Shown: one piece after another, positions 1-64,000 of the stretch
How positions within the stretch are numbered: the stretch's first letter is position 1
Layout of the letters: every line of letters starts with the position of its first letter
Made by a program: the position numbers and the translations under genes
Origin: an uncultured Planctomycetota bacterium
GTDB lineage: Bacteria > Planctomycetota > Planctomycetia > Pirellulales > Lacipirellulaceae
DNA length: 64,000 bases
Direction: 5' to 3'
Assembly: GCA_963719315.1 (NCBI GenBank)
Contig: CAVRBU010000005.1
Location: 96,001 to 160,000 of the forward strand
Notes under the pieces: model-generated
Seen by the model: only the letters and a program-made list of their open reading frames with translations
The model's database searches: none
What the model was told of the DNA's origin: nothing

Positions 1-648
1 CCGACCGGCGGCGAAGCAAACATCGACCTGGTACTGGTCGAAGCGCCAAGTTCTACGATTGCATCCTGTTTGACTGCCTTGAAAAACGACGTGGAGAACT
101 ATGTGGGGCTGAAAGTGGAGGAACCGCAGGTTGCTACGCAGGTTCGCGGGAAAGTGGCCGGAGTGAATCAATCGGCGGACAAGAAACTTGCGTTCGACTG
201 GAGTCAGTACAGCCGGGGGAATGTGCCTCTTAAGCAAAAAATCTCCTTCCAAGATCGCTTTTACTATCGCGATTTACCTAGCGGCGAACGATCGAAACCC
301 GGCACTGTAGGCGAAAATCACTTTGGAATCACGACCGATGAGCGGAAGACGGCTGTCGACGAAGCGAAACAGTTGAAACCAAAAACTCGCGGGGCCGCCA
401 TCGCCACAGGTCGGGCGCGGCATCTCTCTATTTCGGGACCCGAGGACGAGAAGTTCGATAAGTTCGCTGCCCGCAGCGATGCGAGTGGCACACAGACGCG
501 GGAAGATTCGCTGGCCAGGCGCCGCACGCAATTGGAACTTGATACCGGAGCCAGTGCGGTTTCCCCTGACGGCGTGCAGGTGTTGTTCGTCGTCGGCCCG
601 AATCGCGAAGCGGCGGCTAGTGCTCCAGCCGAAAAAGCGGCAAAATAG
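1..648 (+). CDS. hypothetical protein, C-terminal part (5' end outside window)
   Basis: Frame 1 is open from base 1 to TAG at 646-648; no recognisable domain. Confidence 0.5.
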   Translation, partial: PTGGEANIDLVLVEAPSSTIASCLTALKNDVENYVGLKVEEPQVATQVRGKVAGVNQSADKKLAFDWSQYSRGNVPLKQKISFQDRFYYRDLPSGERSKPGTVGENHFGITTDERKTAVDEAKQLKPKTRGAAIATGRARHLSISGPEDEKFDKFAARSDASGTQTREDSLARRRTQLELDTGASAVSPDGVQVLFVVGPNREAAASAPAEKAAK

Positions 649-660
649 CGGCACACAGTG

Positions 661-692
661 CACCCTCAACCAACCCTCTCCCAAAAGGAGAG
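661..692. repeat. REP-like short palindrome
   Basis: caccctcaaccaaccctctcccaaaaggagag with a ctctcc/ggagag stem, just after a stop codon. Confidence 0.35.
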
Positions 693-712
693 TGTTTCAA
701 AGGAACACTACT

Positions 713-936
713 ATGGCCGAAGTTACCATCCGCTTGCACCGAACGGACCACTCGTCGTCGAGGGACCATTCATACTGATCGATTCGCGCGGCGCGGAGTT
801 CGATATTCCTGCGAATAAGCAGGCGATCGCGCTGTGCCGCTGCGGCCAATCGGCACGTCGGCCGTTCTGTGACGGGTCGCACAAGAGCTGCGGTTTCGTT
901 TCCGATGAGGCGCCGACGCCGCCGGCGGTGGGGTGA
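713..936 (+). CDS. CDGSH iron-sulfur domain protein (1-nt frameshift near 738)
   Basis: MAEVTIR in one frame joins PNGPLVVEG...ALCRCGQSARRPFCDGSH in another; AGGA upstream. Confidence 0.85.
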
Positions 937-1192
937 TAAGTGGCAAGTCTCTTCGATACTCGAATTCGCGTGCTGGAGAGACGCAACGACGTAGGCGGGC
1001 AGTTTATCAAGCCGTAATCAACGGACCTTTGCGCAGATTCGCCACACCCGGTCTGTCCGGTACACTGCATTCAAATTAAGGCACGTTCAACCGGTCGTAT
1101 GACCCTGCGACTCCGCGCTTCAGCCTCTCTCGGTTCGCGTCGATAGTTGCGAATAGAAGCATCCGATGCGTTTCCAGCACGAGGGCCTAGCT

Positions 1193-1414
1193 ATGTGGCG
1201 ATCATTCTTTTTAGCAGTCGGCGCGTATTCCTGCTTGTTGGGTGTCGAGGCGCTGACCGTGGAAAAGGCCGTGCTGAAGGTCAATCCAAGCACGCGGCAA
1301 AGTGCCACGCGGGACGTCGTTCCGCCGGACTGGGCCCCCTGGAGCCTGCTCGGTACGGGTGCCGTCGTCGTGCTGTATTCGTTTACGGTGCCGCAGCGGG
1401 TGGGTAAAGTCTAA
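1193..1414 (+). CDS. small membrane protein
   Basis: 73 aa with two hydrophobic segments (MWRSFFLAVGAYSCLLG..., WAPWSLLGTGAVVVLYSF). Confidence 0.6.
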   Translation: MWRSFFLAVGAYSCLLGVEALTVEKAVLKVNPSTRQSATRDVVPPDWAPWSLLGTGAVVVLYSFTVPQRVGKV

Positions 1415-1610
1415 TGGAACATTCTTGTCCATAATTGCGAGCGACGGGCAGGATTGTCCGCATTCCGCACTACTTTCGCGGGCCAAACGTTTATTGAGTT
1501 TTGGTCTGCAACCGCTTATCATGGATAGGTTTAGGGCACGAAGTCCGGTGAACCTCCGCTGGCTGCGGGTGTCCTATCGGCTTACCTGATCCAACGTTCC
1601 CTGTATCGAG

Positions 1611-3389
1611 GTGATCCCCGTGGCAACTGTCACCAAACCCAAGACTAAGAATGAGTTAACGAGCGGGGCCGATATCCTCGTCCAATCGCTAATCAACCAT
1701 GGCGTGCATACGATTTTCGCCTACCCAGGCGGGGCCAGCATGCCGTTGCACCAGGCTCTCACCCGGTTTTCCGACCGTCTGCGAACGATCTTGCCGCGGC
1801 ACGAACAGGGCGGCGCGTTTGCGGCCCAGGGCGTAGCCCGCAGCACCGGGAAGCCAGGCGTGTGCATGGCCACGAGCGGGCCGGGGGCCACGAATCTGGT
1901 CACGGCCATCGCCGATGCCAAGCTCGACAGCATTCCGCTGATCGCGATCACGGGCCAGGTTGGTACGAAGGTGATCGGCAGCGACGCCTTTCAGGAAACG
2001 CCGATCGTCGAGGTTTGCCGCGGCATTACCAAACACCATTATCTGATTACCGACGTGAACGACGTTGCCCGTGTTGTGCGGGAGGCTTTTTTGATCGCGA
2101 CCACGGGCCGACAGGGACCCGTGCTCATCGACATCCCCAAGGACATCCAGCAAGACAAAACCGTACCCGATTACAACGTCGCACCTGACCTGCCTGGCTT
2201 TCAAATGAAAAATCCGCGGGCTAAGCCCGAGCAGATACGCCAGATCGCGGCGGCGATCAAATTGGCCAAGCGGCCCGTGATTTACGCGGGGGGCGGCATT
2301 ATCAGTGGCGAGGCCAGCGAAGAGCTGCGTACGCTGGCAAGAAAGACCGGCATCCCGGTGGCGATGACCGTGATGGGCCTCGGTGCGTTCCCCAGCAATA
2401 GCCCGCTCACACTCGACATGCTCGGTATGCATGGCTCGGTATATGCGAACTATGCGGTGGAACAGGCTGACTTGCTCATCGCGCTGGGGGTGCGGTTCGA
2501 CGATCGCGTGACCGGCAAAGTGGCGGACTTTTGCAAGCACGGCAAGATCGTGCACGTCGATATCGATGCCTCGGAGTTGAATAAGAATAAGCCGGCGCAC
2601 ATTCCGGTTTGCAGCGATGTGAAATACGCGCTCGCGGAGTTGAACAAGATCGTCGAACCTCCGGATGATATTTCGGCGTGGGTCAAGCAGTGTCAGAAGT
2701 GGAAGCAGGAAGAGCCGTTCCACTACAACGAAGAGTTCCCCGGCATTCTGCAGCAGCACGCGATCCGCGAATTGTGGAAGCTCACCCGCGACCGCGACCC
2801 CGTGATCACCGTGGGCGTCGGCCAGCACCAGATGTGGGGGGCCCAATTCTACAAATTTGACAAGCCGCGAACATTCCTCTCCAGCAGCGGCCTGGGCACG
2901 ATGGGCTTCGGACTGCCCTCGGCAATGGGCGTGCAGAGCCAATTCCCCAATCGGCTCGTGATTGACATCGACGGCGACGGCAGCTTCCAGATGAACATCC
3001 AAGAGCTAGGCACGTGCTTCTGCGAGAACCTGCCGGTGAAAGTGCTGCTGCTCAACAATCAGCACCTCGGAATGGTCGTGCAATGGGAAGACCGCTTCAT
3101 GCAAGGCAACCGGGCGCACACGTACTTGGGCCCGATTCATCACCCCGAAGCCCGCGGCGAGGGCGACGGCCTCGGGCCGACCGAGCGGTATCCAAACTTC
3201 GTGGCAATCGCCAAGGGCTACGGCTGCGGCGCGGCCTACATTCGCGAGAAGGCCGACCTGGTGCCGGCCCTGGAGGAAATGATCAACTATTCTGGGCCGT
3301 ATGTGCTTGATGTCGAAGTGCCGTATCAAGAGCACGTGTTACCGATGATTCCGGGCGGGATGACGGTGCGCGATATGATTAAGGAGTGA
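1611..3389 (+). CDS. ilvB: acetolactate synthase large subunit
   Basis: [29 protein letters not shown], ThDP-binding GDGSF...NN. Confidence 0.95.
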
Positions 3390-3420
3390 GGGGACGGCGT
3401 TCGCGCCCCTCTGTGCGGAA

Positions 3421-4756
3421 TTACTGGGCTGGCAGTACCGGTTTCTTCAATGCTCGCGATGTTTCGGCACGACTCGGGGCGTTGGCCAGCAACCCGCGAA
3501 GCTCGGCAAAATCGTCCTGGGAGTCGACAAGATGGTCGGCTTCACCGACGACACGGCCGTTCGGATCGATGAGAATCGTCATTGGGTAATATCTTACGCC
3601 GTAGTCGGCCGCTGCTGAGCTGCGGGCTTCCGTCTCGAAACCGACCTGTCGCGTCTTTTCGGCTTTCACGAGAGCAACAGGAAATGGCAGATCGCGGCCA
3701 AGCCAATAATTCTTTCTTGTCTCCCCGAGTGCGGCATCTAACTTGGCCGCGGTATCGACTTCGTCTCCTCCTTCAATCCCAACGTGAACACCGACAATAG
3801 CAAGTTTCTCTTCAGGAAAGCGGTCGCGAGCTTCGAACAACCTTGGCATGCGCAACACACGGCCCGCACCAATGGCCCCAGAAATGGAGCAAAACATAAC
3901 GACCCTTCAAGTCCGCTAGTCTTAATCCGCCTGAATTCTTCCAGCCATTCACACCGCGTAATTTCGGTGCCGGTTCGCCACGCAAAAGCCCAAGCGGAGT
4001 TGGTGGCAGGTCGATAGGATCGAGGTGCAATTCGCCTTTCCCTGCGTCTAATCGCAGAGGCCGATGAACTTCCTCGCCATACGTACCACTTGCAAAGAAT
4101 TCATACTTGCCAGGGGGCAATAGCAACTCGACTTCGCCCGTTAGTGAACTCCATTGGAAAGGATCGAATTTGTCGATCGCGGCCGTCCCCCAAAACGCAC
4201 CGAGCGGTTTCCCTTGATGTGCAAGGCGACTGATTCCGACTCGGACAACGACTCGGCGGGCTGGAACCATAACGACTTGGCGCGGCTGGTTCTCTTCGGA
4301 CTGATTCGATTTGTGTGGCAATGTCAACCCAGCTAACCCTCGCGATGCGTGGATGGCGACTATGCATGTTCGATCGAGCAGTCGAGAGCCCTTCGTTAAC
4401 TTCACGATTCCATCCGCATCGGTTGGTTGTGAATCCTCGTTGCAACCGAACGTCGAATCATTTTCCGAACTTTTAATGACATTTAGCCCAGCGATGGCTC
4501 CCTCCACCGGCATGCCATTTTCATCCACCACGCGAATGGAAAATCCTGGGCCATAAGCATCAATCTGTTGCGCTGATGAAGAACGAGTCGATTCGTCGGC
4601 TTGGCAGACTCCGGCGGAGAGCAGAGCCGATAAGAGGGGCAGCCAAATCACTCGGTGCAGAAACGCTTTACTCACTTTTCCCATCTCCTTCGTTGGATCG
4701 TCGCCATGCATCCTCAAACTGCGGCCGAAGCGCTTGACACAATTATAGGCGGGCAA
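3421..4756 (-). CDS. secreted TlpA/thioredoxin-like protein with N-terminal beta-sandwich region (frameshift near 3850)
   Basis: Signal-like segment; LKGRYVLLHFWGHWCGPC continues in another frame as MPRL...IVGVH...YGVRYYPMTILIDPNGRVV. Confidence 0.75.
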
Positions 4757-4812
4757 TACGCAATAGATGGCTTGACGCGGCCAATCAACACGGCCAATCA
4801 GCTCATCAAAAT

Positions 4813-4844
4813 GTAGGGTGTGTCTGGTTTTTGCGGGACCACCA
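4813..4844 (+). repeat. degenerate copy of the GTAG-type REP found at 54364 and 57537
   Basis: gtagggtgtgtc...accacca; first 12 nt identical to the RAYT-flanking REP. Confidence 0.55.
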
Positions 4845-5082
4845 ATTCATGAGATTCATGGTGGGGCTCGCGTAGCTCGAACCAACGTACAGCTTCCCCA
4901 GATTCAATCATTGAATTGCCCCGGGCAAGCCAACATCTGGCCGCTATTGCCGCTATTTCCGGTAAAGCCGGGCGGACCACCCGTTGCTCGATGCCAATGG
5001 CCTGTTAAGCCGCACATTTTGCGCAGCTAGCTCAAGCATTGCTAGCTGTGCTTCCGATGACTGATTATGCCTACCGCAAGTT

Positions 5083-6048
5083 GTGGGCAAACAGCGTCGA
5101 TCGCGCCGGCGTCAGCGACCCGTGCGATTGAGATGCTCAGCCGGAGGTTATCGGAGCGTGACAGGTACTTCCCCCATCGGCATTTTTACAGAACCCCAAT
5201 CGTCGGGCGCAATTTGCGAAACCAATTCGTCCACATCGCTCCTCACTCGAGTTCGAGCCCACAAGCTTCTTCGGCCTTCTGCCAAATCTGCAGAAGTCGA
5301 TCGCCTCGCTTCAATCCCGACGGCATCTGCCGCTGCAACTCGGCAAAATTCGCAAATGCCGGCGTTCGTTCCTCTGCTGGAAGAATTGGAAGTTGCGGGG
5401 TGGAGTTCGCATCGGCGGATGCTGAGCGGCAACTTTCACGATTGGTCGTTGCTCGCAAGCCGAACGCTGCTCGTGATGGCGGGTCAGGCGATTGCGGCCG
5501 ACGCCAATGAAGCAATGGATCCCATGGAAGCGGCGCTCGTGGCCCAAGGCGCTTGGGCTTCGATCCGGTCGCATGCACAACACGCGGGCGACGCGGGCAC
5601 ATTGTTGTCGCTGGCGGCGCGCAGCCTGTGGACGAATGTCGGCGCGGGTTTGCAAGCCGCGGCCGCCGTTGCCGTGATCGATTTGGATGGCGGCCATGCG
5701 AGCGTGGCAATGGCCGGCGACTGCTTGACGCTAAGAATTCGCGCCACCGGCGCCGAGCAGATTGCGGCGAGCCAGCCGATGCTGGGAGTCGAACCGCACT
5801 TCAATTACGTCAGCCATTCGATTCAGCTTTCGCTACGCGAACGGATTCTGCTAGTGGCCGACGAGCCCCTGAAGCGGCCGGCGAAGTGGGCGTCGCGAAT
5901 CGCAAATTGTTTCTCGCAACTCGATGCGGAATCGCATCGGCGGATGATGGCGGCGGATGCGATCGCGCTGGTTCGCGAGCAATACGTGCGACCCGCCGAC
6001 AAAAATGGCCTGGCTTCGGCCAGTATCGTGGCCGTAAGGCGACGGTAA
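5083..6048 (+). CDS. degenerate SpoIIE/PP2C-like domain protein; start uncertain
   Basis: SGNFHDW, AVIDLDGGHASVAMAG, MLGVE, ERILLVAD follow the SpoIIE layout, but metal-binding Asp residues look altered. Confidence 0.45.
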   Translation: MGKQRRSRRRQRPVRLRCSAGGYRSVTGTSPIGIFTEPQSSGAICETNSSTSLLTRVRAHKLLRPSAKSAEVDRLASIPTASAAATRQNSQMPAFVPLLEELEVAGWSSHRRMLSGNFHDWSLLASRTLLVMAGQAIAADANEAMDPMEAALVAQGAWASIRSHAQHAGDAGTLLSLAARSLWTNVGAGLQAAAAVAVIDLDGGHASVAMAGDCLTLRIRATGAEQIAASQPMLGVEPHFNYVSHSIQLSLRERILLVADEPLKRPAKWASRIANCFSQLDAESHRRMMAADAIALVREQYVRPADKNGLASASIVAVRRR

Positions 6049-7145
6049 TATAGGTGCAAGTTGGCGTAACCGCATGCAGTTTCGGTGCACTTTGCAAGTG
6101 CGGGAAAAGCACTGGCGGAGCCAGTGGCACGCACTGTTAGACCATTTCTGCGGTGCGGGCTTCTGTCGAGCGCCGAGTGCGCGGCTTGCAGTAAGCGGTC
6201 GAGGCCCTGCCCTGTTACGGACGAGAATAGAATCACCTCGTGGTCGACGACTTCGGCCAGTTTCGCTTGCACTTCGGCCGCTGAGGGTAGTTCGGCTTTG
6301 CTGACAGCTACGATCTCTCGTCGGTCGGCCAGGCCATGGCCATATTGCTCGAGCTCGCTGCGAATCGTGCGATAATTCTCGATCGGGTCCGTGCCGTCGA
6401 CCGGCTCCGGCTCGACCAGGTGGATGAGCACGCGCGTCCGTTCCACATGCCGCAGGAATTCGTGTCCCAAGCCGACGCCGGCGTGGGCGCCTTCGATCAG
6501 GCCTGGGATGTCGGCAATCACGAGCGAGCGATCCATATCGAGCTGCACAATGCCGAGGTGCGGGATTTTGGTGGTGAACGGGTAGTCGGCGATTTCCGGG
6601 CGGGCCCGCGAGACGCGGCTGAGCAGCGTGCTTTTGCCGGCGTTGGGTTTACCCATCAGGCCGATATCGGCGATGACTTTCAACTCGAGCGTAACGCGGC
6701 GCGATTCGCCTTCTTCACCGCGGGTATGATCGCGCGGGGCCTGATTGGTAGCCGACTTGAAGCGGGTGTTGCCTTTACCGCCTCTGCCGCCCCGGGCGCC
6801 GACCACGGTTTCGCCGAGCGTGGACAGGTCTTTCAGTACGTGGCCGTGCTCGGCATCCATAATGATCGTGCCGGGCGGCACTTTAATGATCAGATTCTCG
6901 GCGTTCCGGCCATGACATTGTTTGCCGCCGCCGTGCCCTCCGCGCTCGGCCCGCCATTGCTTGCGATGCGCGAGTGCCGAGAGCGTATCAACGCCCGGTT
7001 CGGCGACCAAAATGATGCTGCCGCCGTCGCCGCCGTCGCCGCCGTCAGGTCCGCCGCGCGGAATATACTTCTCGCGGCGAAAGCTGACGCAACCATCACC
7101 GCCCCGGCCGGCTTCGATTTCAATGGTGACACGATCGACGAACAT
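5823..7145 (-). CDS. obgE: GTPase ObgE (true 3' end probably near 6137)
   Basis: MFVD, GGPDGGDGG Obg fold, GKPNAGKS, YPFTT, DIPG, HVERT. Confidence 0.95.
   Translation of the reverse strand: MFVDRVTIEIEAGRGGDGCVSFRREKYIPRGGPDGGDGGDGGSIILVAEPGVDTLSALAHRKQWRAERGGHGGGKQCHGRNAENLIIKVPPGTIIMDAEHGHVLKDLSTLGETVVGARGGRGGKGNTRFKSATNQAPRDHTRGEEGESRRVTLELKVIADIGLMGKPNAGKSTLLSRVSRARPEIADYPFTTKIPHLGIVQLDMDRSLVIADIPGLIEGAHAGVGLGHEFLRHVERTRVLIHLVEPEPVDGTDPIENYRTIRSELEQYGHGLADRREIVAVSKAELPSAAEVQAKLAEVVDHEVILFSSVTGQGLDRLLQAAHSALDRSPHRRNGLTVRATGSASAFPALAKCTETACGYANLHLYYRRLTATILAEARPFLSAGRTYCSRTSAIASAAIIRRCDSASSCEKQFAIRDAHFAGRFRGSSATSRIRSRSES
6109..6130. repeat. REP-like palindrome between convergent genes
   Basis: gcactggcggagccagtggcac (cactggc/gccagtg stem). 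Confidence 0.45.
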
Positions 7146-7247
7146 GGGGGATGGTAGAGGTCAGGGGTGGAGGTCGGCGTAGCGAGACCGTTTGAATCAG
7201 GCCGCAAACGCGTTTGGGAATGGAGTGCTCAAATCCATAAATACTGC

Positions 7248-7784
7248 TTAGGGGTTAATGTTTGCTCCAGACTCCTGGTTGGTTTTCAACCTTGCCATGT
7301 AGCGTTGTTTGCTATCGCCAATGGGTGACATCGAGTTTTCACTTGCAAATTTCATCCATTTTGAGTCGAAGCTACCGATTAGTATCAACTGTATGTCCTT
7401 TGCTCCGTAATTCCGTGCTAATGTTGCCTTCTCTAGAAGATATCTCTGGGCAACGGCGCTGGATGTCAATTGATCGCTATTACCAAGTAAAGCATCAGCG
7501 CCCCGTGGAGTTACAGACAGCTCTACCGTTGGCACTGAGTAGAGGGGGTGCAGTTGCTTGATACCAATGGCTCGCAACACACTGGGAGTGCGATCTCTAA
7601 TTATTACAATCGCGCCCTGCTGTCGTAATTCTATCAGTTTTTGGATTTTGTAATTGGAGTAAGCAATCCACCCCCCAAGACCAACCGCCACTAGCGTTAC
7701 GGCAGCCATCAGGGCTCTGATGGAGAACCTTAAACGACTTCTATTATTATCAGTCATGATTTTTGTTGAGATGGAGTTAGCCAA
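7248..7784 (-). CDS. AT-rich hypothetical membrane-anchored protein
   Basis: RLRFSIRALMAAVTLVAVGLG planctomycete-type N-terminal TM motif; visibly lower GC than flanks. Confidence 0.65.
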   Translation of the reverse strand: MANSISTKIMTDNNRSRLRFSIRALMAAVTLVAVGLGGWIAYSNYKIQKLIELRQQGAIVIIRDRTPSVLRAIGIKQLHPLYSVPTVELSVTPRGADALLGNSDQLTSSAVAQRYLLEKATLARNYGAKDIQLILIGSFDSKWMKFASENSMSPIGDSKQRYMARLKTNQESGANINP

Positions 7785-7840
7785 CGTACCGCAATTTTCC
7801 GGAAAATAATTTACCCACTACTGAGGTCAGGGGGTAAATA

Positions 7841-7868
7841 AAAACAGGGATGCCTGGCGGCATCCCTG
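7841..7868 (-). terminator. Rho-independent terminator after rpmA
   Basis: cagggatgcc-N4-ggcatccctg 10-bp stem followed by a T-run on the minus strand. Confidence 0.75.
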
Positions 7869-7898
7869 ATCGGCGACTTCGTCGCGTTGTGTGCGTGG

Positions 7899-8150
7899 TT
7901 AGTTTTCGGAGGGAATGACGTTCACGCGGCGGCCTTCGCGGTCGAACTTTACTTCGCCATCGACGAGCGCGAAGAGCGTATAGTCGCGGCCTTGGCCCAC
8001 GCCTTTGCCGGCGTGGAACTTGGTGCCAAGTTGGCGGACGATGATGTTGCCGGCGATCACCTGCTCGCCACCGTAGCGCTTCACGCCGCGGCGTTGACCA
8101 TTGGAATCGCGACCGTTGCGGCTAGAGCCTTGACCCTTTTTATGTGCCAT
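7899..8150 (-). CDS. rpmA: 50S ribosomal protein L27
   Basis: [24 protein letters not shown]... Confidence 0.97.
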
Positions 8151-8243
8151 GGGAGTTGCAGGACGGACGATCATGTCCGTCAAAAAACGACAAAGAAAAA
8201 GGACGAGACTGTCCGTCCTATGAAACGCTGTAGCCCGTCTATC

Positions 8244-9213
8244 CTATCGGTAAACCCAGCGGTAGGCAACCCCGTCGCCAACGCTGTACAGATAGGATTT
8301 ATCGAGCGGCACGCCATAGCGGAATTCTCGCTCGTTGGGCTGCAGCTCGTCGCCCGGCCGCCAAAAATTGAGCTGCAACATCTTGTGGGTGAATCTGCGG
8401 CCGCGGCCCGGCGTATCGCCTGGGTGGTAGGCCGCCGGGTTATCGACCCAGCGATAGGCGTTCGTCAGCCCGCCGACGAAAACCGAAAAGAAGTCCATCC
8501 GCGGATCGACATCGACCCAAGTGGCAACGCCCCATACGCTCTTGTCGATGCGGCCATCGCTGACTGGAATCGGCTGCTCGGCCATTTGGACGCTGTTGAG
8601 CAGCATCCGGCCGGGCGTTTCGCGCTGGCTGATGGCAGCCACGGCCGCGGGGATCACGCGATCCAAATACGACTTCGAAACGCGTTTGCCATCGGAGAGT
8701 CGGTCTTGCGATTCCAACACGAACTGCGGTATGAAGCGGATCGGGCCACCCTTTCCCGGCTCAGCCGAAAACACACCGTCGGAGCCTTCGACTGGCTTGA
8801 GCGTTTGGCCGGTGTTCTTGACGTTGTAAACCAGGTACCAAACCAGCTTCCGCTCGGTGCTGCCAGAGGCGAGCGGCACATCGACCTCGGTCATCCGCAG
8901 CGGCTTGAACGAAAACTGCAAGCAATAGATCTCGCGACGGAACTTCACTTGGTCGGCCATGCCGAACAGCGTTTCGGACGCAGCAAAGAATTCAGGGTTC
9001 CAATTCAGCGCGGGGTTCGCGCGGAGTTCCATGATGTCGTGCGTGCTGACGGTGTCCTCCGGCTCGAAGCTGGGCGCGATGGTCGTCAGCACCCCCTGCG
9101 CGAGTTGCCGGCTGGCCGGCGGCGCAGCAAGCGGCGCTCCCGGCGACGATGCTGGCGAGTGCGCCCATCGCGAACAGCGGAATGGATACGAGCGTGGTCG
9201 CGGGTCGATGCAT
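8244..9213 (-). CDS. secreted hypothetical protein (probable frameshift near 9125)
   Basis: Signal-peptide ORF starting at 9213 joins a long globular ORF ending YRWVYR. Confidence 0.65.
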
Positions 9214-9528
9214 GAGGTGGCCACAAGTACGAGATGGACGAGGGGCGCCGATCGCGCCGCCCCCCCTCGAATTTCAGTATAGATACCGCGACGGGCAGCG
9301 GCAACAAATCGCGGTTATTACGCGAAGGTGCGTGGTTGGGACGGCAGCATTGCCCCGTTGCGATGGGGGCTCGTCCGCCGCGGCGGACTCGAACCCAACC
9401 ACCCCTCGTCATAGGCGGGACGGCCGAATTGACCGTTAGAATCGTGCCCGGGTCGCACGGAAAAAAGCGACCCGGCCCGTGTTTTGGCTGGGATAGAAAC
9501 ACACGGGACCGGGTGCTAACGAGAGAGT

Positions 9529-11016
9529 TCAAGCAGCCGCTTCCTTTTCGGCTTGGTCTTTGTCGCCCTTGTGGTCGTCGTCCTTGTCCCGCTTGGGAGG
9601 TCGGCGAAGATCATTATCGCGATCCCGAGGGGGTCCTCGGCGGCCATCCCGGTCAAACCCGTGCTCGCCACGGGGACCGTCGCCACGCGCTCCGGGACCA
9701 TCGCCCGGGGGCGGACCGCCGGGGCCGGGACCACCGAAGAATCGACCGGGTCCAGGACCTTCACCACCATCGCGCGGCGGACCTTCGGGACGGCGGGGTC
9801 GGCGATCGTCGCGATCTTCCGACGCACCATCACCAGGAGGTGGCCCATCCGGCCGGTGAAAGCGGCGGCCTTCGCCTTCCCCGCGCGGCCCAGGGCCGTC
9901 GCCTTCGGGACCAGGACCATCACCCGCACGGCCGAAGCGTTCGCGGCGGGGACCACGGTCTTCATCATTATCTGCTCGGCGACGATCACCGTCGCGAGGC
10001 GGGCCTTCGTGACGATCAAATCGCGGGTGTTCTCCGTCGCGGGGTGGCCACTCGCCGCGCATTGCAAATCGTTCACCACCTGGGCCAGCGCCACGCATTC
10101 CGTCGCCGTCGCCCCACTGCCCATGACCATCACCACGAAGTCCTTGGTCGTCTCGATCTCCGTGGTGCCAAGGTCCTTCGCCGCGCGGACCGCGGCCTTC
10201 GGCAAACTGCCAGCGGAAATTTCGCTGGAACTCGAAGCGATCGCGCTCGCCACGCGGCGGACCATCGCCGCGCATCGCGAAGCGCTCGCCACCTCGCCCA
10301 GGACCGGGGCCGCGCCACCCGAAGTGGTCGCCACGTGGACCGGGACCGAAACCACGCATTGCATAACGATCGCGGAACGGAGGGCCGCCTGGTCGTCGCA
10401 TGAATTCGCGGGCAAATCGACCGTCGCGCGGCCCAAAACCGCGACGCTCCGGACCGCGGAATCGACGGTCCGCTGTGGCACCATCGCGGGGCCGCCGGCC
10501 ATCGGGGCCGCGGCCTTTCGCACCCTTACCTTTGCGGAGACCATCAGGGCCGCGAGTTGCCGATCGAGAACCTTTCGGAGGGCCCTGCCCTGCGCCGGGC
10601 GGCATCGGCATGTGTTCGTGGACGAATTCGGCGAGCGCCTTGAATTCGTCTTTGCTCAATTTGCCGTCCTTGTCTTTGTCGAACTTTGCAAACAATTCTT
10701 CCGGCTTGGGCATGTGCGGCGGACCATCGGGGCCTGGTCGCCCTTCGACATGCGCGCCTTTCTCGGCGGGCTTGTCGCCTTTCTTGTTCGCCATCTTGAT
10801 GCGAAGCTCGCGAATTTTTCCCTTCGCATTTTCCCGTTCTTCTTCGCTGAGCTTGCCGTCACCGTCTTTGTCAAACTCCTTCAATATCTTTTCACGCATA
10901 TCGGCGTAGAGGCCGCCGTCGCCTTTCTTGGCTTCCTTATCTCCCGGTGCGGCCATAGCCGACAGGGCCAGCAACCCAACCGCCAGGAAGACGAAGCTGG
11001 AAAACAAATACCGCAT
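9529..11016 (-). CDS. secreted EF-hand protein with long Gly/Pro/Arg/Asp low-complexity tail
   Basis: Signal peptide MRYLFSSFVFLAVG; EF-hand loops DKDGDGKLSEEE and DKDKDGKLSKDE. Confidence 0.8.
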   Translation of the reverse strand: MRYLFSSFVFLAVGLLALSAMAAPGDKEAKKGDGGLYADMREKILKEFDKDGDGKLSEEERENAKGKIRELRIKMANKKGDKPAEKGAHVEGRPGPDGPPHMPKPEELFAKFDKDKDGKLSKDEFKALAEFVHEHMPMPPGAGQGPPKGSRSATRGPDGLRKGKGAKGRGPDGRRPRDGATADRRFRGPERRGFGPRDGRFAREFMRRPGGPPFRDRYAMRGFGPGPRGDHFGWRGPGPGRGGERFAMRGDGPPRGERDRFEFQRNFRWQFAEGRGPRGEGPWHHGDRDDQGLRGDGHGQWGDGDGMRGAGPGGERFAMRGEWPPRDGEHPRFDRHEGPPRDGDRRRADNDEDRGPRRERFGRAGDGPGPEGDGPGPRGEGEGRRFHRPDGPPPGDGASEDRDDRRPRRPEGPPRDGGEGPGPGRFFGGPGPGGPPPGDGPGARGDGPRGEHGFDRDGRRGPPRDRDNDLRRPPKRDKDDDHKGDKDQAEKEAAA

Positions 11017-11145
11017 GTTGTGTTCACCCTTTCCGATTGGTTCGTTGCGGTACGTGTGATAGCAAGAAAAGCTAGCGATCACCGCCTACAACATGGAACG
11101 ACGAGACCCGAATAAGTTATTGGCACTCATTACCCATCTACGTCT

Positions 11146-11173
11146 GAAACCCCGGCGACGTGGCATGGTTCCG
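11146..11173 (-). promoter_or_regulatory. putative ECF sigma promoter for the EF-hand gene
   Basis: Minus strand GGAACC-N16-GTTTCA about 130 nt upstream of the ATG. Confidence 0.4.
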
Positions 11174-11289
11174 GGGGATTTTTGCCAACCGGGCATATTC
11201 GGGGCAGCCCGAGAAAGCGACTAACACGATGAGTCAACCGCTCTTCTTATTTGTCACGTTTTTCCGTTCCCAGAGTTTTGGCTTTCGGC

Positions 11290-11688
11290 TCATCCGGACG
11301 GCCTAAACGATACCCGCCAAGCTGCCAGCAGCATATAGCCAGTTGGCGATGGTTTAATTTCGCGGCAACTTCGGGCTGTTCGCGAATATGTAGGAACACC
11401 ATGGAAGAACCAAGAGACTAACGAGTGCAGGCACCAGAGGCCAAGGAAACCATACTCGCAATGACTGCATTTGTGCGAGTTTATCGCGAAGTGTACGTCG
11501 CATAAGAGCGCCGCCAATACCAATACGAATATCAAAGTCGCTGCAAGCGAAAAGGGAAACACAATTACCAGAACCTCGAACAATTCGTTGTGCTCTCCCG
11601 CCAGCGCGCCCAATAGTACCGCAACGTAAGTAGTAAGAATGAACATTCCGAGCAGACTGAATTGAAGGCCACGTTTCTTGTTGGTCAT
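11290..11688 (-). CDS. hypothetical membrane protein
   Basis: MTNKKRGLQFSLLGMFILTTYVAV planctomycete-type motif with several TM segments. Confidence 0.5.
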   Translation of the reverse strand: MTNKKRGLQFSLLGMFILTTYVAVLLGALAGEHNELFEVLVIVFPFSLAATLIFVLVLAALLCDVHFAINSHKCSHCEYGFLGLWCLHSLVSWFFHGVPTYSRTARSCREIKPSPTGYMLLAAWRVSFRPSG

Positions 11689-11748
11689 TGCCCCGCCCCC
11701 AGCGCCATTTCGCGACGCCACGAACTGCTTCACGCCTCAAACGCGAGG

Positions 11749-12313
11749 CTAGGGATCGAGCTGCGCGAAGAGATCGCTGACGCTGCAACGAAACCCTGGC
11801 GCCACCGATTCACCATCGAGTGTATCACTGCCACTCAGCACGCGAATGTCCGTCAGCGAGCGATAGACCGTGACGCTTCGACCACCTGGATAGACGACCC
11901 ATCCCAATTCAACGCCCGCCGATATCCAGCGCCGCATTTTGTCGTCTACTTCTTCGGCCGTATCACTGGGCGAAACAATTTCCACGACGAAGGCTGGTGC
12001 TTCGGGGAAGAACTCTTTAGGGATGCCTATGGCTTGAACGCGATCATTTCGAATGAATGAGAACGTCGGGAGCAAGCACCGTGTCGGGATTTCGCCCAAT
12101 CTGAAAACCAGTTTCAGCACCAAAAACAAGTCCGAGTTTTTTCCTTTTTACGTGCTCTGCCAATCGATAGGCAACTTCCACGCTCAAAAAACCGTGCTCG
12201 CTTCCCGTGGGAGTCATTTTACGCAGTTCCCCCTCGATCAACTCGTACCGGAAGCCGTCATTCTGCTTACGAAATAGCTCGTCTGCAGTCGTGAGTCGCG
12301 TAGCGGTGCTCAT
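11749..12313 (-). CDS. Uma2-family putative endonuclease (frameshift near 12060)
   Basis: RYELIEGEL...H...GAETGF...TVLAPDV joins APAFVVEIVSPSD...WVVYP. Confidence 0.85.
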
Positions 12314-12346
12314 GCTGTAATTCTACCACGAGCCATGAGTTGCGGA

Positions 12347-13390
12347 TCACACCATCGCGTAGAAGCCCACGAATTCCTTGCACGAGACCGGCTTGATCTT
12401 GCGGGCCTGGCCGGCCTGGCCGAAAGCGGTCATGCGGCATACGCAGACTTTTTTCATCGCGTCGCGAGCCGGCTTCAGGTAGTCACGGGGGTCGAATTTT
12501 TCGGGCGCTTCGGCAAACACTTTGCGGATCGCCCCGGTGATTGCAAGGCGGTTATCCGTATCGACGTTGATCTTGCGAACGCCGTGTTTGATGCCGCGTT
12601 GGATTTCTTCAACCGGCACGCCCCAGGTTTGCTTGAGCTTGCCGCCGAATTTGTTGATGACGTCTTGCAGGTCTTGCGGCACGCTGCTCGAGCCGTGCAT
12701 TACGAGGTGGCAATTCGGCAGCCGGCGATGTATCTCTTCGATGCGGTCCATCGCCAGCACTTCACCCGTGGGCTTGCGCGTGAACTTGTACGCGCCGTGG
12801 CTCGTACCGATGGCGACGGCCAGCGCATCGACGCCCGTTTCGGCGACAAACCGTTCGGCTTCATCCGGATCGGTGAGCAGCTGGTCGTGCGTCAATTGGC
12901 CCTCGGCCCCGTGGCCGTCTTCCTTTTCGCCGTGGCCCGATTCGAGCGAGCCGAGGCAGCCCAGCTCGCCTTCGACGGAGACGCCGCGGGCGTGCGCTTC
13001 CTCACAGACTTCGCGCGTAACCTTCACGTTGTAGTCGAAGTCGGCCGGCGTCTTGCCATCCTCCTTCAGCGACCCATCCATCATCACCGAAGTAAAGTTG
13101 TTGTCGATCGCGCTCTTGCACGTGGCCGGGCTATTACCGTGATCCTGGTGCATGCAAATCGGCAGCTCGGGGTACAACTCGGCGGCAGCCAGCATCAGGT
13201 GCTTCAGGTAGTTGTCCTGCGAGTACGAGCGGGCGCCGCGCGAGGCCTGCACGATGACGGGTGAGTCGGTCTCGCGAGCGGCCTCCATGATGGCCTGGAT
13301 CTGCTCCATGTTGTTGACGTTGAACGCCGCAAGGCCGTAGTCGTTTTCGGCGGCATGATCGAGAAGCAGACGCATAGGAACGAGAGGCAT
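12347..13390 (-). CDS. fba: class II fructose-bisphosphate aldolase
   Basis: [43 protein letters not shown]. Confidence 0.95.
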
Positions 13391-13583
13391 AATGGAACTC
13401 CTTATCGACGGGGATCGCGGGCCAATTCGGCCGGTCGCGTTTGATATCGTTATAGAACCCGTATTTTAGCGGTATCGGACCGCGTCGGGGAGGGTACAGC
13501 AGAATCCCTTCCAAGGCCAGATTCGCGGCAGGACCGTCAGTGCTGCTCGCTCGAGAGGCGGCGCTAATGCATCGTTGCTGCCG

Positions 13584-16500
13584 CTAAACGATTGAAATCC
13601 CATCCTTCAACAGCGTATTGCCGAAATGCAAATTGCGAATGATTAGATCGTCGCCATTCACAACGCCGTTGTCGTCGCCGTCGGCTGCCAGGTTCGAACC
13701 AGTTTGATCAAGTTGGATTTGATAGATTATGTAATCAGCGGCATCGACTTCGTCATTCCCGTTGTAATCACCAATGAGTTCAAACACCTTGTCCACCATC
13801 GCGCCAGACACCCAACCGACACGGGTCGAGCCGTCGATACCGCGGAGAATAAGCGACTGCTCGATCTCCAAATCGCCCTCCGATATGTTCATTTCAATCG
13901 AACCTGGGGCGGTGGTGCGCTCGCGCGTAAGTACAAAATCCCAAGCCGGCAGCCAGATTTCCTGAGCGCCGGTCGTCTTGGCGAGATTAATTGCCTCACG
14001 GAGCGACAGCTTGGACGCACCGTGGGTGACGTCCCATGTATCGGCCACGCTGGTCACGACGTAATCAACTGACCCGATGTGATCGGTCAAGGCTTGCGTG
14101 AAACCGGTGACGCCCGTGGCAAACCGGTTATTGCCTAGTGAACTGAGAGTCCGATTGGCGCCAACGAATATGTTGGGGTTGTTTCCCAAACTGTCGGTGT
14201 TGTTGGCCACGATCGTGGTTTCGATTGTCACCGTGCCGCCAGTGTCGGTGGAGCTGGCTAAATAGATACCACCTGCTGTGTTGGCCGCTGAATTGGAAGT
14301 AATGACGCTGGCCTTGATCGCGCCGGAGGCGTAACGGTCGAAATAGATGCCTCCGCCATTGCCGTTGTTGCCGGTTTGGTTGCTGACGATCGCGCTGTAG
14401 CTCAGGTGCAGCTCGCCATAATCCTGTACGCGAATAGCGCCGCCATTCCACTGATTCGGGGTGTTTACGGCATGGCCCATCATGAGCGTGACTCGTTGCA
14501 AGTCGAGCGTCGCAAAGGAGTTGACATTCAAGACGCGGTCGACGCTGGACGACAGTCCGCTCGCATCGATGATGCTCACGCCTGCGCCAGCTCCGATGAT
14601 CGTGAGCTCGCCAATGACATCCAAATCGCCTTGTGTATCGTAGAGCCCGCCGGAGATACTGAGCAAATTCGTCCCCGCCGGCAGGAAGATATAGGCTTTG
14701 AGGCCATCGAAGTTGGTCTGCTGGACAGCCGCGCGCAGCGTAATCTGGTCGTCCGCGTCCATGCTGCTGTCTGCGCGGCCGTCCTCAAGCGAGAAATCGG
14801 CCGCGTCGGCTAAAGTTGGGTCGACAAAATAACCGGTGTGCGTCCCGTCGCTATCAAGCACAAACACATTGTCCTCGCCGGCGCCGCCGATGAAGTTGAA
14901 GTCGAAACCGGCTCGCGGCAGCGGATCGCCGGCAATGAAATCAATCGTAAACGTGTCAGCGCCATCGTCGCCGTTGTACACGAAGTTGCGGAGCGCGCTC
15001 GCCCCCCTGCCAAAGAGCGTGAGGTGATCGGTACCAGTGCCGCCATTTACGGTGATATTGGCATCAATGTTCGCGTCAATAAATATTGTGTCAGTTTCTG
15101 CCAACCCGCTGATAACGATCGAGTTTACCGTGGCCATGAGTCCAGCGAATTGGATGTGGCCATTAACGGTCACCTCGAGATAGTTGGGATTAAGAATGCT
15201 CAGGCCCACCACAATGTTATCACTGGTTGCCGTGCCACCATCGTCGCCTGCGATCGTCAGGACGTTGTCGCCGGTAACGCTCAGCAACGACGCGTTGGCG
15301 TAAATCGCGTCGAGATCGGTTCCTCCGCCTGGAATGCGGCTGGCCCACATAGCATGTGCCGTACCACCGTAAGCTGCAAATCCAATATATTCGAGATAAT
15401 CAAACTCGTTTCCGTCATGCTCGTTCGAAGATTGGCGGCTGACATTAGCAGCAGTAAAAGTTACTCCGCCGTCAGTACTCGTTGCGATCCGTGCATTCAC
15501 ATCACCTGGGGCTTGGCCGCCATCCGTGGTGTAGTACAACACGTTGACGCTACCCGTAATCTGATCCACATCGACCCAGGGATGAAAGTTATTTGCGTCG
15601 GCGTTCTCCACCGTCACGCGGTTCCAAATTACGGCGGCATTTGACGCCGCAGTGTCAGCGTTATCGCAGTAGGCAAGATAGATTTTTGTATCTGGGAGGT
15701 CGGCAGCGTCCGTGGCAACGTCAACGTAAACCAAGTAGAGCCGGCCGCTAGTTCTGTCAATGTCGAGAGCAGGAACAGAATAGATGCCGTTAACGGGTGC
15801 CGCATAAGTTTGGTAGTTATACAACGAGTAGTTGAGATTGGTCCCGCCAATCGCAGCATCGCTCTCGAACGTAGAGATACCCCACAGGCCGTCCAAATCA
15901 CGGTCAAAGAGGAGGGTGCCTACACCGGGAGTGCTTAACATGTCGCGATGCCAACTCACGTACAACTCACCAGTCCGGTCAACCGCGAAGTCCGGAAAGT
16001 ATTCTCTAGAAGCTGGGTTTTCGTTCACCTGCACAGCGGGCAAGAACGAGAAAGCGTCCGCATGCCCCAATTCGTGCGATCCAGTTACCTTGATGTAAAC
16101 GTAACTCTGACCTTCGAGGACCTGCGTATATGATACGTAAACCGCTGGAACATTATTGATGGGGTCAATCCCGACAGCGAGCCCCGGCGTATGAAATATG
16201 GTGCCGCCGAGGGACTCGTCGACTTTTCTGAAATCGCCAATTTGGAACGTTGTGCCGCCATCGAAGCTCCGAGCGGCGATAAACATGCTAATAGCAATTC
16301 CTCCCGGCGTCGGCGCAGTCGAAGAGAATGAATAGCAGATGTAGAGATTCCCAAGAGTATCGAAGGCGATGGCGGGATCGTAACGATTGCCTGGATTCTG
16401 CGCATCAGCAACGGCCGCTGTAAGCAGCGTGTCATGCGCGAGATCAATCGTGGTGACGCCCCAATTGGCACCTCCGTCGTGAGTATGCAAGACATCAATT

Positions 16501-16805
16501 ACGTTCTCCGTAGGAAGTCGATGTGTGATTCCCGCAATGTTGAGCGGATTCGCCGGATTGACATCCAGCATGATTTCGTCTTGCGTCGTCGTGCTGGATA
16601 GCTGTTGACCAAGCGCCTGTTGGCTGACGTTTACGGGTAGGCTCCCGACCGGCATTTGTGGCCCGTTAAGGACCAAGTTGACGGACAGCAGGCTTCGATC
16701 TTCAAGTTATTCAAAAAATGTGCGGCGCGTGTAGTCTGAGACGGTTCGTCGGGTTCGGCGCAGACGCTTAACGCGCCGTCCGAAGAATCGTGGAATGCCA
16801 TTCAT
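13584..16805 (-). pseudogene. large exoprotein (Asp-box/sialidase-like region, CSLREA-like motifs, beta-helix, dockerin-like C-terminus) with in-frame TAA at 16707-16709
   Basis: RRTFFE*LEDRSLL planctomycete export motif; THDGGANW, SFDGGTTF, STDGGVTF; TLRAAV, SLREAI; GDYNGNDEVDAADY. Confidence 0.7.
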
Positions 16806-16831
16806 CAGCGAATCCTTTCCTGCCGGTAGTT

Positions 16832-17479
16832 CTATCGCCTGCTTCGAATTCTCAGTAACAATGTCAGCGCAAATTCCACGAGCAGCAAACACGATGGCTC
16901 TGGCACAACGGTTAACGAGTCAAGACTCGCAAAAATGTCGACCCGGGGGCTCATAAGGTTGGCGCCCAGCAATGTCATATGCATTTGCGGCTCGAACGCT
17001 CCATCAAGCGACGGCGGCGACAAGGGAAGTACGTTAGGGTCCGAAAACAAGTTGTCTTTGGTAACGCCGAGGCCAAAAAATGTGCGGTAAATAGCCGCCG
17101 GAAGTGGCGGACTCGACGTGAACTCTATAAGACCGCCCACTCCATAGGAGTTTTGAGTAATACCAATGGGATAAGAGAGGGCTTCGAGCCAAAGATTTCC
17201 AATAAGGACGCGTAAGGCTGTATCCGGCAAGCTGATATTGAAGACGCCCCTACTGGGATCCTGAACATCGTCTGGTGTCGTCGAGTCAAATCTATAGAAG
17301 CCGGTAATTGGATCGCCAATCCCCGGAAAATCGAAGCCTTCTAAGTTATCTCTATCAACTACAGTTGTAACGGTGCCGGAGAACTGAAACGTGATTAGCT
17401 CGCCGCTGGATTCGGTCGCTAACGACACGCTCAGAAGAATCGCGCCAAGTATCGCACAAGTTCGCAGAATTCGATTCAT
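16832..17479 (-). CDS. PEP-CTERM-type exoprotein
   Basis: Signal peptide; C-terminal VPEPS + hydrophobic stretch + RIRSRR. Confidence 0.8.
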   Translation of the reverse strand: MNRILRTCAILGAILLSVSLATESSGELITFQFSGTVTTVVDRDNLEGFDFPGIGDPITGFYRFDSTTPDDVQDPSRGVFNISLPDTALRVLIGNLWLEALSYPIGITQNSYGVGGLIEFTSSPPLPAAIYRTFFGLGVTKDNLFSDPNVLPLSPPSLDGAFEPQMHMTLLGANLMSPRVDIFASLDSLTVVPEPSCLLLVEFALTLLLRIRSRR

Positions 17480-17555
17480 GATGCGACCCCGTCGATTTGG
17501 ACTTACGCGGAGCAATTCGATAACGTCGATTGGCCTTCAACCAACAATCATCTTA

Positions 17556-18522
17556 GAACCCCTAACAATACTGTCTACTAGCAGTGCTAGTAATTGATTC
17601 GAGTCGTTGTGGAAGATGTAAAACTTGTTTTTGAAATTGCAGTCGTGACACGGCGTTGATTGTCCCCAGAATTCCTTTGGAGTGAAACCAACTATCTGGA
17701 GGACCAACGATGGCTAAAGAATTAGTTCCTGACGAATTGTGGGAGATGTTGTCTCCTTTACTCCCTGAACACGAACCGAGCCCCAAAGGAGGCCGACCGC
17801 GGATCGATGATCGCAAAGTCTTGACCGGAATCATTTTTGTTTTACGAACGGGTATTCCTTGGGAATATCTTCCCCTGGAAATGGGATGTGGATCTGGAAT
17901 GACCTGCTGGCGACGGTTACAGGAGTGGCACGAAGCAGGCGTCTGGGAGGCGTTGAAACAAACATTGTTGGAGAATCTGCACAGCGCCGATCAACTCGAT
18001 TGGTCGCGAGCGGCAGTCGATAGTGCGACGGTTCGTGCTGTAGGGGGCGGCGAAAAAACGGGACCGAACCCAACGGATCGGCGAAAACCCGGCAGTAAAC
18101 ATCATGTGGTCACCGATGCGAACGGCGTCCCGCTCAAATTCATTCTCACCGCCGCCAATCGACACGACGTGACCCAACTGATCCCGTTGATTGACGGAAT
18201 CGAGCCGGTGGCGGGCAAACCGGGCCGGCCGAAACAGCGTCCGGAAGAGGTGTATGCGGATCGGGCGTACGACTCCGAAAAGCACCGACAAGCACTCCGC
18301 GATCGCGGCATCAAACCCCACTTGGCTAAACGCAATACGGAACATGGCAGCGGCCTAGGAATTTATCGTTGGGTTTCCGAACGTACGCTCAGTTGGATGA
18401 ATAATTTCCGGCGGCTGCGAACGCGATTTGATCGGAGGGCCGATATCCATAAAGCCTTTGTGACTCTGGCTCAATCTCTCATCTGCTTCAACATACTCAC
18501 CGAAGGGTTTTGTTAGGGGTTC
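17556..18522 (+). mobile_element. IS5-family insertion sequence
   Basis: TIRs gaacccctaacaa / ttgttaggggttc, flanked by TTA on both sides. Confidence 0.9.
17710..18516 (+). CDS. IS5-family DDE transposase
   Basis: GGRPRIDDR, TGIPWEYLP, AVDSATV, GEKTGPNPTDR, ADRAYD, RWVSERT. Confidence 0.93.
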   Translation: MAKELVPDELWEMLSPLLPEHEPSPKGGRPRIDDRKVLTGIIFVLRTGIPWEYLPLEMGCGSGMTCWRRLQEWHEAGVWEALKQTLLENLHSADQLDWSRAAVDSATVRAVGGGEKTGPNPTDRRKPGSKHHVVTDANGVPLKFILTAANRHDVTQLIPLIDGIEPVAGKPGRPKQRPEEVYADRAYDSEKHRQALRDRGIKPHLAKRNTEHGSGLGIYRWVSERTLSWMNNFRRLRTRFDRRADIHKAFVTLAQSLICFNILTEGFC

Positions 18523-18695
18523 TTAGCATCATTTCAAAGGAAGACAGAACTTTTGGCTAAATCCGGCCAAATGCAGCGGATTGATTGAGTTCTCTTCGAG
18601 CGTCATCTCGCTCTGATATGCCATTGGCTGTTTGCTGCGGAATTCGGCTCACGGCTTCAGCTGAGAGTTCGGCCGAACGAAGCGAGCCAACTACA

Positions 18696-19583
18696 CTACA
18701 AATTCGCGGCGTTGGCGAACGTGTCGCTGGGGGGCACTTCGGCCAGGCGGATCAGAATCAGCTTTTGCCGCAGGCCGTCGGCGGAGTCGACCGTGTGGAA
18801 GTAGTGGCCGAGCCGGCTGCCGGCGTCCGGCAGGCTCATCAGCACGAGTGATTCGCCGGGGGCGAGCTTCACGGATATCCGGAGACGATCGAAGACCTCG
18901 CGATCGCGGCCCATTACCTGCCGCATGATGCCTTCCTCACCGCTGTAGCGGAGCCGCGAGGCGCCGTAGTGCAATTCGGGCGTGAGCTCGACCAGCGTCG
19001 ATCGGTCGGGCTGCGGATCGACGCGGAGCGCGTAAATGGCCTGCGCCTGTTCGTAGGTGTGGCCGCCGAGCTCGGCGCCGCCTCTGACCAATAGCGGCAG
19101 CGAAGCGTAGACTTCGGAGGCTTGAATTTCGGTGCGTTGCTTGCGGCGCAAGCGGGTCGTGCGACCGTGCACGATCGGTTCGGAGAGCAGCTCGGCGGTT
19201 TGCACTTTGGTCGAGGGCGTGGGATCTCCGACGGGCGGCGGCGCGTCCGGTCGCTCGTCTTGATGCATGATCTTGGCGATGGCCGGCGGCATGGCGCCGG
19301 AGATCACGCCGGCGCGGAAGCCGTTATTGATCAATTCGCGCCGGACGGCGGGCTCGATCTGCGTCTCGTCGATTTCTTGCCAGGCCGAATCATCCAGAAC
19401 CGGATCGTTTGCCGGAAAGCGGGCCCATACGATGTCCATCGCCACGCTATCGGGCGAGGCCTGCGCGGGCTGCAACGGCGAGCGGCCTTTGAGTGAGACG
19501 TGCGCACGGGTAAATGGTTGGCAGCCGCTCGCCAGGCAGGTGAGCAGCGCAAGCGCGGCGCCGAAGTGAGTGGCGGTTTTCAT
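18696..19583 (-). CDS. hypothetical lipoprotein
   Basis: MKTATHFGAALALLTCLASGC lipobox followed by a globular domain. Confidence 0.65.
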   Translation of the reverse strand: MKTATHFGAALALLTCLASGCQPFTRAHVSLKGRSPLQPAQASPDSVAMDIVWARFPANDPVLDDSAWQEIDETQIEPAVRRELINNGFRAGVISGAMPPAIAKIMHQDERPDAPPPVGDPTPSTKVQTAELLSEPIVHGRTTRLRRKQRTEIQASEVYASLPLLVRGGAELGGHTYEQAQAIYALRVDPQPDRSTLVELTPELHYGASRLRYSGEEGIMRQVMGRDREVFDRLRISVKLAPGESLVLMSLPDAGSRLGHYFHTVDSADGLRQKLILIRLAEVPPSDTFANAANL

Positions 19584-19755
19584 CAATCGCGCGGCCAGAA
19601 GAGTGGGTTCCAATCCCTTGGAACGGGCCGCGGAGAGTAGATAAAACGGCAATCGCCGTCAATGCAAGCTGTCGTCGTTGAGATGGGCGGCGCTAGCACA
19701 CCGCGCGTTGAGAACTCGCTCGCGCTCGACCCGAGCCACCCGGCCGTGCCCCTAC

Positions 19756-20331
19756 TTACTTCTTGATTTCACCTTCGAACGTCGGGCGGACGCTGTGTTC
19801 GACGACGCGGTCGCGGACGCCGACGAACTCCAGCACCGCGCGTGTGCCAGCATCGCCGAGACGTGGCTTGGCAAGGCGAAGAATTCTCGTGTAGCCGCCG
19901 GGGCGATCGGTGAAACGGGGGGCGACCTCGGTGAATAGCGCGCGAACGGCGCCCTTATCGCCGAGAAGTTGCAAGCAGCGACGCCGGGCGGCGACGGCCG
20001 GGGCGATCGCCTGATTCCACTTGCTCCAACGTTCGCTCTGGCGCCACGCTTTCCAACTATCGCTGCCTCGGTCGGCGGTCGTGCCGAACTCGTCGGCCGC
20101 CTGCTCTGCCACGAGGCCGCGGCGGGCGACGGTGATGCATTTCTCGACGAGCGGACGGACTTCCTTGGCCTTTGAGATCGTGGTAATGATCCGACCCTTG
20201 ACCTTGGGCTTGTTGTCGTCGAATTCGGCGTCACGCTCCGTTAGGAACAGCGCGCTGGCGAGGCTGCGGAGGAGCGCGCGTTGATGACTGGGGCTTCGGC
20301 CGAGCTTTCGGCCCTTTTTTCGATGTCGCAT
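19756..20331 (-). CDS. rplQ: 50S ribosomal protein L17 (with insertions)
   Basis: MRHRKKGRKLGRSPSHQRALL...RPGGYTRILRL. Confidence 0.95.
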   Translation of the reverse strand: MRHRKKGRKLGRSPSHQRALLRSLASALFLTERDAEFDDNKPKVKGRIITTISKAKEVRPLVEKCITVARRGLVAEQAADEFGTTADRGSDSWKAWRQSERWSKWNQAIAPAVAARRRCLQLLGDKGAVRALFTEVAPRFTDRPGGYTRILRLAKPRLGDAGTRAVLEFVGVRDRVVEHSVRPTFEGEIKK

Positions 20332-20389
20332 GGTGCACCGTGTTCTTATCTTGCGAGCTAATCCGCAAGCGATTGTTTTGTTGCTTCTA

Positions 20390-21382
20390 CTAAACGCCAG
20401 CCGTGATCGCCGGGATCCGCATGCCCAGGTGGAGACCCAGGTCGCGCAGCTTGTTGCGAACTTCGGTGAGCGTGGTTTCACCGAAGTTGCGGACCTCCAA
20501 TAGTTGATCTTCCGACTTCGTGACGAGATCGCGAACGGTCAGGATATTCTCGGATTCGAGGCAGTTTCCGGCCCGCACAGACAAATTCAAATCCGCAAGG
20601 CTCATGGCCAACTTGGTCTCGAGGCCGGCGTCCATGTTGATCATGGTGTCTCGCGCCGGCGAGCGAACCATCGGGCCGAGCTCGGTGTATTGAACGAACG
20701 GATTGAGGTGCTTCCGCAAAATCTTGGCGGATTCGACGAGTGCCATTTCCGGCGCGACCGAGCCGTTGGTCCAAATCTCGAGCGTGAGCTTGTCGTAGTT
20801 CGTCTTTTGACCGACGCGCGTTTCCTCGATGCCGTAACGCACGCGGACCACGGGACTGTAAACGGCGTCGATCGGAATGATGCCGATTTCCTGAATGTTC
20901 TGGCTGTGCTCGCTGGCCGGAACGTAGCCGCGGCCGTTCTCGATGACCATCTCCATGACGAACGGTACATTATCGGTCAGCGTGGCGAGGGCGTGGTTAG
21001 GATTGAGGATTTCAATCGCCTCGTCGGTCTCGATATCGGATCCGAGCACCGGGCCGGCCGAGTTCTTCTCGACGCGCAGCACGCGCGTCGTTTCGCTGTG
21101 ATTTTTGACGATCAGCGATTTGACGTTGAGCACGATGTCGGTGAGGTCCTCGAAAACTCCTTTGATCGTCGTGAATTCGTGCTGCGCGTTGTGAACCTTG
21201 ATCTGCGTCACGGCGCTGCCTTCCAAGCTGGAAAGGAGCACGCGGCGCAGGCCGTTGCCGATCGTCGAGCCGAAGCCGCGCTCGAACGGCTCGGCAATAA
21301 ATTTGCCGTAGGTCGAGGTGAGGGAAGCCGCATCGCAGGTCACCGCACTGGGCAACTCGAGTCCGCGCCATCGAATATGCAT
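20390..21382 (-). CDS. rpoA: RNA polymerase alpha subunit
   Basis: [22 protein letters not shown]; alpha-[12 protein letters not shown]...RNFG. Confidence 0.97.
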
Positions 21383-21400
21383 GAGAGAGTCTCCACTGAA

Positions 21401-21466
21401 GGTTCGGGGTTCAGGGTTCGGGGTTCAAGTCGCCGGCTTTCAGATCTGAACTTGAGTACCGAACAC
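21401..21466. repeat. heptamer inverted-repeat hairpin (GGTTCRG family)
   Basis: ggttcgg ggttcag ggttcgg ggttcaa ... ctgaac ... ccgaacac. Confidence 0.7.
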
Positions 21467-22093
21467 TTATCGCGAGCAAAGCTCAACGATCAATTGCGTC
21501 TGTACGGGAATGGATACATCGTCGGCGGCGGGCAGTCGGCCGACGACGCCTTCCGGAATCTGGGCGTCGTTGCGGGACAAAAAATCGGGGATGTCGCGGC
21601 CGCCTTCGGACAATGCACCGCGGACCAGATCGAGGCTTTTGGCGCGATTCTTAACTCGAATCAGGTCGCCGATGCGGACCTGGTAACTCGGGATATCGAC
21701 GCGTCCGCCGTTGACGGTAATGTGGCCGTGGCGAATCATCTGCCGGGCCTGAGCCCGACTTTGACCGAAGCCCAACCGATGCACGACGTTATCCAGACGG
21801 CGTTCGAGCAACACCATGAGCGCGTCGCCAGTGTTGCCCTTGCCCTTCACGGCCTCGTGAAAATACTTGCGAAATTGTCGTTCCAAGACACCGTAATAGT
21901 GCTTCACCTTTTGCTTTTCGCGGAGGTGAGTGCCGTAATCGGTGAGCTTGCCGCGGCGGGTTTGATGCATGCCGGGCGGGTTTTCACGACGCTCGATCGC
22001 GCACTTCGGCGTATCGCAACGCGTGCCCTTCAAAAACAGCTTCATGCCGTCGCGGCGGCAGAGGCGACAGACGGGTCCGGTATATCGTGCCAT
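21467..22093 (-). CDS. rpsD: 30S ribosomal protein S4
   Basis: MARYTGPVCRLCRR, ERRLDNVV, ARQMIRHGH. Confidence 0.97.
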   Translation of the reverse strand: MARYTGPVCRLCRRDGMKLFLKGTRCDTPKCAIERRENPPGMHQTRRGKLTDYGTHLREKQKVKHYYGVLERQFRKYFHEAVKGKGNTGDALMVLLERRLDNVVHRLGFGQSRAQARQMIRHGHITVNGGRVDIPSYQVRIGDLIRVKNRAKSLDLVRGALSEGGRDIPDFLSRNDAQIPEGVVGRLPAADDVSIPVQTQLIVELCSR

Positions 22094-22097
22094 GAAT

Positions 22098-22181
22098 GGG
22101 TTCAGGGTCAGGGGTCAGGGGTCTGATTAAGTGCTCGGGCTCGGGTGCAAGGCTCTTCGCTGAACCCTGAACCCTAAACCC
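22098..22181. repeat. heptamer inverted-repeat hairpin (GGGTCAG / CTGAACC)
   Basis: gggttca gggtcag gggtcag gggtc ... ctgaacc ctgaacc ctaaacc. Confidence 0.8.
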
Positions 22182-22183
22182 AC

Positions 22184-22597
22184 TTACACGCGGCGTTTCT
22201 TGCGGGGACGGCAACCGTTGTGCGGCAACGGCGTGATGTCTTCAATGGATTTGACTTTCAAGCCGGCGGCTTCGAGCGCGGTGATCGCGCTTTCGCGGCC
22301 GCTGCCGGGGCCTTTCACCTTGACTTCAACTTCCTTGACGCCGTATTTCTTGGCCTTGTCGGCCGCTTGCTGGGCCGCCATCTGGCCGGCGAAGGGCGTG
22401 CTCTTGCGGCTGCCTTTGAAGCCGCTCGTGCCGGCGCTGGCCCAGCACAGCGTATCGCCCTTGGTGTCGGTGATCGTGACGGTCGTGTTGTTGAACGTCG
22501 CTTGGATAAAAGCGACGCCCACCGACACGTTGCGACGCGCTTTCTTCTTGGCTGCCTTCGTGCTGGTTGCGGCGGGAGCCGCTGCTTCTTTCGACAT
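22184..22597 (-). CDS. rpsK: 30S ribosomal protein S11
   Basis: [31 protein letters not shown]. Confidence 0.97.
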
Positions 22598-22679
22598 GAT
22601 AGTGGAAGTAATCTCAGTTTTCGTTCTAGCTAAGCCGCCAGCGGCGAAATGTGCCGTGCCCGCTCAGCGGTAATCGTTT

Positions 22680-23063
22680 TTAGCGGAGGTCTTTGACGCC
22701 CTTCTTGCCGGCGACGGTTTTCTTGGGGCCCTTGCGGGTGCGAGCGTTGGTGCGCGTGCGCTGGCCGCGAACCGGAAGCCCGCGACGATGGCGCACGCCC
22801 CGGTAGCAAGTAATATCCTTGAGCCGCGTAATATCCTGATTGACTTTCCGGCGGAGCTGGCCTTCGACGGTGTAATCCTTATCCAGCAGCGCGGCGATCC
22901 GCGCCACTTCGTCTTCGCCCAACTCGCGGGCGTGGGCCTGCGGGTTGACGCCCGCTTTGTGGCACAACTCGCGAGCCGTCTTCGTGCCGACGCCGTATAA
23001 GTACGTCAGCGAGATGGCGGTTGGGCGGTCGGGCGGGATATCAACACCTAACAGACGCGGCAT
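22680..23063 (-). CDS. rpsM: 30S ribosomal protein S13
   Basis: LTYLYGVG, RHRRGLPVRGQRTRTNARTRKG. Confidence 0.97.
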   Translation of the reverse strand: MPRLLGVDIPPDRPTAISLTYLYGVGTKTARELCHKAGVNPQAHARELGEDEVARIAALLDKDYTVEGQLRRKVNQDITRLKDITCYRGVRHRRGLPVRGQRTRTNARTRKGPKKTVAGKKGVKDLR

Positions 23064-23162
23064 GGTTTGCTCCGGTTCTTACTGCATTCGATACGTTTTG
23101 GTGCGCACTTCGTCGCACGACGCGGCTAAACGGACGGGGTCCGCAGTATCACACGATGGACG

Positions 23163-23276
23163 TCAACCTTGCCGCTGTTTGTGGCGGGGGTTGCTACACA
23201 CGACATAGACGACGCCACGACGGCGCACGACCTTACACTTATCACAAATTCGCTTGACGCTGGCTTTGACTTTCAT
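23163..23276 (-). CDS. rpmJ: 50S ribosomal protein L36 (Zn-binding form; below ORF-track cutoff)
   Basis: Manual translation [37 protein letters not shown]. Confidence 0.95.
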
Positions 23277-23462
23277 CGATCCACCCGAATTTGGGCCCAG
23301 GGGCGGCCCGCAAACGGCCGTGTCCGCAGATGGCGGTAAACGCTTGAATATACGCCCTGCACACCGCCCAGTTCAAGGGCTGAATTTTCAGAGTTTCTAA
23401 ATCGCGGCAGGGACCGTTTGTCGGCCAGTTTTGCAGGGGTTGGGCGCCGACCACCCTGCGCA

Positions 23463-24323
23463 CTAGCTTCCCGACGACACGGGGTTGGCGGCCGAATCCA
23501 TACCGGCAAAATCCCAGGGCAAGTTAGCCAATTCGTCGGACGATGGGGCGTCCGTCAGTAACGTGGGGCCGTCTTTTGTAATCGCAATCGTGTGTTCGAA
23601 ATGGGCGCTCGGCTTGCGGTCGAGCGTCGATTGAGTCCAATGGTCGCGATGCATCTTCACGCGTTTGGTCCCCATGTTGACCATCGGCTCGACGGCAATC
23701 ACCAGGCCGGGCTCCAGCCGGAAGTCGCCGCTGCCGCGCAGCGAGCGGCTCAGGAAGTTCGGCACCTGCGGCTCTTCGTGCATTTGGCGGCCAATACCGT
23801 GGCCGACGAAACATTCGACAGTTGAAAACCCGTGGTCGCGAACGAATTGGGCCATCTCCCGGGCGACTTGGCTCCAGCGGCTCTTGGTGTGAATTAACTC
23901 GTACGCCAGGTCGAGCGTGCCTTTGGTGACATCGAGCAAGCGCTGCACCGCAGGACTGATTCGGCCGGCGGCATAAGTAACGGCGGCGTCGCCGCACCAC
24001 CCGTTGACGCGGCAACCCGTATCGACGCTCACGATATCGCCTTCTGCCAGAGTCCGATGCGTGGGTATGCCATGAACGACCTCATCGTTGATGCTCGTGC
24101 AGGTTGCGGCAGGGAATACTGGCCGACCTTGATTCTGATGCGGGTAGTCCTTGAACAGCGGCTCGGCGCCGCAGTGGCGAAAATGCTCGGTGATGACGGC
24201 GTCGATCTCGGCCGTCGTGACGCCGGGCGCGACGATCTGCGCCACCAGTTGATGAGCTTGCCAGACACAGATGCCTGCTTGGCGCATCAAGGCGATTTCA
24301 CGTTCCGATTTGAGTTGAATCAC
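23463..24323 (-). CDS. map: methionine aminopeptidase type I
   Basis: SINDEVVHGIP, GHGIG, HEEP, EPMVN, SAHFEHT. Confidence 0.95.
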   Translation of the reverse strand: MIQLKSEREIALMRQAGICVWQAHQLVAQIVAPGVTTAEIDAVITEHFRHCGAEPLFKDYPHQNQGRPVFPAATCTSINDEVVHGIPTHRTLAEGDIVSVDTGCRVNGWCGDAAVTYAAGRISPAVQRLLDVTKGTLDLAYELIHTKSRWSQVAREMAQFVRDHGFSTVECFVGHGIGRQMHEEPQVPNFLSRSLRGSGDFRLEPGLVIAVEPMVNMGTKRVKMHRDHWTQSTLDRKPSAHFEHTIAITKDGPTLLTDAPSSDELANLPWDFAGMDSAANPVSSGS

Positions 24324-24391
24324 AGCGAGCGAATGTGGTTAGAGCCGATATGTTCCGTAATTTTATCAGAAGCGGGCCCGGCTGGCGAATC

Positions 24392-24952
24392 TCAACCTGC
24401 GGCCGCATCCACGGCCGCACGTATTTTTGCAAACACCTCGTCGGGCGTCCCTTCGGCGGCGATATGTCGCAACACGCCGCGACGACGGTAATGATCCAGC
24501 AGCGGCTCCGTCAGGAGATTGTATTGCCGAAATCGCTCCCGAATGGTTTCCCGATCGTCGTCCGGCCGGCCGCGAGAGAGCAACCGCTCCACCAGCAGCG
24601 GCTCGGAGACATCCAGTGCCAGCACGAGTTCGAGCGGCATGTGGCGCTCCTCCAGGAGCCGATCGAGAGTTTCGGCCTGGGGCACCGTGCGGGGAAAGCC
24701 ATCGAACAGACAACCGCGCGAGCAATCCTTGTCGCCCAGGCGCTCGACGACAATGCCGACCACCACATTGTCCGGCACCAACTGGCCGGCCTTCATGTAA
24801 CTCGCGAACTCGAGCCCTAGCGGAGTACCGGCTTGAGCGGCGTCGCGCAGCATCTCGCCCGTGGAGAGATGCGCGACATTCAAATAGTCCTTCAGCCGTT
24901 GGGCCTGCGTCCCCTTTCCCGCGCCGGGTGGACCAAGGAAGACGATGCGCAT
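24392..24952 (-). CDS. adk: adenylate kinase (short LID)
   Basis: GPPGAGKGTQA, HLSTGEMLR, DGFPRT, GRPDD. Confidence 0.95.
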   Translation of the reverse strand: MRIVFLGPPGAGKGTQAQRLKDYLNVAHLSTGEMLRDAAQAGTPLGLEFASYMKAGQLVPDNVVVGIVVERLGDKDCSRGCLFDGFPRTVPQAETLDRLLEERHMPLELVLALDVSEPLLVERLLSRGRPDDDRETIRERFRQYNLLTEPLLDHYRRRGVLRHIAAEGTPDEVFAKIRAAVDAAAG

Positions 24953-24965
24953 GGTGTGGGGAAAC

Positions 24966-25025
24966 TGTCGGGTGTCGGATGTCAGGTATCGGATTTCAGC
25001 GTCTGACACCTGAAACCTGACACCT
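24966..25025. repeat. heptamer inverted-repeat hairpin (TGTCRGR / CTGACAC)
   Basis: tgtcggg tgtcgga tgtcagg tatcgga ... ctgacac ctgaaac ctgacac. Confidence 0.8.
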
Positions 25026-25062
25026 CGCTTACTCATGCAGCCAGGATGAACGCATACCGTGG

Positions 25063-26424
25063 CTATTCCTCCAACAGCCCCGAGTAGTTGCGCATCACGA
25101 GGTGACTATCGATTTTCTGGACCAGGTCGAAGGCCACGCTGACTGCAATCAACAGACTCGTGCCGCCGTAGAAGCTGGCGATCACGGGCTCAACGTCCAG
25201 CGAATTGGAAATCAGCGTCGGAATGATTGCGACAATGGCCAGGAAGCCGGCGCCCACGTAGGTTATGCGGACCATCACCTTTTCCAGGTAATCGGCCGTG
25301 CGTTTGCCGGGGCGATAGCCGGGAATGAATGAACCGAAGTTTTTCAGGTTATCCGCCATATCCTTCGGATTGAATGTAATCGCGGTCCAGAAGTAACAGA
25401 AGAAATAGATCAGGACCAGATAAAAAATGTTGTAGATGTAACCGTGATCGCGGCCGAAGACGCCGGCCAGCCAACTTATCGTGCTATGCCACCAGCCTTC
25501 GCTCCTGGAAGCGCGCTCCAGATTCGTGAAGATGATCATTGGGAACATCAACAGGCTGCTGGCGAAGATGATCGGCATGACGCCGGCCTGGTTGACCTTG
25601 AGCGGCATGTAGTTCTTCGTACCGCCGAAAACGCGACGGCCGCGAACGTGCTTGGCACTTTGCATCGTAATGCGGCGCTGCCCAAGCGTGATAAACACCA
25701 CGCCAGTAACGACCGCCACGAACATGGCGGCCAACACAATCAGTCCTTCGATGCCGAGCTTTCCGCGCGTGCCGCTCACCTCGAAGGACGCCTTTTGGAG
25801 CAACTGATATCCGGCATAGGGCATGCGGGCTAGGATCCCGGCCATAATCAACAGGCTGATGCCGTTGCCAATGCCGAACTCATCGATTTGCTCTCCGAGC
25901 CACATCAGGAAAATAGTGCCGGCGGTCATGGTCAGAATAGTCGTGATTTTCCAGCCAAACATGATGCCGCCGGCCGAGTTCTGGAACGGCTCAGCGACGA
26001 GCCCTTGGGCCTCGACATACGACGAAAGGTAGAACCAACTTTGCACAATGCATAAAAAGAAGGTGGCATAGCGCGTGTATTCATTGATCTTCTTGCGACC
26101 TGCCTCACCTTCCTTTTGCAGTTGCTCGAGGGGCGGATAAACGCTGCCCAGAAGTTGGAAAATGATCGAGGCCGAGATATACGGCATGATGCCCAGGCCG
26201 AAGATCGTCACATCGCGCAAGCGGCTAGCACTGAACGTGGCGACGGTCTCCAGCATGTCGGCGATGCCGCCATGCTGCTTGCTCAAGGAACTCACCTTGG
26301 CGTGATCGAGGATGGGCACCTCGATTTGGAAGCCGACGCGGTAGATGGCGAGCATCAAGAGCGTCAGCCCGATCTTGGTGCGGAGTTCTGGAATCTTCCA
26401 GATGACGGAGATTTTTTGCCACAT
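25063..26424 (-). CDS. secY: preprotein translocase SecY
   Basis: LGIMPYISASII, GIGNGISL, NQAGVMPIIFA, FIPGYRPG. Confidence 0.97.
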   Translation of the reverse strand: MWQKISVIWKIPELRTKIGLTLLMLAIYRVGFQIEVPILDHAKVSSLSKQHGGIADMLETVATFSASRLRDVTIFGLGIMPYISASIIFQLLGSVYPPLEQLQKEGEAGRKKINEYTRYATFFLCIVQSWFYLSSYVEAQGLVAEPFQNSAGGIMFGWKITTILTMTAGTIFLMWLGEQIDEFGIGNGISLLIMAGILARMPYAGYQLLQKASFEVSGTRGKLGIEGLIVLAAMFVAVVTGVVFITLGQRRITMQSAKHVRGRRVFGGTKNYMPLKVNQAGVMPIIFASSLLMFPMIIFTNLERASRSEGWWHSTISWLAGVFGRDHGYIYNIFYLVLIYFFCYFWTAITFNPKDMADNLKNFGSFIPGYRPGKRTADYLEKVMVRITYVGAGFLAIVAIIPTLISNSLDVEPVIASFYGGTSLLIAVSVAFDLVQKIDSHLVMRNYSGLLEE

Positions 26425-26475
26425 CGTGTGTACCCGTCCTTGGCGTTAGCATGTCGCCATTATGGGCTGAATTGC

Positions 26476-26505
26476 CGCTTGTGTCTTAGCGCTAAACCGC
26501 AAGCG
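26476..26505. repeat. REP-like palindrome (GCTAANCCGCAAGCG family)
   Basis: cgcttgtgtcttagc-gctaaaccgcaagcg; related copies at 20357-20371 and 22629-22643. Confidence 0.55.
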
Positions 26506-26539
26506 ATAGCCTTGGCTGATCATTGATCTGCAAGTTGGA

Positions 26540-27049
26540 CTACGTTCGCGCCGATTGCTTCTTTTTCCTGTCGACTGCACCTAACTTGACGACCGGTGCC
26601 TTGCCCGGGAGCACGATCGCTTCTCCGCCGGCGGCGGTAATTTTTTCGGTTGCGGTCTTGCTGAATCGGTGTGCGGAAATCTTGAGTTTCTTGGTGACTT
26701 CGCCGTTGCCGAGGATTTTCAGTTCGTCGCATACGCCTTTCGCCAAGTTGAGCGCGGCGAGCGACTCGGGCGTAACGTGGTCGCCCGACTTGTACAAATT
26801 GTTCAGATCGCCAAGATTGACGACCGCCACCGTTTTGGCCCAACGGTTGTTGAAGCCGCGTTTCGGAATGCGGCGCACCAGCGGGCTGGCGCCGCCTTGA
26901 AACACGGCCAGGAACGACACACCGTTGTGGGACCACTGGCCCTTGTGCCCGCGGCTGGCCGTTTTGCCGTGGCCGGAACCGATGCCGCGGCCGAGTCGCT
27001 TGCGCGGCTTGGCGGTGTGTACATCGCGATGAATGTCGTTGAGGTTCAT
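26540..27049 (-). CDS. rplO: 50S ribosomal protein L15
   Basis: [35 protein letters not shown]. Confidence 0.97.
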
Positions 27050-27612
27050 GATGTTAACGGGACCCCTCGTAAGCGTTCGACGTCGGTTTTGGGCCGCAAC
27101 TGCTTGAGGGCGGCAAACGTGGCCTTCACGAGCGAAACTGGGTTATTCGAGCCGAAGCTCTTGGTGAGGATGTCGTGGATGCCGGCCGCTTCGCATACCG
27201 CTCGCACGGCCGAACCAGCGATAACGCCCGCACCGGGCGACGCGGGAAGCAAGATCACGTGGGCGGCGCCGTAGCGGCCTTCGACGACGTGCGAAATCGA
27301 TTTGCGATCGAGCGTGACGGTCACCAGGCTGCGCATGCCTTCCTTGCGGGCCTTCTCGACGCTGGGCGGCACTTCGTTCGCTTTGCCGTAGCCCCAGCCG
27401 ACTTTACCCTTGCCGTCGCCGACGACGACCATCGCCGCAAAGCTGAAGCGTCGGCCACCCTTCACGACGGCGGCGCAACGCTTGATCTTGACGATGCTCT
27501 CCGAGAGTTCGCCTTCGACACGTTCACTGCGATCGCTGCGATCGCCACGGTCGCTGCGGCCGCGCGAGCCGCGTTGGCCACGTTCGGTTCGTTCGCTGGT
27601 ACCAGCCGACAT
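27046..27612 (-). CDS. rpsE: 30S ribosomal protein S5
   Basis: [26 protein letters not shown]. Confidence 0.97.
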
Positions 27613-27624
27613 AAAGTAGCCTCT

Positions 27625-27993
27625 CTAAAAACTCAATCCGCCTTCGCGCGCCGCGTTGGCCAATGCGGCCACGCGACCGTGATAGCGGTACGGCCCCCGG
27701 TCGAAACAGACGGCCTTGATGCCGGCCGCAATGGCCCGCTCGGCAATTGCCTTGCCGACGGCCTGCGCGGCATCGGCGTTGCCACCCGACTTCAATTTAC
27801 CGGACAACTGCTTATCCTGCGACGACGCGGCGGCCAATGTTTTACCGCTCAAGTCGTCGATGACTTGGACCGAAATGTGCTTGTGACTGCGGATTACGCT
27901 CAACCGCGGCCGCTCGACCGTGCCGCGCACATGCTTGCGAACGCGAAAGGCTCGCCGCTGACGAAGTTGCCGTAATTGCTTGGAGTGTTCCAT
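27625..27993 (-). CDS. rplR: 50S ribosomal protein L18
   Basis: [27 protein letters not shown]. Confidence 0.97.
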
Positions 27994-28003
27994 GATAGTG
28001 GGG

Positions 28004-28079
28004 GGGTCGAGGGTCGAGGGTCGAGGGTCGAGGGTCAGCAATGATCTGGCCCTCGACCCTAAACCCTCCACCCTAGACC
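28004..28079. repeat. heptamer inverted-repeat hairpin (GGGTCGA / CCCTCGA)
   Basis: (gggtcga)x4 gggtcag ... ccctcga ccctaaa ccctcca ccctaga. Confidence 0.85.
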
Positions 28080-28080
28080 A

Positions 28081-28624
28081 CTAAGTTGCTGTCTTGCCGG
28101 CCTTGCGGCGGACTTGCTCTCCGTCGTACCGAATGCCTTTGCCTTTGTACGGTTCAGGCTTGCGCACGGCCCGCACTTCGGCGGCAAACTGGCCGACCTT
28201 TTGCTTGTCGGTGCCCTTGATCAGGATATGGGTTTGATCGGGGCAGGTTACGGTCAGACCCTTGGGGATCTTCTTGTGAACTTCGTTCGCGAATCCGACG
28301 CGCAGTTGCAGCGTGTCGCCCGCGACGGCGCCGAGGTAGCCCACGCCTTGGATTTCAAGCTTCTTTTCGTAGCCTTCAGTGACCCCGACCAGCATGTTGT
28401 TGATCAGAGCACGGGTCAGGCCGTGGTAGGCGCGGATTTCGCGGTCTTCCGACTGCGCGGGTGCAGACGACGCTCTTGCCGTCGCCTTCGATCTGCACGC
28501 CGATTTCGGGCCGATGGGTGTACTCGAGCTTGCCGAGCTTCCCTTCGACGGTGATCGCGCGGCCGGCGACGTTCACTTTGGCACCACTGGGCACGGTAAT
28601 CGGTTTTTTGCCTATGCGGGACAT
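28081..28624 (-). CDS. rplF: 50S ribosomal protein L6 (1-nt frameshift near 28457)
   Basis: MSRIGKKPI...VVCTR joins QSEDREIRAYHGLTRALINNM...PEPYKGKGIRY. Confidence 0.95.
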
Positions 28625-28627
28625 GTT

Positions 28628-28705
28628 TTAGCCTTCAGCCATCAGCTTTCAGCCAACCATCATCCGTCCTTCTTGCTTACGGCTGATGGCTGACGGCTAA
28701 TAGCC
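28628..28705. repeat. heptamer inverted-repeat hairpin (TCAGCCW / CTGAYGG)
   Basis: ttagcct tcagcca tcagctt tcagcca ... ctgatgg ctgacgg ctaatag. Confidence 0.85.
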
Positions 28706-28711
28706 ATTACT

Positions 28712-29113
28712 TTACCAAACTTCACAAAGCACTTCGCCACCGAGGTTTCGTTGCCGGGCTTCGCGGTCGCTGATCACGCCGCGGCTGGTGCTGATGATCG
28801 ATATTCCCAAACCGTTGAGCACCGGGCGTAAGCGATCGGCCGGGCTGTACACGCGACGGCCCGGTTTGCTGACGCGACGGATGTGACGAATCACGCGCTC
28901 GCCGTTCGGGCCGTACTTGAGATCGATCGCCAATTGCTTTCTCGGGGCGCCTTCTTCTTGCCCTTCGCTCCAATCCCAAATATAGCCTTCCCGCTTGAGC
29001 ACCTCAGCGAGCCCGCGCTTCACTTTGGAAAGCGGCATCTCGACACGGGGGCACTCAATTCGCACGGCGTTGCGAATGCAAGTGAGCATATCGGCGATCG
29101 GGTCGGTCATCAT
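28712..29113 (-). CDS. rpsH: 30S ribosomal protein S8
   Basis: DPIADML, RVSKPGRRVY, ISTSRGV, GGEVLC. Confidence 0.97.
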   Translation of the reverse strand: MMTDPIADMLTCIRNAVRIECPRVEMPLSKVKRGLAEVLKREGYIWDWSEGQEEGAPRKQLAIDLKYGPNGERVIRHIRRVSKPGRRVYSPADRLRPVLNGLGISIISTSRGVISDREARQRNLGGEVLCEVW

Positions 29114-29117
29114 AAGT

Positions 29118-29203
29118 GGGTGAGGGTCTAGGGTTCAGGGTTGAGGGTTCTACATTCGACGGTCGAAGGTCGCACTCAACCCTCAACCATCGACACTAAA
29201 CCT
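29118..29203. repeat. heptamer inverted-repeat hairpin (GGGTTGA / CTCAACC)
   Basis: gggtcta gggttca gggttga gggttc ... ctcaacc ctcaacc atcgaca ctaaacc. Confidence 0.8.
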
Positions 29204-29208
29204 TCTAA

Positions 29209-29394
29209 TTACCAACTCGCGTTTCGTACTCCGGGAATCAAGCCTTGATCCGCCAACTTGCGGAAGCAGATTCGACAGATGCCGAATTTTTGATACACGG
29301 CCCGCGGCCGGCCGCACAAGCGGCAACGGTTTTCGCGGCGCGTACTAAATTTCGGCTCACTTTTCGCTTTGGCGATTTTTGATTTGCTGGCCAC
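29209..29394 (-). CDS. rpsN: 30S ribosomal protein S14 (short Zn-binding type Z)
   Basis: 61 aa; RCRLCGRPR...ICRICFR. Confidence 0.95.
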
Positions 29395-29414
29395 CGAAGT
29401 TCGTGTCCTTTTAA

Positions 29415-29506
29415 AGCGGTTAGCTATTAGCGGTTAGCTATTAGCCAGTCGGGTTATTCGTTTTCTCTCTGGCTGATAGCAGCTAAAGTGCTAACAGCTA
29501 ATAGCC
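29415..29506. repeat. heptamer inverted-repeat hairpin (TTAGCTA / CTAAYAG)
   Basis: ttagcta ttagcgg ttagcta ttagcca ... ctgatag ... ctaacag ctaatag. Confidence 0.85.
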
Positions 29507-29509
29507 ACC

Positions 29510-30115
29510 TTATGCTTCCGCGTCTTCTCGGCGGAACGGCATGCCGAAGGCTTGCAACAGTTCGCGCATTTCGTCGTCGTTGCTCGACTGCGAGCAAATC
29601 GTAATGTTCATGCCCTGTACGCGAGTGTATTTGTCCGGGTTGAGCTCGGGGAACACGAGCTGTTCGTTGAGGCCCAGGCTATAGTTGCCGTTGCCGTCGA
29701 GCGCTTTGGGATTCAATCCGCGGAAATCGCGCACCCGCGGGAGGGCGAGCGAAATCAAGCGATCCAGAAACTCGTACATCCGAGCCCGGCGAAGCGTGAC
29801 TTTGCAGCCGACATCCAACCCCTCGCGCAAGCGGAACGCGGCAATACTTTTGCGAGACTTGCAGCGGACTGCCTTCTGCCCGGTGATTTCCGAAAGGGCT
29901 GACGTAGCTTCTTCGACGTGCTTTTTATCCGTGACGGCACTCCCAACACCCATGCTGACGACGATCTTCTCTAGCCGCGGCAACGAGAGTCGGTTCTCGC
30001 GCTTGAGCTTTTCCTTCAATTGCGGAACGATCTGTTCTTCATAGACCGTTTGCAATCGCGGCGTCGGCGGCGGGGTCGAGTCCTTCTCGGCGGGCTTATC
30101 TTTTTTCTTGGCCAT
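29510..30115 (-). CDS. rplE: 50S ribosomal protein L5
   Basis: EKIVVSMGVG, ITGQK, LPRVRDFRG, EQLVFPE. Confidence 0.97.
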   Translation of the reverse strand: MAKKKDKPAEKDSTPPPTPRLQTVYEEQIVPQLKEKLKRENRLSLPRLEKIVVSMGVGSAVTDKKHVEEATSALSEITGQKAVRCKSRKSIAAFRLREGLDVGCKVTLRRARMYEFLDRLISLALPRVRDFRGLNPKALDGNGNYSLGLNEQLVFPELNPDKYTRVQGMNITICSQSSNDDEMRELLQAFGMPFRREDAEA

Positions 30116-30180
30116 GGTTCACCCAGATGGGCACAGCCCACCACTTTTTCGATGGGCGAGGCCCACCTTGCTTGATCAAT

Positions 30181-30570
30181 CTATCTCTTTGCCGCTTGGA
30201 CCGGTTTACTTGTTTTGCCCGACGCGGCCGCTGAATGCGCCTTTTTGGCGGGCGCGATCTGGCCGGCACTCGCGCCGCACTTCTTGCAAAATCGTTCCTT
30301 GCTGCCGTCATCGAGGAACCGCGCCCCGAGCCGGGCCGCCGCGTTGCACGATGGGCAGACGTATTTCAAGTTCGACAGCTGGATCGGCATGTCCTTTTTC
30401 AAGATGCCGCCTTGAGGATACTTTTGGCTCCGGCGAATGTGCTTCTTGACGCCGTTGACGCCTTCGACAATCGCCTTGCCGGTCGCGCGATCGACTTTGA
30501 TCACACGGCTCTTGCGACCGATGTCGTTGCCCGCGATTACTTCGACGGTATCACCAGTACGGATCAACAT
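30181..30570 (-). CDS. rplX: 50S ribosomal protein L24
   Basis: GDTVEVIAG KOW motif, VEGVN, GGIL...PIQLSN. Confidence 0.95.
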   Translation of the reverse strand: MLIRTGDTVEVIAGNDIGRKSRVIKVDRATGKAIVEGVNGVKKHIRRSQKYPQGGILKKDMPIQLSNLKYVCPSCNAAARLGARFLDDGSKERFCKKCGASAGQIAPAKKAHSAAASGKTSKPVQAAKR

Positions 30571-30653
30571 AGCTGTTAGCTGTTAGCTGTTAGCTATTAG
30601 CCAATCCGCTGCAAGCCTTCTGGCTAACAGCTAACAGCTAATAGCTAACAGCT
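30571..30653. repeat. heptamer inverted-repeat hairpin (TTAGCTG / CTAACAG)
   Basis: agctg (ttagctg)x2 ttagcta ttagcca ... tgg (ctaacag)x2 ctaatag ctaacag ct. Confidence 0.9.
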
Positions 30654-30654
30654 C

Positions 30655-31023
30655 TTAAACTACCTCGCTCGCTAAACTGACAATTTTCATGAACTTGCGC
30701 TCGCGCAACTCGCGGGCGACGGCGCCGAAAATGCGCGTGCCGCGGGGGTTCCGCTCGTTGTCGATCAACACCACGGCATTTGAATCGAACCGCACGTAGC
30801 TCCCGTCCGGCCGGCGCGTCGGGTACTTGACCCGCACAATAACGGCCCTCACAACTGCTTTCTTTTTGACTTCACTCGTGGGCAGCGTGTTCTTGACGCT
30901 GCAAATAATCACGTCCCCCAAGCCCGCCACGCGACGACGACTACCGCCCAATACCTTGATGCACATCACTTCCTTGGCGCCGGTGTTGTCGGCGACGTTC
31001 AATCTGGACTGCATTTGAATCAT
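30655..31023 (-). CDS. rplN: 50S ribosomal protein L14
   Basis: [28 protein letters not shown]. Confidence 0.98.
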
Positions 31024-31029
31024 GTTGAA

Positions 31030-31106
31030 GCCTTTAGCCTTCAGCCTTCAGCCTTCCAGTCAGTCAGTTTTTCCTACTGATGGCTGAAAGCTGACGGCTG
31101 ACGGCC
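31030..31106. repeat. heptamer inverted-repeat hairpin (TCAGCCT / CTGACGG)
   Basis: ttagcct tcagcct tcagcct ... ctgatgg ctgaaag ctgacgg ctgacgg. Confidence 0.85.
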
Positions 31107-31111
31107 GTTCA

Positions 31112-31423
31112 TCACATCGTCTCGCCGGTTTCTGTCTGTTTCAATTCCGCGGCGGCGCGCATCGCGGCGATATCGACTTGCTGCGAACGCGAAACGATCC
31201 GCAGCAGGTCCCACCGCTTGAGTTTCGAGCGGGGCGGTGCTTCGATGATTTCCACCGTGTCGCCTTCGTGCGATTCATTGTCCTCATCGTGCACGTGGCA
31301 TACCGTGCGGCGGCGCATGAACTTACCGTAGCGCTTGTGCTGGACCAGCCGCTCGATTTCCACACGCCGCGACTTGTTCATTTTGTCGCTCGTAACCAGG
31401 CCGATGACTTGTCTTTTGGGCAT
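31112..31423 (-). CDS. rpsQ: 30S ribosomal protein S17
   Basis: GLVTSDKMNKS, HKRYGK, HDEDN, SKLKRW. Confidence 0.97.
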   Translation of the reverse strand: MPKRQVIGLVTSDKMNKSRRVEIERLVQHKRYGKFMRRRTVCHVHDEDNESHEGDTVEIIEAPPRSKLKRWDLLRIVSRSQQVDIAAMRAAAELKQTETGETM

Positions 31424-31430
31424 TTTTTAT

Positions 31431-31501
31431 AGCTCTTAGCGGTTAGCTATTAGCGGTTAGCCAAACAATTGTAAGCTTCCTCTGGCTAACAGCTAATGGC
31501 T
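31431..31501. repeat. heptamer inverted-repeat hairpin (TTAGCGG/TTAGCTA family)
   Basis: ttagcgg ttagcta ttagcgg ttagcca ... tgg ctaacag ctaatgg ct. Confidence 0.85.
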
Positions 31502-31506
31502 TCTTC

Positions 31507-31713
31507 CTATTTCACAAAGGCTTTCTTCTCGCGCTGCGTTTGGAGTGTCTTGATTCGGGAGACCAGGCGACGGTTGCTGCGGAGCTCGCTGGGCGCGTCG
31601 AGCCGCTCGGTCTGCTGTTTGATTCGCAGACGGAACAGCGCCTCGTTGGCCTCCTTAAGCGTTAGCCCAAGTTGCTCGTCGCTCATATCGCGGAGTTCGG
31701 TAATCTTGGCCAT
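31507..31713 (-). CDS. rpmC: 50S ribosomal protein L29
   Basis: ELRDMS, LFRLR, RRLVSRIKT; position in operon. Confidence 0.95.
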   Translation of the reverse strand: MAKITELRDMSDEQLGLTLKEANEALFRLRIKQQTERLDAPSELRSNRRLVSRIKTLQTQREKKAFVK

Positions 31714-31723
31714 TTGGCAGTAG

Positions 31724-31792
31724 CAAGTAGTAAGGTTTAAGGCATAAGCATTTTCAACTTACGACTTATACCTTGCACCTTAGACCTTTCAC
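31724..31792. repeat. degenerate heptamer inverted-repeat hairpin (TAAGGYN / CTTAYAC)
   Basis: caagtag taaggtt taaggca taagcat ... cttacga cttatac cttgcac cttagac ctttcac. Confidence 0.7.
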
Positions 31793-32206
31793 TTAAGCTT
31801 GTCTCTTCACCATTCGTACGCGAATCGGCATTTTGTGGGCGAGGCGAGCCAGGCAAATCTTTGCCGAGGCCTCAGCCACGCCGCCCAATTCGTACAAAAT
31901 CGTGCCCGGCCGGATCACGGCCGCCCAGTACTCAGGTTCGCCCTTGCCCTTGCCCATGCGGGTTTCGAGCGGGATCGAAGTGATCGACTTGTGGGGGAAC
32001 ACGCGAACGTACAGCCGCCCTTCGCCGCGGATGTATTGCGTGGCAGCAACACGTCCGGCTTCGATCGTCTGGGCGCTCACCCAGCCGCCTTCGACTGCCT
32101 GCAATCCGAACTCGCCAAAGACAACGCGCTGTCCGCGCGTGGCGTTACCTTTTATACGCCCTCTTTGGCTTTTTCGGTGCTTGACCCTCTTGGGCATCAG
32201 CGCCAT
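31793..32206 (-). CDS. rplP: 50S ribosomal protein L16
   Basis: MALMPKRVKHRKSQRG, IEAGR, ETRMGKGKG. Confidence 0.97.
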   Translation of the reverse strand: MALMPKRVKHRKSQRGRIKGNATRGQRVVFGEFGLQAVEGGWVSAQTIEAGRVAATQYIRGEGRLYVRVFPHKSITSIPLETRMGKGKGEPEYWAAVIRPGTILYELGGVAEASAKICLARLAHKMPIRVRMVKRQA

Positions 32207-32840
32207 CGGTCTCGTCCTCGTACATGCCTTGGTTAATCCACACCTGGACGCCAATATGGCCCTGGGCCGTTTTGGCTTCCACAAAACCGTAATCGATTTT
32301 CGCCCGCAACGTGCTCAGCGGAATCGACCCGGAGATTTGCTTCTCGCGTCGGGCCATTTCGGACCCGCCCAACCGGCCGGCCAATTGCACCTTGATGCCT
32401 TTGGCCCCGGCTTCCATCGTTGTATCCAGCACGCGCTTCATCGTGCGGCGGAAACTGGCTCGCTTGGCGAGTTGCTCAGCGACTTCCTCGGCCACGAGAT
32501 GCGCTTGCAACTCAGGACGCGTGATTTCCTCGATCTTGATGTTGATCCGCCGACCCACCAAGCTCTGCAATTCGTCTTGCAACTGATCGACCTGCTGGCC
32601 CTTGCGACCGATGATTACGCCCGGCCGGGCCGCGTGAAGGACGACCTTCACTTCGTCCCGGGTCCGCTCGATCTCGATCTTGGGGATGCCGGCAAACTTG
32701 TATTTCTCCGTGACGTACTTGCGGATCTTGTGATCTTCCAACAGCAACTCGGCAAACTCCTTCTTGGAAGCGTACCAGCGGCTCTTCCAGCCGATCATAA
32801 TGCCGGTGCGAAAACTAACTGGATTGATCTTTTGACCCAT
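32145..32840 (-). CDS. rpsC: 30S ribosomal protein S3
   Basis: MGQKINP, ARPGVIIGRKG, GRLGGSEMAR, PLSTLRA. Confidence 0.97.
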   Translation of the reverse strand: MGQKINPVSFRTGIMIGWKSRWYASKKEFAELLLEDHKIRKYVTEKYKFAGIPKIEIERTRDEVKVVLHAARPGVIIGRKGQQVDQLQDELQSLVGRRINIKIEEITRPELQAHLVAEEVAEQLAKRASFRRTMKRVLDTTMEAGAKGIKVQLAGRLGGSEMARREKQISGSIPLSTLRAKIDYGFVEAKTAQGHIGVQVWINQGMYEDETDGADAQEGQAPKKPKRAYKR

Positions 32841-32853
32841 GAGTGAACTTCCG

Positions 32854-32910
32854 TTTAGCGCCGGCGGCTACGCCGGTTCAGATAGATTCGGCGTTGCCGC
32901 CGACGCCAAA
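32854..32910. repeat. REP-doublet-like inverted repeat (TTTAGCGYCGGCGGC family)
   Basis: tttagcgccggcggctacgccgg ... ttcggcgttgccgccgacgccaaa; sister copy at 35652-35713. Confidence 0.7.
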
Positions 32911-32927
32911 AGCTTTGTTTCTCCGTG

Positions 32928-33254
32928 CTACTCCACAGTAATACTAATATGTGCACTTCGCCGTGCCACGACGTGCGCCATGCCGCGGGCGCGGGGTCGC
33001 ATCCGCTTGAACATGGGTCCGCCATCGACTCGGGCGTCTTTCACCACGAGGCCGCCGACATTCGGGGCCCGCAAGTCTTCGGCGTTGCCAAGCGCGCTTC
33101 GAATCAACTTCTCGAGCATCCGCGCACCGCGTTGCGGCTGATAGCGTAGGATCGCGAGCGCATCATCGACTGCTTTGCCGCGAATCAAGTCCGCCAGCGG
33201 TCGCACCTTGCGGGCGCTGATCCGAGCATGCCTGTGTATTGCTTTGTAAGCCAT
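32928..33254 (-). CDS. rplV: 50S ribosomal protein L22
   Basis: ARISARKVR, DLIRGK, KRMRPRARG, SAHISI. Confidence 0.97.
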   Translation of the reverse strand: MAYKAIHRHARISARKVRPLADLIRGKAVDDALAILRYQPQRGARMLEKLIRSALGNAEDLRAPNVGGLVVKDARVDGGPMFKRMRPRARGMAHVVARRSAHISITVE

Positions 33255-33257
33255 GGA

Positions 33258-33560
33258 TTAACCCTTTGAAGGACCGCCCGCCGCGGCCGATTCCTTCTTG
33301 CCCTTGCCGCCGTGGCCGCGGAAGCTCCGCGTGGGAGCGAATTCGCCGAGGCGGTGACCGACCATGTCTTCGGTGACAAATACTTTCAAGTGCATTTTGC
33401 CGTTATGCACCATGAACGTGTGGCCAACGAATTCGGGGACAATCGTGCAGGCCCGCGCCCACGTGGTAATGGGATCTTTGATTCCGCGATCGTTCAACTT
33501 ATCGACCTTGCCGAACAGTTTCGCGTCGACGTACGGACCTTTTTTGAGTGAACGACCCAT
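33258..33560 (-). CDS. rpsS: 30S ribosomal protein S19
   Basis: [29 protein letters not shown]. Confidence 0.98.
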
Positions 33561-33566
33561 GTTTCA

Positions 33567-33656
33567 TTAGCTGTTAGCTGTTAGCTGTTAGCTGTTAGCC
33601 AGAATCAAGACCGATGCCTTTTCTGGCTAACAGCTAAAAGCTAAGAGCTAAGAGCT
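33567..33656. repeat. heptamer inverted-repeat hairpin (TTAGCTG / CTAANAG)
   Basis: (ttagctg)x4 ttagccaga ... tctgg ctaacag ctaaaag ctaagag ctaagag. Confidence 0.9.
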
Positions 33657-33670
33657 TATCTCCTACTTAC

Positions 33671-34534
33671 CTACTTTGTTATCAGTTTCTGTACACCGTA
33701 GCGTCGACTGCGACGGCGGCGGACGATTGCTTGATTGGATGCTTTGCGGCGATCGCGCGTCATGCCGCCCTTGGCACTCTTGCCGGTCGGGCTCACGGGG
33801 TGACGGCCACCTTTGGTGCGACCTTCACCACCACCATGTGGATGGTCGATCGGGTTCATCGCCGTGCCGCGATTGTGGGGCTTGCGGCCCAACCAACGTC
33901 GGCGGCCCGCCTTGCCCCACACGATCGCGCTCTGATCGGGATTGCTGGTCGAACCGATCGTGGCCCGGCAGGCGGAGGGGATGCGACGAATTTCACCGCT
34001 GGGCAGCGAAATCTGCGCCCAACCACCTTCGCGAGCCATCAATGTTGCGCTCGTGCCGGCGCTGCGGCACAGCGTGCCGCCCCGGCCGGATTGCAACTCG
34101 ATGTTATGGATTTCCATCCCCAGCGGTATCTTGGTCAGCGGCAAGCAGTTGCCGACCGTCGGCGGGGCGTCGTCACCACTCACTACGGTGTCGCCAGCCT
34201 TCAAACCGTTCGGAGCGACGATGTAGCGCTTCTCGCCGTCCACGTAGTTCAAAAGCGCGATGCGGGCCGTGCGATTCGGATCGTATTGGATCGAATCGAC
34301 CTTGGCAGGAATGCCGTCTTTATTGCGGCGGAAGTCAATCAACCGAAAGCGGCGCTTGTGCCCACCGCCGCGGAACCGCGACGTGATGATACCTTGGTTA
34401 TTGCGGCCGCCCGTTTTCGTTTTGGAGCGCAGCAGCGATTTCTCCGGCTTGGCGCCCTTCGTCAACTCGGCGAAATCGCTGACGGTCGCGCCACGACGGC
34501 CCGGTGTGGTCGGATTGTATTTGCGGATACCCAT
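33671..34534 (-). CDS. rplB: 50S ribosomal protein L2
   Basis: [27 protein letters not shown]. Confidence 0.98.
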
Positions 34535-34539
34535 GTTTG

Positions 34540-34612
34540 GAGTCGAGAGCTAAGAGTCAAGGGCCGAGGGCCAGAATTCTGGCACTAGACCCTCAACCCT
34601 GGACCCTCGTCC
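34540..34612. repeat. heptamer inverted-repeat hairpin (GRGYCRA / TYGACCC)
   Basis: gagtcga gagctaa gagtcaa gggccga gggccag aatt ctggcac tagaccc tcaaccc tggaccc. Confidence 0.8.
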
Positions 34613-34615
34613 TTC

Positions 34616-34930
34616 CTAGAAGAAATCAATCCTGTGTTCTTTATCCAACGTCACGATCGCCTTTTTCCACGAGGCTGTGCGAGCAAAGTGAACTCCCGAT
34701 TTGCGGGGTTTGCCTTTGCGAGTCTGCGTGTGCACGCTCACCACGGTTACGCTAAACAGTTCATGCACGGCACGGCGAACATCGGCCTTCGTCGCCAGGC
34801 GATGGACCTCGAAGGCGTATGCATTGTTCCGCGTCGAGCGGTGCATACCCTTTTCCGTCACCAACGGCCGCAAGATGATCTGATGCGGCTCGAGGAAGAT
34901 CGATGTCGTTTGTGGGATGGCACGTGGCAT
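34616..34930 (-). CDS. rplW: 50S ribosomal protein L23
   Basis: RPLVTEK, ATKADV, WKKAIVTL. Confidence 0.97.
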   Translation of the reverse strand: MPRAIPQTTSIFLEPHQIILRPLVTEKGMHRSTRNNAYAFEVHRLATKADVRRAVHELFSVTVVSVHTQTRKGKPRKSGVHFARTASWKKAIVTLDKEHRIDFF

Positions 34931-34967
34931 GTGTTATTCGTTCAATTCGGTGGGGGCAAATCGGAGA

Positions 34968-35633
34968 CTACGCCTTGGAAGCGATTTCCGCTTCGCCCTT
35001 GTTTTTCTTGGCTGCTTCAACGAGCGAATCCAACGCGGCTTTCGTGACCAACAACCGCCGCGACGACAACACATTCAACGCATTGAGCTCGGCGGCCGGA
35101 GCGACTGAAATACCAGCGATGTTGCGGGCGCTGCGGTACACATTGGCGTCGTGCCTCGCGGTGGTCACCAACAGCGAATCGCCTGGCTTGTAATCCAGGT
35201 GATTGAGTATGGCCACCATGTCCTTGGTGCGCGGTTCGCCAATCGCCAAATCGTCGATAACGATCAATTCATCGTCCCGCACCTTGGCGGCCAACGCCAT
35301 GCGCGTGGCCGCCTGCAGCGCTTTCCGCGGCAAACGGTAAGAGTAATCGCGATTGTGAATCCGGTGGATGTGCCCGCCGCCGCGACGGATGCCGCTCCGC
35401 TTCGAGCCGGCCCGAGCGTTGCCCGTGCCCTTCTGGCGATACATTTTCTTGGTCGAACCGGCCACGCGGCCACGCGACTTCGTCTGGTGCGAACCTTGCC
35501 GCAGATTCGTCTGGTACATGACGACTGCGTCGTGCAGCAACTGCTTATTGATGCGCAGAGCGAAATCGGTGGGTTCGACGTTGTACGTCCCCACTTTCTT
35601 TCCTTTGCGATCGTAGATGGTAAGCTTGGGCAT
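34968..35633 (-). CDS. rplD: 50S ribosomal protein L4
   Basis: RQGSHQTK, RQKGTGNARAGS, RGGG. Confidence 0.97.
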   Translation of the reverse strand: MPKLTIYDRKGKKVGTYNVEPTDFALRINKQLLHDAVVMYQTNLRQGSHQTKSRGRVAGSTKKMYRQKGTGNARAGSKRSGIRRGGGHIHRIHNRDYSYRLPRKALQAATRMALAAKVRDDELIVIDDLAIGEPRTKDMVAILNHLDYKPGDSLLVTTARHDANVYRSARNIAGISVAPAAELNALNVLSSRRLLVTKAALDSLVEAAKKNKGEAEIASKA

Positions 35634-35651
35634 GTTACGTTTTGGGAGGCC

Positions 35652-35713
35652 TTTAGCGTCGTCGGCAGCGCCGAATTTGTTCGTTGCAGTCCGGCATTAT
35701 CGCCGACGCTAAA
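35652..35713. repeat. REP-doublet-like inverted repeat (TTTAGCGYCG family)
   Basis: tttagcgtcgtcggcagcgccgaa ... tccggcattatcgccgacgctaaa. Confidence 0.7.
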
Positions 35714-35716
35714 CTC

Positions 35717-36406
35717 TTACTTCACCATGTTCGTTGCACGTATCACGATATAACCGCCGACGGGGCCCGGCACTGCGCCACAAATCAGAAGCAAATTGTT
35801 TTCGGTATCCACCTTTAAGACCTTCTGGTTGCGGACCGTCTTGGTGACGTTGCCGTGTTGGCCCGGCATCCGCTTGCCTTTGACGACGCGGCTGGGGAAG
35901 GCGCTGGCGCCCGTACCGCCGAGTGCGCGGTGACACTTCTTTACGCCGTGCGTGGCCCGTTGGCCGGAGAAATTGTGCCGACGAATCGCGCCGGAAAAGC
36001 CGCGGCCTTTGCAAATTGCCGTGACATCAACAGACTTTACGTCGGCTAGCGTATCGATTTTGACCTGGCCGCCGACGGCCAATTCGCCGGCTGGACCGCG
36101 GATTTCGCGGACAAAACGCTTCGGCTCGCAGCCGGCCTTGGCCAGCAATTCGACGCCGCCTGCCGATCGCTTTTTGGATCGCTTGCTGTCGAGCTTGGCA
36201 ACATGACCACGTACACTTCGGCCAGCTAAGCGGCGGGGCTTATCGGCGAAGCCCAATTGTACGGCCTCGTACCCATCTCGTTCGACGGTGCGGAGTTGCA
36301 GCACGTCGCACGGGCCGGCCTGGATGACCGTCACCGGGACTACCTGCCCAGCCTCGTCGTAGAGCTGCGTCATCCCGACCTTGCGGCCGAGTATTCCAAT
36401 TGCCAT
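35717..36406 (-). CDS. rplC: 50S ribosomal protein L3
   Basis: GRKVGMTQ, DGYEAVQLG, KGRGF, GAVPG. Confidence 0.97.
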   Translation of the reverse strand: MAIGILGRKVGMTQLYDEAGQVVPVTVIQAGPCDVLQLRTVERDGYEAVQLGFADKPRRLAGRSVRGHVAKLDSKRSKKRSAGGVELLAKAGCEPKRFVREIRGPAGELAVGGQVKIDTLADVKSVDVTAICKGRGFSGAIRRHNFSGQRATHGVKKCHRALGGTGASAFPSRVVKGKRMPGQHGNVTKTVRNQKVLKVDTENNLLLICGAVPGPVGGYIVIRATNMVK

Positions 36407-36500
36407 CGGAGTGTACCTTTGGTCATTTGCCCCGCGGGAGACACGCGATCTAATCTCGCGCCTTACCCGCTTGGCATCCGGTCATGTCTTCGCTTTTGTT

Positions 36501-36551
36501 TGTCAGTCGTCAGTGGTCCGTGGCTGATTTGCAACGGACAACGGACTACGA
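36501..36551. repeat. heptamer inverted-repeat hairpin (TCMGTGG / CAACGGA)
   Basis: tcagtcg tcagtgg tccgtgg ... caacgga caacgga ctacga. Confidence 0.7.
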
Positions 36552-36554
36552 TCC

Positions 36555-36878
36555 TCAACCGCTCGTCGCTTTGATTTTGATATCCACCCCGGCCGGCAGG
36601 CTCAACTTGTTGAGCGCTTCGATCGTTTTGGCCGTGGCCTGGACGATATCGATCAGCCGCTTGTGCGTGCGGATTTCGAACTGCTGCCGGGATTTCTTGT
36701 CCACATGCGGGCTGCGGAGCACCGTGTAGCGCTCAATTCGCGTCGGCAACGGGATCGGCCCATGCACGATCGAATTGGTCCGCTTGGCCGTATCGACAAT
36801 CTCCGCCGCGCTTTGATCCAGCACCGAGTGGTCGTACGCTTCCATGCGGATGCGAATAATTTCCTTTGAAGTTGCCAC
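36555..36878 (-). CDS. rpsJ: 30S ribosomal protein S10
   Basis: [31 protein letters not shown]. Confidence 0.98.
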
Positions 36879-37190
36879 GTATGAACTTCCCTCAGCCGCC
36901 ACCGGCACCAGTTATCAAACAGCCCAAAATCCGCTTCCCCGGCGGCATTAAGCGCAATCGCCTTCGCCGCGCAATCTCATGGGGAACTGGTGATGATACC
37001 GCTCGCAGAGAAACACTGTCAACGCCATCGATTGTGGATCCACAGGAATTTCTTTCCTGGTTTGCAACGGCGGGGGTGGCTGGGGTCAAGTCCGCCGCGG
37101 CGGAGGAGCCCCCAGCGTGCCGGTGCTCGGAAGTCCTCCGACCCCAGCTGCCCTTACCATATCGAGCAAAGATTTTCTGGATAAGAACCA

Positions 37191-37229
37191 TTGACCGCGA
37201 CGAACTAGTGTATTACTATACCAATACAC
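37191..37229 (+). promoter_or_regulatory. sigma70 promoter overlapped by a YtrA/GntR-type operator
   Basis: TTGACC-N17-TACTAT; palindrome GTGTATT-N8-AATACAC (37208-37229) abuts the ATG. Confidence 0.75.
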
Positions 37230-37625
37230 ATGGCCGACGCACCTACTCTTTTCGAGATCAATCCAAATTCCGGTGTGCCGATTTACCGGCAAATCGTGGA
37301 TCAGGTCCAAGCCCTGGTCACCGGCGGCCTGCTTCGTGAGGGCGATCTTCTTCCCAGCGTCCGGCAAGTGGCGCAAGAGGCGGCCATTAATCCAATGACG
37401 GTCAGCAAGGCCTACTCGCGGCTGGAGGCCGAGGGCGTTGTCCGCCGAGCCCGCGGTCTGGGGATGCAGGTTCTTCCGCCGTCCCAAAACGGATCGCTCG
37501 ATGCACGGAAACAGCAATTCCGTGAAACGATTGAGCCGGCGCTTCAGCGTGCCCGGCAACTGGGCCTCAACCCGAAGCAAATCCGGGAAGTCATATCCTC
37601 CCTTATACAGGATCAACAACCATGA
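37230..37625 (+). CDS. GntR-family regulator (YtrA subfamily)
   Basis: PIYRQI, LPSVRQVA, INPMTVSKAY, short C-domain. Confidence 0.92.
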   Translation: MADAPTLFEINPNSGVPIYRQIVDQVQALVTGGLLREGDLLPSVRQVAQEAAINPMTVSKAYSRLEAEGVVRRARGLGMQVLPPSQNGSLDARKQQFRETIEPALQRARQLGLNPKQIREVISSLIQDQQP

Positions 37626-38512
37626 ACGATGCTGTGCTCCGCGCCGACCGCTTGCGAAAAAGCTTCGGCGGAAAAGAAGTGCTGCGGGGCGTCGACCTCG
37701 CCATTGAACCGGGCACGGTCCTCGGCCTGTTGGGCGCCAACGGCAGCGGCAAGACAACGCTCATCAAATGCGCGCTAGGCCTGTTGCGTGCGACCTCGGG
37801 CAGCGTCACGGTGCTCGGCGAAGATTCATGGAATCTTTCGGGGACGGCAAAAGCGCGGCTCGGCTACGTCCCGCAGGAAGTGACGAGCTATCCTTGGATG
37901 CGTGTCAGACAGGTAATCGCCTACACGGCTGCGTTCTACGAGCGATGGAACCACGAGTTCGTCGCCACGCTGTGCGAGCGGTGGCACGTGCCGCTCGAAG
38001 ACCGCGTCGGCGCGCTCTCTACCGGCCAACTACAAACGGTGGGGATCGTTTTGGCGCTTGGCCATCAGCCCGAACTGCTGGTGCTGGATGAACCGGTGGC
38101 CAGCCTCGACCCCTCGGCCCGGCGGCAGTTCTTGCGGACGCTCCTGGAGCTGCTGCAGGACCAGAAGCAATCGATCCTGTTCAGTACGCACATCACGAGC
38201 GATCTGGAGCGAGTGGCCGAACGGGTTGCAATCTTGGGCGACGGCAAAATCCGCTTCCACGGCGAGTTGGGTGAGCTCAAAGACCGCGTCAAACGCCTGC
38301 GAATCACGGCCCGGCGCGATCTGCCGGCCAGTTTCGCCGTGCCCGGCGCGTTGCGGTGCGAAGTGGTCGGGGCACATGCCACGGTGAGCGTGGCCGATTT
38401 CGACGAACGGCTCGTCGCCCAAATGCGCCACACCTGGAACGCCGATGTGTCGGTGAATGACCTCAACCTCGAAGAAATCTTTTTGGAGATGCACGATGGC
38501 GCTGCAAATTGA
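37622..38512 (+). CDS. ABC transporter ATP-binding protein
   Basis: GANGSGKTT, LSTGQ, LVLDEP, STH. Confidence 0.93.
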   Translation: MNDAVLRADRLRKSFGGKEVLRGVDLAIEPGTVLGLLGANGSGKTTLIKCALGLLRATSGSVTVLGEDSWNLSGTAKARLGYVPQEVTSYPWMRVRQVIAYTAAFYERWNHEFVATLCERWHVPLEDRVGALSTGQLQTVGIVLALGHQPELLVLDEPVASLDPSARRQFLRTLLELLQDQKQSILFSTHITSDLERVAERVAILGDGKIRFHGELGELKDRVKRLRITARRDLPASFAVPGALRCEVVGAHATVSVADFDERLVAQMRHTWNADVSVNDLNLEEIFLEMHDGAAN

Positions 38513-38765
38513 ATCGACTTCTTTCAGCGACCGGCTGAGTTCGCTCGAAGCGTGGATTTGGCCGATGACGGCCGCTATTGTGGTCGGCGGCGCGCTCGTG
38601 TTTTCGAGCTTGGTCGGCCTGTTTTGGCTGGCGGCTCACCCGGTTCAACAATCGACAGTGATCTGGGTGCAACCGCCAACGAGCGCCGCATCCGCCGAAG
38701 AACAACCTGTCGCGGCGAACGCGACCACTGCGCTGGAGAATCGCGACGATGCTCGAACAAATTAA
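38496..38765 (+). CDS. small membrane protein in ABC operon
   Basis: One TM segment; overlaps both neighbours. Confidence 0.45.
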   Translation: MALQIESTSFSDRLSSLEAWIWPMTAAIVVGGALVFSSLVGLFWLAAHPVQQSTVIWVQPPTSAASAEEQPVAANATTALENRDDARTN

Positions 38766-40148
38766 GCAAGTCGGCATGACGTACGTGACGCAGCGCTACC
38801 TGTGGTGGGGGCTCGGGCTCTTGAGCCTCATGTGGCTGCCCAATTTCATACTCGTGGTGGGCAGGCGTCCAGGGGTGGATGCCGCGTCACCGATGTTGTT
38901 CGCGATTGGCATGCCGATGTTTATCTTGCTGCCATTTCTGGTTGGCCAAATCAAAATGCAGTTCGGCCATTCGCGCGCTCGATTGATGCCGCAGTTTTTT
39001 CCGGCGCACCTCGTCGTATTAGGCAGCATTTTGCTGACGGCGTTCCTGCTCTATCCGTGGCTCTTGGCTAGTTTATCCAGAGTAGAGCCGCTAGGGCTGA
39101 TCGCGCTGGCACTGGCCATCGGCGTGCCGGCTATATGGGGCGTGCATCTAAATCGCTTTTCCGCAACGCTGATCTCGCTCGGAGTATTTTACAGTTTGCT
39201 CACCGACTGGGGTCTCCATTGGTGGATCATTGATGCCTCCTCGCACCGGGGAGTGCACGTACTCCTCGTCGCGGCTGGAGTGTTTCTTGCAATTGCCTGG
39301 CTATGGCGACTTTGCGAACTAACGGAGGAAATGCCCGACTACCAAAACATGTATGCGCTCATGCTGGCTCGTCGCACCGGCTCCGAAGCGATCGAACAAC
39401 GCCGCATCGTGGCCGCGCAGGTTCGGCGCAATCAGTTGCTCGCCAGGGTCGGTGACTGGTGGTTTGACCGGTTAGGCGGCTACTACGGCGGCAGCAAAGC
39501 TGGCCTGGCTCGGATCTTGCGCTACGGCTTTGCGGCGAACCCGATCGAAGTGCAGGCTCTGTACATGGTGGTCATGATCATCGCGGTCGGCCTGTTCTTG
39601 AGCAGATTCAGTATCCTCGCGAAAGCGGGCGCCAACTTTGCGCGCTGTTTTTCTTTATTCAATTCTCTGTTCTCCTTCCCGCCCAAACCGCGGGCGAGAT
39701 GATGGCTCAACGGCGGCCACGAATCTCTTGGGAAATGCTGCTTCCCATATCGCGATCCCAATTGATCGACGGACTATTCGCCGCGTCGATTCGCAATGCA
39801 TTTACCTTGTGGATAATGATGAACGGCGCGCTTTTGGTCGTAATTAGTCTGATGGAAAATCAAATATCGCCGGGATCGCTGGGCATGTTTCTGTTGATGT
39901 CCGCCTCGACGATGTTTGCCGCATTGGGTGTAGCGTTGCGAATTGCGGTTTGGCCATCGATGGCCAAGCGGCTGACCGTATTGTTCGTCAGTTGTATCGT
40001 TTTCCTCGGGCCGATGGTGGCGTGGTGGAATTTACGGGAAACGGTCGGCGATTGGCCATTCGCTGTGGCAGCCCTAGTTGTGGTCGTGCTAGGCGCCGGA
40101 TTGATCTACGAAGCCCGCCGGGCGTGGCTGCGGCTCGAAGCCGGATAG
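38749..40148 (+). CDS. multi-pass membrane protein, ABC permease-like (probable frameshift near 39640)
   Basis: Two consecutive hydrophobic ORFs (38749-39702, 39699-40148) after the ATPase. Confidence 0.65.
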
Positions 40149-40241
40149 CTCGATAAGACTCAAAAGCCATAGCCGCGGTGCTACGGTCGCCGCGGCGACC
40201 CGTGCCCTGCGGCGCGTAGCATCCCGGCTATAATAGAGTTT

Positions 40242-41456
40242 ATGAAACTCCTCCGCGTCCACCAAAAACTGGTCTCGAACCCGATCGCAGATATTCGCGC
40301 AGCTGTGCGCGAGCAACTCGATGGGCTGGGACTGAAAGTGCCGCAAGGCGATGTCGGCATCACCGCCGGCAGCCGTGGCATTGCCAATATCGCGGCCATC
40401 ACGCACGCGGCCGGCGATTGGCTTCGCGACCACGGAGCCCGACCGTTTCTATTCCCCGCGATGGGCTCTCACAACGGCGGCACCGCCGAAGGGCAGCGGG
40501 CGATGATCGAATCGCTCGGCCTCACGGAGCAAGCGATGGGCATGCCAATCCGCGCATCGATGGACGTCGCGAAGCTCGGCACCGTTTCGACCGGCGACGT
40601 CTGGATGGACCGCATCGCTTTCGAGTCGGACGGCGTGCTCGTCTTGAATCGCGTCAAGCTCCACACCTGCTTCTCCGGGCCGGTGCAGAGCGGGCTTACG
40701 AAGATGATGGTCGTCGGCATGGGCAAAACGCCTTCCGCCACCACGTTCCACTCCGCCCCCACGCCGCAGATGAAAGAGATGTTGCTGGAGATGGGCCAGG
40801 TCGTGCTGGACTCCGGCAAGATTTGGGCCGGACTCGCGATTCTCGAAGACGGCTACGACCAAACGGCCGAGCTACACGCTGTGCGACCAGCCGATATCCT
40901 GCGACGCGAGCCCGAACTCGTCGAACGGCATCGCCACTATTTCCCGCGACTACCGCTCGACCACATCAACGTGCTGGTGGTCGATGCGATCGGCAAGACG
41001 TTCAGCGGCACGGGGATGGATACGAATGTCATCGGCTACCGCGGCGTGCGCGATGGCGAGGACCTCACCAAACCGGTCATTCACCAGATTGCGGCCCTAT
41101 CGCTGGCCGAGGCATCGCACGGCAACGCGATCGGCGTCGGCCTCGCCGACTTCATCACTCGCCGCCTCCGCGACGCCATCGACGAGCAAAAGACGTTCCT
41201 CAATACCTTCACCACCGGCCACATGGGCCGGGCAAAAATCCCGGTCGCGCTCCGCGATGATGAAGCGCTCTTTCAGATACTCGTAGAGCGGTACGGCGAG
41301 CAAGGCTGGCTCATCATCCCCAACACGTTGCACCTGGAAACCCTGTACGCCAGCCCCGATTTGCGCGATTCGCTGGAAGCCAATCCGATCTGCTCAATTG
41401 ATTCGGAGCCTGTGGAACTGACATTCAAGGAAGGTCGGCAGCAGTTGGTCTTTTAG
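40242..41456 (+). CDS. LarA/DUF2088-like (lactate racemase N-domain) protein
   Basis: ITAGSRGIANI, PAMGSHNGGTAEGQ, NRVKLHT, SGTGMDTNVIG. Confidence 0.8.
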   Translation: MKLLRVHQKLVSNPIADIRAAVREQLDGLGLKVPQGDVGITAGSRGIANIAAITHAAGDWLRDHGARPFLFPAMGSHNGGTAEGQRAMIESLGLTEQAMGMPIRASMDVAKLGTVSTGDVWMDRIAFESDGVLVLNRVKLHTCFSGPVQSGLTKMMVVGMGKTPSATTFHSAPTPQMKEMLLEMGQVVLDSGKIWAGLAILEDGYDQTAELHAVRPADILRREPELVERHRHYFPRLPLDHINVLVVDAIGKTFSGTGMDTNVIGYRGVRDGEDLTKPVIHQIAALSLAEASHGNAIGVGLADFITRRLRDAIDEQKTFLNTFTTGHMGRAKIPVALRDDEALFQILVERYGEQGWLIIPNTLHLETLYASPDLRDSLEANPICSIDSEPVELTFKEGRQQLVF

Positions 41457-41801
41457 AGGTTGGCCCAGAGAGTCCAATTTTCCGTGGCTACAAACGGCTC
41501 GGCTGTCGCCACACTGACCTCCACTCCGGCAGGGATGGATGCCAGCGGGAGCAGTGGAGCGACTATTGTTTGTTTCGTTGCGGGACGACTTCTATGCTGG
41601 GAAAGCCGCCCAAAGGTGAAAAAAACGGGCGGCCCACCAGAAAAAATCCCTGAAACTATCGCCGATTAGGTTGACTTTTTGTCCCACCCGGATTAGGCTC
41701 GCTTTTGGAACCGGTGAGGGGGCAATCGGTAAGTAGGTGCCGGCACCGTCGGCGCTCCGAGTTTCTTCTCTTCAGGCCCGTGGCCAAAGGAGTCGCTAAT
41801 C

Positions 41802-42530
41802 ATGTACACCCCATACAGGCGGATCGCGTCGTGCGTAGCCGCGCTGGTCGCTGCCGTGGTATTCGCTGGCCCCGCAGGAGCACAAATGTCGGGAGTGCCT
41901 GCCGGCGTCGGCAACGACCCGCCCGAAGGCCCATTTGTGTTCGACAATGGTATGGCGATGGTAATGAGCCCAACGGGCGGTCCCATTCCCATCACGATCG
42001 ATCCAAACGCTCCGCCGTGGATCAAGACTTTTCAAATCCCGCCCGGCACGACGATTATTCCCGGCCAGACCTTTCCAGTCTGGGAAAAGTTGTTGATTAT
42101 TCCACCGCCGCCCACCAGCGGCCCGCCGTTGCCACTAACAGATTGGCACGAGCACATTCACGGTTCGAATCCGCCCGGTTTGCCGTTTGGCTGGGCAGGT
42201 GGAACCTTGGCTGTTCACAATCCGACAGATCCCGATGGGCTTCCACCACTAGTGCAAGTCCCCGGCATGGTCGATCCAACGGACCCAACTGGTATTTGGT
42301 TTGACATATCTCACTTCCCACCGATACCGATTCCGCCCAACGGCCTGCCGGTTTGGATCCACAAGGAGTTGGTTTACAACGGCGCCGTGGTGCTAACACC
42401 AAGCACAGCCCCGCTCAGTATTGTCGTCTGGGAGCACCCGACCACCACGCCGGAACCCAGCTCGATCGTGTTGGCTGGTCTCGGCGGCTTGGCGTTGCTG
42501 GCCAGGCGACGGCGGCTGGCTCAAAAGTAA
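41802..42530 (+). CDS. Pro-rich PEP-CTERM exoprotein
   Basis: Signal peptide; TPEPSSIVLAGLGGLALLARRRR. Confidence 0.88.
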   Translation: MYTPYRRIASCVAALVAAVVFAGPAGAQMSGVPAGVGNDPPEGPFVFDNGMAMVMSPTGGPIPITIDPNAPPWIKTFQIPPGTTIIPGQTFPVWEKLLIIPPPPTSGPPLPLTDWHEHIHGSNPPGLPFGWAGGTLAVHNPTDPDGLPPLVQVPGMVDPTDPTGIWFDISHFPPIPIPPNGLPVWIHKELVYNGAVVLTPSTAPLSIVVWEHPTTTPEPSSIVLAGLGGLALLARRRRLAQK

Positions 42531-42711
42531 GTCGCGAATCAACTGCTTTGCGCCAGGTTGTGCGCTTTTGTGCTGACCGTCTGCGCGGTGGATGGGAGCG
42601 GACTTCGCTCCCATTCGCCGTCGGCTGGCATGGATTGCCCTACCATCTCGCAAAGCCGCCTCATAGCGGTGATTCGCCACGGCAGCTCATCGCACTGACT
42701 CCCGCCGGGCA

Positions 42712-43143
42712 TCATTCGATTCTTCCGAGTACGAGAGATAACAACAGCAGGCACAGCACGCCGGCCGTGATGAGCGTGTACACTCGATCGCCCTGATAGA
42801 TAAAGGCGAAGATCGAGACCGCCACGCGTACGACGGGTGTCGCGATTAGCACCAACAGGCCCAGCGTGACGATCGCTTCGCCCCGCAGGTCGCGCAAGCC
42901 GCCGGCCAGCGCGTGGAGCGCATGAGGAAACGGGCTATTTGGCGCCGTCAGTCGTTCAAGCTCGGCGGATTGTGAGAAGTAGGCCGGGTGTTGGACGAAC
43001 GTGATGATCGTCCCCAGGACGATCAGCGATAAGCTGGCGATCACGCCGCCGCGCAGCAAATTGCTGATCAAGAGTTCGACACGGCGAACGCGCGGGTCTA
43101 GCTCGGCGTCGTACGGCGGCAATTTGTTGGCCTGGCTCATCAT
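42712..43143 (-). CDS. DUF1634-like membrane protein
   Basis: ISNLLRGGV, LGLLVLIATPVVRV; usual TSUP partner. Confidence 0.8.
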   Translation of the reverse strand: MMSQANKLPPYDAELDPRVRRVELLISNLLRGGVIASLSLIVLGTIITFVQHPAYFSQSAELERLTAPNSPFPHALHALAGGLRDLRGEAIVTLGLLVLIATPVVRVAVSIFAFIYQGDRVYTLITAGVLCLLLLSLVLGRIE

Positions 43144-43986
43144 CCGCGGATTCCCTTCCACAGCATTTGCGCCGATACAAGCAGCAAAACCGCTACGAAC
43201 ACGATCCGGACCGTCGAGCTTTGCAGTTTGGGCAGCAGCCGCGAACCGCCGACCGCCCCCAACAACACCCCGACCGCCACGGGCGCCGCGATAAACGGAT
43301 CGATTTCGCCGCGCATGAAATAAACTCCGGCGCATAGCGGCCGCCGTGACGCCAATCATGAAATTGCTCGTGGCGGTCGAGACCTTGATCGGCATGTGCA
43401 TCGCCAAATCCATCGCCGGTACCTTCAATGCACCGGAGCCAATGCCCAGCAGCCCACTAATCGCGCCTGCGACGTACATCAACGCCAATCCGATCCGCGT
43501 GCTCACCACGCGATAGACGATTTCCCGGCCCAGACGCTCGTCGTAGTAGCTGCCATGAAGCCGCAAGTAATCGGCCCACGGCGCCGGTTTGGCAACCACC
43601 CGCTCGAATTCAGGATCTCGAAGTTTGCGAATCATCACCAGCGAGGAGTACCCCAGCACCACGCCGAAGATGATGTACAGCCAGCGGGCATTCAGCAGCC
43701 CGGCCAGATATGCGCCCGTGAGGGCGCCGGACGTTGTCGCCAACTCCAGCACCATGGCGACGCGCATGTTCGTGAGCCGATCGCGAACGTAGGATGCCGC
43801 CGCGCCGCTGGAGGTCGCAATCACGGACACGATCGACGCCCCGATTGCGTAGCGAATGTCGATGTGAAACAGCAGCGTGAGGGCGGGGATCACGATCACG
43901 CCGCCGCCCAGGCCGAGCAGCGAACCCAGAGCGCCGGCCGCAATGGAAATCACAAACGCCAGGACAGCGAATTCAAGGGGAGTCAT
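43140..43986 (-). CDS. TSUP (TauE/SafE) family transporter (frameshift near 43335 fuses it to DUF1634 in the ORF track)
   Basis: GSLLGLGGG, SGLLGIGSG, TATSNFMIGVTAA; C-terminus in 43140-43355 frame. Confidence 0.85.
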
Positions 43987-44075
43987 CGCGCGACAGGCTC
44001 AGTTGTGGCCGCATCACGGACAGTATTCCCATCAGATCTAGCGGCCGAGCGAAGCGTAATCTAGGACTTCCCAGA

Positions 44076-45488
44076 CTACAAGCCGCGTCGATGGCCGCCG
44101 GCGGGACGGCGGCGGCGCTGGATTCGTTTCGCGGGCCTACCACCACCGCCAGTCGTAGCGGATGCGTATTCACGCGCCGGGCCGCGTGGTTTGGATGCGG
44201 CGCCGCGTGACGGTCGTGCGCCCGCTCGCGGCCCGTTGGATCTCGCCCTGCCTTGATACGGTTGATCGTGTTGGCCGCCAGCCTCGCGTTTGTAGACGGG
44301 CTGGTCCTGTTCGACGTGAATTGTCTGGCGCGTGAGGCGTTCGATTTGTCGAAGTTGATCGCGCTCGTGGCGGCCACAGAACGATGTGGCGATTCCGGTC
44401 GCGCCGGCTCGACCCGTGCGGCCGATGCGGTGGACGTAAATCTCAGCCACCTCGGGCAATTCGTAGTTAATCACGTGCGAGATGCCCTGCACGTCCAAGC
44501 CACGGGCGGCGATGTCGGTCGCCACCAGCACCGGCGGGCGGTTCGATTTGAACGCATCCAGTGTGCGTTGCCGCACGCTTTGGCTCTTGTTGCCGTGGAT
44601 GGCCGCGGCGCGAATGCCGGAGCGGTCCAGGTGCTTCACGATCTTGTCGGCCCCGTGCTTCGTGCGGGCGAATACGAGCGTGCGGGTGAAGGCCGTGTTC
44701 TGCAGAAAGTGTACCAGCAATTGAGGCTTGTTCTGTTGCTCGACGAAGTACACCGAATGCTCCACCAACTCCGCCGGCGTGGCGACGGGGGCCACTTGAA
44801 TATGCGTCGGATCGTTGAGCCACTCGCTGGCCAGCTTGCGAATTTCCGGCGGCATCGTGGCCGAGAACATCAGCGTTTGACGGTTTTTCGGCACAGTAGC
44901 CACGATTTTCCGCAACGGCACGATGAAGCCCATGTCCAGCATCTGGTCGGCTTCGTCGAGAATCAGAATCTCGACGTTCCGCAGATTGATGTGGCCCTGC
45001 TCCATCAGGTCGAGCAGCCGGCCGGGCGTGGCCACGAGCACGTCGACACCGTTCTGCAAGGCCTTGACCTGCGAACCCTGCCCGACGCCGCCGTACACCA
45101 CGGTGTAACGCAGGCCGGTGAATTGGCCGTAGGTCTTGAAGCTTTGCCCGATCTGCACGGCCAGTTCGCGCGTGGGCGCGAGGATCAGCGAACGAATTGG
45201 TCGTCGATCGGCCCGCGGATACGAATCGCGAGACTTGCCGTTTGTTTTGTTTTTCGGCACCGAGCCGTTGGCAAGCGCCGGACTGACGCTGGTGCTCAAA
45301 CGATGCAGCGTGGGCAGCGCGAACGCGGCTGTTTTGCCGGTGCCGGTTTGGGCGCAACCCATCAGGTCGCACCCGGCGAGCACGGGCGGAATCGCCTGCA
45401 GTTGGATCGGCGTCGCCGTGTGATAGCCCTCGGCGCGAACGGCGCGAAGCAGCGAGTCGGCGAGGCCCAGTTGATCAAAAGTTTCCAC
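44076..45488 (-). CDS. DEAD-box RNA helicase (RhlE-like)
   Basis: AQTGTGKT, PTRELA, TPGR, DEAD, SAT, ARGLD, HRIGRTGRAG. Confidence 0.95.
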   Translation of the reverse strand: METFDQLGLADSLLRAVRAEGYHTATPIQLQAIPPVLAGCDLMGCAQTGTGKTAAFALPTLHRLSTSVSPALANGSVPKNKTNGKSRDSYPRADRRPIRSLILAPTRELAVQIGQSFKTYGQFTGLRYTVVYGGVGQGSQVKALQNGVDVLVATPGRLLDLMEQGHINLRNVEILILDEADQMLDMGFIVPLRKIVATVPKNRQTLMFSATMPPEIRKLASEWLNDPTHIQVAPVATPAELVEHSVYFVEQQNKPQLLVHFLQNTAFTRTLVFARTKHGADKIVKHLDRSGIRAAAIHGNKSQSVRQRTLDAFKSNRPPVLVATDIAARGLDVQGISHVINYELPEVAEIYVHRIGRTGRAGATGIATSFCGRHERDQLRQIERLTRQTIHVEQDQPVYKREAGGQHDQPYQGRARSNGPRAGARPSRGAASKPRGPAREYASATTGGGGRPAKRIQRRRRPAGGHRRGL

Positions 45489-45854
45489 AGATTGTACTTT
45501 CTTCCCTCACAGGGAACTTGTCTTGCTTGCGACGCAGACCTAGCGCGGAGCGGAAGTATCGTCGCAATGCTGATTACGAAAAAGGCTCGACCGCTGAACA
45601 TCAGCAGGAACCCAGAGGAGCAAGAGAATCAGTCGCGGTCGTAAGCAAGAGATACCGGGGCGTTGTATTGGAGGCCCCGATGGCCGCTGCAATCGAATTC
45701 GAATGAACCTGGCTCGGCAAGTTGCCAACGCCGGTCTCGCACCTAAGTTGTTATTCCAAGGATAGCACAAACGGGGGGCCGGTCAAGAGCGATTCGGCCT
45801 GCCAGCAGGTAAAGTACCACAATTCCGCTCGATTTGTGGAGGATATGCGCGGAG

Positions 45855-46463
45855 TCATGGAAAAGCGCTGCACTTGCACTCCCACTCAAGCTTTTCTGCC
45901 AGCACCATTTGAGTCACTTCGTCCCATGTGTTGGCCCGCGGGTCGGGCAGGTGCTCATTCGTGGAGTTCGTGAAGACGATCGTTTTGGCCCCTTCGGCCC
46001 GCAACCGCTCGACGTTCGTCGGCGAATCTTCGACGTACAGGTCGGCGCCGACCGCCGTTTTTTCTTGCATGAAACACAAGTCCCAATAGGGAATATCGTG
46101 CCGGTCGAGCCACTGGATCGTCTGACTGACCGCAATCTGGTGGAAGTATTTGATGAACAATCGATGCGTGATGATGCGGATTCGCACGCCGGATTTCGAC
46201 AGCTTACGCAGCGCCTGCGGCGCTCGGGCGGTCGGCGGAAGCTTCAGGAAAAGCTCTCGCTGCATCACGGCGAATTTGTGGAGTGCGTCGTAGCCGCCCG
46301 GCGCTTGATCGACTCCCCACTCCGCGAGCCCCCACGATACGCGCTCGGGCAGCGAGTCGAGCGCAACACCCAACCACTCGGCCGCAATCGGCCGTAGGCC
46401 GCCATAAAAATCAGCGACGACGCCGTCGAGGTCGACGCCAAAAACGAAGGAACTATCTGCCAT
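45855..46463 (-). CDS. HAD-superfamily 5'(3')-nucleotidase-like protein
   Basis: [22 protein letters not shown]. Confidence 0.8.
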
Positions 46464-46470
46464 GTCATGA

Positions 46471-46550
46471 AGGATACAGGATGCAGGATGCGGGGGCAGG
46501 GATGGCGTTCCATTGCCTTGCCCCTGCCTCCCGCATCCTCAATCCTCAAT
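46471..46550. repeat. heptamer inverted-repeat hairpin (AGGATGC / CCTSMAT)
   Basis: aggatac aggatgc aggatgc ggggg ... cctgcct cccgcat cctcaat cctcaat. Confidence 0.75.
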
Positions 46551-48680
46551 TACGACTCTCCCAAAAACTTCTGCAACACATCTTCCGGCGCCGGCGCGTA
46601 CGTGCTCGGTTCCATCGAGCAACTGGCCCGGCCTTGGCTGAGCGAGCGCATTGCGCTGGAGTAGCCGAACAAGTTGGCGAGCGGCGCCTCGGCATGCAGC
46701 ACGGTAGCCGTGCCGCGCGATTCGGTGCTGTGGATAATTGCGCGGCGCTGTTGCAAATCGCCCACGAGGTCGCCGACGTGCTCGTCCGGCGTGCTGATTT
46801 CGAGCTTCATAATGGGCTCGAGCAGCACCGGCCCAGCGGCCCGCAGCGCTTGATCGAAAGCGTGGTTCGTGGCGGTGTGGAAGGCAATTTCGGACGGGCC
46901 GTTCTCGCCTACCTCGCCGCCAAGTACGGTCACTTTCAGCCGCATCAACGGGAAACCCAGCAGGCCGCCACCCTGCCCTGAGCTTTCCAGTTCTTCGAGC
47001 ACGACGGTGAGCATGTCGCTCGGCAGACCATGCTGCGGCGAATTTGTCACCGTGACCGGCCCAAGGCCCTTTTCGAACGGTTCGACTCGCACTCGCACTT
47101 TTGCCGCGTGATTCGTGCCCTGAATCATACGGCTGCATTCGCCGACCGCCTCGGCCGACCGCGCAACGGTTTCGCGATAGCTCACCCGAGGTTTGTGAAC
47201 CTTCACATTCAGGCGATAATCGCGCTGCAATTTGTGCTGCACGATTTCCAGGTGCAACTCGCCCATGCCGCTGATGAGCGTTTGGCCCGTTTCGGGATTT
47301 TCTTCAGCGCGGAATGTGGGGTCCTGCTTGCGAAGCATGGTCAACGTCTCGGCCAGCTTCTTGCGGTCCTCCGTGCTCTCGGCTTCGATCGCCATCGAGA
47401 TGACCGTTTCCGGAAAATCGATCGACGCCAACAGAATCGGTTCGCGTGTGTCGCACAGTGTGTCGCCCGTGATCGAATCACGCAGGCCGATGACGCCGAC
47501 GATGTCGCCCGCGCGGGCTGAATCGAGCTGCTCGTCCTTCTTGCTGGCGTGAATTCGCCAGAGCTGGGCAACGTTCTCCTTCTTATCGCGCGTCGAATTC
47601 AATACGCGCGAATTCGGGTCCAAAGTGCCGGAGTAGACGCGCACCCATGAAAGGTCACCCGTTTTGTAGGGCTGAATCTTGAAGACGAGCCCGCAAAACG
47701 GCTCGGTGGGATCTGGCTTGCGGCGAATCGTGTTTGTTTGCTCGCCGCCACATTCGGCCGCCTTTCCTTTCCCCTTGTGCTTATGCTGCAAGTCCACGCC
47801 CTCGACCGGCGGAACATCGGTCGGGTTCGGCAGGTACGCCGCCACCGCATCGAGAATCGGCGCCACCCCCACGCCGTGCAACGCGGAACCGCACAGCACG
47901 GGTTGAATCTGAAGGTGCACCGTCGCCTCGCGGAGAACCTTGTGAATGAGCGATTCCGGAATCGGCTCTTCGGCTAGCGCCAACTCCATCAATTCGTTGC
48001 TGTAATTGTAGAGCGATTCGAGCAACTTCTCACGCCATAGTTGGGCCTCGCTGGCAAGCTCGTCGTCGGGGATCTCGGCCGCGATGATCTTATTGCCTTC
48101 CTTGCCCTCCGGGAAAGTAAGCAGCTTCATTCGCACGAGGTCGATCACGCCGCAAAATGGATTGGCCGTATGGGCAGGCCCCAACCCAACGGGAATTTGC
48201 AGCGCGACCGGATTCGCGTCCAGCCGGCTGCCGATTTCCGTGAACACTGCTTCGAAATCGGCGCCTTCGCGGTCGAGCTTGTTGATGAACGCCAGCCGCG
48301 GCACTTTGTACTTATTGGCCTGCCGCCACACCGTTTCGCTCTGCGCCTCGACACCCTCCCGGGCGCTGAAACACCACCACGCCGCCATCCAGCACGCGCA
48401 GGCTCCGCTCCACCTCGGCCGTGAAATCGACGTGGCCCGGCGTATCGATGAGGTTGATGATGACGTCCTTCCACGGAAACTGCACGCAAGCCGAATAAAT
48501 CGTGATGCCGCGCTCGGCCTCCTCCGGATCGTCATCCGTCGTCGTAGTACCCCGATCCACCTCGCCCGCACGATGCTTAGCACCACTGGCAAAGAGCATC
48601 CGCTCCGTGACCGTGGTCTTCCCGGCATCGATGTGAGCAATGATGCCGATGTTGCGAATTTTTTCGAGAGGGGGAGTCAT
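46550..48680 (-). CDS. fusA: elongation factor G (frameshift near 48370)
   Basis: [23 protein letters not shown] joins [28 protein letters not shown]. Confidence 0.95.
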
Positions 48681-48703
48681 TAGCCTTAAAGCGCAACGCT
48701 CGC

Positions 48704-49022
48704 TTAGGGTTGTTCGTATGTGATCGTTTTTAGATGTGACGTTAGCGGGCTCGGTGCAGGCAAATCAGCTGACCCAAATGGTGTTTCGAGCGGAGCATTG
48801 AGGTCCAAGTAATGAAAGAAAAACGCAAACGTTGTGTGACCTTTTATTTCCAACCTTCTCTCATCATACGCGACTTGCCAATTGGCTTTAGGCTGATTGG
48901 CTATCGCTTGCGCTACTTTTCCAAAATCGAATAGCGTCAGACCCCATTACTTCGATTTCAATTAAATGCACCGGCTCGCTCGCGGCTACCGAATGTACAC
49001 CCAAGACCTTGATCTGCGTCAT
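48704..49022 (-). CDS. AT-rich hypothetical protein of about 105 aa (frameshift near 48930)
   Basis: [10 protein letters not shown]...EPVHLIEI joins FDFGKVAQ...NWQVAYDE...[17 protein letters not shown]...YEQP* (manual translation). Confidence 0.6.
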
Positions 49023-49091
49023 CAAACACCTCACAAGCGTGCGCAAAGCGCGTAAAAAAAGCCGGGGACCAAAGGCTGAGGCTCGTTTGAA

Positions 49092-49124
49092 CCCCAGCCC
49101 CCAGTCCCCAGCCTCCAGTCCCCC
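49092..49124. repeat. single-arm heptamer tandem repeat (CCCCAGY x4-5)
   Basis: ccccagc ccccagt ccccagc ctccagt cccc directly after the rpsG stop. Confidence 0.8.
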
Positions 49125-49126
49125 GA

Positions 49127-49597
49127 CTACCACGCAAAATGCGCGAACGCCTTGTTGGCATCCGCCATGCGATGCACGTTTTCGCGGCGGCTGACGGCCG
49201 CGCCTTCGCGATTGAACGCGGCCACGAACTCATCGGCCAGTTTCTGAGCCGTGGGCCGGCCTTTCTTTTCGCGGATCGCCAACAGCACCCAGCGGATCGC
49301 CAGCGACTGTTGCCGCGTGCGGTTCACCTGCATTGGGACCTGATAGGCGGCGCCACCGACACGCTTGCTGCGGACTTCGATCGAAGGCTTCACGTGCTCC
49401 AGGGCCTGCGTGAAAACCTCGATCGGCTCCTTATCCGGCACGCGCTTCTTCACGATTTCGAGCGCATCATAAAACACGTTCTGCGCAACGCTTTTCTTGC
49501 CGTCGTACATGAGCGTGTTGATGAACTTCGAAGCCAGGAGCGAGCCGTACAACGGATCGGGCTTGAGCTGTTTGCGGCTGGAGGTGATTCTTCCCAT
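49127..49597 (-). CDS. rpsG: 30S ribosomal protein S7
   Basis: [28 protein letters not shown]. Confidence 0.98.
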
Positions 49598-49631
49598 GGA
49601 CTAATTGGCTTATCGATTTTGCTTAAGTTCT

Positions 49632-49712
49632 ATTTGTCATTGCAAATTTGTAATTTGTCATTGGCCATTTCCGAAATGACCAATTTCAAATGACAGCCGA
49701 CCAATGACCAAT
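49632..49712. repeat. heptamer inverted-repeat hairpin (TTTGTCA / AATGACA), gene-less version of the 62060-62543 element
   Basis: Two 40-nt arms separated by 1 nt; left arm 37-38/40 identical to the arms at 62060 and 62504. Confidence 0.9.
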
Positions 49713-49716
49713 CCGA

Positions 49717-50085
49717 TTACGATTTCTTCGCGCCATACCGGCTGCGCGATTTCTTGCGGCCTTGTACGCCCAGCGTATCGCGGGCACCGCGGACGACCTG
49801 GTACCGCACGCCCGGCAAGTCGCGAATACGACCGCCGCGCACGAGTACGATGCTATGCTCCTGCAGCGAATGGCCTTCGCCCGGGATGTACACGGTGACT
49901 TCCTTGCCGTTGGATAGCCGCACGCGAGTGATCTTCCGCAGCGCGGAGTTCGGCTTCTTGGGCGTCATCGTCCGCACCAACAGACACACGCCGCGCTTCT
50001 GCGGGCACTTATCCAACACGGGCGACTTTGAAAACTTCCGCTTCGCCCTCCGCCGCCGGCGGACGAGTTGATTCACGGTCGGCAT
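49717..50085 (-). CDS. rpsL: 30S ribosomal protein S12
   Basis: [28 protein letters not shown]. Confidence 0.98.
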
Positions 50086-50157
50086 AACTAGCCTTCTATC
50101 GGGGCATTCGACCAAAACGCGTAGAAACCAATAAGTTTACGCCTTTTGAGGGGGCCG

Positions 50158-50458
50158 TCAAGGGCGGGAACGTGATGCCAGCCAGCGATTCAACGATCCT
50201 TCGCTCTCGCCGCTGCGACGCCCAGCTAAAAGACCCTCCACCCCAAGATGCTCGTCTAAGTCGGGCCATTCGATCGCATAGCCATCGCCCAAAATTTGCA
50301 AATTCTGCCGTTCGGCATTGGATCCGTGAAGAAGCCGAGGGTACCACGCCAACGGCACGGCAAAAACTACGACCGTCCGCCAACTCGACGACCAGTTGAT
50401 CAGCGTTCAGGCTCACATTCACCACGATCGGGTCTACTTCAAGCACCAAAGTAGTCAT
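50158..50458 (-). CDS. DUF2442-family protein, putative antitoxin (frameshift near 50365)
   Basis: LVVELADGRS joins VPLAWYPRL...IEWPDLDEHL. Confidence 0.85.
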
Positions 50459-50561
50459 GCCACGCCTCAATAATGGTCTGTTGATATTGTACCGCGAATC
50501 GCTCCAACTCGTTCAGTTCATGGACCGCAATCCACGATTCTTGGCGAGTGAAATCGGCTCG
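50439..50561 (-). pseudogene. C-terminal remnant of a DUF4160-family gene
   Basis: EPISLAKNRG / HELNELERFAVQYQQTIIEAWHDYFGA*; overlaps the DUF2442 start; no N-terminal half. Confidence 0.65.
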
Positions 50562-50572
50562 CCGTAAGCTAG

Positions 50573-51670
50573 CTACTCAATCTTCGCTTTCGACGCCACT
50601 TCGGGCGTCGCCGACGCATCCACAAACACATCCACTTGCTGCCCGACGAACAGCCGTTTGTCGCCTCCGTCCACGGCGTAGATAACTTGCAGCACGCGCG
50701 TATCGACCCGCTCCGTGTTGTCACCCGTGAGCGATTTTTTGGGAATCACATAGGGCTCGATCCGCACGAATCGCAGCGGGAAGAAATCCTTCGATTGCCC
50801 TTTGAGCGCGGCCTTGGCCGGCGCACCAGGCTTGAAACGCGGAATGTCGTACTCGTCGATATCGACGCGCACGTGAAGTTGCTTCGTGCTGCCGAGCACG
50901 ATGAGCGCCTTGTCGGGCGGCGCACCGACGAACTCGCCCGGCCGCACGTTCACTTGCAGCACCTCGCCGTCGACGAGGGCCTTTACCGTCAGCCGATCCA
51001 CTTCGATTTGGGCCTCCTCGACCTGCGCCTTTTCGCGATCGACCGCCGTTTTGGCAACGTGTAGCTCGGGTTGCCAAGTGCCGGCTTTCAGCAGATTGTA
51101 GTCGGCGACCGCTTTATTGTAGCGCTCGCGGGCGGCGATGGCGTTCTGCTTACGCTCCTGAAATTCCTCCTCCGACATCGTCCGATCGGTCACGAGCTTT
51201 TCGCCGCGGGCCCATTGCTGTTCCCAGTTGTCCCAATCGGCTTTGGCCTCGCGAACTTTGGCCTCGGCGGCGGGAAGTTCTTCCGGTCGCGGCATCGATT
51301 CCAGGCGTTCGAGCGAAGCCATCGTGTCGGCGAGCATTGCCTGTCGAACGGCCAGTTCGGCCTTGCGATCGCGATCGTCGATCCGGAACAGCGGCGTTCC
51401 CGCCTTCACACGCTGGCCCACTTTCACGAACACCTCGACCACGATGCCGGGAAGCGGAGCACCGATCGAAATGTTTTCGGTCTCCGGCTCGACCATCCCG
51501 GCGCCGGCTACGGAATTCGGAAACGGGTTTGCCGCCGGTTGAATCGGGGGCGGCACCACCGGCATCCGCTGCGTCGCTTGGGCCATATACCTTACGGCAA
51601 ATGCGATCAGCCCGACGGCTACGATCGGCAACCCAAACTTCGTGAACAGGTTTAGTAGTTTGTTAAGCAT
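50573..51670 (-). CDS. membrane fusion protein (HlyD/DevB-like)
   Basis: N-terminal TM, lipoyl-like halves, coiled coil, ERVDTRVLQVIY. Confidence 0.9.
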   Translation of the reverse strand: MLNKLLNLFTKFGLPIVAVGLIAFAVRYMAQATQRMPVVPPPIQPAANPFPNSVAGAGMVEPETENISIGAPLPGIVVEVFVKVGQRVKAGTPLFRIDDRDRKAELAVRQAMLADTMASLERLESMPRPEELPAAEAKVREAKADWDNWEQQWARGEKLVTDRTMSEEEFQERKQNAIAARERYNKAVADYNLLKAGTWQPELHVAKTAVDREKAQVEEAQIEVDRLTVKALVDGEVLQVNVRPGEFVGAPPDKALIVLGSTKQLHVRVDIDEYDIPRFKPGAPAKAALKGQSKDFFPLRFVRIEPYVIPKKSLTGDNTERVDTRVLQVIYAVDGGDKRLFVGQQVDVFVDASATPEVASKAKIE

Positions 51671-51716
51671 GGGAAGAGGCTCTTCATCAATTGCGTTCGC
51701 GGTACGACGCGAACTG

Positions 51717-52445
51717 CTACGCGATTAGTGCGCGCTCCTTTGCGTCTTGTCTTTCCAGCGAAACGATTCGCCCATCGTCCATCCGCGCGAGCGTATCGGC
51801 AAACTCGAAAATGCGGCTGTCGTGCGTGACGATGATCACCGCGCGATCTCCCTCAATGGCGTTGCTCCGCAGCAGTTCCAAGATCGTGTGACCGGTATGG
51901 GCATCGAGCGACGAGGTCGGCTCATCGCACACAAGCAAATGCGGGTGGTGAATGAGCGCGCGGGCGATGGCGACCCGTTGCTGCTGGCCGCCGGAGAGCT
52001 GGCCGGGCAAGTTATTGGCGCGATCAGCCATGCCCATTTTGTCCAACAGTTCATTTGCCGCCGCCAAAGCAGCCCAGCGCGAATACCCCTGAATCACGAG
52101 CGGCACGGCCGCGTTTTCCGCCGCCGTGAGCGCCGGCAGCAGATTGAATTGCTGGAAGACGAAGCCCACGTTCGTCCGGCGAAACGCCGTCCGCCGCCAC
52201 GACGACAGCAGCGTGAGATCGCTGCCCAGTGCGAGCACACTCCCTTTCGTGGGCCGCAGAATGCCAGCCACGATCGAAAGCAGCGTCGTCTTGCCGCAGC
52301 CGCTCGGCCCGACAAGCATGGTTAGCTTGCCGGGATACACTTCGAGATTTACGCCCCGCAGCGCGTGGACTTCGGCGTTGCCGCTGCCGTAGACCTTCAC
52401 GACGTCGCGACATGCGATTAGCGGTTGTGATTTGTCGCCGTTCAT
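51717..52445 (-). CDS. ABC exporter ATPase (LolD/DevA-like)
   Basis: [27 protein letters not shown]. Confidence 0.93.
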
Positions 52446-52450
52446 CGCGA

Positions 52451-53590
52451 TTACCCTTGGAAAACGACGGCCGGCTCAACGACCATCACGCGCTGCATGC
52501 TCAACAAACTCGACAGGATGCTGATCGCGCCGACCGCCAGCCCCGTGCCGATAAACACTTCCGGCGGCATGTAAAACGCGAGCTTCGAGCCGGGCGAGGT
52601 GGCAAACTTGCCGAACCACGTGGCGGCCCCAATGCCCAGCCCGAAACCGATGAGACTGACCAACATCGCTTGCAGCAGGATCATGCCCATCAGCGACCAG
52701 TTGCCGGCGCCCATCGCCTTGAGCGCGCCGTATTGCTTGATGTTCTCGATCGTAAACAAGTAAAACGTCTGGGCTGCGATCGCCGTGCCGACGATGAAGC
52801 CCAGCGCCACCGTGATGCCGAAATTGAACGGAATGCCCGTCTTCCGCATGAAATACATCATCGTGATCCACTCGAACTGCTTGCCGGTGACTGCCCGCAA
52901 ACCGGTTTGCTCTTGAATTCGCTTGCAAACTTCGTCGACTTTCAGACCCGGTTCGCCCTGGGCCAAGATAAACGACAACACCTTGCGTTCGGGCGGCACG
53001 AAATCGAGCGCTTGCGTGTACCGCGTGTACGCGACTGGAAAGGTTTGGAACGTGCGGCTGGCCTTACAAATGCCGACGATTTCGGCCACATGGTCGTTCA
53101 TTTCAAAGCGTTTGCCGATCCGCGGCTTCTCCCCCGGCCAAAGCAGCTCGTAGCCTTCGAGGTCCATAATTACGGCATCCGGCTTGCGGAGATCGAATAT
53201 GCTGCCGAGGATCATGTGCGTCGGCGCGCCGACCAGAGTGGCGTCGTCCAAGCCCAGCAAAATCGTTTGCTGGAAGTTGCCGTCCTCCAATCGCGACCGG
53301 GTGAGGCCTTTGTACAGTCGCACGGCCCACGACACACCCGACACACCGCGAACGCGGTACAAATCGTTTTCGGAAAGTGGCTTTACGTCATCCGAAAACT
53401 GGACATTGGGATCCATCACCCATATGTCGGCCCCCTGGATATCGCGAATCTGTCCGCTGGTTTGCAGCATCAGGCCGCAAAAGATCGAGGCCTGCTGCGC
53501 GATCAACAGCGACGCGAACGCGATGCCCAGGATGATTCCCAGATATTTACCGCGATTGCCGGTGAGCATTTTGAGCGCGATCCAACTCAT
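52451..53590 (-). CDS. ABC permease (FtsX/DevC-like)
   Basis: N-terminal TM, periplasmic domain, YGALKAMGA, three C-terminal TM. Confidence 0.9.
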   Translation of the reverse strand: MSWIALKMLTGNRGKYLGIILGIAFASLLIAQQASIFCGLMLQTSGQIRDIQGADIWVMDPNVQFSDDVKPLSENDLYRVRGVSGVSWAVRLYKGLTRSRLEDGNFQQTILLGLDDATLVGAPTHMILGSIFDLRKPDAVIMDLEGYELLWPGEKPRIGKRFEMNDHVAEIVGICKASRTFQTFPVAYTRYTQALDFVPPERKVLSFILAQGEPGLKVDEVCKRIQEQTGLRAVTGKQFEWITMMYFMRKTGIPFNFGITVALGFIVGTAIAAQTFYLFTIENIKQYGALKAMGAGNWSLMGMILLQAMLVSLIGFGLGIGAATWFGKFATSPGSKLAFYMPPEVFIGTGLAVGAISILSSLLSMQRVMVVEPAVVFQG

Positions 53591-54237
53591 CTTACGGCTC
53601 CAGTGCTCGGGGCGCGAGACGCTCGATCGATCGACGCCAGCGAAAAGTCGGTGATGTGCCGCGCTAACCGCTCAATGTCGAGCGCAGCGTACTCACCCGC
53701 ACTCAGCAGATTGCGAATAACCGGATCGGCGAAGTGATAGAACAAGCACTGGCCGACGATGCTGAATGCCGTCAGTCGCAGTTCGTCGTTCGTCGCTTCG
53801 ACGGGCAGCAACTCGCGCAGAATTTTTAGCAGGATTTCGAACTGCGGCCGAATCGACGACTGCACGAGTTCCGCGCAGGCGGCCGTTGGATTCGCCATCT
53901 CGCGCATCATGAGCTTCGAGTGCCAGGTCCCGTCGGGACCGGTGCGGACGCGGCGAATGAACGTAATGATGAAATCCGCCAGCTTTGTTTCCGCCCGCGT
54001 GTCTTCCGACCATGGGGGCAGCGGAAATTGCTCCATCCGCCAGTGATGCGCCTGGACAACGGCCTCGACATACAGCCGCTGCTTATCGCCGAAGTAATAA
54101 TTCACGGCGGCCACATTTGCCCCGGCCCGCTGGCAGATGTCCCGAATCGTCGTGCCGTCGAATCCGCGCTCGGCAAAAATCTCGCCTGCAGCAATTGCGA
54201 TCCGCTCTCTCGTCGTATCCGATTCGCCGATTGCCAT
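53587..54237 (-). CDS. TetR-family regulator (CecR/DUF1956-like)
   Basis: AAGEIFAERGF, NVAAVNYYFGDK, FSIVGQCL. Confidence 0.9.
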   Translation of the reverse strand: MAIGESDTTRERIAIAAGEIFAERGFDGTTIRDICQRAGANVAAVNYYFGDKQRLYVEAVVQAHHWRMEQFPLPPWSEDTRAETKLADFIITFIRRVRTGPDGTWHSKLMMREMANPTAACAELVQSSIRPQFEILLKILRELLPVEATNDELRLTAFSIVGQCLFYHFADPVIRNLLSAGEYAALDIERLARHITDFSLASIDRASRAPSTGAVR

Positions 54238-54251
54238 GGAAATACCACTAG

Positions 54252-54280
54252 AAAACGACCGTTTCAAACATCTGTTTCAA
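54252..54280. promoter_or_regulatory. putative TetR operator palindromes
   Basis: aaacg-ac-cgttt overlapping aaaca-tc-tgttt just upstream of the TetR start. Confidence 0.5.
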
Positions 54281-54363
54281 TCAAGTGTATCTGAAACGAT
54301 TGGTGTGTCAAGCGGTCCGCCCACGGAAAAAGAGGGGGCGCGTCCAAAGGAGTAGGTCTAGGC

Positions 54364-54395
54364 GTAGGGTGTGTCGAGTCCGCGAGACACACCAT
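54364..54395 (+). repeat. GTAG-type REP
   Basis: gtagggtgtgtcgagtccgcgagacacaccat, identical to 57537-57568. Confidence 0.85.
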
Positions 54396-54587
54396 CCGGC
54401 TGAATCCAACTGTCCGCCGCGCACCGATATCAACATTCACCCCTGGCCGATGCAAGGCGATAGAGCTGTTTCTCGACCGATTTGCGGAACCGTCATAAAT
54501 CCGATAAACTATTACTAATACTATTGCAATGTCATTGTCGATTATAGTACAATACATTATATCGGGATAATTAAGATTGTTCTCTCA

Positions 54588-55121
54588 GTGAAGGACCAGA
54601 GAATGTCGCAAGATCAAGTAATTGTTGTGTTTACGGATGAGAGTGCTGAACGGATTCTCCTTAAGGGGGGAACGTCGGCTTGGCGATTGAAGCCAAATCA
54701 CGCTCGTCAGTGTAGCTACGTTCTTTGTACCCGCAACGTGAACGGTAACGGGGGTAGAGGACCGGTAGAGCATTACACCGGCTTTCTGATGGGTAAGCTA
54801 GCAGATGTTGTTTCCGTTCCAGGTTCCCACAACGGCGATCGCTATTTGGCTCAATTTAGTGAATACGCGCACGTCAACATTCCTGACGCATGGAATAAGG
54901 GCGATCGAAACCCGATACGATATTCAGCCCTTGAAGAGATCGCAGTTGACGCATCATCTCTGAAATGGAAACCGATGCCAGCGCCGGCCGAAAGCGGCGG
55001 CAATTCCGAACCCAGTGAGCGCCCGGCACTGGCCGCGCTTACGTTGCAAGAGGCAAAGATGGGATTAGCGGTGACGTTTGGAGTGAAACCAGAAGCGATC
55101 GAAATCACGATTCGAGCGTGA
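54588..55121 (+). CDS. hypothetical protein
   Basis: Clean 177-aa ORF after an AT-rich leader; ends LTLQEAKMGLAVTFGVKPEAIEITIRA. Confidence 0.7.
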   Translation: MKDQRMSQDQVIVVFTDESAERILLKGGTSAWRLKPNHARQCSYVLCTRNVNGNGGRGPVEHYTGFLMGKLADVVSVPGSHNGDRYLAQFSEYAHVNIPDAWNKGDRNPIRYSALEEIAVDASSLKWKPMPAPAESGGNSEPSERPALAALTLQEAKMGLAVTFGVKPEAIEITIRA

Positions 55122-55443
55122 TCTACCCCGTTAACGGCGTCATATTTCCTCTGACAATGTGTGGGCCAATGCTGATGGTTGGCAAGCGCGAGTTCGTTCG
55201 CGGGACCGACGCCATTGCATTTATCGAGCGGCTAATAGAGCGAGCCGCCGCTGTTTGATAACTGGATTCGCCGCTGCACGCCGCGAGCGGACATCAACAT
55301 TCATCCTTGGTCGGAATGGGAGGCAAGGGAATTATTTCTCGACCGATTCACCGAACTGACGGGATCGTGAAACGGCGCTTAGTCCCGTTGCGTTAATGAA
55401 AGCTTCGGTGCTGCCACGATATTCCGCTAATCGCGGTTTTCGA

Positions 55444-56841
55444 CTAGGGCACTCCAAACGTCTTCAGTTTTTCTCCGTTAGTCGCATCCCAGAGAATTGC
55501 GGCATTGCCCATAGCTGTGAGCACTTTCCGACCATCCGGACTGAATGCAACGCACGGCGGGACACCCTTAAATGTCCTCAGTTTTTCTCCGCTGGCGGCG
55601 TCCCACAGAATAGGGGTCCCATTTTTGGAGCCGGTAAGCACTTGACGACCGTCCGGACTGAATTTGCCAGAATCCCCGTCGAAAGTCCTCAGCTTGCGGC
55701 CCGTGACAGCGTCAAATAGTGTTTCGGCATCGTCCGCCGTGCCGATCAGCACTTGATGTCCGTCCGGGCTAAAAGCGACGGAGAATACAGCATAAAATAT
55801 CTCGTCGAATGTTCTGAGCTTCTTTCCGTTGGCGGCGTCCCACAGTATGGCGGGCGTTGAGCCAGTGAGAACCTGCCGACCGTCCGGGCTAAATGCGATG
55901 CTCTCTACAGCAGCAAACTTTTCGCGTCCGCGCGCATCGAAGGTTCGTATCCTTTGTCCGGTTGCCGCGTCCCAAAGGATTGCACTTCCATCCGTTGAGC
56001 CAGTGAACACCTGACGACCATTTGGACTGAACGCGACGGAGATTACTTCCTCGGTGTGGCCAAGAAACGTCTGTAGTTTTTGCCCGCTGGCTGCGTCCCA
56101 CAAAATAGCATTATTCTCGAATGAGCCGGTAAGCACTTGGCGGCCATCTGGACTGAATGCGACGGAAGTTACCACGTCCGAAATCTCAAACGTCCTGAGC
56201 TTACGCGCGGTGGCTGTATCCCAAAGGATGGCAGTGTTGTCGTCTGAACCGGTGAGCACTTGTCTTCCGTCGGCGCTAAACGCAACAGATTCTACAGACT
56301 CTTTGTGCCCCTCGGGCGGCCCGGCGGCTGGTGGCGCTGAGTACTTACCCTCCTCCGCTGGAGCACTGCCATCGGCGCTTTGTTTGACGCTCAGTGGTTT
56401 CGGCTGAGGTGCCGGTCCCGGAACATTTGCTTCCTTGTTGTTGGGTGCAGCCGTGTTGGGAGCCTCGCTTACGGGAGGCGAGGACTTCCGTCCTGTCTGT
56501 AGGAACGTAGCACAAGCAAATCCGAGTAAGATGCAAGCCACAAACCCCGCAGTTATCAGTGCGATCTTGAAGAAACGGTCCATCTTCGTCGCGCCTTGCA
56601 CTGTATTATCTGCAACGCTTTGCTCGCGGACTTCATTCACAGCGGCCGATTTTGCGGGAATGGGCGATTGCCCAGCAGTAAATAGCCCCTTAATTTGTGA
56701 AGCTGTGCACCACTCGGCCATGTCGGCTCGGCGGACTTTGTCGGTGGCTGTGAGTCGGCCTGAGGAGGCCAGCTGCTTTAGGACGGTTGCTTCAATTGGC
56801 CCAGATGTTCGGCCGTCGATGAGGTAGAACCATTTCGCCAT
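55444..56841 (-). CDS. GYF_2(DUF4339)-TM-WD40 repeat protein
   Basis: MAKWFYLIDGRTSGP N-terminus; TM; about 7 VAFSPDGRQVLTGS...ILWDA repeats. Confidence 0.88.
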   Translation of the reverse strand: MAKWFYLIDGRTSGPIEATVLKQLASSGRLTATDKVRRADMAEWCTASQIKGLFTAGQSPIPAKSAAVNEVREQSVADNTVQGATKMDRFFKIALITAGFVACILLGFACATFLQTGRKSSPPVSEAPNTAAPNNKEANVPGPAPQPKPLSVKQSADGSAPAEEGKYSAPPAAGPPEGHKESVESVAFSADGRQVLTGSDDNTAILWDTATARKLRTFEISDVVTSVAFSPDGRQVLTGSFENNAILWDAASGQKLQTFLGHTEEVISVAFSPNGRQVFTGSTDGSAILWDAATGQRIRTFDARGREKFAAVESIAFSPDGRQVLTGSTPAILWDAANGKKLRTFDEIFYAVFSVAFSPDGHQVLIGTADDAETLFDAVTGRKLRTFDGDSGKFSPDGRQVLTGSKNGTPILWDAASGEKLRTFKGVPPCVAFSPDGRKVLTAMGNAAILWDATNGEKLKTFGVP

Positions 56842-56991
56842 GATCCGCTTTCTTATTCGCGCGGACTAACGTGGTAGGATTGCGCGGCCAGGTCTCTGTT
56901 TTCAGCGGGGTTTATTCTAACCAGCCGCAATCGGATCGCAAGTATTGTCGAGATTGCAAATAGGCTGGCAATGGCGTGTCTCACTCACCAC

Positions 56992-57527
56992 TCACTCGCC
57001 CCATTCGGGATCGTCGTAGCCGGGGGCTGGGTCCTCTCGGCCCCAATCGAGCGTGTATTCGCCGGCTTCGACGTACCGGTGGAACGACGACCATTGCCAG
57101 TCCTTCACGCTCGTGACCAAGCCGTGCTTCTTTGGATTCCAATGCGTGTAGTCGACACATCGCTTGAGATCGTCTTCGTCATCGACGGTGTGCTCCCAAA
57201 AACGCTTTTGCCAAACGCCGCGCATGCCATGATCGGCGCGAGCGCGACTGGCGCAGTTCACGGCCGCCTTGGCCGAGGAAGCTCCGCGTGAACGCTTCTT
57301 TGATCTTTTGAAGGCGCAGGGAATACCGGCTGTCGCCGCGCGGCAAAGTACACGCAGTGTGCCAATGGTCCGGCAGCAACACGATCGCCACGATTTCAAA
57401 GGGCCACTTCTGGTGAACTTTTTCGATTGCCTCGTGCAGGCAGGTGCGGGCGAGATCGCTTGTGAGAAATCGGCGACGCCGGTACGTCACTACTACCCTG
57501 AACATAATTCCGCCGGTAGTTCGCCAT
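56992..57527 (-). pseudogene. REP-associated tyrosine transposase (RAYT, Y1 HUH), disrupted
   Basis: MANYRRNYV; VVTYRRRRFL; LLPDHWH (HUH); VWQKRFWEH; DYTHWNPKKHG; two frame breaks. Confidence 0.85.
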
Positions 57528-57536
57528 GTGATTGAT

Positions 57537-57620
57537 GTAGGGTGTGTCGAGTCCGCGAGACACACCATAACAATTCCATCCCTAAATTGGTGTGTCTCGC
57601 CAAGCCTCGACACACCCTAC
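57537..57620. repeat. inverted REP doublet upstream of the RAYT
   Basis: GTAG-REP 57537-57568 and inverted REP ending CTAC 57588-57620. Confidence 0.88.
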
Positions 57621-57630
57621 TCGCCTCGCC

Positions 57631-62010
<4,380 letters not shown>

Positions 62011-62059
62011 ATCTTTCGCTCCTAACGTGGTCGAAGCGGGGCGTGATCGGTTAAAACAA

Positions 62060-62542
62060 ATTTGTCATTGCAAATTTGTCATTTGTAATTGGTCATTTCG
62101 GGGGCGGAGTGATGGATTCCGGTCTTGCTGGTTCTTGACGAGAACTCTGCGCGCAGTCGATAATGATTGCCCCAGGATTCGGCATAGCTGATCTGATTCG
62201 TCAAGCACATCGGAAAGCATATTTTCTGAGATCGATCCTGAACGCGCGATCAAACGAAGCCAATATCTAGTTTCACGAAGCTCTTTAAGTGCGATGCTTA
62301 ACTTATGTACGAAATCCCTTCGACTCTCCGCGGCTCGTCCTTCTTCATAATTCGGCGCCGGCGAAGTTCCCGATCGTATTATTTGACTTGCGATATGCCG
62401 ACCGAGTCTTGAATCCGGCAATGAATCGGCAACTTTCCCAATCCGCGCCGCAAAATCCAACAATCGGTCCGCTAATTCATCAGGTGTCACTTAGGTTCCT
62501 TCTGAAATGACCAATGACAAATGACAAATTTGCAATGACAAA

Positions 62543-62543
<1 letters not shown>
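62060..62543. mobile_element. putative cassette bounded by 40-bp heptameric terminal inverted repeats
   Basis: 62060-62099 and 62504-62543 are reverse complements with one mismatch; mobility is inferred, not shown. Confidence 0.6.
62065..62490 (-). CDS. four-helix-bundle protein (23S rRNA IVP / TIGR02436-like)
   Basis: L.DRLLDFA, QIIRSGTSPAPNYEEG, ESRRDFVHKLSIALKELRETRYWL. Confidence 0.92.
   Translation of the reverse strand: MTPDELADRLLDFAARIGKVADSLPDSRLGRHIASQIIRSGTSPAPNYEEGRAAESRRDFVHKLSIALKELRETRYWLRLIARSGSISENMLSDVLDESDQLCRILGQSLSTARRVLVKNQQDRNPSLRPRNDQLQMTNLQ

Positions 62544-64000
<1,457 letters not shown>

Follow-up and report, generated by a model that had tools for sequence, protein, structure and literature searches.

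What places hairpins built from tandem 7-mers in the spacers between ribosomal-protein genes? We call the whole 64,000-nt stretch of DNA that was analysed the window. The first-pass annotation had counted sixteen such hairpins in it, and TRF finds period-7 arrays at these places, mostly as facing pairs. By Pfam assignment, all sixteen sites (16/16) are intergenic and lie in the minus-strand rpoA / alpha-spc-S10 and str operons. RNA folds were computed for the sense (minus) strand of each of the 16 spacers and compared with 200 dinucleotide shuffles, which left fifteen hairpins of the sixteen. Specifically, 12 of the 16 spacers (with elements at 22098, 28004, 28628, 29118, 29415, 30571, 31030, 31431, 31724, 33567, 34540 and 46471) are more stable than 200/200 shuffles (z -3.35 to -10.05), and three (24966, 36501 and 49632) fold more weakly, with 4-5/200 shuffles equally stable. 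The fold at 21401 is at chance level (z 0.09; 101/200 shuffles as stable), and this one-sided site is a heptamer array with a decayed partner arm.

The arms differ from spacer to spacer along the operons. The S4-rpoA spacer (21383..21466) holds the array at 21401-21427 (GGTTCGG/GGTTCAG) and no stable hairpin, followed by the hairpins of the S11-S4 spacer (22094..22183; GGGTCAG / CTGAACC arms, -38.3 kcal/mol, 0/200 shuffles), the secY-adk spacer (24956..25062; GGTGTCA-type arms, z -1.97, 5/200) and the L6-L18 spacer (27997..28080), where five GGGTCGA units face an imperfect partner arm (-58.3 kcal/mol, z -8.6). TCAGCCN arms are found between S8 and L6 (28625..28711; z -5.4) and between S17 and L14 (31024..31111; z -6.7), TTAGCNN arms between L5 and S14 (29412..29509; z -4.2) and between L29 and S17 (31424..31506; z -4.0), and TAAGGNN arms between L16 and L29 (31714..31792; z -3.35). 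TTAGCTG arms form the L14-L24 hairpin (30571..30654; -57.6 kcal/mol, z -10.1), which occupies the whole spacer from stop codon to ATG, and the L2-S19 hairpin (33561..33670; z -8.0), with an inner GCCAGAA...TTCTGGC. The S14-S8 spacer (29114..29225; z -4.1) has GAGGGTT-type arms, and the L23-L2 spacer (34535..34615; z -5.4) has GAGGGTC-type arms with an inner GCCAGAATTCTGGC. The S10-L3 spacer (36407..36554) contains a short GTCCGTN hairpin at about 36501-36550 (z -2.55, 4/200), the gap between fusA and an NT5C-type nucleotidase gene (46464..46549) a hairpin with AGGATGC arms (z -6.1), and the S12-S7 spacer (49598..49716) an empty ATTTGTC-family element at 49632-49695 (z -2.4). The sixteen listed elements have loops of 1-35 nt and no PF05635 ORF. 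Two further elements of the window were absent from that list, namely a copy with a cargo gene (62030-62545) and a terminator-like array (49092-49123). The latter is a G-rich heptamer array after the S7 stop codon (element 49085..49126), accompanied by an imperfect partner and 7 consecutive T; we take its CCCCAGC/CCCCAGT units to resemble cyanobacterial STRR1. Soil-metagenome contigs that matched the operon end at the arms, are of low depth and yield no usable indel table.

Period 7 also stands out in a genome-wide scan for inverted repeats, which the first-pass annotation had suggested, and its pairing is mostly inverted. Tandem arrays of at least 3 copies number 507 at period 7 vs 165, 84, 37 and 25 at periods 5, 6, 8 and 9, and 244 of the 507 have an inverted partner (score >=12, within 150 nt) vs 41 with a direct one. 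An independent, hairpin-first scan returned 537 long hairpins, 105 of them with period-7 arms; arms of period 8 were found in 15, of period 9 in 11, and of periods 4-6, 10 and 11 in two or fewer each. Inverted-arm elements number about 172 genome-wide, or about 140-170 by a strict count. Most element counts given here are based on a strict detector, which returns 142 elements, and on crude gene calls; because the detectors are strict (only 9/15 window hairpins pass the one used on relatives' loci), these counts are lower bounds. The build of an element is three to five G-rich 7-mers on the 5' side, a loop of about 20 nt and complementary C-rich 7-mers on the 3' side, with a median stem of 28 positions (139 elements). 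The sixteen sites of the window are best explained as members of this one genome-wide population of heptamer-armed hairpins. Two statements of the first-pass annotation hold inside the window and change with scale: its nine or so sequence families become 23 at <=1 mismatch in the genome, and the confinement to core translation operons becomes an enrichment there.

The two arms are not equivalent. The G-rich arm is the 5' one in 114/142 elements of this genome, with 4 opposite and 24 neutral, and this polarity is present in every gene context and is strand-invariant. We did not find a G-rich-5'-arm rule in the literature searched. Avoidance of Rho/rut is disfavoured as the cause, since, among the lone arrays of co-directional spacers, those with a C-rich sense strand outnumber the G-rich ones by 70 to 32. 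The sense strand has no advantage in folding energy (-42.7 vs -43.6 kcal/mol for the antisense strand) and no G-U signature (205 vs 232 G-U pairs, similar on both strands), and arm regularity carries no strand signal, the 3' arm being longer in 45 elements and the 5' arm in 43. Compensatory changes between the arms are present, though modest: at unit positions variable in both arms, and against a fair null, 0.708 are complementary vs 0.663 +/- 0.014. A naive covariation test gave 585/832 vs 405 +/- 13, a figure that is too high because the register was picked to maximise pairing. In 27/139 elements the 5' arm has a CAGAA-type motif at its inner end, compared with 2 that have it at the outer end.

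Cargo-filled versions of the hairpins exist. Each PF05635 gene of the genome (11/11) is located in the loop of inverted tandem arrays whose units differ from copy to copy; the arm unit is a heptamer, and in one copy an octamer. A period-7 array is found within 185 nt of 10/11 of these genes, the 11th being accompanied by 8-mers, while the fraction of random windows within 300 nt of an array is 0.057. In 11/11 copies the cargo gene and the gene upstream of it are read in one direction, and internal stops in 2/11 are signs of ORF decay. PF05635, to our knowledge not a known transposase, is the sole cargo, and we found no transposase or mobility gene of another known type in the cassettes. A link to reverse transcriptase was rejected: none lies beside any of the 11 copies, and both RT genes present in the genome are located elsewhere, away from every cassette.

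The gene-bearing copy of the window lies between rpoB and rpoC on the minus strand (62030..62545), with arms at 62500-62543 and 62057-62101 and a PF05635 ORF at 62065-62490 (PF05635 at E 1.2e-18; PDB 2rld at E 4.5e-17). Positions 49632-49675 of the S12-S7 spacer match its left arm at 41/44 bases and positions 49671-49695 match its right arm at 24/25; the two matches overlap by 5 nt, and about 400 nt is missing relative to the cassette. The alignment shows deletion-type homology, in which the hairpin at 49632 appears as the rpoB-rpoC cassette minus about 400 nt. In the same genome, the unit of 81/142 short elements differs from that of a gene-bearing copy by at most one mismatch, whereas the null for shared families (1000 draws) has a mean fraction of 0.157 and a maximum of 0.458. 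The other 61/142, for example those with GTCCGTN, GGATTGC or AAATTGC units, are without a gene-bearing family copy in this 90.7%-complete assembly. We then extended the comparison to PF05635 relatives from several phyla. Among 75 loci with enough flank, 57 have inverted arms, 53/57 of them with period 7, and the upstream arm has G>C in 55 vs 2 of the 57. Unit identity tracks the cargo-protein clade across phyla (Mantel r -0.39; 0/2000 permutations). The loci of relatives, 80 in all, were found with a three-sequence PF05635 query alignment and therefore sample one protein clade more than others. We conclude that the hairpins are probably the gene-less form of an IVS-like cassette whose full form holds PF05635 in its loop. 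The mobile or cassette system that the first-pass annotation had considered is supported by the PF05635-filled copies, by the arm match at 49632 and by the turnover at junctions described below.

The elements are not restricted to spacers. Among 18 ORFs examined, 12 have an in-frame element between Pfam-matched parts of housekeeping enzymes; the colonised reading frames include aminoacyl-tRNA synthetases, UvrA and carbamoyl-phosphate synthase, and essential proteins would gain extra peptides from them. A complete hairpin in GlnRS, which encodes a 28-residue insert, occupies the place of 24 unrelated bases at 14 other loci of the genus; 24 nt of target are replaced and this is not a plain insertion. 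The elements also mislead gene callers, with adk, L18 and other ORFs over-extended through arms, inflate spacers and break short-read assemblies at arms.

Could the arrays be ordinary long simple-sequence repeats, generated by replication slippage in place and made palindromic by template switching, with PF05635 merely landing there? This reading draws on the heptamer LSSR that certain bacteria are known to have in excess (Mrazek 2007, summarised in PMC4679880) and on unit copy numbers that vary between arms and between species. In the L14-L24 spacer of one species, moreover, a single compensatory U-A to C-G change is present in all four units of both arms, which fits homogenisation in place. 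However, families like ATTTGTC are found at ten or more places with common non-periodic details and a common orientation, and such details point to copying of whole elements. A G-first polarity of 114 to 4 is unexpected from slippage, and both the tie between unit and cargo-protein clade across phyla and the replacement of target bases by a whole hairpin in GlnRS count against it. We regard this origin as unlikely.

A second possibility is that the hairpins are host cis-regulatory RNA of the ribosomal-protein operons, kept by selection as sites of RNA processing or stability through which cistrons are uncoupled and the ratios of their proteins are set. Their placement is in keeping with such a role. 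Elements between co-directional genes (90/142) start a median of 7.5 nt past the stop codon and end 14 nt before the start codon, filling intercistronic spacers exactly, and although the S10-spc-alpha block holds only 4/142 elements by the strict detector, their density there is about 10x the genome mean. The median CAI of the flanking genes is 0.696 vs 0.645 (p 3e-21), or 0.697 vs 0.663 (p 5e-13) with well-supported genes only, showing a bias to genes with ribosomal-protein-like codon usage. We count this genomic context in favour of the cassette reading as well. The stability of the stems and the above-chance pairing at variable unit positions likewise favour a regulatory role. Intrinsic terminators were considered separately and rejected, since only 7/142 elements lie in intervals between convergent genes; the element after S7 does have a 7-T run.

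Comparison of orthologous spacers, another check named in the first-pass annotation, showed that at a given junction the hairpin may be present or absent and may belong to one family or another. Across 28 operon junctions in 10 genomes of the genus, a period-7 hairpin is present in at least one genome at 18 junctions and in all genomes at 0. At 12/28 junctions, at least one genome is filled while another has a spacer of <40 nt, and two or more unit families are found at 12/16 junctions filled at least twice. In the outgroup (other families of the order), 7/8 operon loci are without a period-7 hairpin, and the four outgroup genomes without PF05635 have no hairpin in any. No target-site duplication is visible when filled and empty junctions are compared. 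PF05635 genes are absent from all 17 operon loci of relatives, so in-place loss of the ORF is not seen for the operon hairpins. These alignments show that hairpins were gained, lost and replaced at one and the same junction inside a single genus, and the spacer hairpins are not conserved regulators. The cis-regulatory reading, which we judge improbable, is further weakened by the lack of any sense-strand gain in energy or G-U pairs, by the in-frame copies in housekeeping enzymes and by Rfam, which at gathering thresholds gives 0 matches in window positions 20000-64000. Likewise, the RNA-processing or protein-binding element that had been offered as an alternative in the first pass finds no support as a conserved host function, with no conserved junction, no sense-strand advantage and copies within coding sequence.

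REP/BIME-type palindromes moved by a RAYT (Y1, IS200-like) transposase on single-stranded hairpins are a very remote prospect: IS200/IS605 and RAYT enzymes do act on DNA hairpins and 11 Y1_Tnp matches occur in the genome (the window contains one of them, at 57275-57496), but 0/11 Y1_Tnp genes have a period-7 array within 300 nt (nearest 716 nt), one Y1_Tnp contig has no period-7 array at all, and a different long hairpin lies within 273 nt of 8/11. The Y1_Tnp hairpins are a separate REP-like system, the window copy being preceded by a GTAG...CTAC-tagged palindrome, and a link between RAYT/REP and the heptamer hairpins was rejected.

If the hairpins are gene-less forms of an IVS-like cassette, they would be inserts of a selfish or near-neutral kind, spreading as DNA and persisting where no gene is broken, either in stop-to-start gaps or in frame in tolerant protein loops. 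A promoter-less cargo would benefit from host transcription, and the likeness of the arms could be maintained by unit slippage together with copying between arms. RNA stems of about 28 bp may be substrates of RNase III, with rRNA IVS as the precedent, and an RNase III gene is present in the genome. Both the mode of movement and, by analogy, the cutting of the stems by RNase III are what we infer; in-frame copies in essential genes mean that such cutting cannot be obligatory. Any mechanism has to satisfy two rules, the G-first polarity and the link of unit to protein clade. One speculative mechanism, to which we give little credence, is that the arms are not transported but arise de novo wherever an element appears: transcribed DNA would break, repeat-adding synthesis would build G-rich 7-mers onto both 3' ends, and the ends would be joined with or without cargo, the unit being set by the cassette's Avd-like pentameric protein or its RNA. 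If true, this would account for G-first polarity on both strands (114:4 and 55:2), for target replacement in GlnRS, for arms of 3-5 units, for the clade-unit tie and for 'one architecture, many sequences'. It would also provide a first function for the large PF05635 family and an origin for bacterial heptamer repeats.

Several known systems resemble these elements in part. As in MITEs, empty copies outnumber gene-bearing ones, ends are common and internal deletion is seen; unlike MITEs, the elements have no transposase, show no visible target-site duplication, replace target bases (GlnRS) and have arms of tandem units that differ between families. They share with STRR/LSSR the tandem 7-mers, mostly intergenic and strongly over-represented. 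About half of the arrays here are inverted pairs, with a polarity rule and a tie to a cargo gene, whereas the TAACTGA repeats of Beggiatoaceae are direct repeats with one inverted among 170, according to a section of PMC4679880. PF05635 has been reported (PMC10053308) to be similar to Avd of phage BPP-1, Avd being the accessory protein of diversity-generating retroelements, and the window protein matches PDB 2rld. In contrast to those retroelements, no reverse transcriptase adjoins the 11 PF05635 copies here.

A 23S rRNA IVS is an insertion in helix 9, 25 or 45. The 23S rRNA gene of this genome measures 2928 nt vs 2925 model positions, indicating that it has no insert. As judged from its sequence, the full cassette appears to be built as an ORF-bearing 23S rRNA IVS, but it sits in mRNA spacers and coding sequences. 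In the open-access literature, which was the scope of our search, no link of PF05635 with heptamer-armed hairpins outside rRNA was found. The nearest published match is the Coxiella IVS paper. The sections of PMC4990558 on the Coxiella burnetii 23S IVS (helix 45) describe a 28-bp terminal stem, tandem heptamers upstream of the S23p ORF whose number varies between strains, an AGAAGA Shine-Dalgarno-like motif and cutting by RNase III in vitro, and they place ORF-bearing 23S IVS also in Leptospira, Xanthomonas and Brucella. On that description, the likeness lies in the long terminal stem (28 bp vs a median of 28 positions here), in an upstream arm of tandem heptamers that vary in copy number, in an AGAAGA/CAGAAGG-type Shine-Dalgarno region, in signs of ORF decay (2/11 copies here) and in a PF05635/S23p four-helix-bundle ORF in the loop, present here in the 11 copies and not in the listed 16. 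Unlike those IVS, the elements occupy mRNA spacers and ORFs, with sixteen sites and a gene-bearing copy between protein genes, are mostly ORF-less (about 140 vs 11) and belong to many unit families in one genome. STRR/LSSR heptamer repeats, rRNA IVS and the PF05635 family seem to be one phenomenon, seen here in ordinary operons.

We examined the sixteen sites at which the first-pass annotation had claimed heptamer hairpins. Where they had been placed, TRF finds arrays of period 7, most of them in facing pairs, and the arms are visible in the raw sequence. By Pfam, all 16 sites are spacers between minus-strand genes, flanked by rpoA, S4, S11, S13, L36, map, adk, secY, L15, S5, L18, L6, S8, S14, L5, L24, L14, S17, L29, L16, S3, L22, S19, L2, L23, L4, L3 and S10 and, further along, S12, S7 and fusA. 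When the spacers were folded as sense-strand RNA, each against 200 dinucleotide shuffles, 12 of the 16 were more stable than every shuffle, and three (24966, 36501 and 49632) folded weakly, with 4-5 of 200 shuffles equally stable. The hairpin observation is real, and the count of sixteen gives way only at 21401, which has an array on one side and no hairpin in the RNA fold (z 0.09).

Several other features of the same operons were recorded. The L3-L4 spacer (window 35634-35716) contains a hairpin without 7-mer arms (-26.4 kcal/mol), with a similar one in a related locus, L001; in other species of the genus this junction holds heptamer-armed elements or just 7 nt. At its start, the 447-nt S7-fusA spacer (48680-49126) has a terminator-like stretch made up of a heptamer array rich in G, its imperfect partner and seven T in a row. 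The longest ORFs of adk (24392-25036) and L18 (27625-28071) extend upstream across a hairpin arm, so that automatic gene calls would add repeat-encoded residues; the true starts are likely near 24955 and 27996, respectively. The essential genes fusA (46550-48679) and L6 (28081-28624) each show one reading-frame change in the assembly, most likely an assembly indel in this long-contig metagenome genome.

Scanning the whole genome (5.93 Mb in 20 contigs, 90.7% complete), we found 507 period-7 arrays, whereas periods 6 and 8 have just 84 and 37. An inverted partner (score at least 12, within 150 nt) accompanies 244 of the 507, and a direct partner 41. With pairing allowed within 1500 nt, 268 arrays are paired and 239 unpaired; the paired arrays make up 172 elements, 142 of which have a loop of at most 100 nt. 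A second, hairpin-first scan gave 537 long hairpins, with an arm period of 7 in 105, 8 in 15, 9 in 11 and every other period from 4 to 11 in at most 2. The median stem is 28 positions, or four units, with 3-5 units per arm in 121 of 139 elements and a median loop of 20 nt. Unit sequences sort the 142 short elements into 23 families. The detectors are strict, passing 9 of 15 window operon and str hairpins in the per-operon test, so that all element counts are lower bounds.

The rpoB-rpoC interval of the window contains a gene-bearing form of the same architecture (62030-62545). Its 141-codon ORF matches PF05635, the '23S rRNA intervening-sequence protein' family, as well as PDB 2rld (E 4.5e-17), and is bracketed by two inverted ATTTGTC-type arms. 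All 11 PF05635 matches in the genome have inverted flanking arms, with a different unit for each and 8-mers in one, and a period-7 array lies within 185 nt of 10 of the 11 (fraction of random windows within 300 nt of an array, 0.057). Two copies have an internal stop; between the nine intact proteins and the window copy, identity is only 18-27%. In the S12-S7 spacer, the empty hairpin at 49632 matches 41/44 bases of the left arm and 24/25 of the right arm of the window cassette, and because the two matches overlap by 5 nt, this hairpin equals the cassette minus about 400 nt. More broadly, 81 of the 142 short elements have a unit that differs by at most one mismatch from that of a gene-bearing copy in this genome (null over 1000 draws: mean 0.157, maximum 0.458); the other 61 have no gene-bearing partner unit in the assembly. 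The gene upstream is co-oriented with the cargo gene in 11/11 copies, and both neighbours are in 9, which fits a promoter-less gene dependent on host transcription. The hairpins are gene-less members of a rapidly turning-over population of IVS-like (intervening sequence-like) cassettes with heptamer arms; their mode of movement and their role in RNA are our inference.

We compared the S10-spc-alpha region with nine other genomes of the genus and eight from other families of the order, placing genes by tblastn. The first-pass annotation had pointed to orthologous spacers as the place to look for presence and swaps of family, and both presence and family vary there. Among the 10 genus genomes, period-7 hairpins occur at 18 of 28 junctions, and at no junction in all 10; 12 junctions have both a filled genome and one with a spacer under 40 nt, and more than one unit family occurs at 12 of the 16 junctions that are filled in at least two genomes. 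At one junction, spacer length spans 5 to about 110 nt in the genus; in outgroups it is often -1 (overlapping genes). At L14-L24, hairpins of five families are present in eight genomes, and the spacer is 5 nt in the other two. Period-7 hairpins number 1-12 per genus operon, and seven of eight outgroup loci have zero. The four outgroup genomes that lack a PF05635 match also have zero, despite 11-21 spacers of at least 40 nt; the comparison is descriptive, the relatives being non-independent and the genomes incomplete. No PF05635 gene is present in any of the 17 operon loci from relatives. The hairpins are not a conserved host device.

Elements also occur inside genes. We found 26 'coding' elements lying wholly within long ORFs and read through without a stop codon. 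For 12 of 18 ORFs scanned, Pfam-matched sequence flanks the element on either side in a single frame: GlnRS, PutA, ArgRS, PheRS beta, a UvrA-like protein, IleRS (two elements), Lnt, CarA, an Orn/Lys/Arg decarboxylase, GcvP2, CarB and a lipoyl ligase (loci L108, L111-L114, L117-L122 and L125, all in this genome outside the window). GlnRS carries a GGGTTCA-type hairpin of at least 84 nt here and in one other genus genome. In 14 other genus and six outgroup loci the same place has 24 nt encoding GGDWEDRL or a similar short loop; the element stands in the stead of this conserved 8-residue loop, and the target bases have been replaced, not just split. In-frame copies must be translated or precisely removed, so RNase III cutting of every stem cannot be the rule.

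The two arms of an element evolve in concert. Four species have a similar loop at L14-L24; in one, a single unit position carries C-G in place of U-A throughout the four units of both arms, and three units have G-U in place of A-U. These four sequences are an example and not a statistic, 22 of 500 shuffles reaching the count. Genome-wide, 585 of 832 cells at positions varying in both arms are complementary and unit shuffling gives 405 +/- 13, in a test that favours the chosen register; with the register re-chosen per shuffle, the complementary fraction is 0.708 against 0.663 +/- 0.014. The compensatory change that the first-pass annotation had proposed to look for is present but modest. In the 90 elements flanked by co-directional genes, the folds of the two strands have similar energies (sense -42.7, antisense -43.6 kcal/mol), the more stable strand is sense in 42 and antisense in 48, G-U pairs number 205 and 232, and regularity is equal in both arms, indicating that the transcribed strand is unmarked.

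By our own crude gene calls, the 142 elements lie between co-directional (90), divergent (15) or convergent (7) genes or in called ORFs (30), at median distances of 7.5 nt from stop codon to element and 14 nt from element to next start. With reference operons excluded, flanking genes have ribosomal-protein-like codon usage (median CAI 0.696 vs 0.645, p 3e-21; well-supported genes only, 0.697 vs 0.663, p 5e-13), fitting either high expression or core rather than accessory genes. Of the 142 elements, 114 have more G than C in the 5' arm, 4 have more C than G and 24 are neutral, a polarity that reverse complementation leaves unchanged and that is thus independent of the strand read. G-first elements outnumber opposite ones 68:2 between co-directional genes, 12:2 between divergent, 5:0 between convergent and 29:0 in ORFs. 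We considered a cargo gene that needs a G-rich, Shine-Dalgarno-like arm upstream, which on either strand G-first elements alone supply, although such a core is missing from about half the unit families, and also arms made by extension of the 3' ends of a broken target. Avoidance of exposed C-rich RNA is disfavoured because, for arrays without a detectable partner in co-directional spacers genome-wide, the sense strand is C-rich in 70 spacers and G-rich in 32, an imbalance absent from the paired elements.

Using three of the PF05635 proteins in a one-genome-per-species scan, we obtained 80 loci, a sample leaning to one protein clade, from Planctomycetota, Verrucomicrobiota, Bacteroidota, Gemmatimonadota, Acidobacteriota, Pseudomonadota and Chloroflexota. 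Of these loci, 75 have at least 200 nt of flank on each side; inverted arms (score at least 14) are present at 57 of the 75 and direct repeats at 7. Among the 57, the best arm period is 7 for 53, 8 for three and 9 for one, and the polarity is G-first in 55 and opposite in 2. Across 53 cassettes, protein identity correlates with unit distance (Mantel r -0.39, 0/2000 permutations): units differ at 1.85 positions on average for pairs at least 60% identical and at about 3 for pairs below 50%. This correlation fits a cassette inherited as a whole, and possibly arms that the cargo protein recognises.

Slippage alone does not explain the elements, since it accounts neither for the polarity, nor for non-periodic details common to multi-copy families, nor for the arrival of a whole element in GlnRS. 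We rejected a RAYT/REP origin: that system is present in the genome, with a Y1_Tnp (RAYT/IS200-like) gene just downstream of rpoC (window 57275-57620 region) preceded by a GTAG...CTAC-tagged palindrome, yet none of the 11 Y1_Tnp genes has a period-7 array within 300 nt, and eight of them lie within 273 nt of a long hairpin of non-heptamer type, which marks a separate REP-like system. Two RVT_1 reverse-transcriptase genes with identical scores (contig C5, 217803-218465, and contig C18, 10790-11452) are probably two copies of one retroelement; neither adjoins a PF05635 gene.

The hairpins have zero Rfam family matches, and in the open-access literature searched we found no paper joining heptamer-armed hairpins outside rRNA to PF05635. 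In the sections consulted, PMC4679880 summarises heptameric long simple-sequence repeats and describes TAACTGA direct repeats, with no link to the PF05635 gene, and PMC10053308 relates PF05635 to Avd. The closest comparison is the 23S rRNA intervening sequence of Coxiella, which, in the portions of PMC4990558 consulted, has a 28-bp terminal stem, a decaying S23p ORF and, 5' of it, three or two tandem GACAGAT heptamers with an AGAAGA motif; RNase III cuts it in vitro, and its authors cite older proposals of mobility. Unlike Coxiella, the genome studied here has a 23S gene without an insert. The build of the Coxiella sequence matches that of our elements. Of 139 elements, 27 have a CAGAA-type motif, comparable to the AGAAGA of Coxiella, at the inner end of the 5' arm, and 2 have it at the outer end.

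Follow-up and report, generated by a model that had tools for sequence, protein, structure and literature searches.

The 484-bp insert that separates rpoB from rpoC in this planctomycete genome is, at roughly even odds (a probability of about 0.5), the resident gene-bearing copy of the ATTTGTC/ATTGCAA family of a two-part repeat system, in which a single-copy gene of the PF05635 four-helix-bundle family would be partnered with dispersed hairpins that carry no gene. The class appears to be unpublished, as the preliminary description of this locus had supposed: full-text literature searches, with subscription journals outside their coverage, found no paper linking PF05635/TIGR02436 to heptamer arms.

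A four-helix-bundle gene enclosed by heptameric arms

The insert lies in a ribosomal-protein/rpoBC region, which makes up the window (the whole stretch of DNA that was analysed, 64,000 nucleotides in length; Table 1), and its source genome is an assembly of 20 contigs with 90.7% completeness. An inverted-repeat search of the window returned two arms of 40 nt each, 98% complementary (39/40) and with 404 nt between them, both composed of heptamers like ATTTGTC, ATTGCAA and ATTGGTC. On the coding strand the upstream arm reads ATTTGTC ATTGCAA ATTTGTC ATTTGTC ATTGGTC ATTTC. With up to 2 mismatches allowed, the window contains 7 copies of a 14-mer made of two such units, against 0.29 expected, and 0 of 100 shuffles reached 7 copies. 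The upstream arm and the rpoB stop codon share one base (62543), the first of the arm and the final one of the codon, and at the other end the TGA of the passenger gene (62065-62067), together with its last 11 codons, falls within the downstream arm. The rpoB flank matches the Pfam Rpb2 domains 6 (E = 5.8e-106) and 7 (E = 1.2e-25).

The G + C content of the enclosed gene is 48.8%, compared with 58.6% in the surrounding 10 kb. No other ORF families were found within the 484 bp; neither the ORFs nor the Pfam matches of the insert included a transposase or recombinase, and no target duplication was seen when filled and empty sites were compared by eye. In all these respects, namely arms of (A/T)TTGTCA-like heptamers with 39 of 40 positions complementary, their placement on the two stop codons, the higher A + T content, and the lack of a transposase or an obvious target duplication, our measurements agree with the preliminary description. 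Compared with a MITE or an IS-type transposon, the element has the inverted repeats but neither target-site duplication nor transposase. A search of the sense strand of the cassette with a sigma-70 consensus, which may not suit the phylum, found no sigma-70-like promoter, and no terminator-like site was found on that strand.

Table 1. Features of the rpoB-rpoC cassette and of the gene-less hairpins in the window (window coordinates)
Feature	Position	Strand	Basis or remark
rpoC, 1459 codons	57631..62010	-	ORF; Pfam Rpb1 domains 1 and 2
Native spacer of rpoB-rpoC (49 nt), including the ribosome-binding site of rpoC	62011..62059	-	
Downstream arm (3' on the sense strand), 40 nt, complementary to the upstream one	62060..62099	-	Inverted repeat, fold, covariation
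Four-helix-bundle gene, 141 codons plus TGA	62065..62490	-	ORF; PF05635; TIGR02436
Leader from arm to start codon, with a GAAGGA Shine-Dalgarno-like word	62491..62503	-	Read from sequence
Upstream arm (5' on the sense strand), 40 nt or about 5.7 heptamers	62504..62543	-	Inverted repeat; predicted closing stem; covarying helix
rpoB, 3' part, runs off the window	62543..64000	-	Stop TGA 62545-62543; ORF list
Gene-less hairpin of the TTTGTCA family ("empty twin")	49632..49712	.	Between ORFs of 132 and 156 codons
Nine heptamer hairpins without a gene, of other unit families	22105..34609	.	TRF pairing, repeat search; ribosomal-protein operon junctions
Hairpins of that set	22105-22181, 24966-25025, 28001-28079, 28628-28700, 29118-29205	.	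Ribosomal-protein operon junctions
Hairpins of that set, continued	30570-30653, 31029-31105, 33566-33659, 34544-34609	.	Ribosomal-protein operon junctions

The enclosed gene begins with GTG and encodes a protein of 141 amino acids (P0001). This protein matched PF05635 with an E value of 1.2e-18 (67.7 bits; cut-off 33.8) and TIGR02436 with an E value of 1.6e-26 (92.7 bits; cut-off 24), and its residues 6-113 matched PDB entry 2RLD, an entry of 5 chains (E = 5.4e-17). To our knowledge, no function has been assigned to PF05635/TIGR02436, a large and widespread family in which structures have been solved. Its members share invariant Q, S and E residues and near-invariant N and E positions, and no recognised catalytic motif was found in the family; a relationship to HEPN was dropped, as the protein had no such Pfam match even at E values up to 10. 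Compared with its orthologue in the congener G004, the enclosed gene shows 74% identity, a dS of 1.45 and a dN/dS of 0.10, and sequence comparison indicates that the protein is under purifying selection at the rpoB-rpoC site in nine genomes.

The rpoB-rpoC junction among related genomes

The content of the rpoB-rpoC junction turns over between the species of the genus. In a survey of 21 loci from 20 genomes, the filled/empty polymorphism that the preliminary description had proposed to look for was present, both states occurring within the genus. The junction is empty in three genomes, with spacers of 51, 55 or 58 nt; the 49 nt that follow the cassette in the source genome are close to the length of the whole spacer at these empty sites. 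A four-helix-bundle cassette with TTTGTCA arms occupies the junction in two genomes (the source genome, G000, and G004), and one with ATTGCAA arms in seven (G007, G012, G016, G017, G018, G019 and G020). Other loci carry REP-type G + C-rich palindromes (three loci), other short-repeat hairpins (three), a different small ORF (two), or a lone ATTGCAA arm accompanied by other palindromes (one). Outside the genus, eleven rpoB-rpoC loci with spacers of 79-308 nt were found, one of which was read, and TTTGTCA arms are also present at rpoB-rpoC in a public Planctomycetota MAG (locus L181).

In a tree of 2.7 kb of flanking rpoB and rpoC DNA, built with a quick search and subject to possible distortion by recombination, the junction states were scattered: the source genome shared a group (98*) with one genome carrying an ATTGCAA cassette and two whose site is empty, and G004, with the other TTTGTCA cassette, was placed in another starred clade.

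Pairing and conservation of the arms

When a 541-nt RNA covering the cassette was folded, the arms formed a 39-bp closing stem in both the minimum free energy and the centroid structures (-172.2 kcal/mol; z = -3.28). The outer helix was also recovered by RNAalifold from the nine aligned rpoB-rpoC cassettes, in which 95.1% of 367 cells were paired over 41 pairs. Two-sided changes occurred in 20 of these 41 pairs, and one-sided variation in only 2. None of 500 shuffles reached any of the five measures of covariation, and slid registers gave at most 49% paired cells and at most 9 pairs with two-sided changes. The long stem proposed around the gene in the preliminary description is thus predicted by folding and matched by compensatory changes in nine cassettes.

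Many pairs have swapped from AU to UA or from GC to CG without wobble intermediates. Over 3615 arm positions from 122 cassettes, no excess of sense-strand wobble was found, with 98 G-T against 92 A-C mismatches, and this symmetry gives nothing specific to selection at the RNA level. The scarcity of one-sided changes, the AU to UA swaps and the symmetry of the mismatches together fit copying between the arms, quasipalindrome template switching being a known process of this kind. Arm pairing is thus kept, and the pattern agrees better with DNA-level copying between the arms than with stepwise RNA compensation. In addition, 79 of 80 arm positions are identical by eye between the source genome and G004, between which dS is 0.80 for rpoB. 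The arms are thus far better conserved than synonymous sites, and their sequence is kept, not only their pairing.

The source genome contains a gene for RNase III. None of the public sequencing runs, all of them kept as contigs, contained more than 0.17 of the words of the locus; four metatranscriptome runs (88% likeness) covered only the conserved parts of rpoB and rpoC, and the few joints were short-sided or came from relatives.

The same layout at paralogous genes across the genus

A profile search found 11 PF05635 matches in the source genome. Flanking inverted repeats were detected at 10 of the 11 by a simple score and at the eleventh by eye, where the arms are degenerate (GGGAACA/TGTCCCC). 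Each paralogue has its own unit of 7 or 8 bases, such as GAGGGTT, GCTGTTA, GGGTTCA, GGTGTCG and AGTGGAGT. We extended the survey to all 24 genomes of the genus by fetching the loci around PF05635 ORFs, and flanking inverted repeats were present at 122 of 127 such ORFs, with four lacking them and one lying at a contig edge. An inverted-repeat score of at least 14 was obtained for 112 of 126 PF05635 genes, compared with 2 of 300 controls (genes in the source genome with 100-170 codons), and one of the two positive controls is a Y1 transposase gene with REP flanks. Inverted arms with a period of seven, which the preliminary description had suggested seeking at homologues, are therefore a regular companion of these genes. 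Among the 122 arm sets the period is 7 in 104, 8 in 15 and another value in 3; the median arm measures 31 nt, with an interquartile range of 25-35.

Of 120 cassettes, 109 have an upstream neighbour that runs in the direction of the passenger gene, and in 87 this holds for both neighbours. Given this upstream co-orientation and the lack of a promoter on the sense strand, the gene appears to depend on operon read-through. The gene is present as a single copy in 117 of 120 genome-by-family combinations, the 3 exceptions being due to coarse clustering. Of 259 same-family pairs, 127 share their flanks, that is, they lie at the same site in different species, and many families occupy one conserved site across species (for example, 7/7, 6/6 and 4/4). 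These counts do not bear out the idea that the cassettes target gene junctions. The gene is single-copy and its inheritance mostly vertical, which places it closer to a RAYT and its REPINs than to a cassette that jumps.

The arms also have a handedness: G exceeds C in the 5' arm in 111 of 122 cassettes, and this is identical when seen from either strand.

Correspondence between protein clade and repeat word

On a FastTree phylogeny of 133 proteins (120 columns, with many unresolved forks), the clades match the unit families, so that they track the heptamers in the way the preliminary description had proposed to examine. The sister clades with ATTGCAA and TTTGTCA units share 55-61% identity. 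Units of 8 bases all fall within two clades, and the units of neighbouring clades are one or two changes apart. At single sites both arms have drifted together, as in AGCCGTC, AGCTCTC and AGTCTTC. Judging from the 127 of 259 pairs with common flanks, the agreement inside the genus is partly plain co-inheritance at orthologous sites.

A test outside the genus was made with the enclosed protein as the single query, and 47 public loci with relatives of 34-76% identity were found. The hosts include Planctomycetota, a Nealsonbacteria MAG, Alcaligenaceae, Chthoniobacteraceae, Akkermansiaceae, Acidobacteriota, Latescibacterota, Cyanobacteria, Zixibacteria and others, and only two of the loci (L180 and L181) lie at rpoB-rpoC. 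Arms were present in 36 of the 46 loci examined. The consensus unit was within 2 mismatches of ATTGCAA in 25 of 33 relatives of the enclosed protein, compared with 1 of 100 members of other clades in the genus, and the A + T content of the arms was 71% in the relatives and 44% in the others. A clade-specific word is thus kept across phyla while the protein falls to approximately 40-60% identity, which argues for co-adaptation of protein and repeat.

Gene-less hairpins

In addition to the cassettes, the source genome harbors at least 126 hairpins without a gene, as defined by TRF and pairing with a loop of at most 160 nt; they fall into 26 unit clusters and are roughly 80 nt in size. Sixty of the 126 match the unit of a cassette in the source genome within 1 mismatch, 58 match the unit of a cassette found only in congeners, and 8 match none. 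Ten heptamer hairpins were found in the window, where the preliminary description had put the number of further hairpins at about 15.

The hairpins are concentrated at the 3' ends of genes. Of 140 genes directed towards a hairpin, 108 have a stop codon either in the hairpin itself or in the 60 nt that precede it, by a rough codon-composition method that makes the junction figures approximate; the corresponding count at random positions is 362 of 1026. Crude ORF calling placed 46 of the 126 hairpins "inside" ORFs, and most of these face a stop codon by the codon-composition test. The ribosomal-protein operons are especially rich: of the nine hairpins at their junctions in the window, 6 belong to the 126 TRF-defined ones, and these 6 lie in 16 kb, against approximately 0.34 expected from the density in the genome.

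For the TTTGTCA family, a BLAST search with the arm found approximately 19 paired gene-less loci in the source genome. Among them is the hairpin at 49632, whose flanking ORFs of 132 and 156 codons are taken to be rpsL and rpsG from their size and position only. It had been regarded as an empty twin of the cassette. Its left arm (49632-49671) does support that likeness, its 40 nt showing 92.5% identity with the cassette arm; its right arm does not to the same degree, only the inner 23 nt matching well. The gene-less TTTGTCA hairpins pair an arm of form A with an arm of form B, and both arms of the cassette are of form A. Because they share an A/B arm pair that is absent from the cassette, these hairpins are copies of one another and not deletions of the cassette. 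Heptamer arrays are present in the rpsL-rpsG spacer of all 24 genomes of the genus, in two complementary arms in 21 of them by eye, with TTTGTCA units in two genomes, AGCYRTY-type units in most, and GAATGAC, GTGAGTAG or other units in the rest.

Across the genus, the abundance of TTTGTCA hairpins does not clearly follow the presence of the cognate gene. Where the gene is present, the arm has 26 matches (G000) and 38 matches (G004); elsewhere, there are 41 in G001, 27 in G013, 15 in G020 and 13 in G016, and six genomes have none. The assemblies of G001 and G013, which are 93% and 85% complete, yielded no close homologue of the enclosed protein, the best identities being 35% and 34%, respectively. 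The abundance of the hairpins in these two genomes suggests that they persist, and even thrive, without a close homologue of the cognate gene. The part that disperses looks like the gene-less hairpins and not the gene.

A proposed two-part repeat system and its alternatives

A selfish transposing cassette, whose gene and arms move together into junctions, whose protein is a mobility factor and whose hairpins are MITE-like deletion derivatives, would account for several of these observations: the rpoB-rpoC junction is filled in some congeners and empty in others, its states are scattered on the host tree, one and the same site can carry unrelated cassettes in different species (L010 versus L054/L067; L048 versus L106/L107), close relatives occur across phyla in unrelated contexts, and the G + C content of the gene is below that of the genome. 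However, the gene has not multiplied within genomes (117 of 120 are single-copy), many families are fixed at one site across species, no target duplication, transposase or recombinase was found, and the A/B arm pair of the TTTGTCA hairpins shows that they are not simple deletions of the cassette. We consider this explanation unlikely. We regard as similarly doubtful the proposal that the elements are RNA structures useful to the host, such as processing or stabilising stems comparable to REP sequences or RNase III sites, with the protein a mere passenger or a general RNA-binding factor. The lack of a sense-strand wobble bias speaks against it, the empty junction of three congeners indicates that the element is dispensable there, and a role in structure only leaves unexplained both a clade-specific unit that crosses phyla and an arm conservation (79/80) that goes beyond pairing. 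These points outweigh, in our judgement, the location of the hairpins at gene 3' ends, their crowding in ribosomal-protein operons, the rpsL-rpsG arrays of all 24 genomes despite their differing unit families, and the combination of a predicted stem with an RNase III gene, all of which such a use would explain.

It is also conceivable, at very low probability, that a stray Avd-type accessory gene of a diversity-generating retroelement (DGR), or a defence-related remnant, landed by chance in a pre-existing hairpin. One paralogue (L001) matches the bAvd-like profile PF22296 with an E value of 2.5e-7, at 31.6 bits and thus below the cut-off of 40, and TTTGTCA hairpins do exist without the gene; but the enclosed protein has no match to this profile at E values up to 10, the nearest reverse transcriptase is approximately 59 kb away, purifying selection at rpoB-rpoC extends over nine genomes, and arms at 112 of 126 paralogues cannot be chance.

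We prefer the two-part repeat system. Its first part would be a single-copy, promoterless PF05635 gene that is carried in the rpoB-rpoC transcript, translated from its own ribosome-binding site and enclosed by two inverted arrays of about five heptamers; its second part would be the gene-less hairpins of approximately 80 nt, with like arms, at gene 3' ends and operon junctions. By analogy with its relative Avd, the protein is probably a pentameric nucleic-acid-binding barrel, and it would recognise the heptamer array of its own family, perhaps with one subunit per repeat, both in the arms around its gene and in the dispersed hairpins, in a partnership similar to that of RAYT with REPINs but without a transposase fold. 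We think it rather probable that the protein specifically recognises its own word. In the transcript, the arms would close a 39-bp stem and loop the gene out of the rpoB-rpoC mRNA. RNase III could cut this stem, as it does in 23S rRNA intervening sequences that bear the PF05635 family, and on this analogy we hold processing of the stem by RNase III to be a fair prospect at somewhat less than even odds. The complementarity of the arms would be kept mainly by DNA-level copying, through template switching or conversion, and not by stepwise RNA compensation. That the protein helps to keep or spread the hairpins is a more tentative suggestion; as the family has no recognised catalytic motif, a role in spreading would involve no known chemistry.

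A wider extension, which we put forward with comparable reserve, is that PF05635 proteins are sequence-reading oligomers that recognise clade-specific words of 7 or 8 bases with one subunit per repeat, and that they form self-maintaining repeat systems without a transposase. Just as tentatively, the protein and its hairpins would together populate operon junctions, and the 23S rRNA intervening sequences would be one special case. If the proteins are such oligomers, a very large orphan family would have a function, the dispersed heptamer repeats of many phyla would be explained, and a natural modular code for short nucleic-acid words would exist. If the enclosed protein reads its word, it would be a new kind of sequence-specific nucleic-acid binder, and cutting of the stems would make the cassette an mRNA intervening sequence. 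Both the heptamer repeats and the intervening sequences of 23S rRNA are observations of long standing that lack an explanation, and this locus joins them and the PF05635 family in one testable picture. Moreover, a 484-bp insert is tolerated at rpoB-rpoC and hairpins are tolerated in ribosomal-protein operons, showing that the stem-closed design does little harm to essential operons.

Comparison with known systems

One of the closest counterparts is the 23S rRNA intervening sequence of Coxiella burnetii, with its S23p gene, and of Leptospira. Similar to the rpoB-rpoC cassette, it is an element of approximately 430-480 nt with a PF05635 gene inside and terminal inverted repeats that form a stem, its G + C content is below that of the host, and its occurrence among relatives is sporadic. 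The terminal stem of the Coxiella element is 28 bp, compared with 39 bp in the cassette, and its excision by RNase III was shown (PMC4990558). The two differ in that the intervening sequences are hosted in helix 25 or 45 of the 23S rRNA and the cassette in the mRNA of the rpoB-rpoC operon, and in that the cassette arms are tandem heptamers of a dispersed hairpin family. The 23S rRNA gene of the source genome has no intervening sequence of its own, since its 2928 nt correspond to a model of 2925 positions and thus leave no insert.

In the REPIN/RAYT systems, dispersed families of extragenic hairpins are each tied to a single-copy gene that is flanked by the repeats of the family (Bertels and Rainey 2011, PMC3116915), which is also the arrangement seen here. 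The partner differs, being a Y1/HUH transposase in RAYT and a helical bundle of approximately 130 amino acids in the present system; in addition, the arms of the heptamer system are tandem units of 7-8 nt, and its hairpin families persist without the cognate gene. RAYT was rejected as the mobiliser, as the Y1 genes of the source genome are flanked by ordinary G + C-rich REP palindromes and not by heptamer arrays.

Avd is described as a pentameric barrel of positive charge that partners a reverse transcriptase in acting on nucleic acid (PMC6182149; PMC10053308), and PF05635 is said to resemble it (PMC10053308). The enclosed protein is likewise a related small helical bundle, and its solved relative 2RLD has 5 chains. 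A DGR reading of the locus was not upheld: the genome has only two RVT_1 matches, and the nearer, at C5:217803, is approximately 59 kb from the cassette at C5:158060-158543.

Set against these systems, the new elements of the present analysis are the rpoB-rpoC site with its polymorphism within the genus, covariation without wobble, arm conservation beyond that of synonymous sites, the single-copy rule, the cross-phylum word test, and the negative result on hairpin abundance and gene presence.

The short tandemly repeated repetitive (STRR) sequences of cyanobacteria are also tandem heptamers in intergenic DNA. One published STRR unit, TTGGTCA, resembles the units at the cassettes described here; we know of no link made in the STRR literature to PF05635 or to inverted pairing. 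Among the cyanobacterial relatives of the enclosed protein, heptamer arms flank the gene at L209, L213-L215, L218 and L222.

Gene-less hairpins at ribosomal-protein gene junctions

Nine gene-less heptamer-armed hairpins, drawn from at least five unit families, lie at gene junctions in the S10/spc/alpha ribosomal-protein operons, lying between genes that include those for S4/S11, adk/secY, L18, S8, L5, L24/L14 and L2; their density here is far above the genome average. Across the genus, heptamer arrays were found in the putative rpsL-rpsG spacer of all 24 genomes (L227-L250), with unit families that differ among them, and in three genomes (G009, G011 and G006) inspection by eye revealed only a single arm or non-matching arrays. 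This spacer looks like a permanent hairpin "slot", the occupant of which is swapped out or drifts.

A second hairpin system at the rpoB-rpoC junction

This genome also harbors at least six Y1 (RAYT/IS200-like) genes, which are flanked by ordinary G + C-rich REP palindromes. The same REP type occupies the rpoB-rpoC spacer of three congeners (L019, L026 and L029), indicating that two separate hairpin systems compete for the same junctions. In two further congeners, G009 (L017) and G002 (L023), this junction carries different inserts of 275 and 658 nt, respectively, with small ORFs of no recognized family and without heptamer arms. Immediately 3' of the rpoC stop, there is an inverted repeat of 29 nt (79% complementary, 26-nt loop) that is not built of heptamers; it is possibly a terminator or else an element of the REP type.

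Coordinates of repeat elements and associated genes (C, contig of this genome)
Feature	Location
Ribosomal-protein-operon hairpins	window 22105-34609
Putative rpsL-rpsG spacer	window 49598-49716
Inverted repeat 3' of rpoC	window 57537-57620
Y1 gene with REP flanks	C14:2333-2668
Y1 gene with REP flanks	C3:130287-130622
Y1 gene with REP flanks	C2:1904721-1905056
Y1 gene with REP flanks	C6:246194-246544
PF05635 gene with in-frame stop, arms kept	C3:281182-281496
PF05635 gene with in-frame stop, arms kept	C2:171728-172063
Tandem array, 14-nt period	C13:35352-35427

Arms and passenger genes

Of 122 cassettes (PF05635 genes between repeat arms), 111 have a 5' arm rich in G/T and a 3' arm rich in C/A, as do 95 of the 126 hairpins, and this handedness is identical whichever strand is read. 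One idea is that it serves to avoid an unpaired C-rich Rho-loading site during transcription of the gene. Two of the 11 PF05635 genes in this genome contain an in-frame stop (TGA, TAG) while retaining their arms; these are probably decaying copies en route to gene-less hairpins.

In a figure legend of a CRISPR-discovery study (PMC10910872), "23S rRNA IVP" appears among the CRISPR-array-linked proteins; the repeat arrays beside such genes might have been picked up by a CRISPR finder. The hairpin arms have a relative with a longer period on contig C13: a tandem array of six copies, in which a TTGGTCA-like heptamer alternates with a second heptamer. More TTGGTCA arrays adjoin it.
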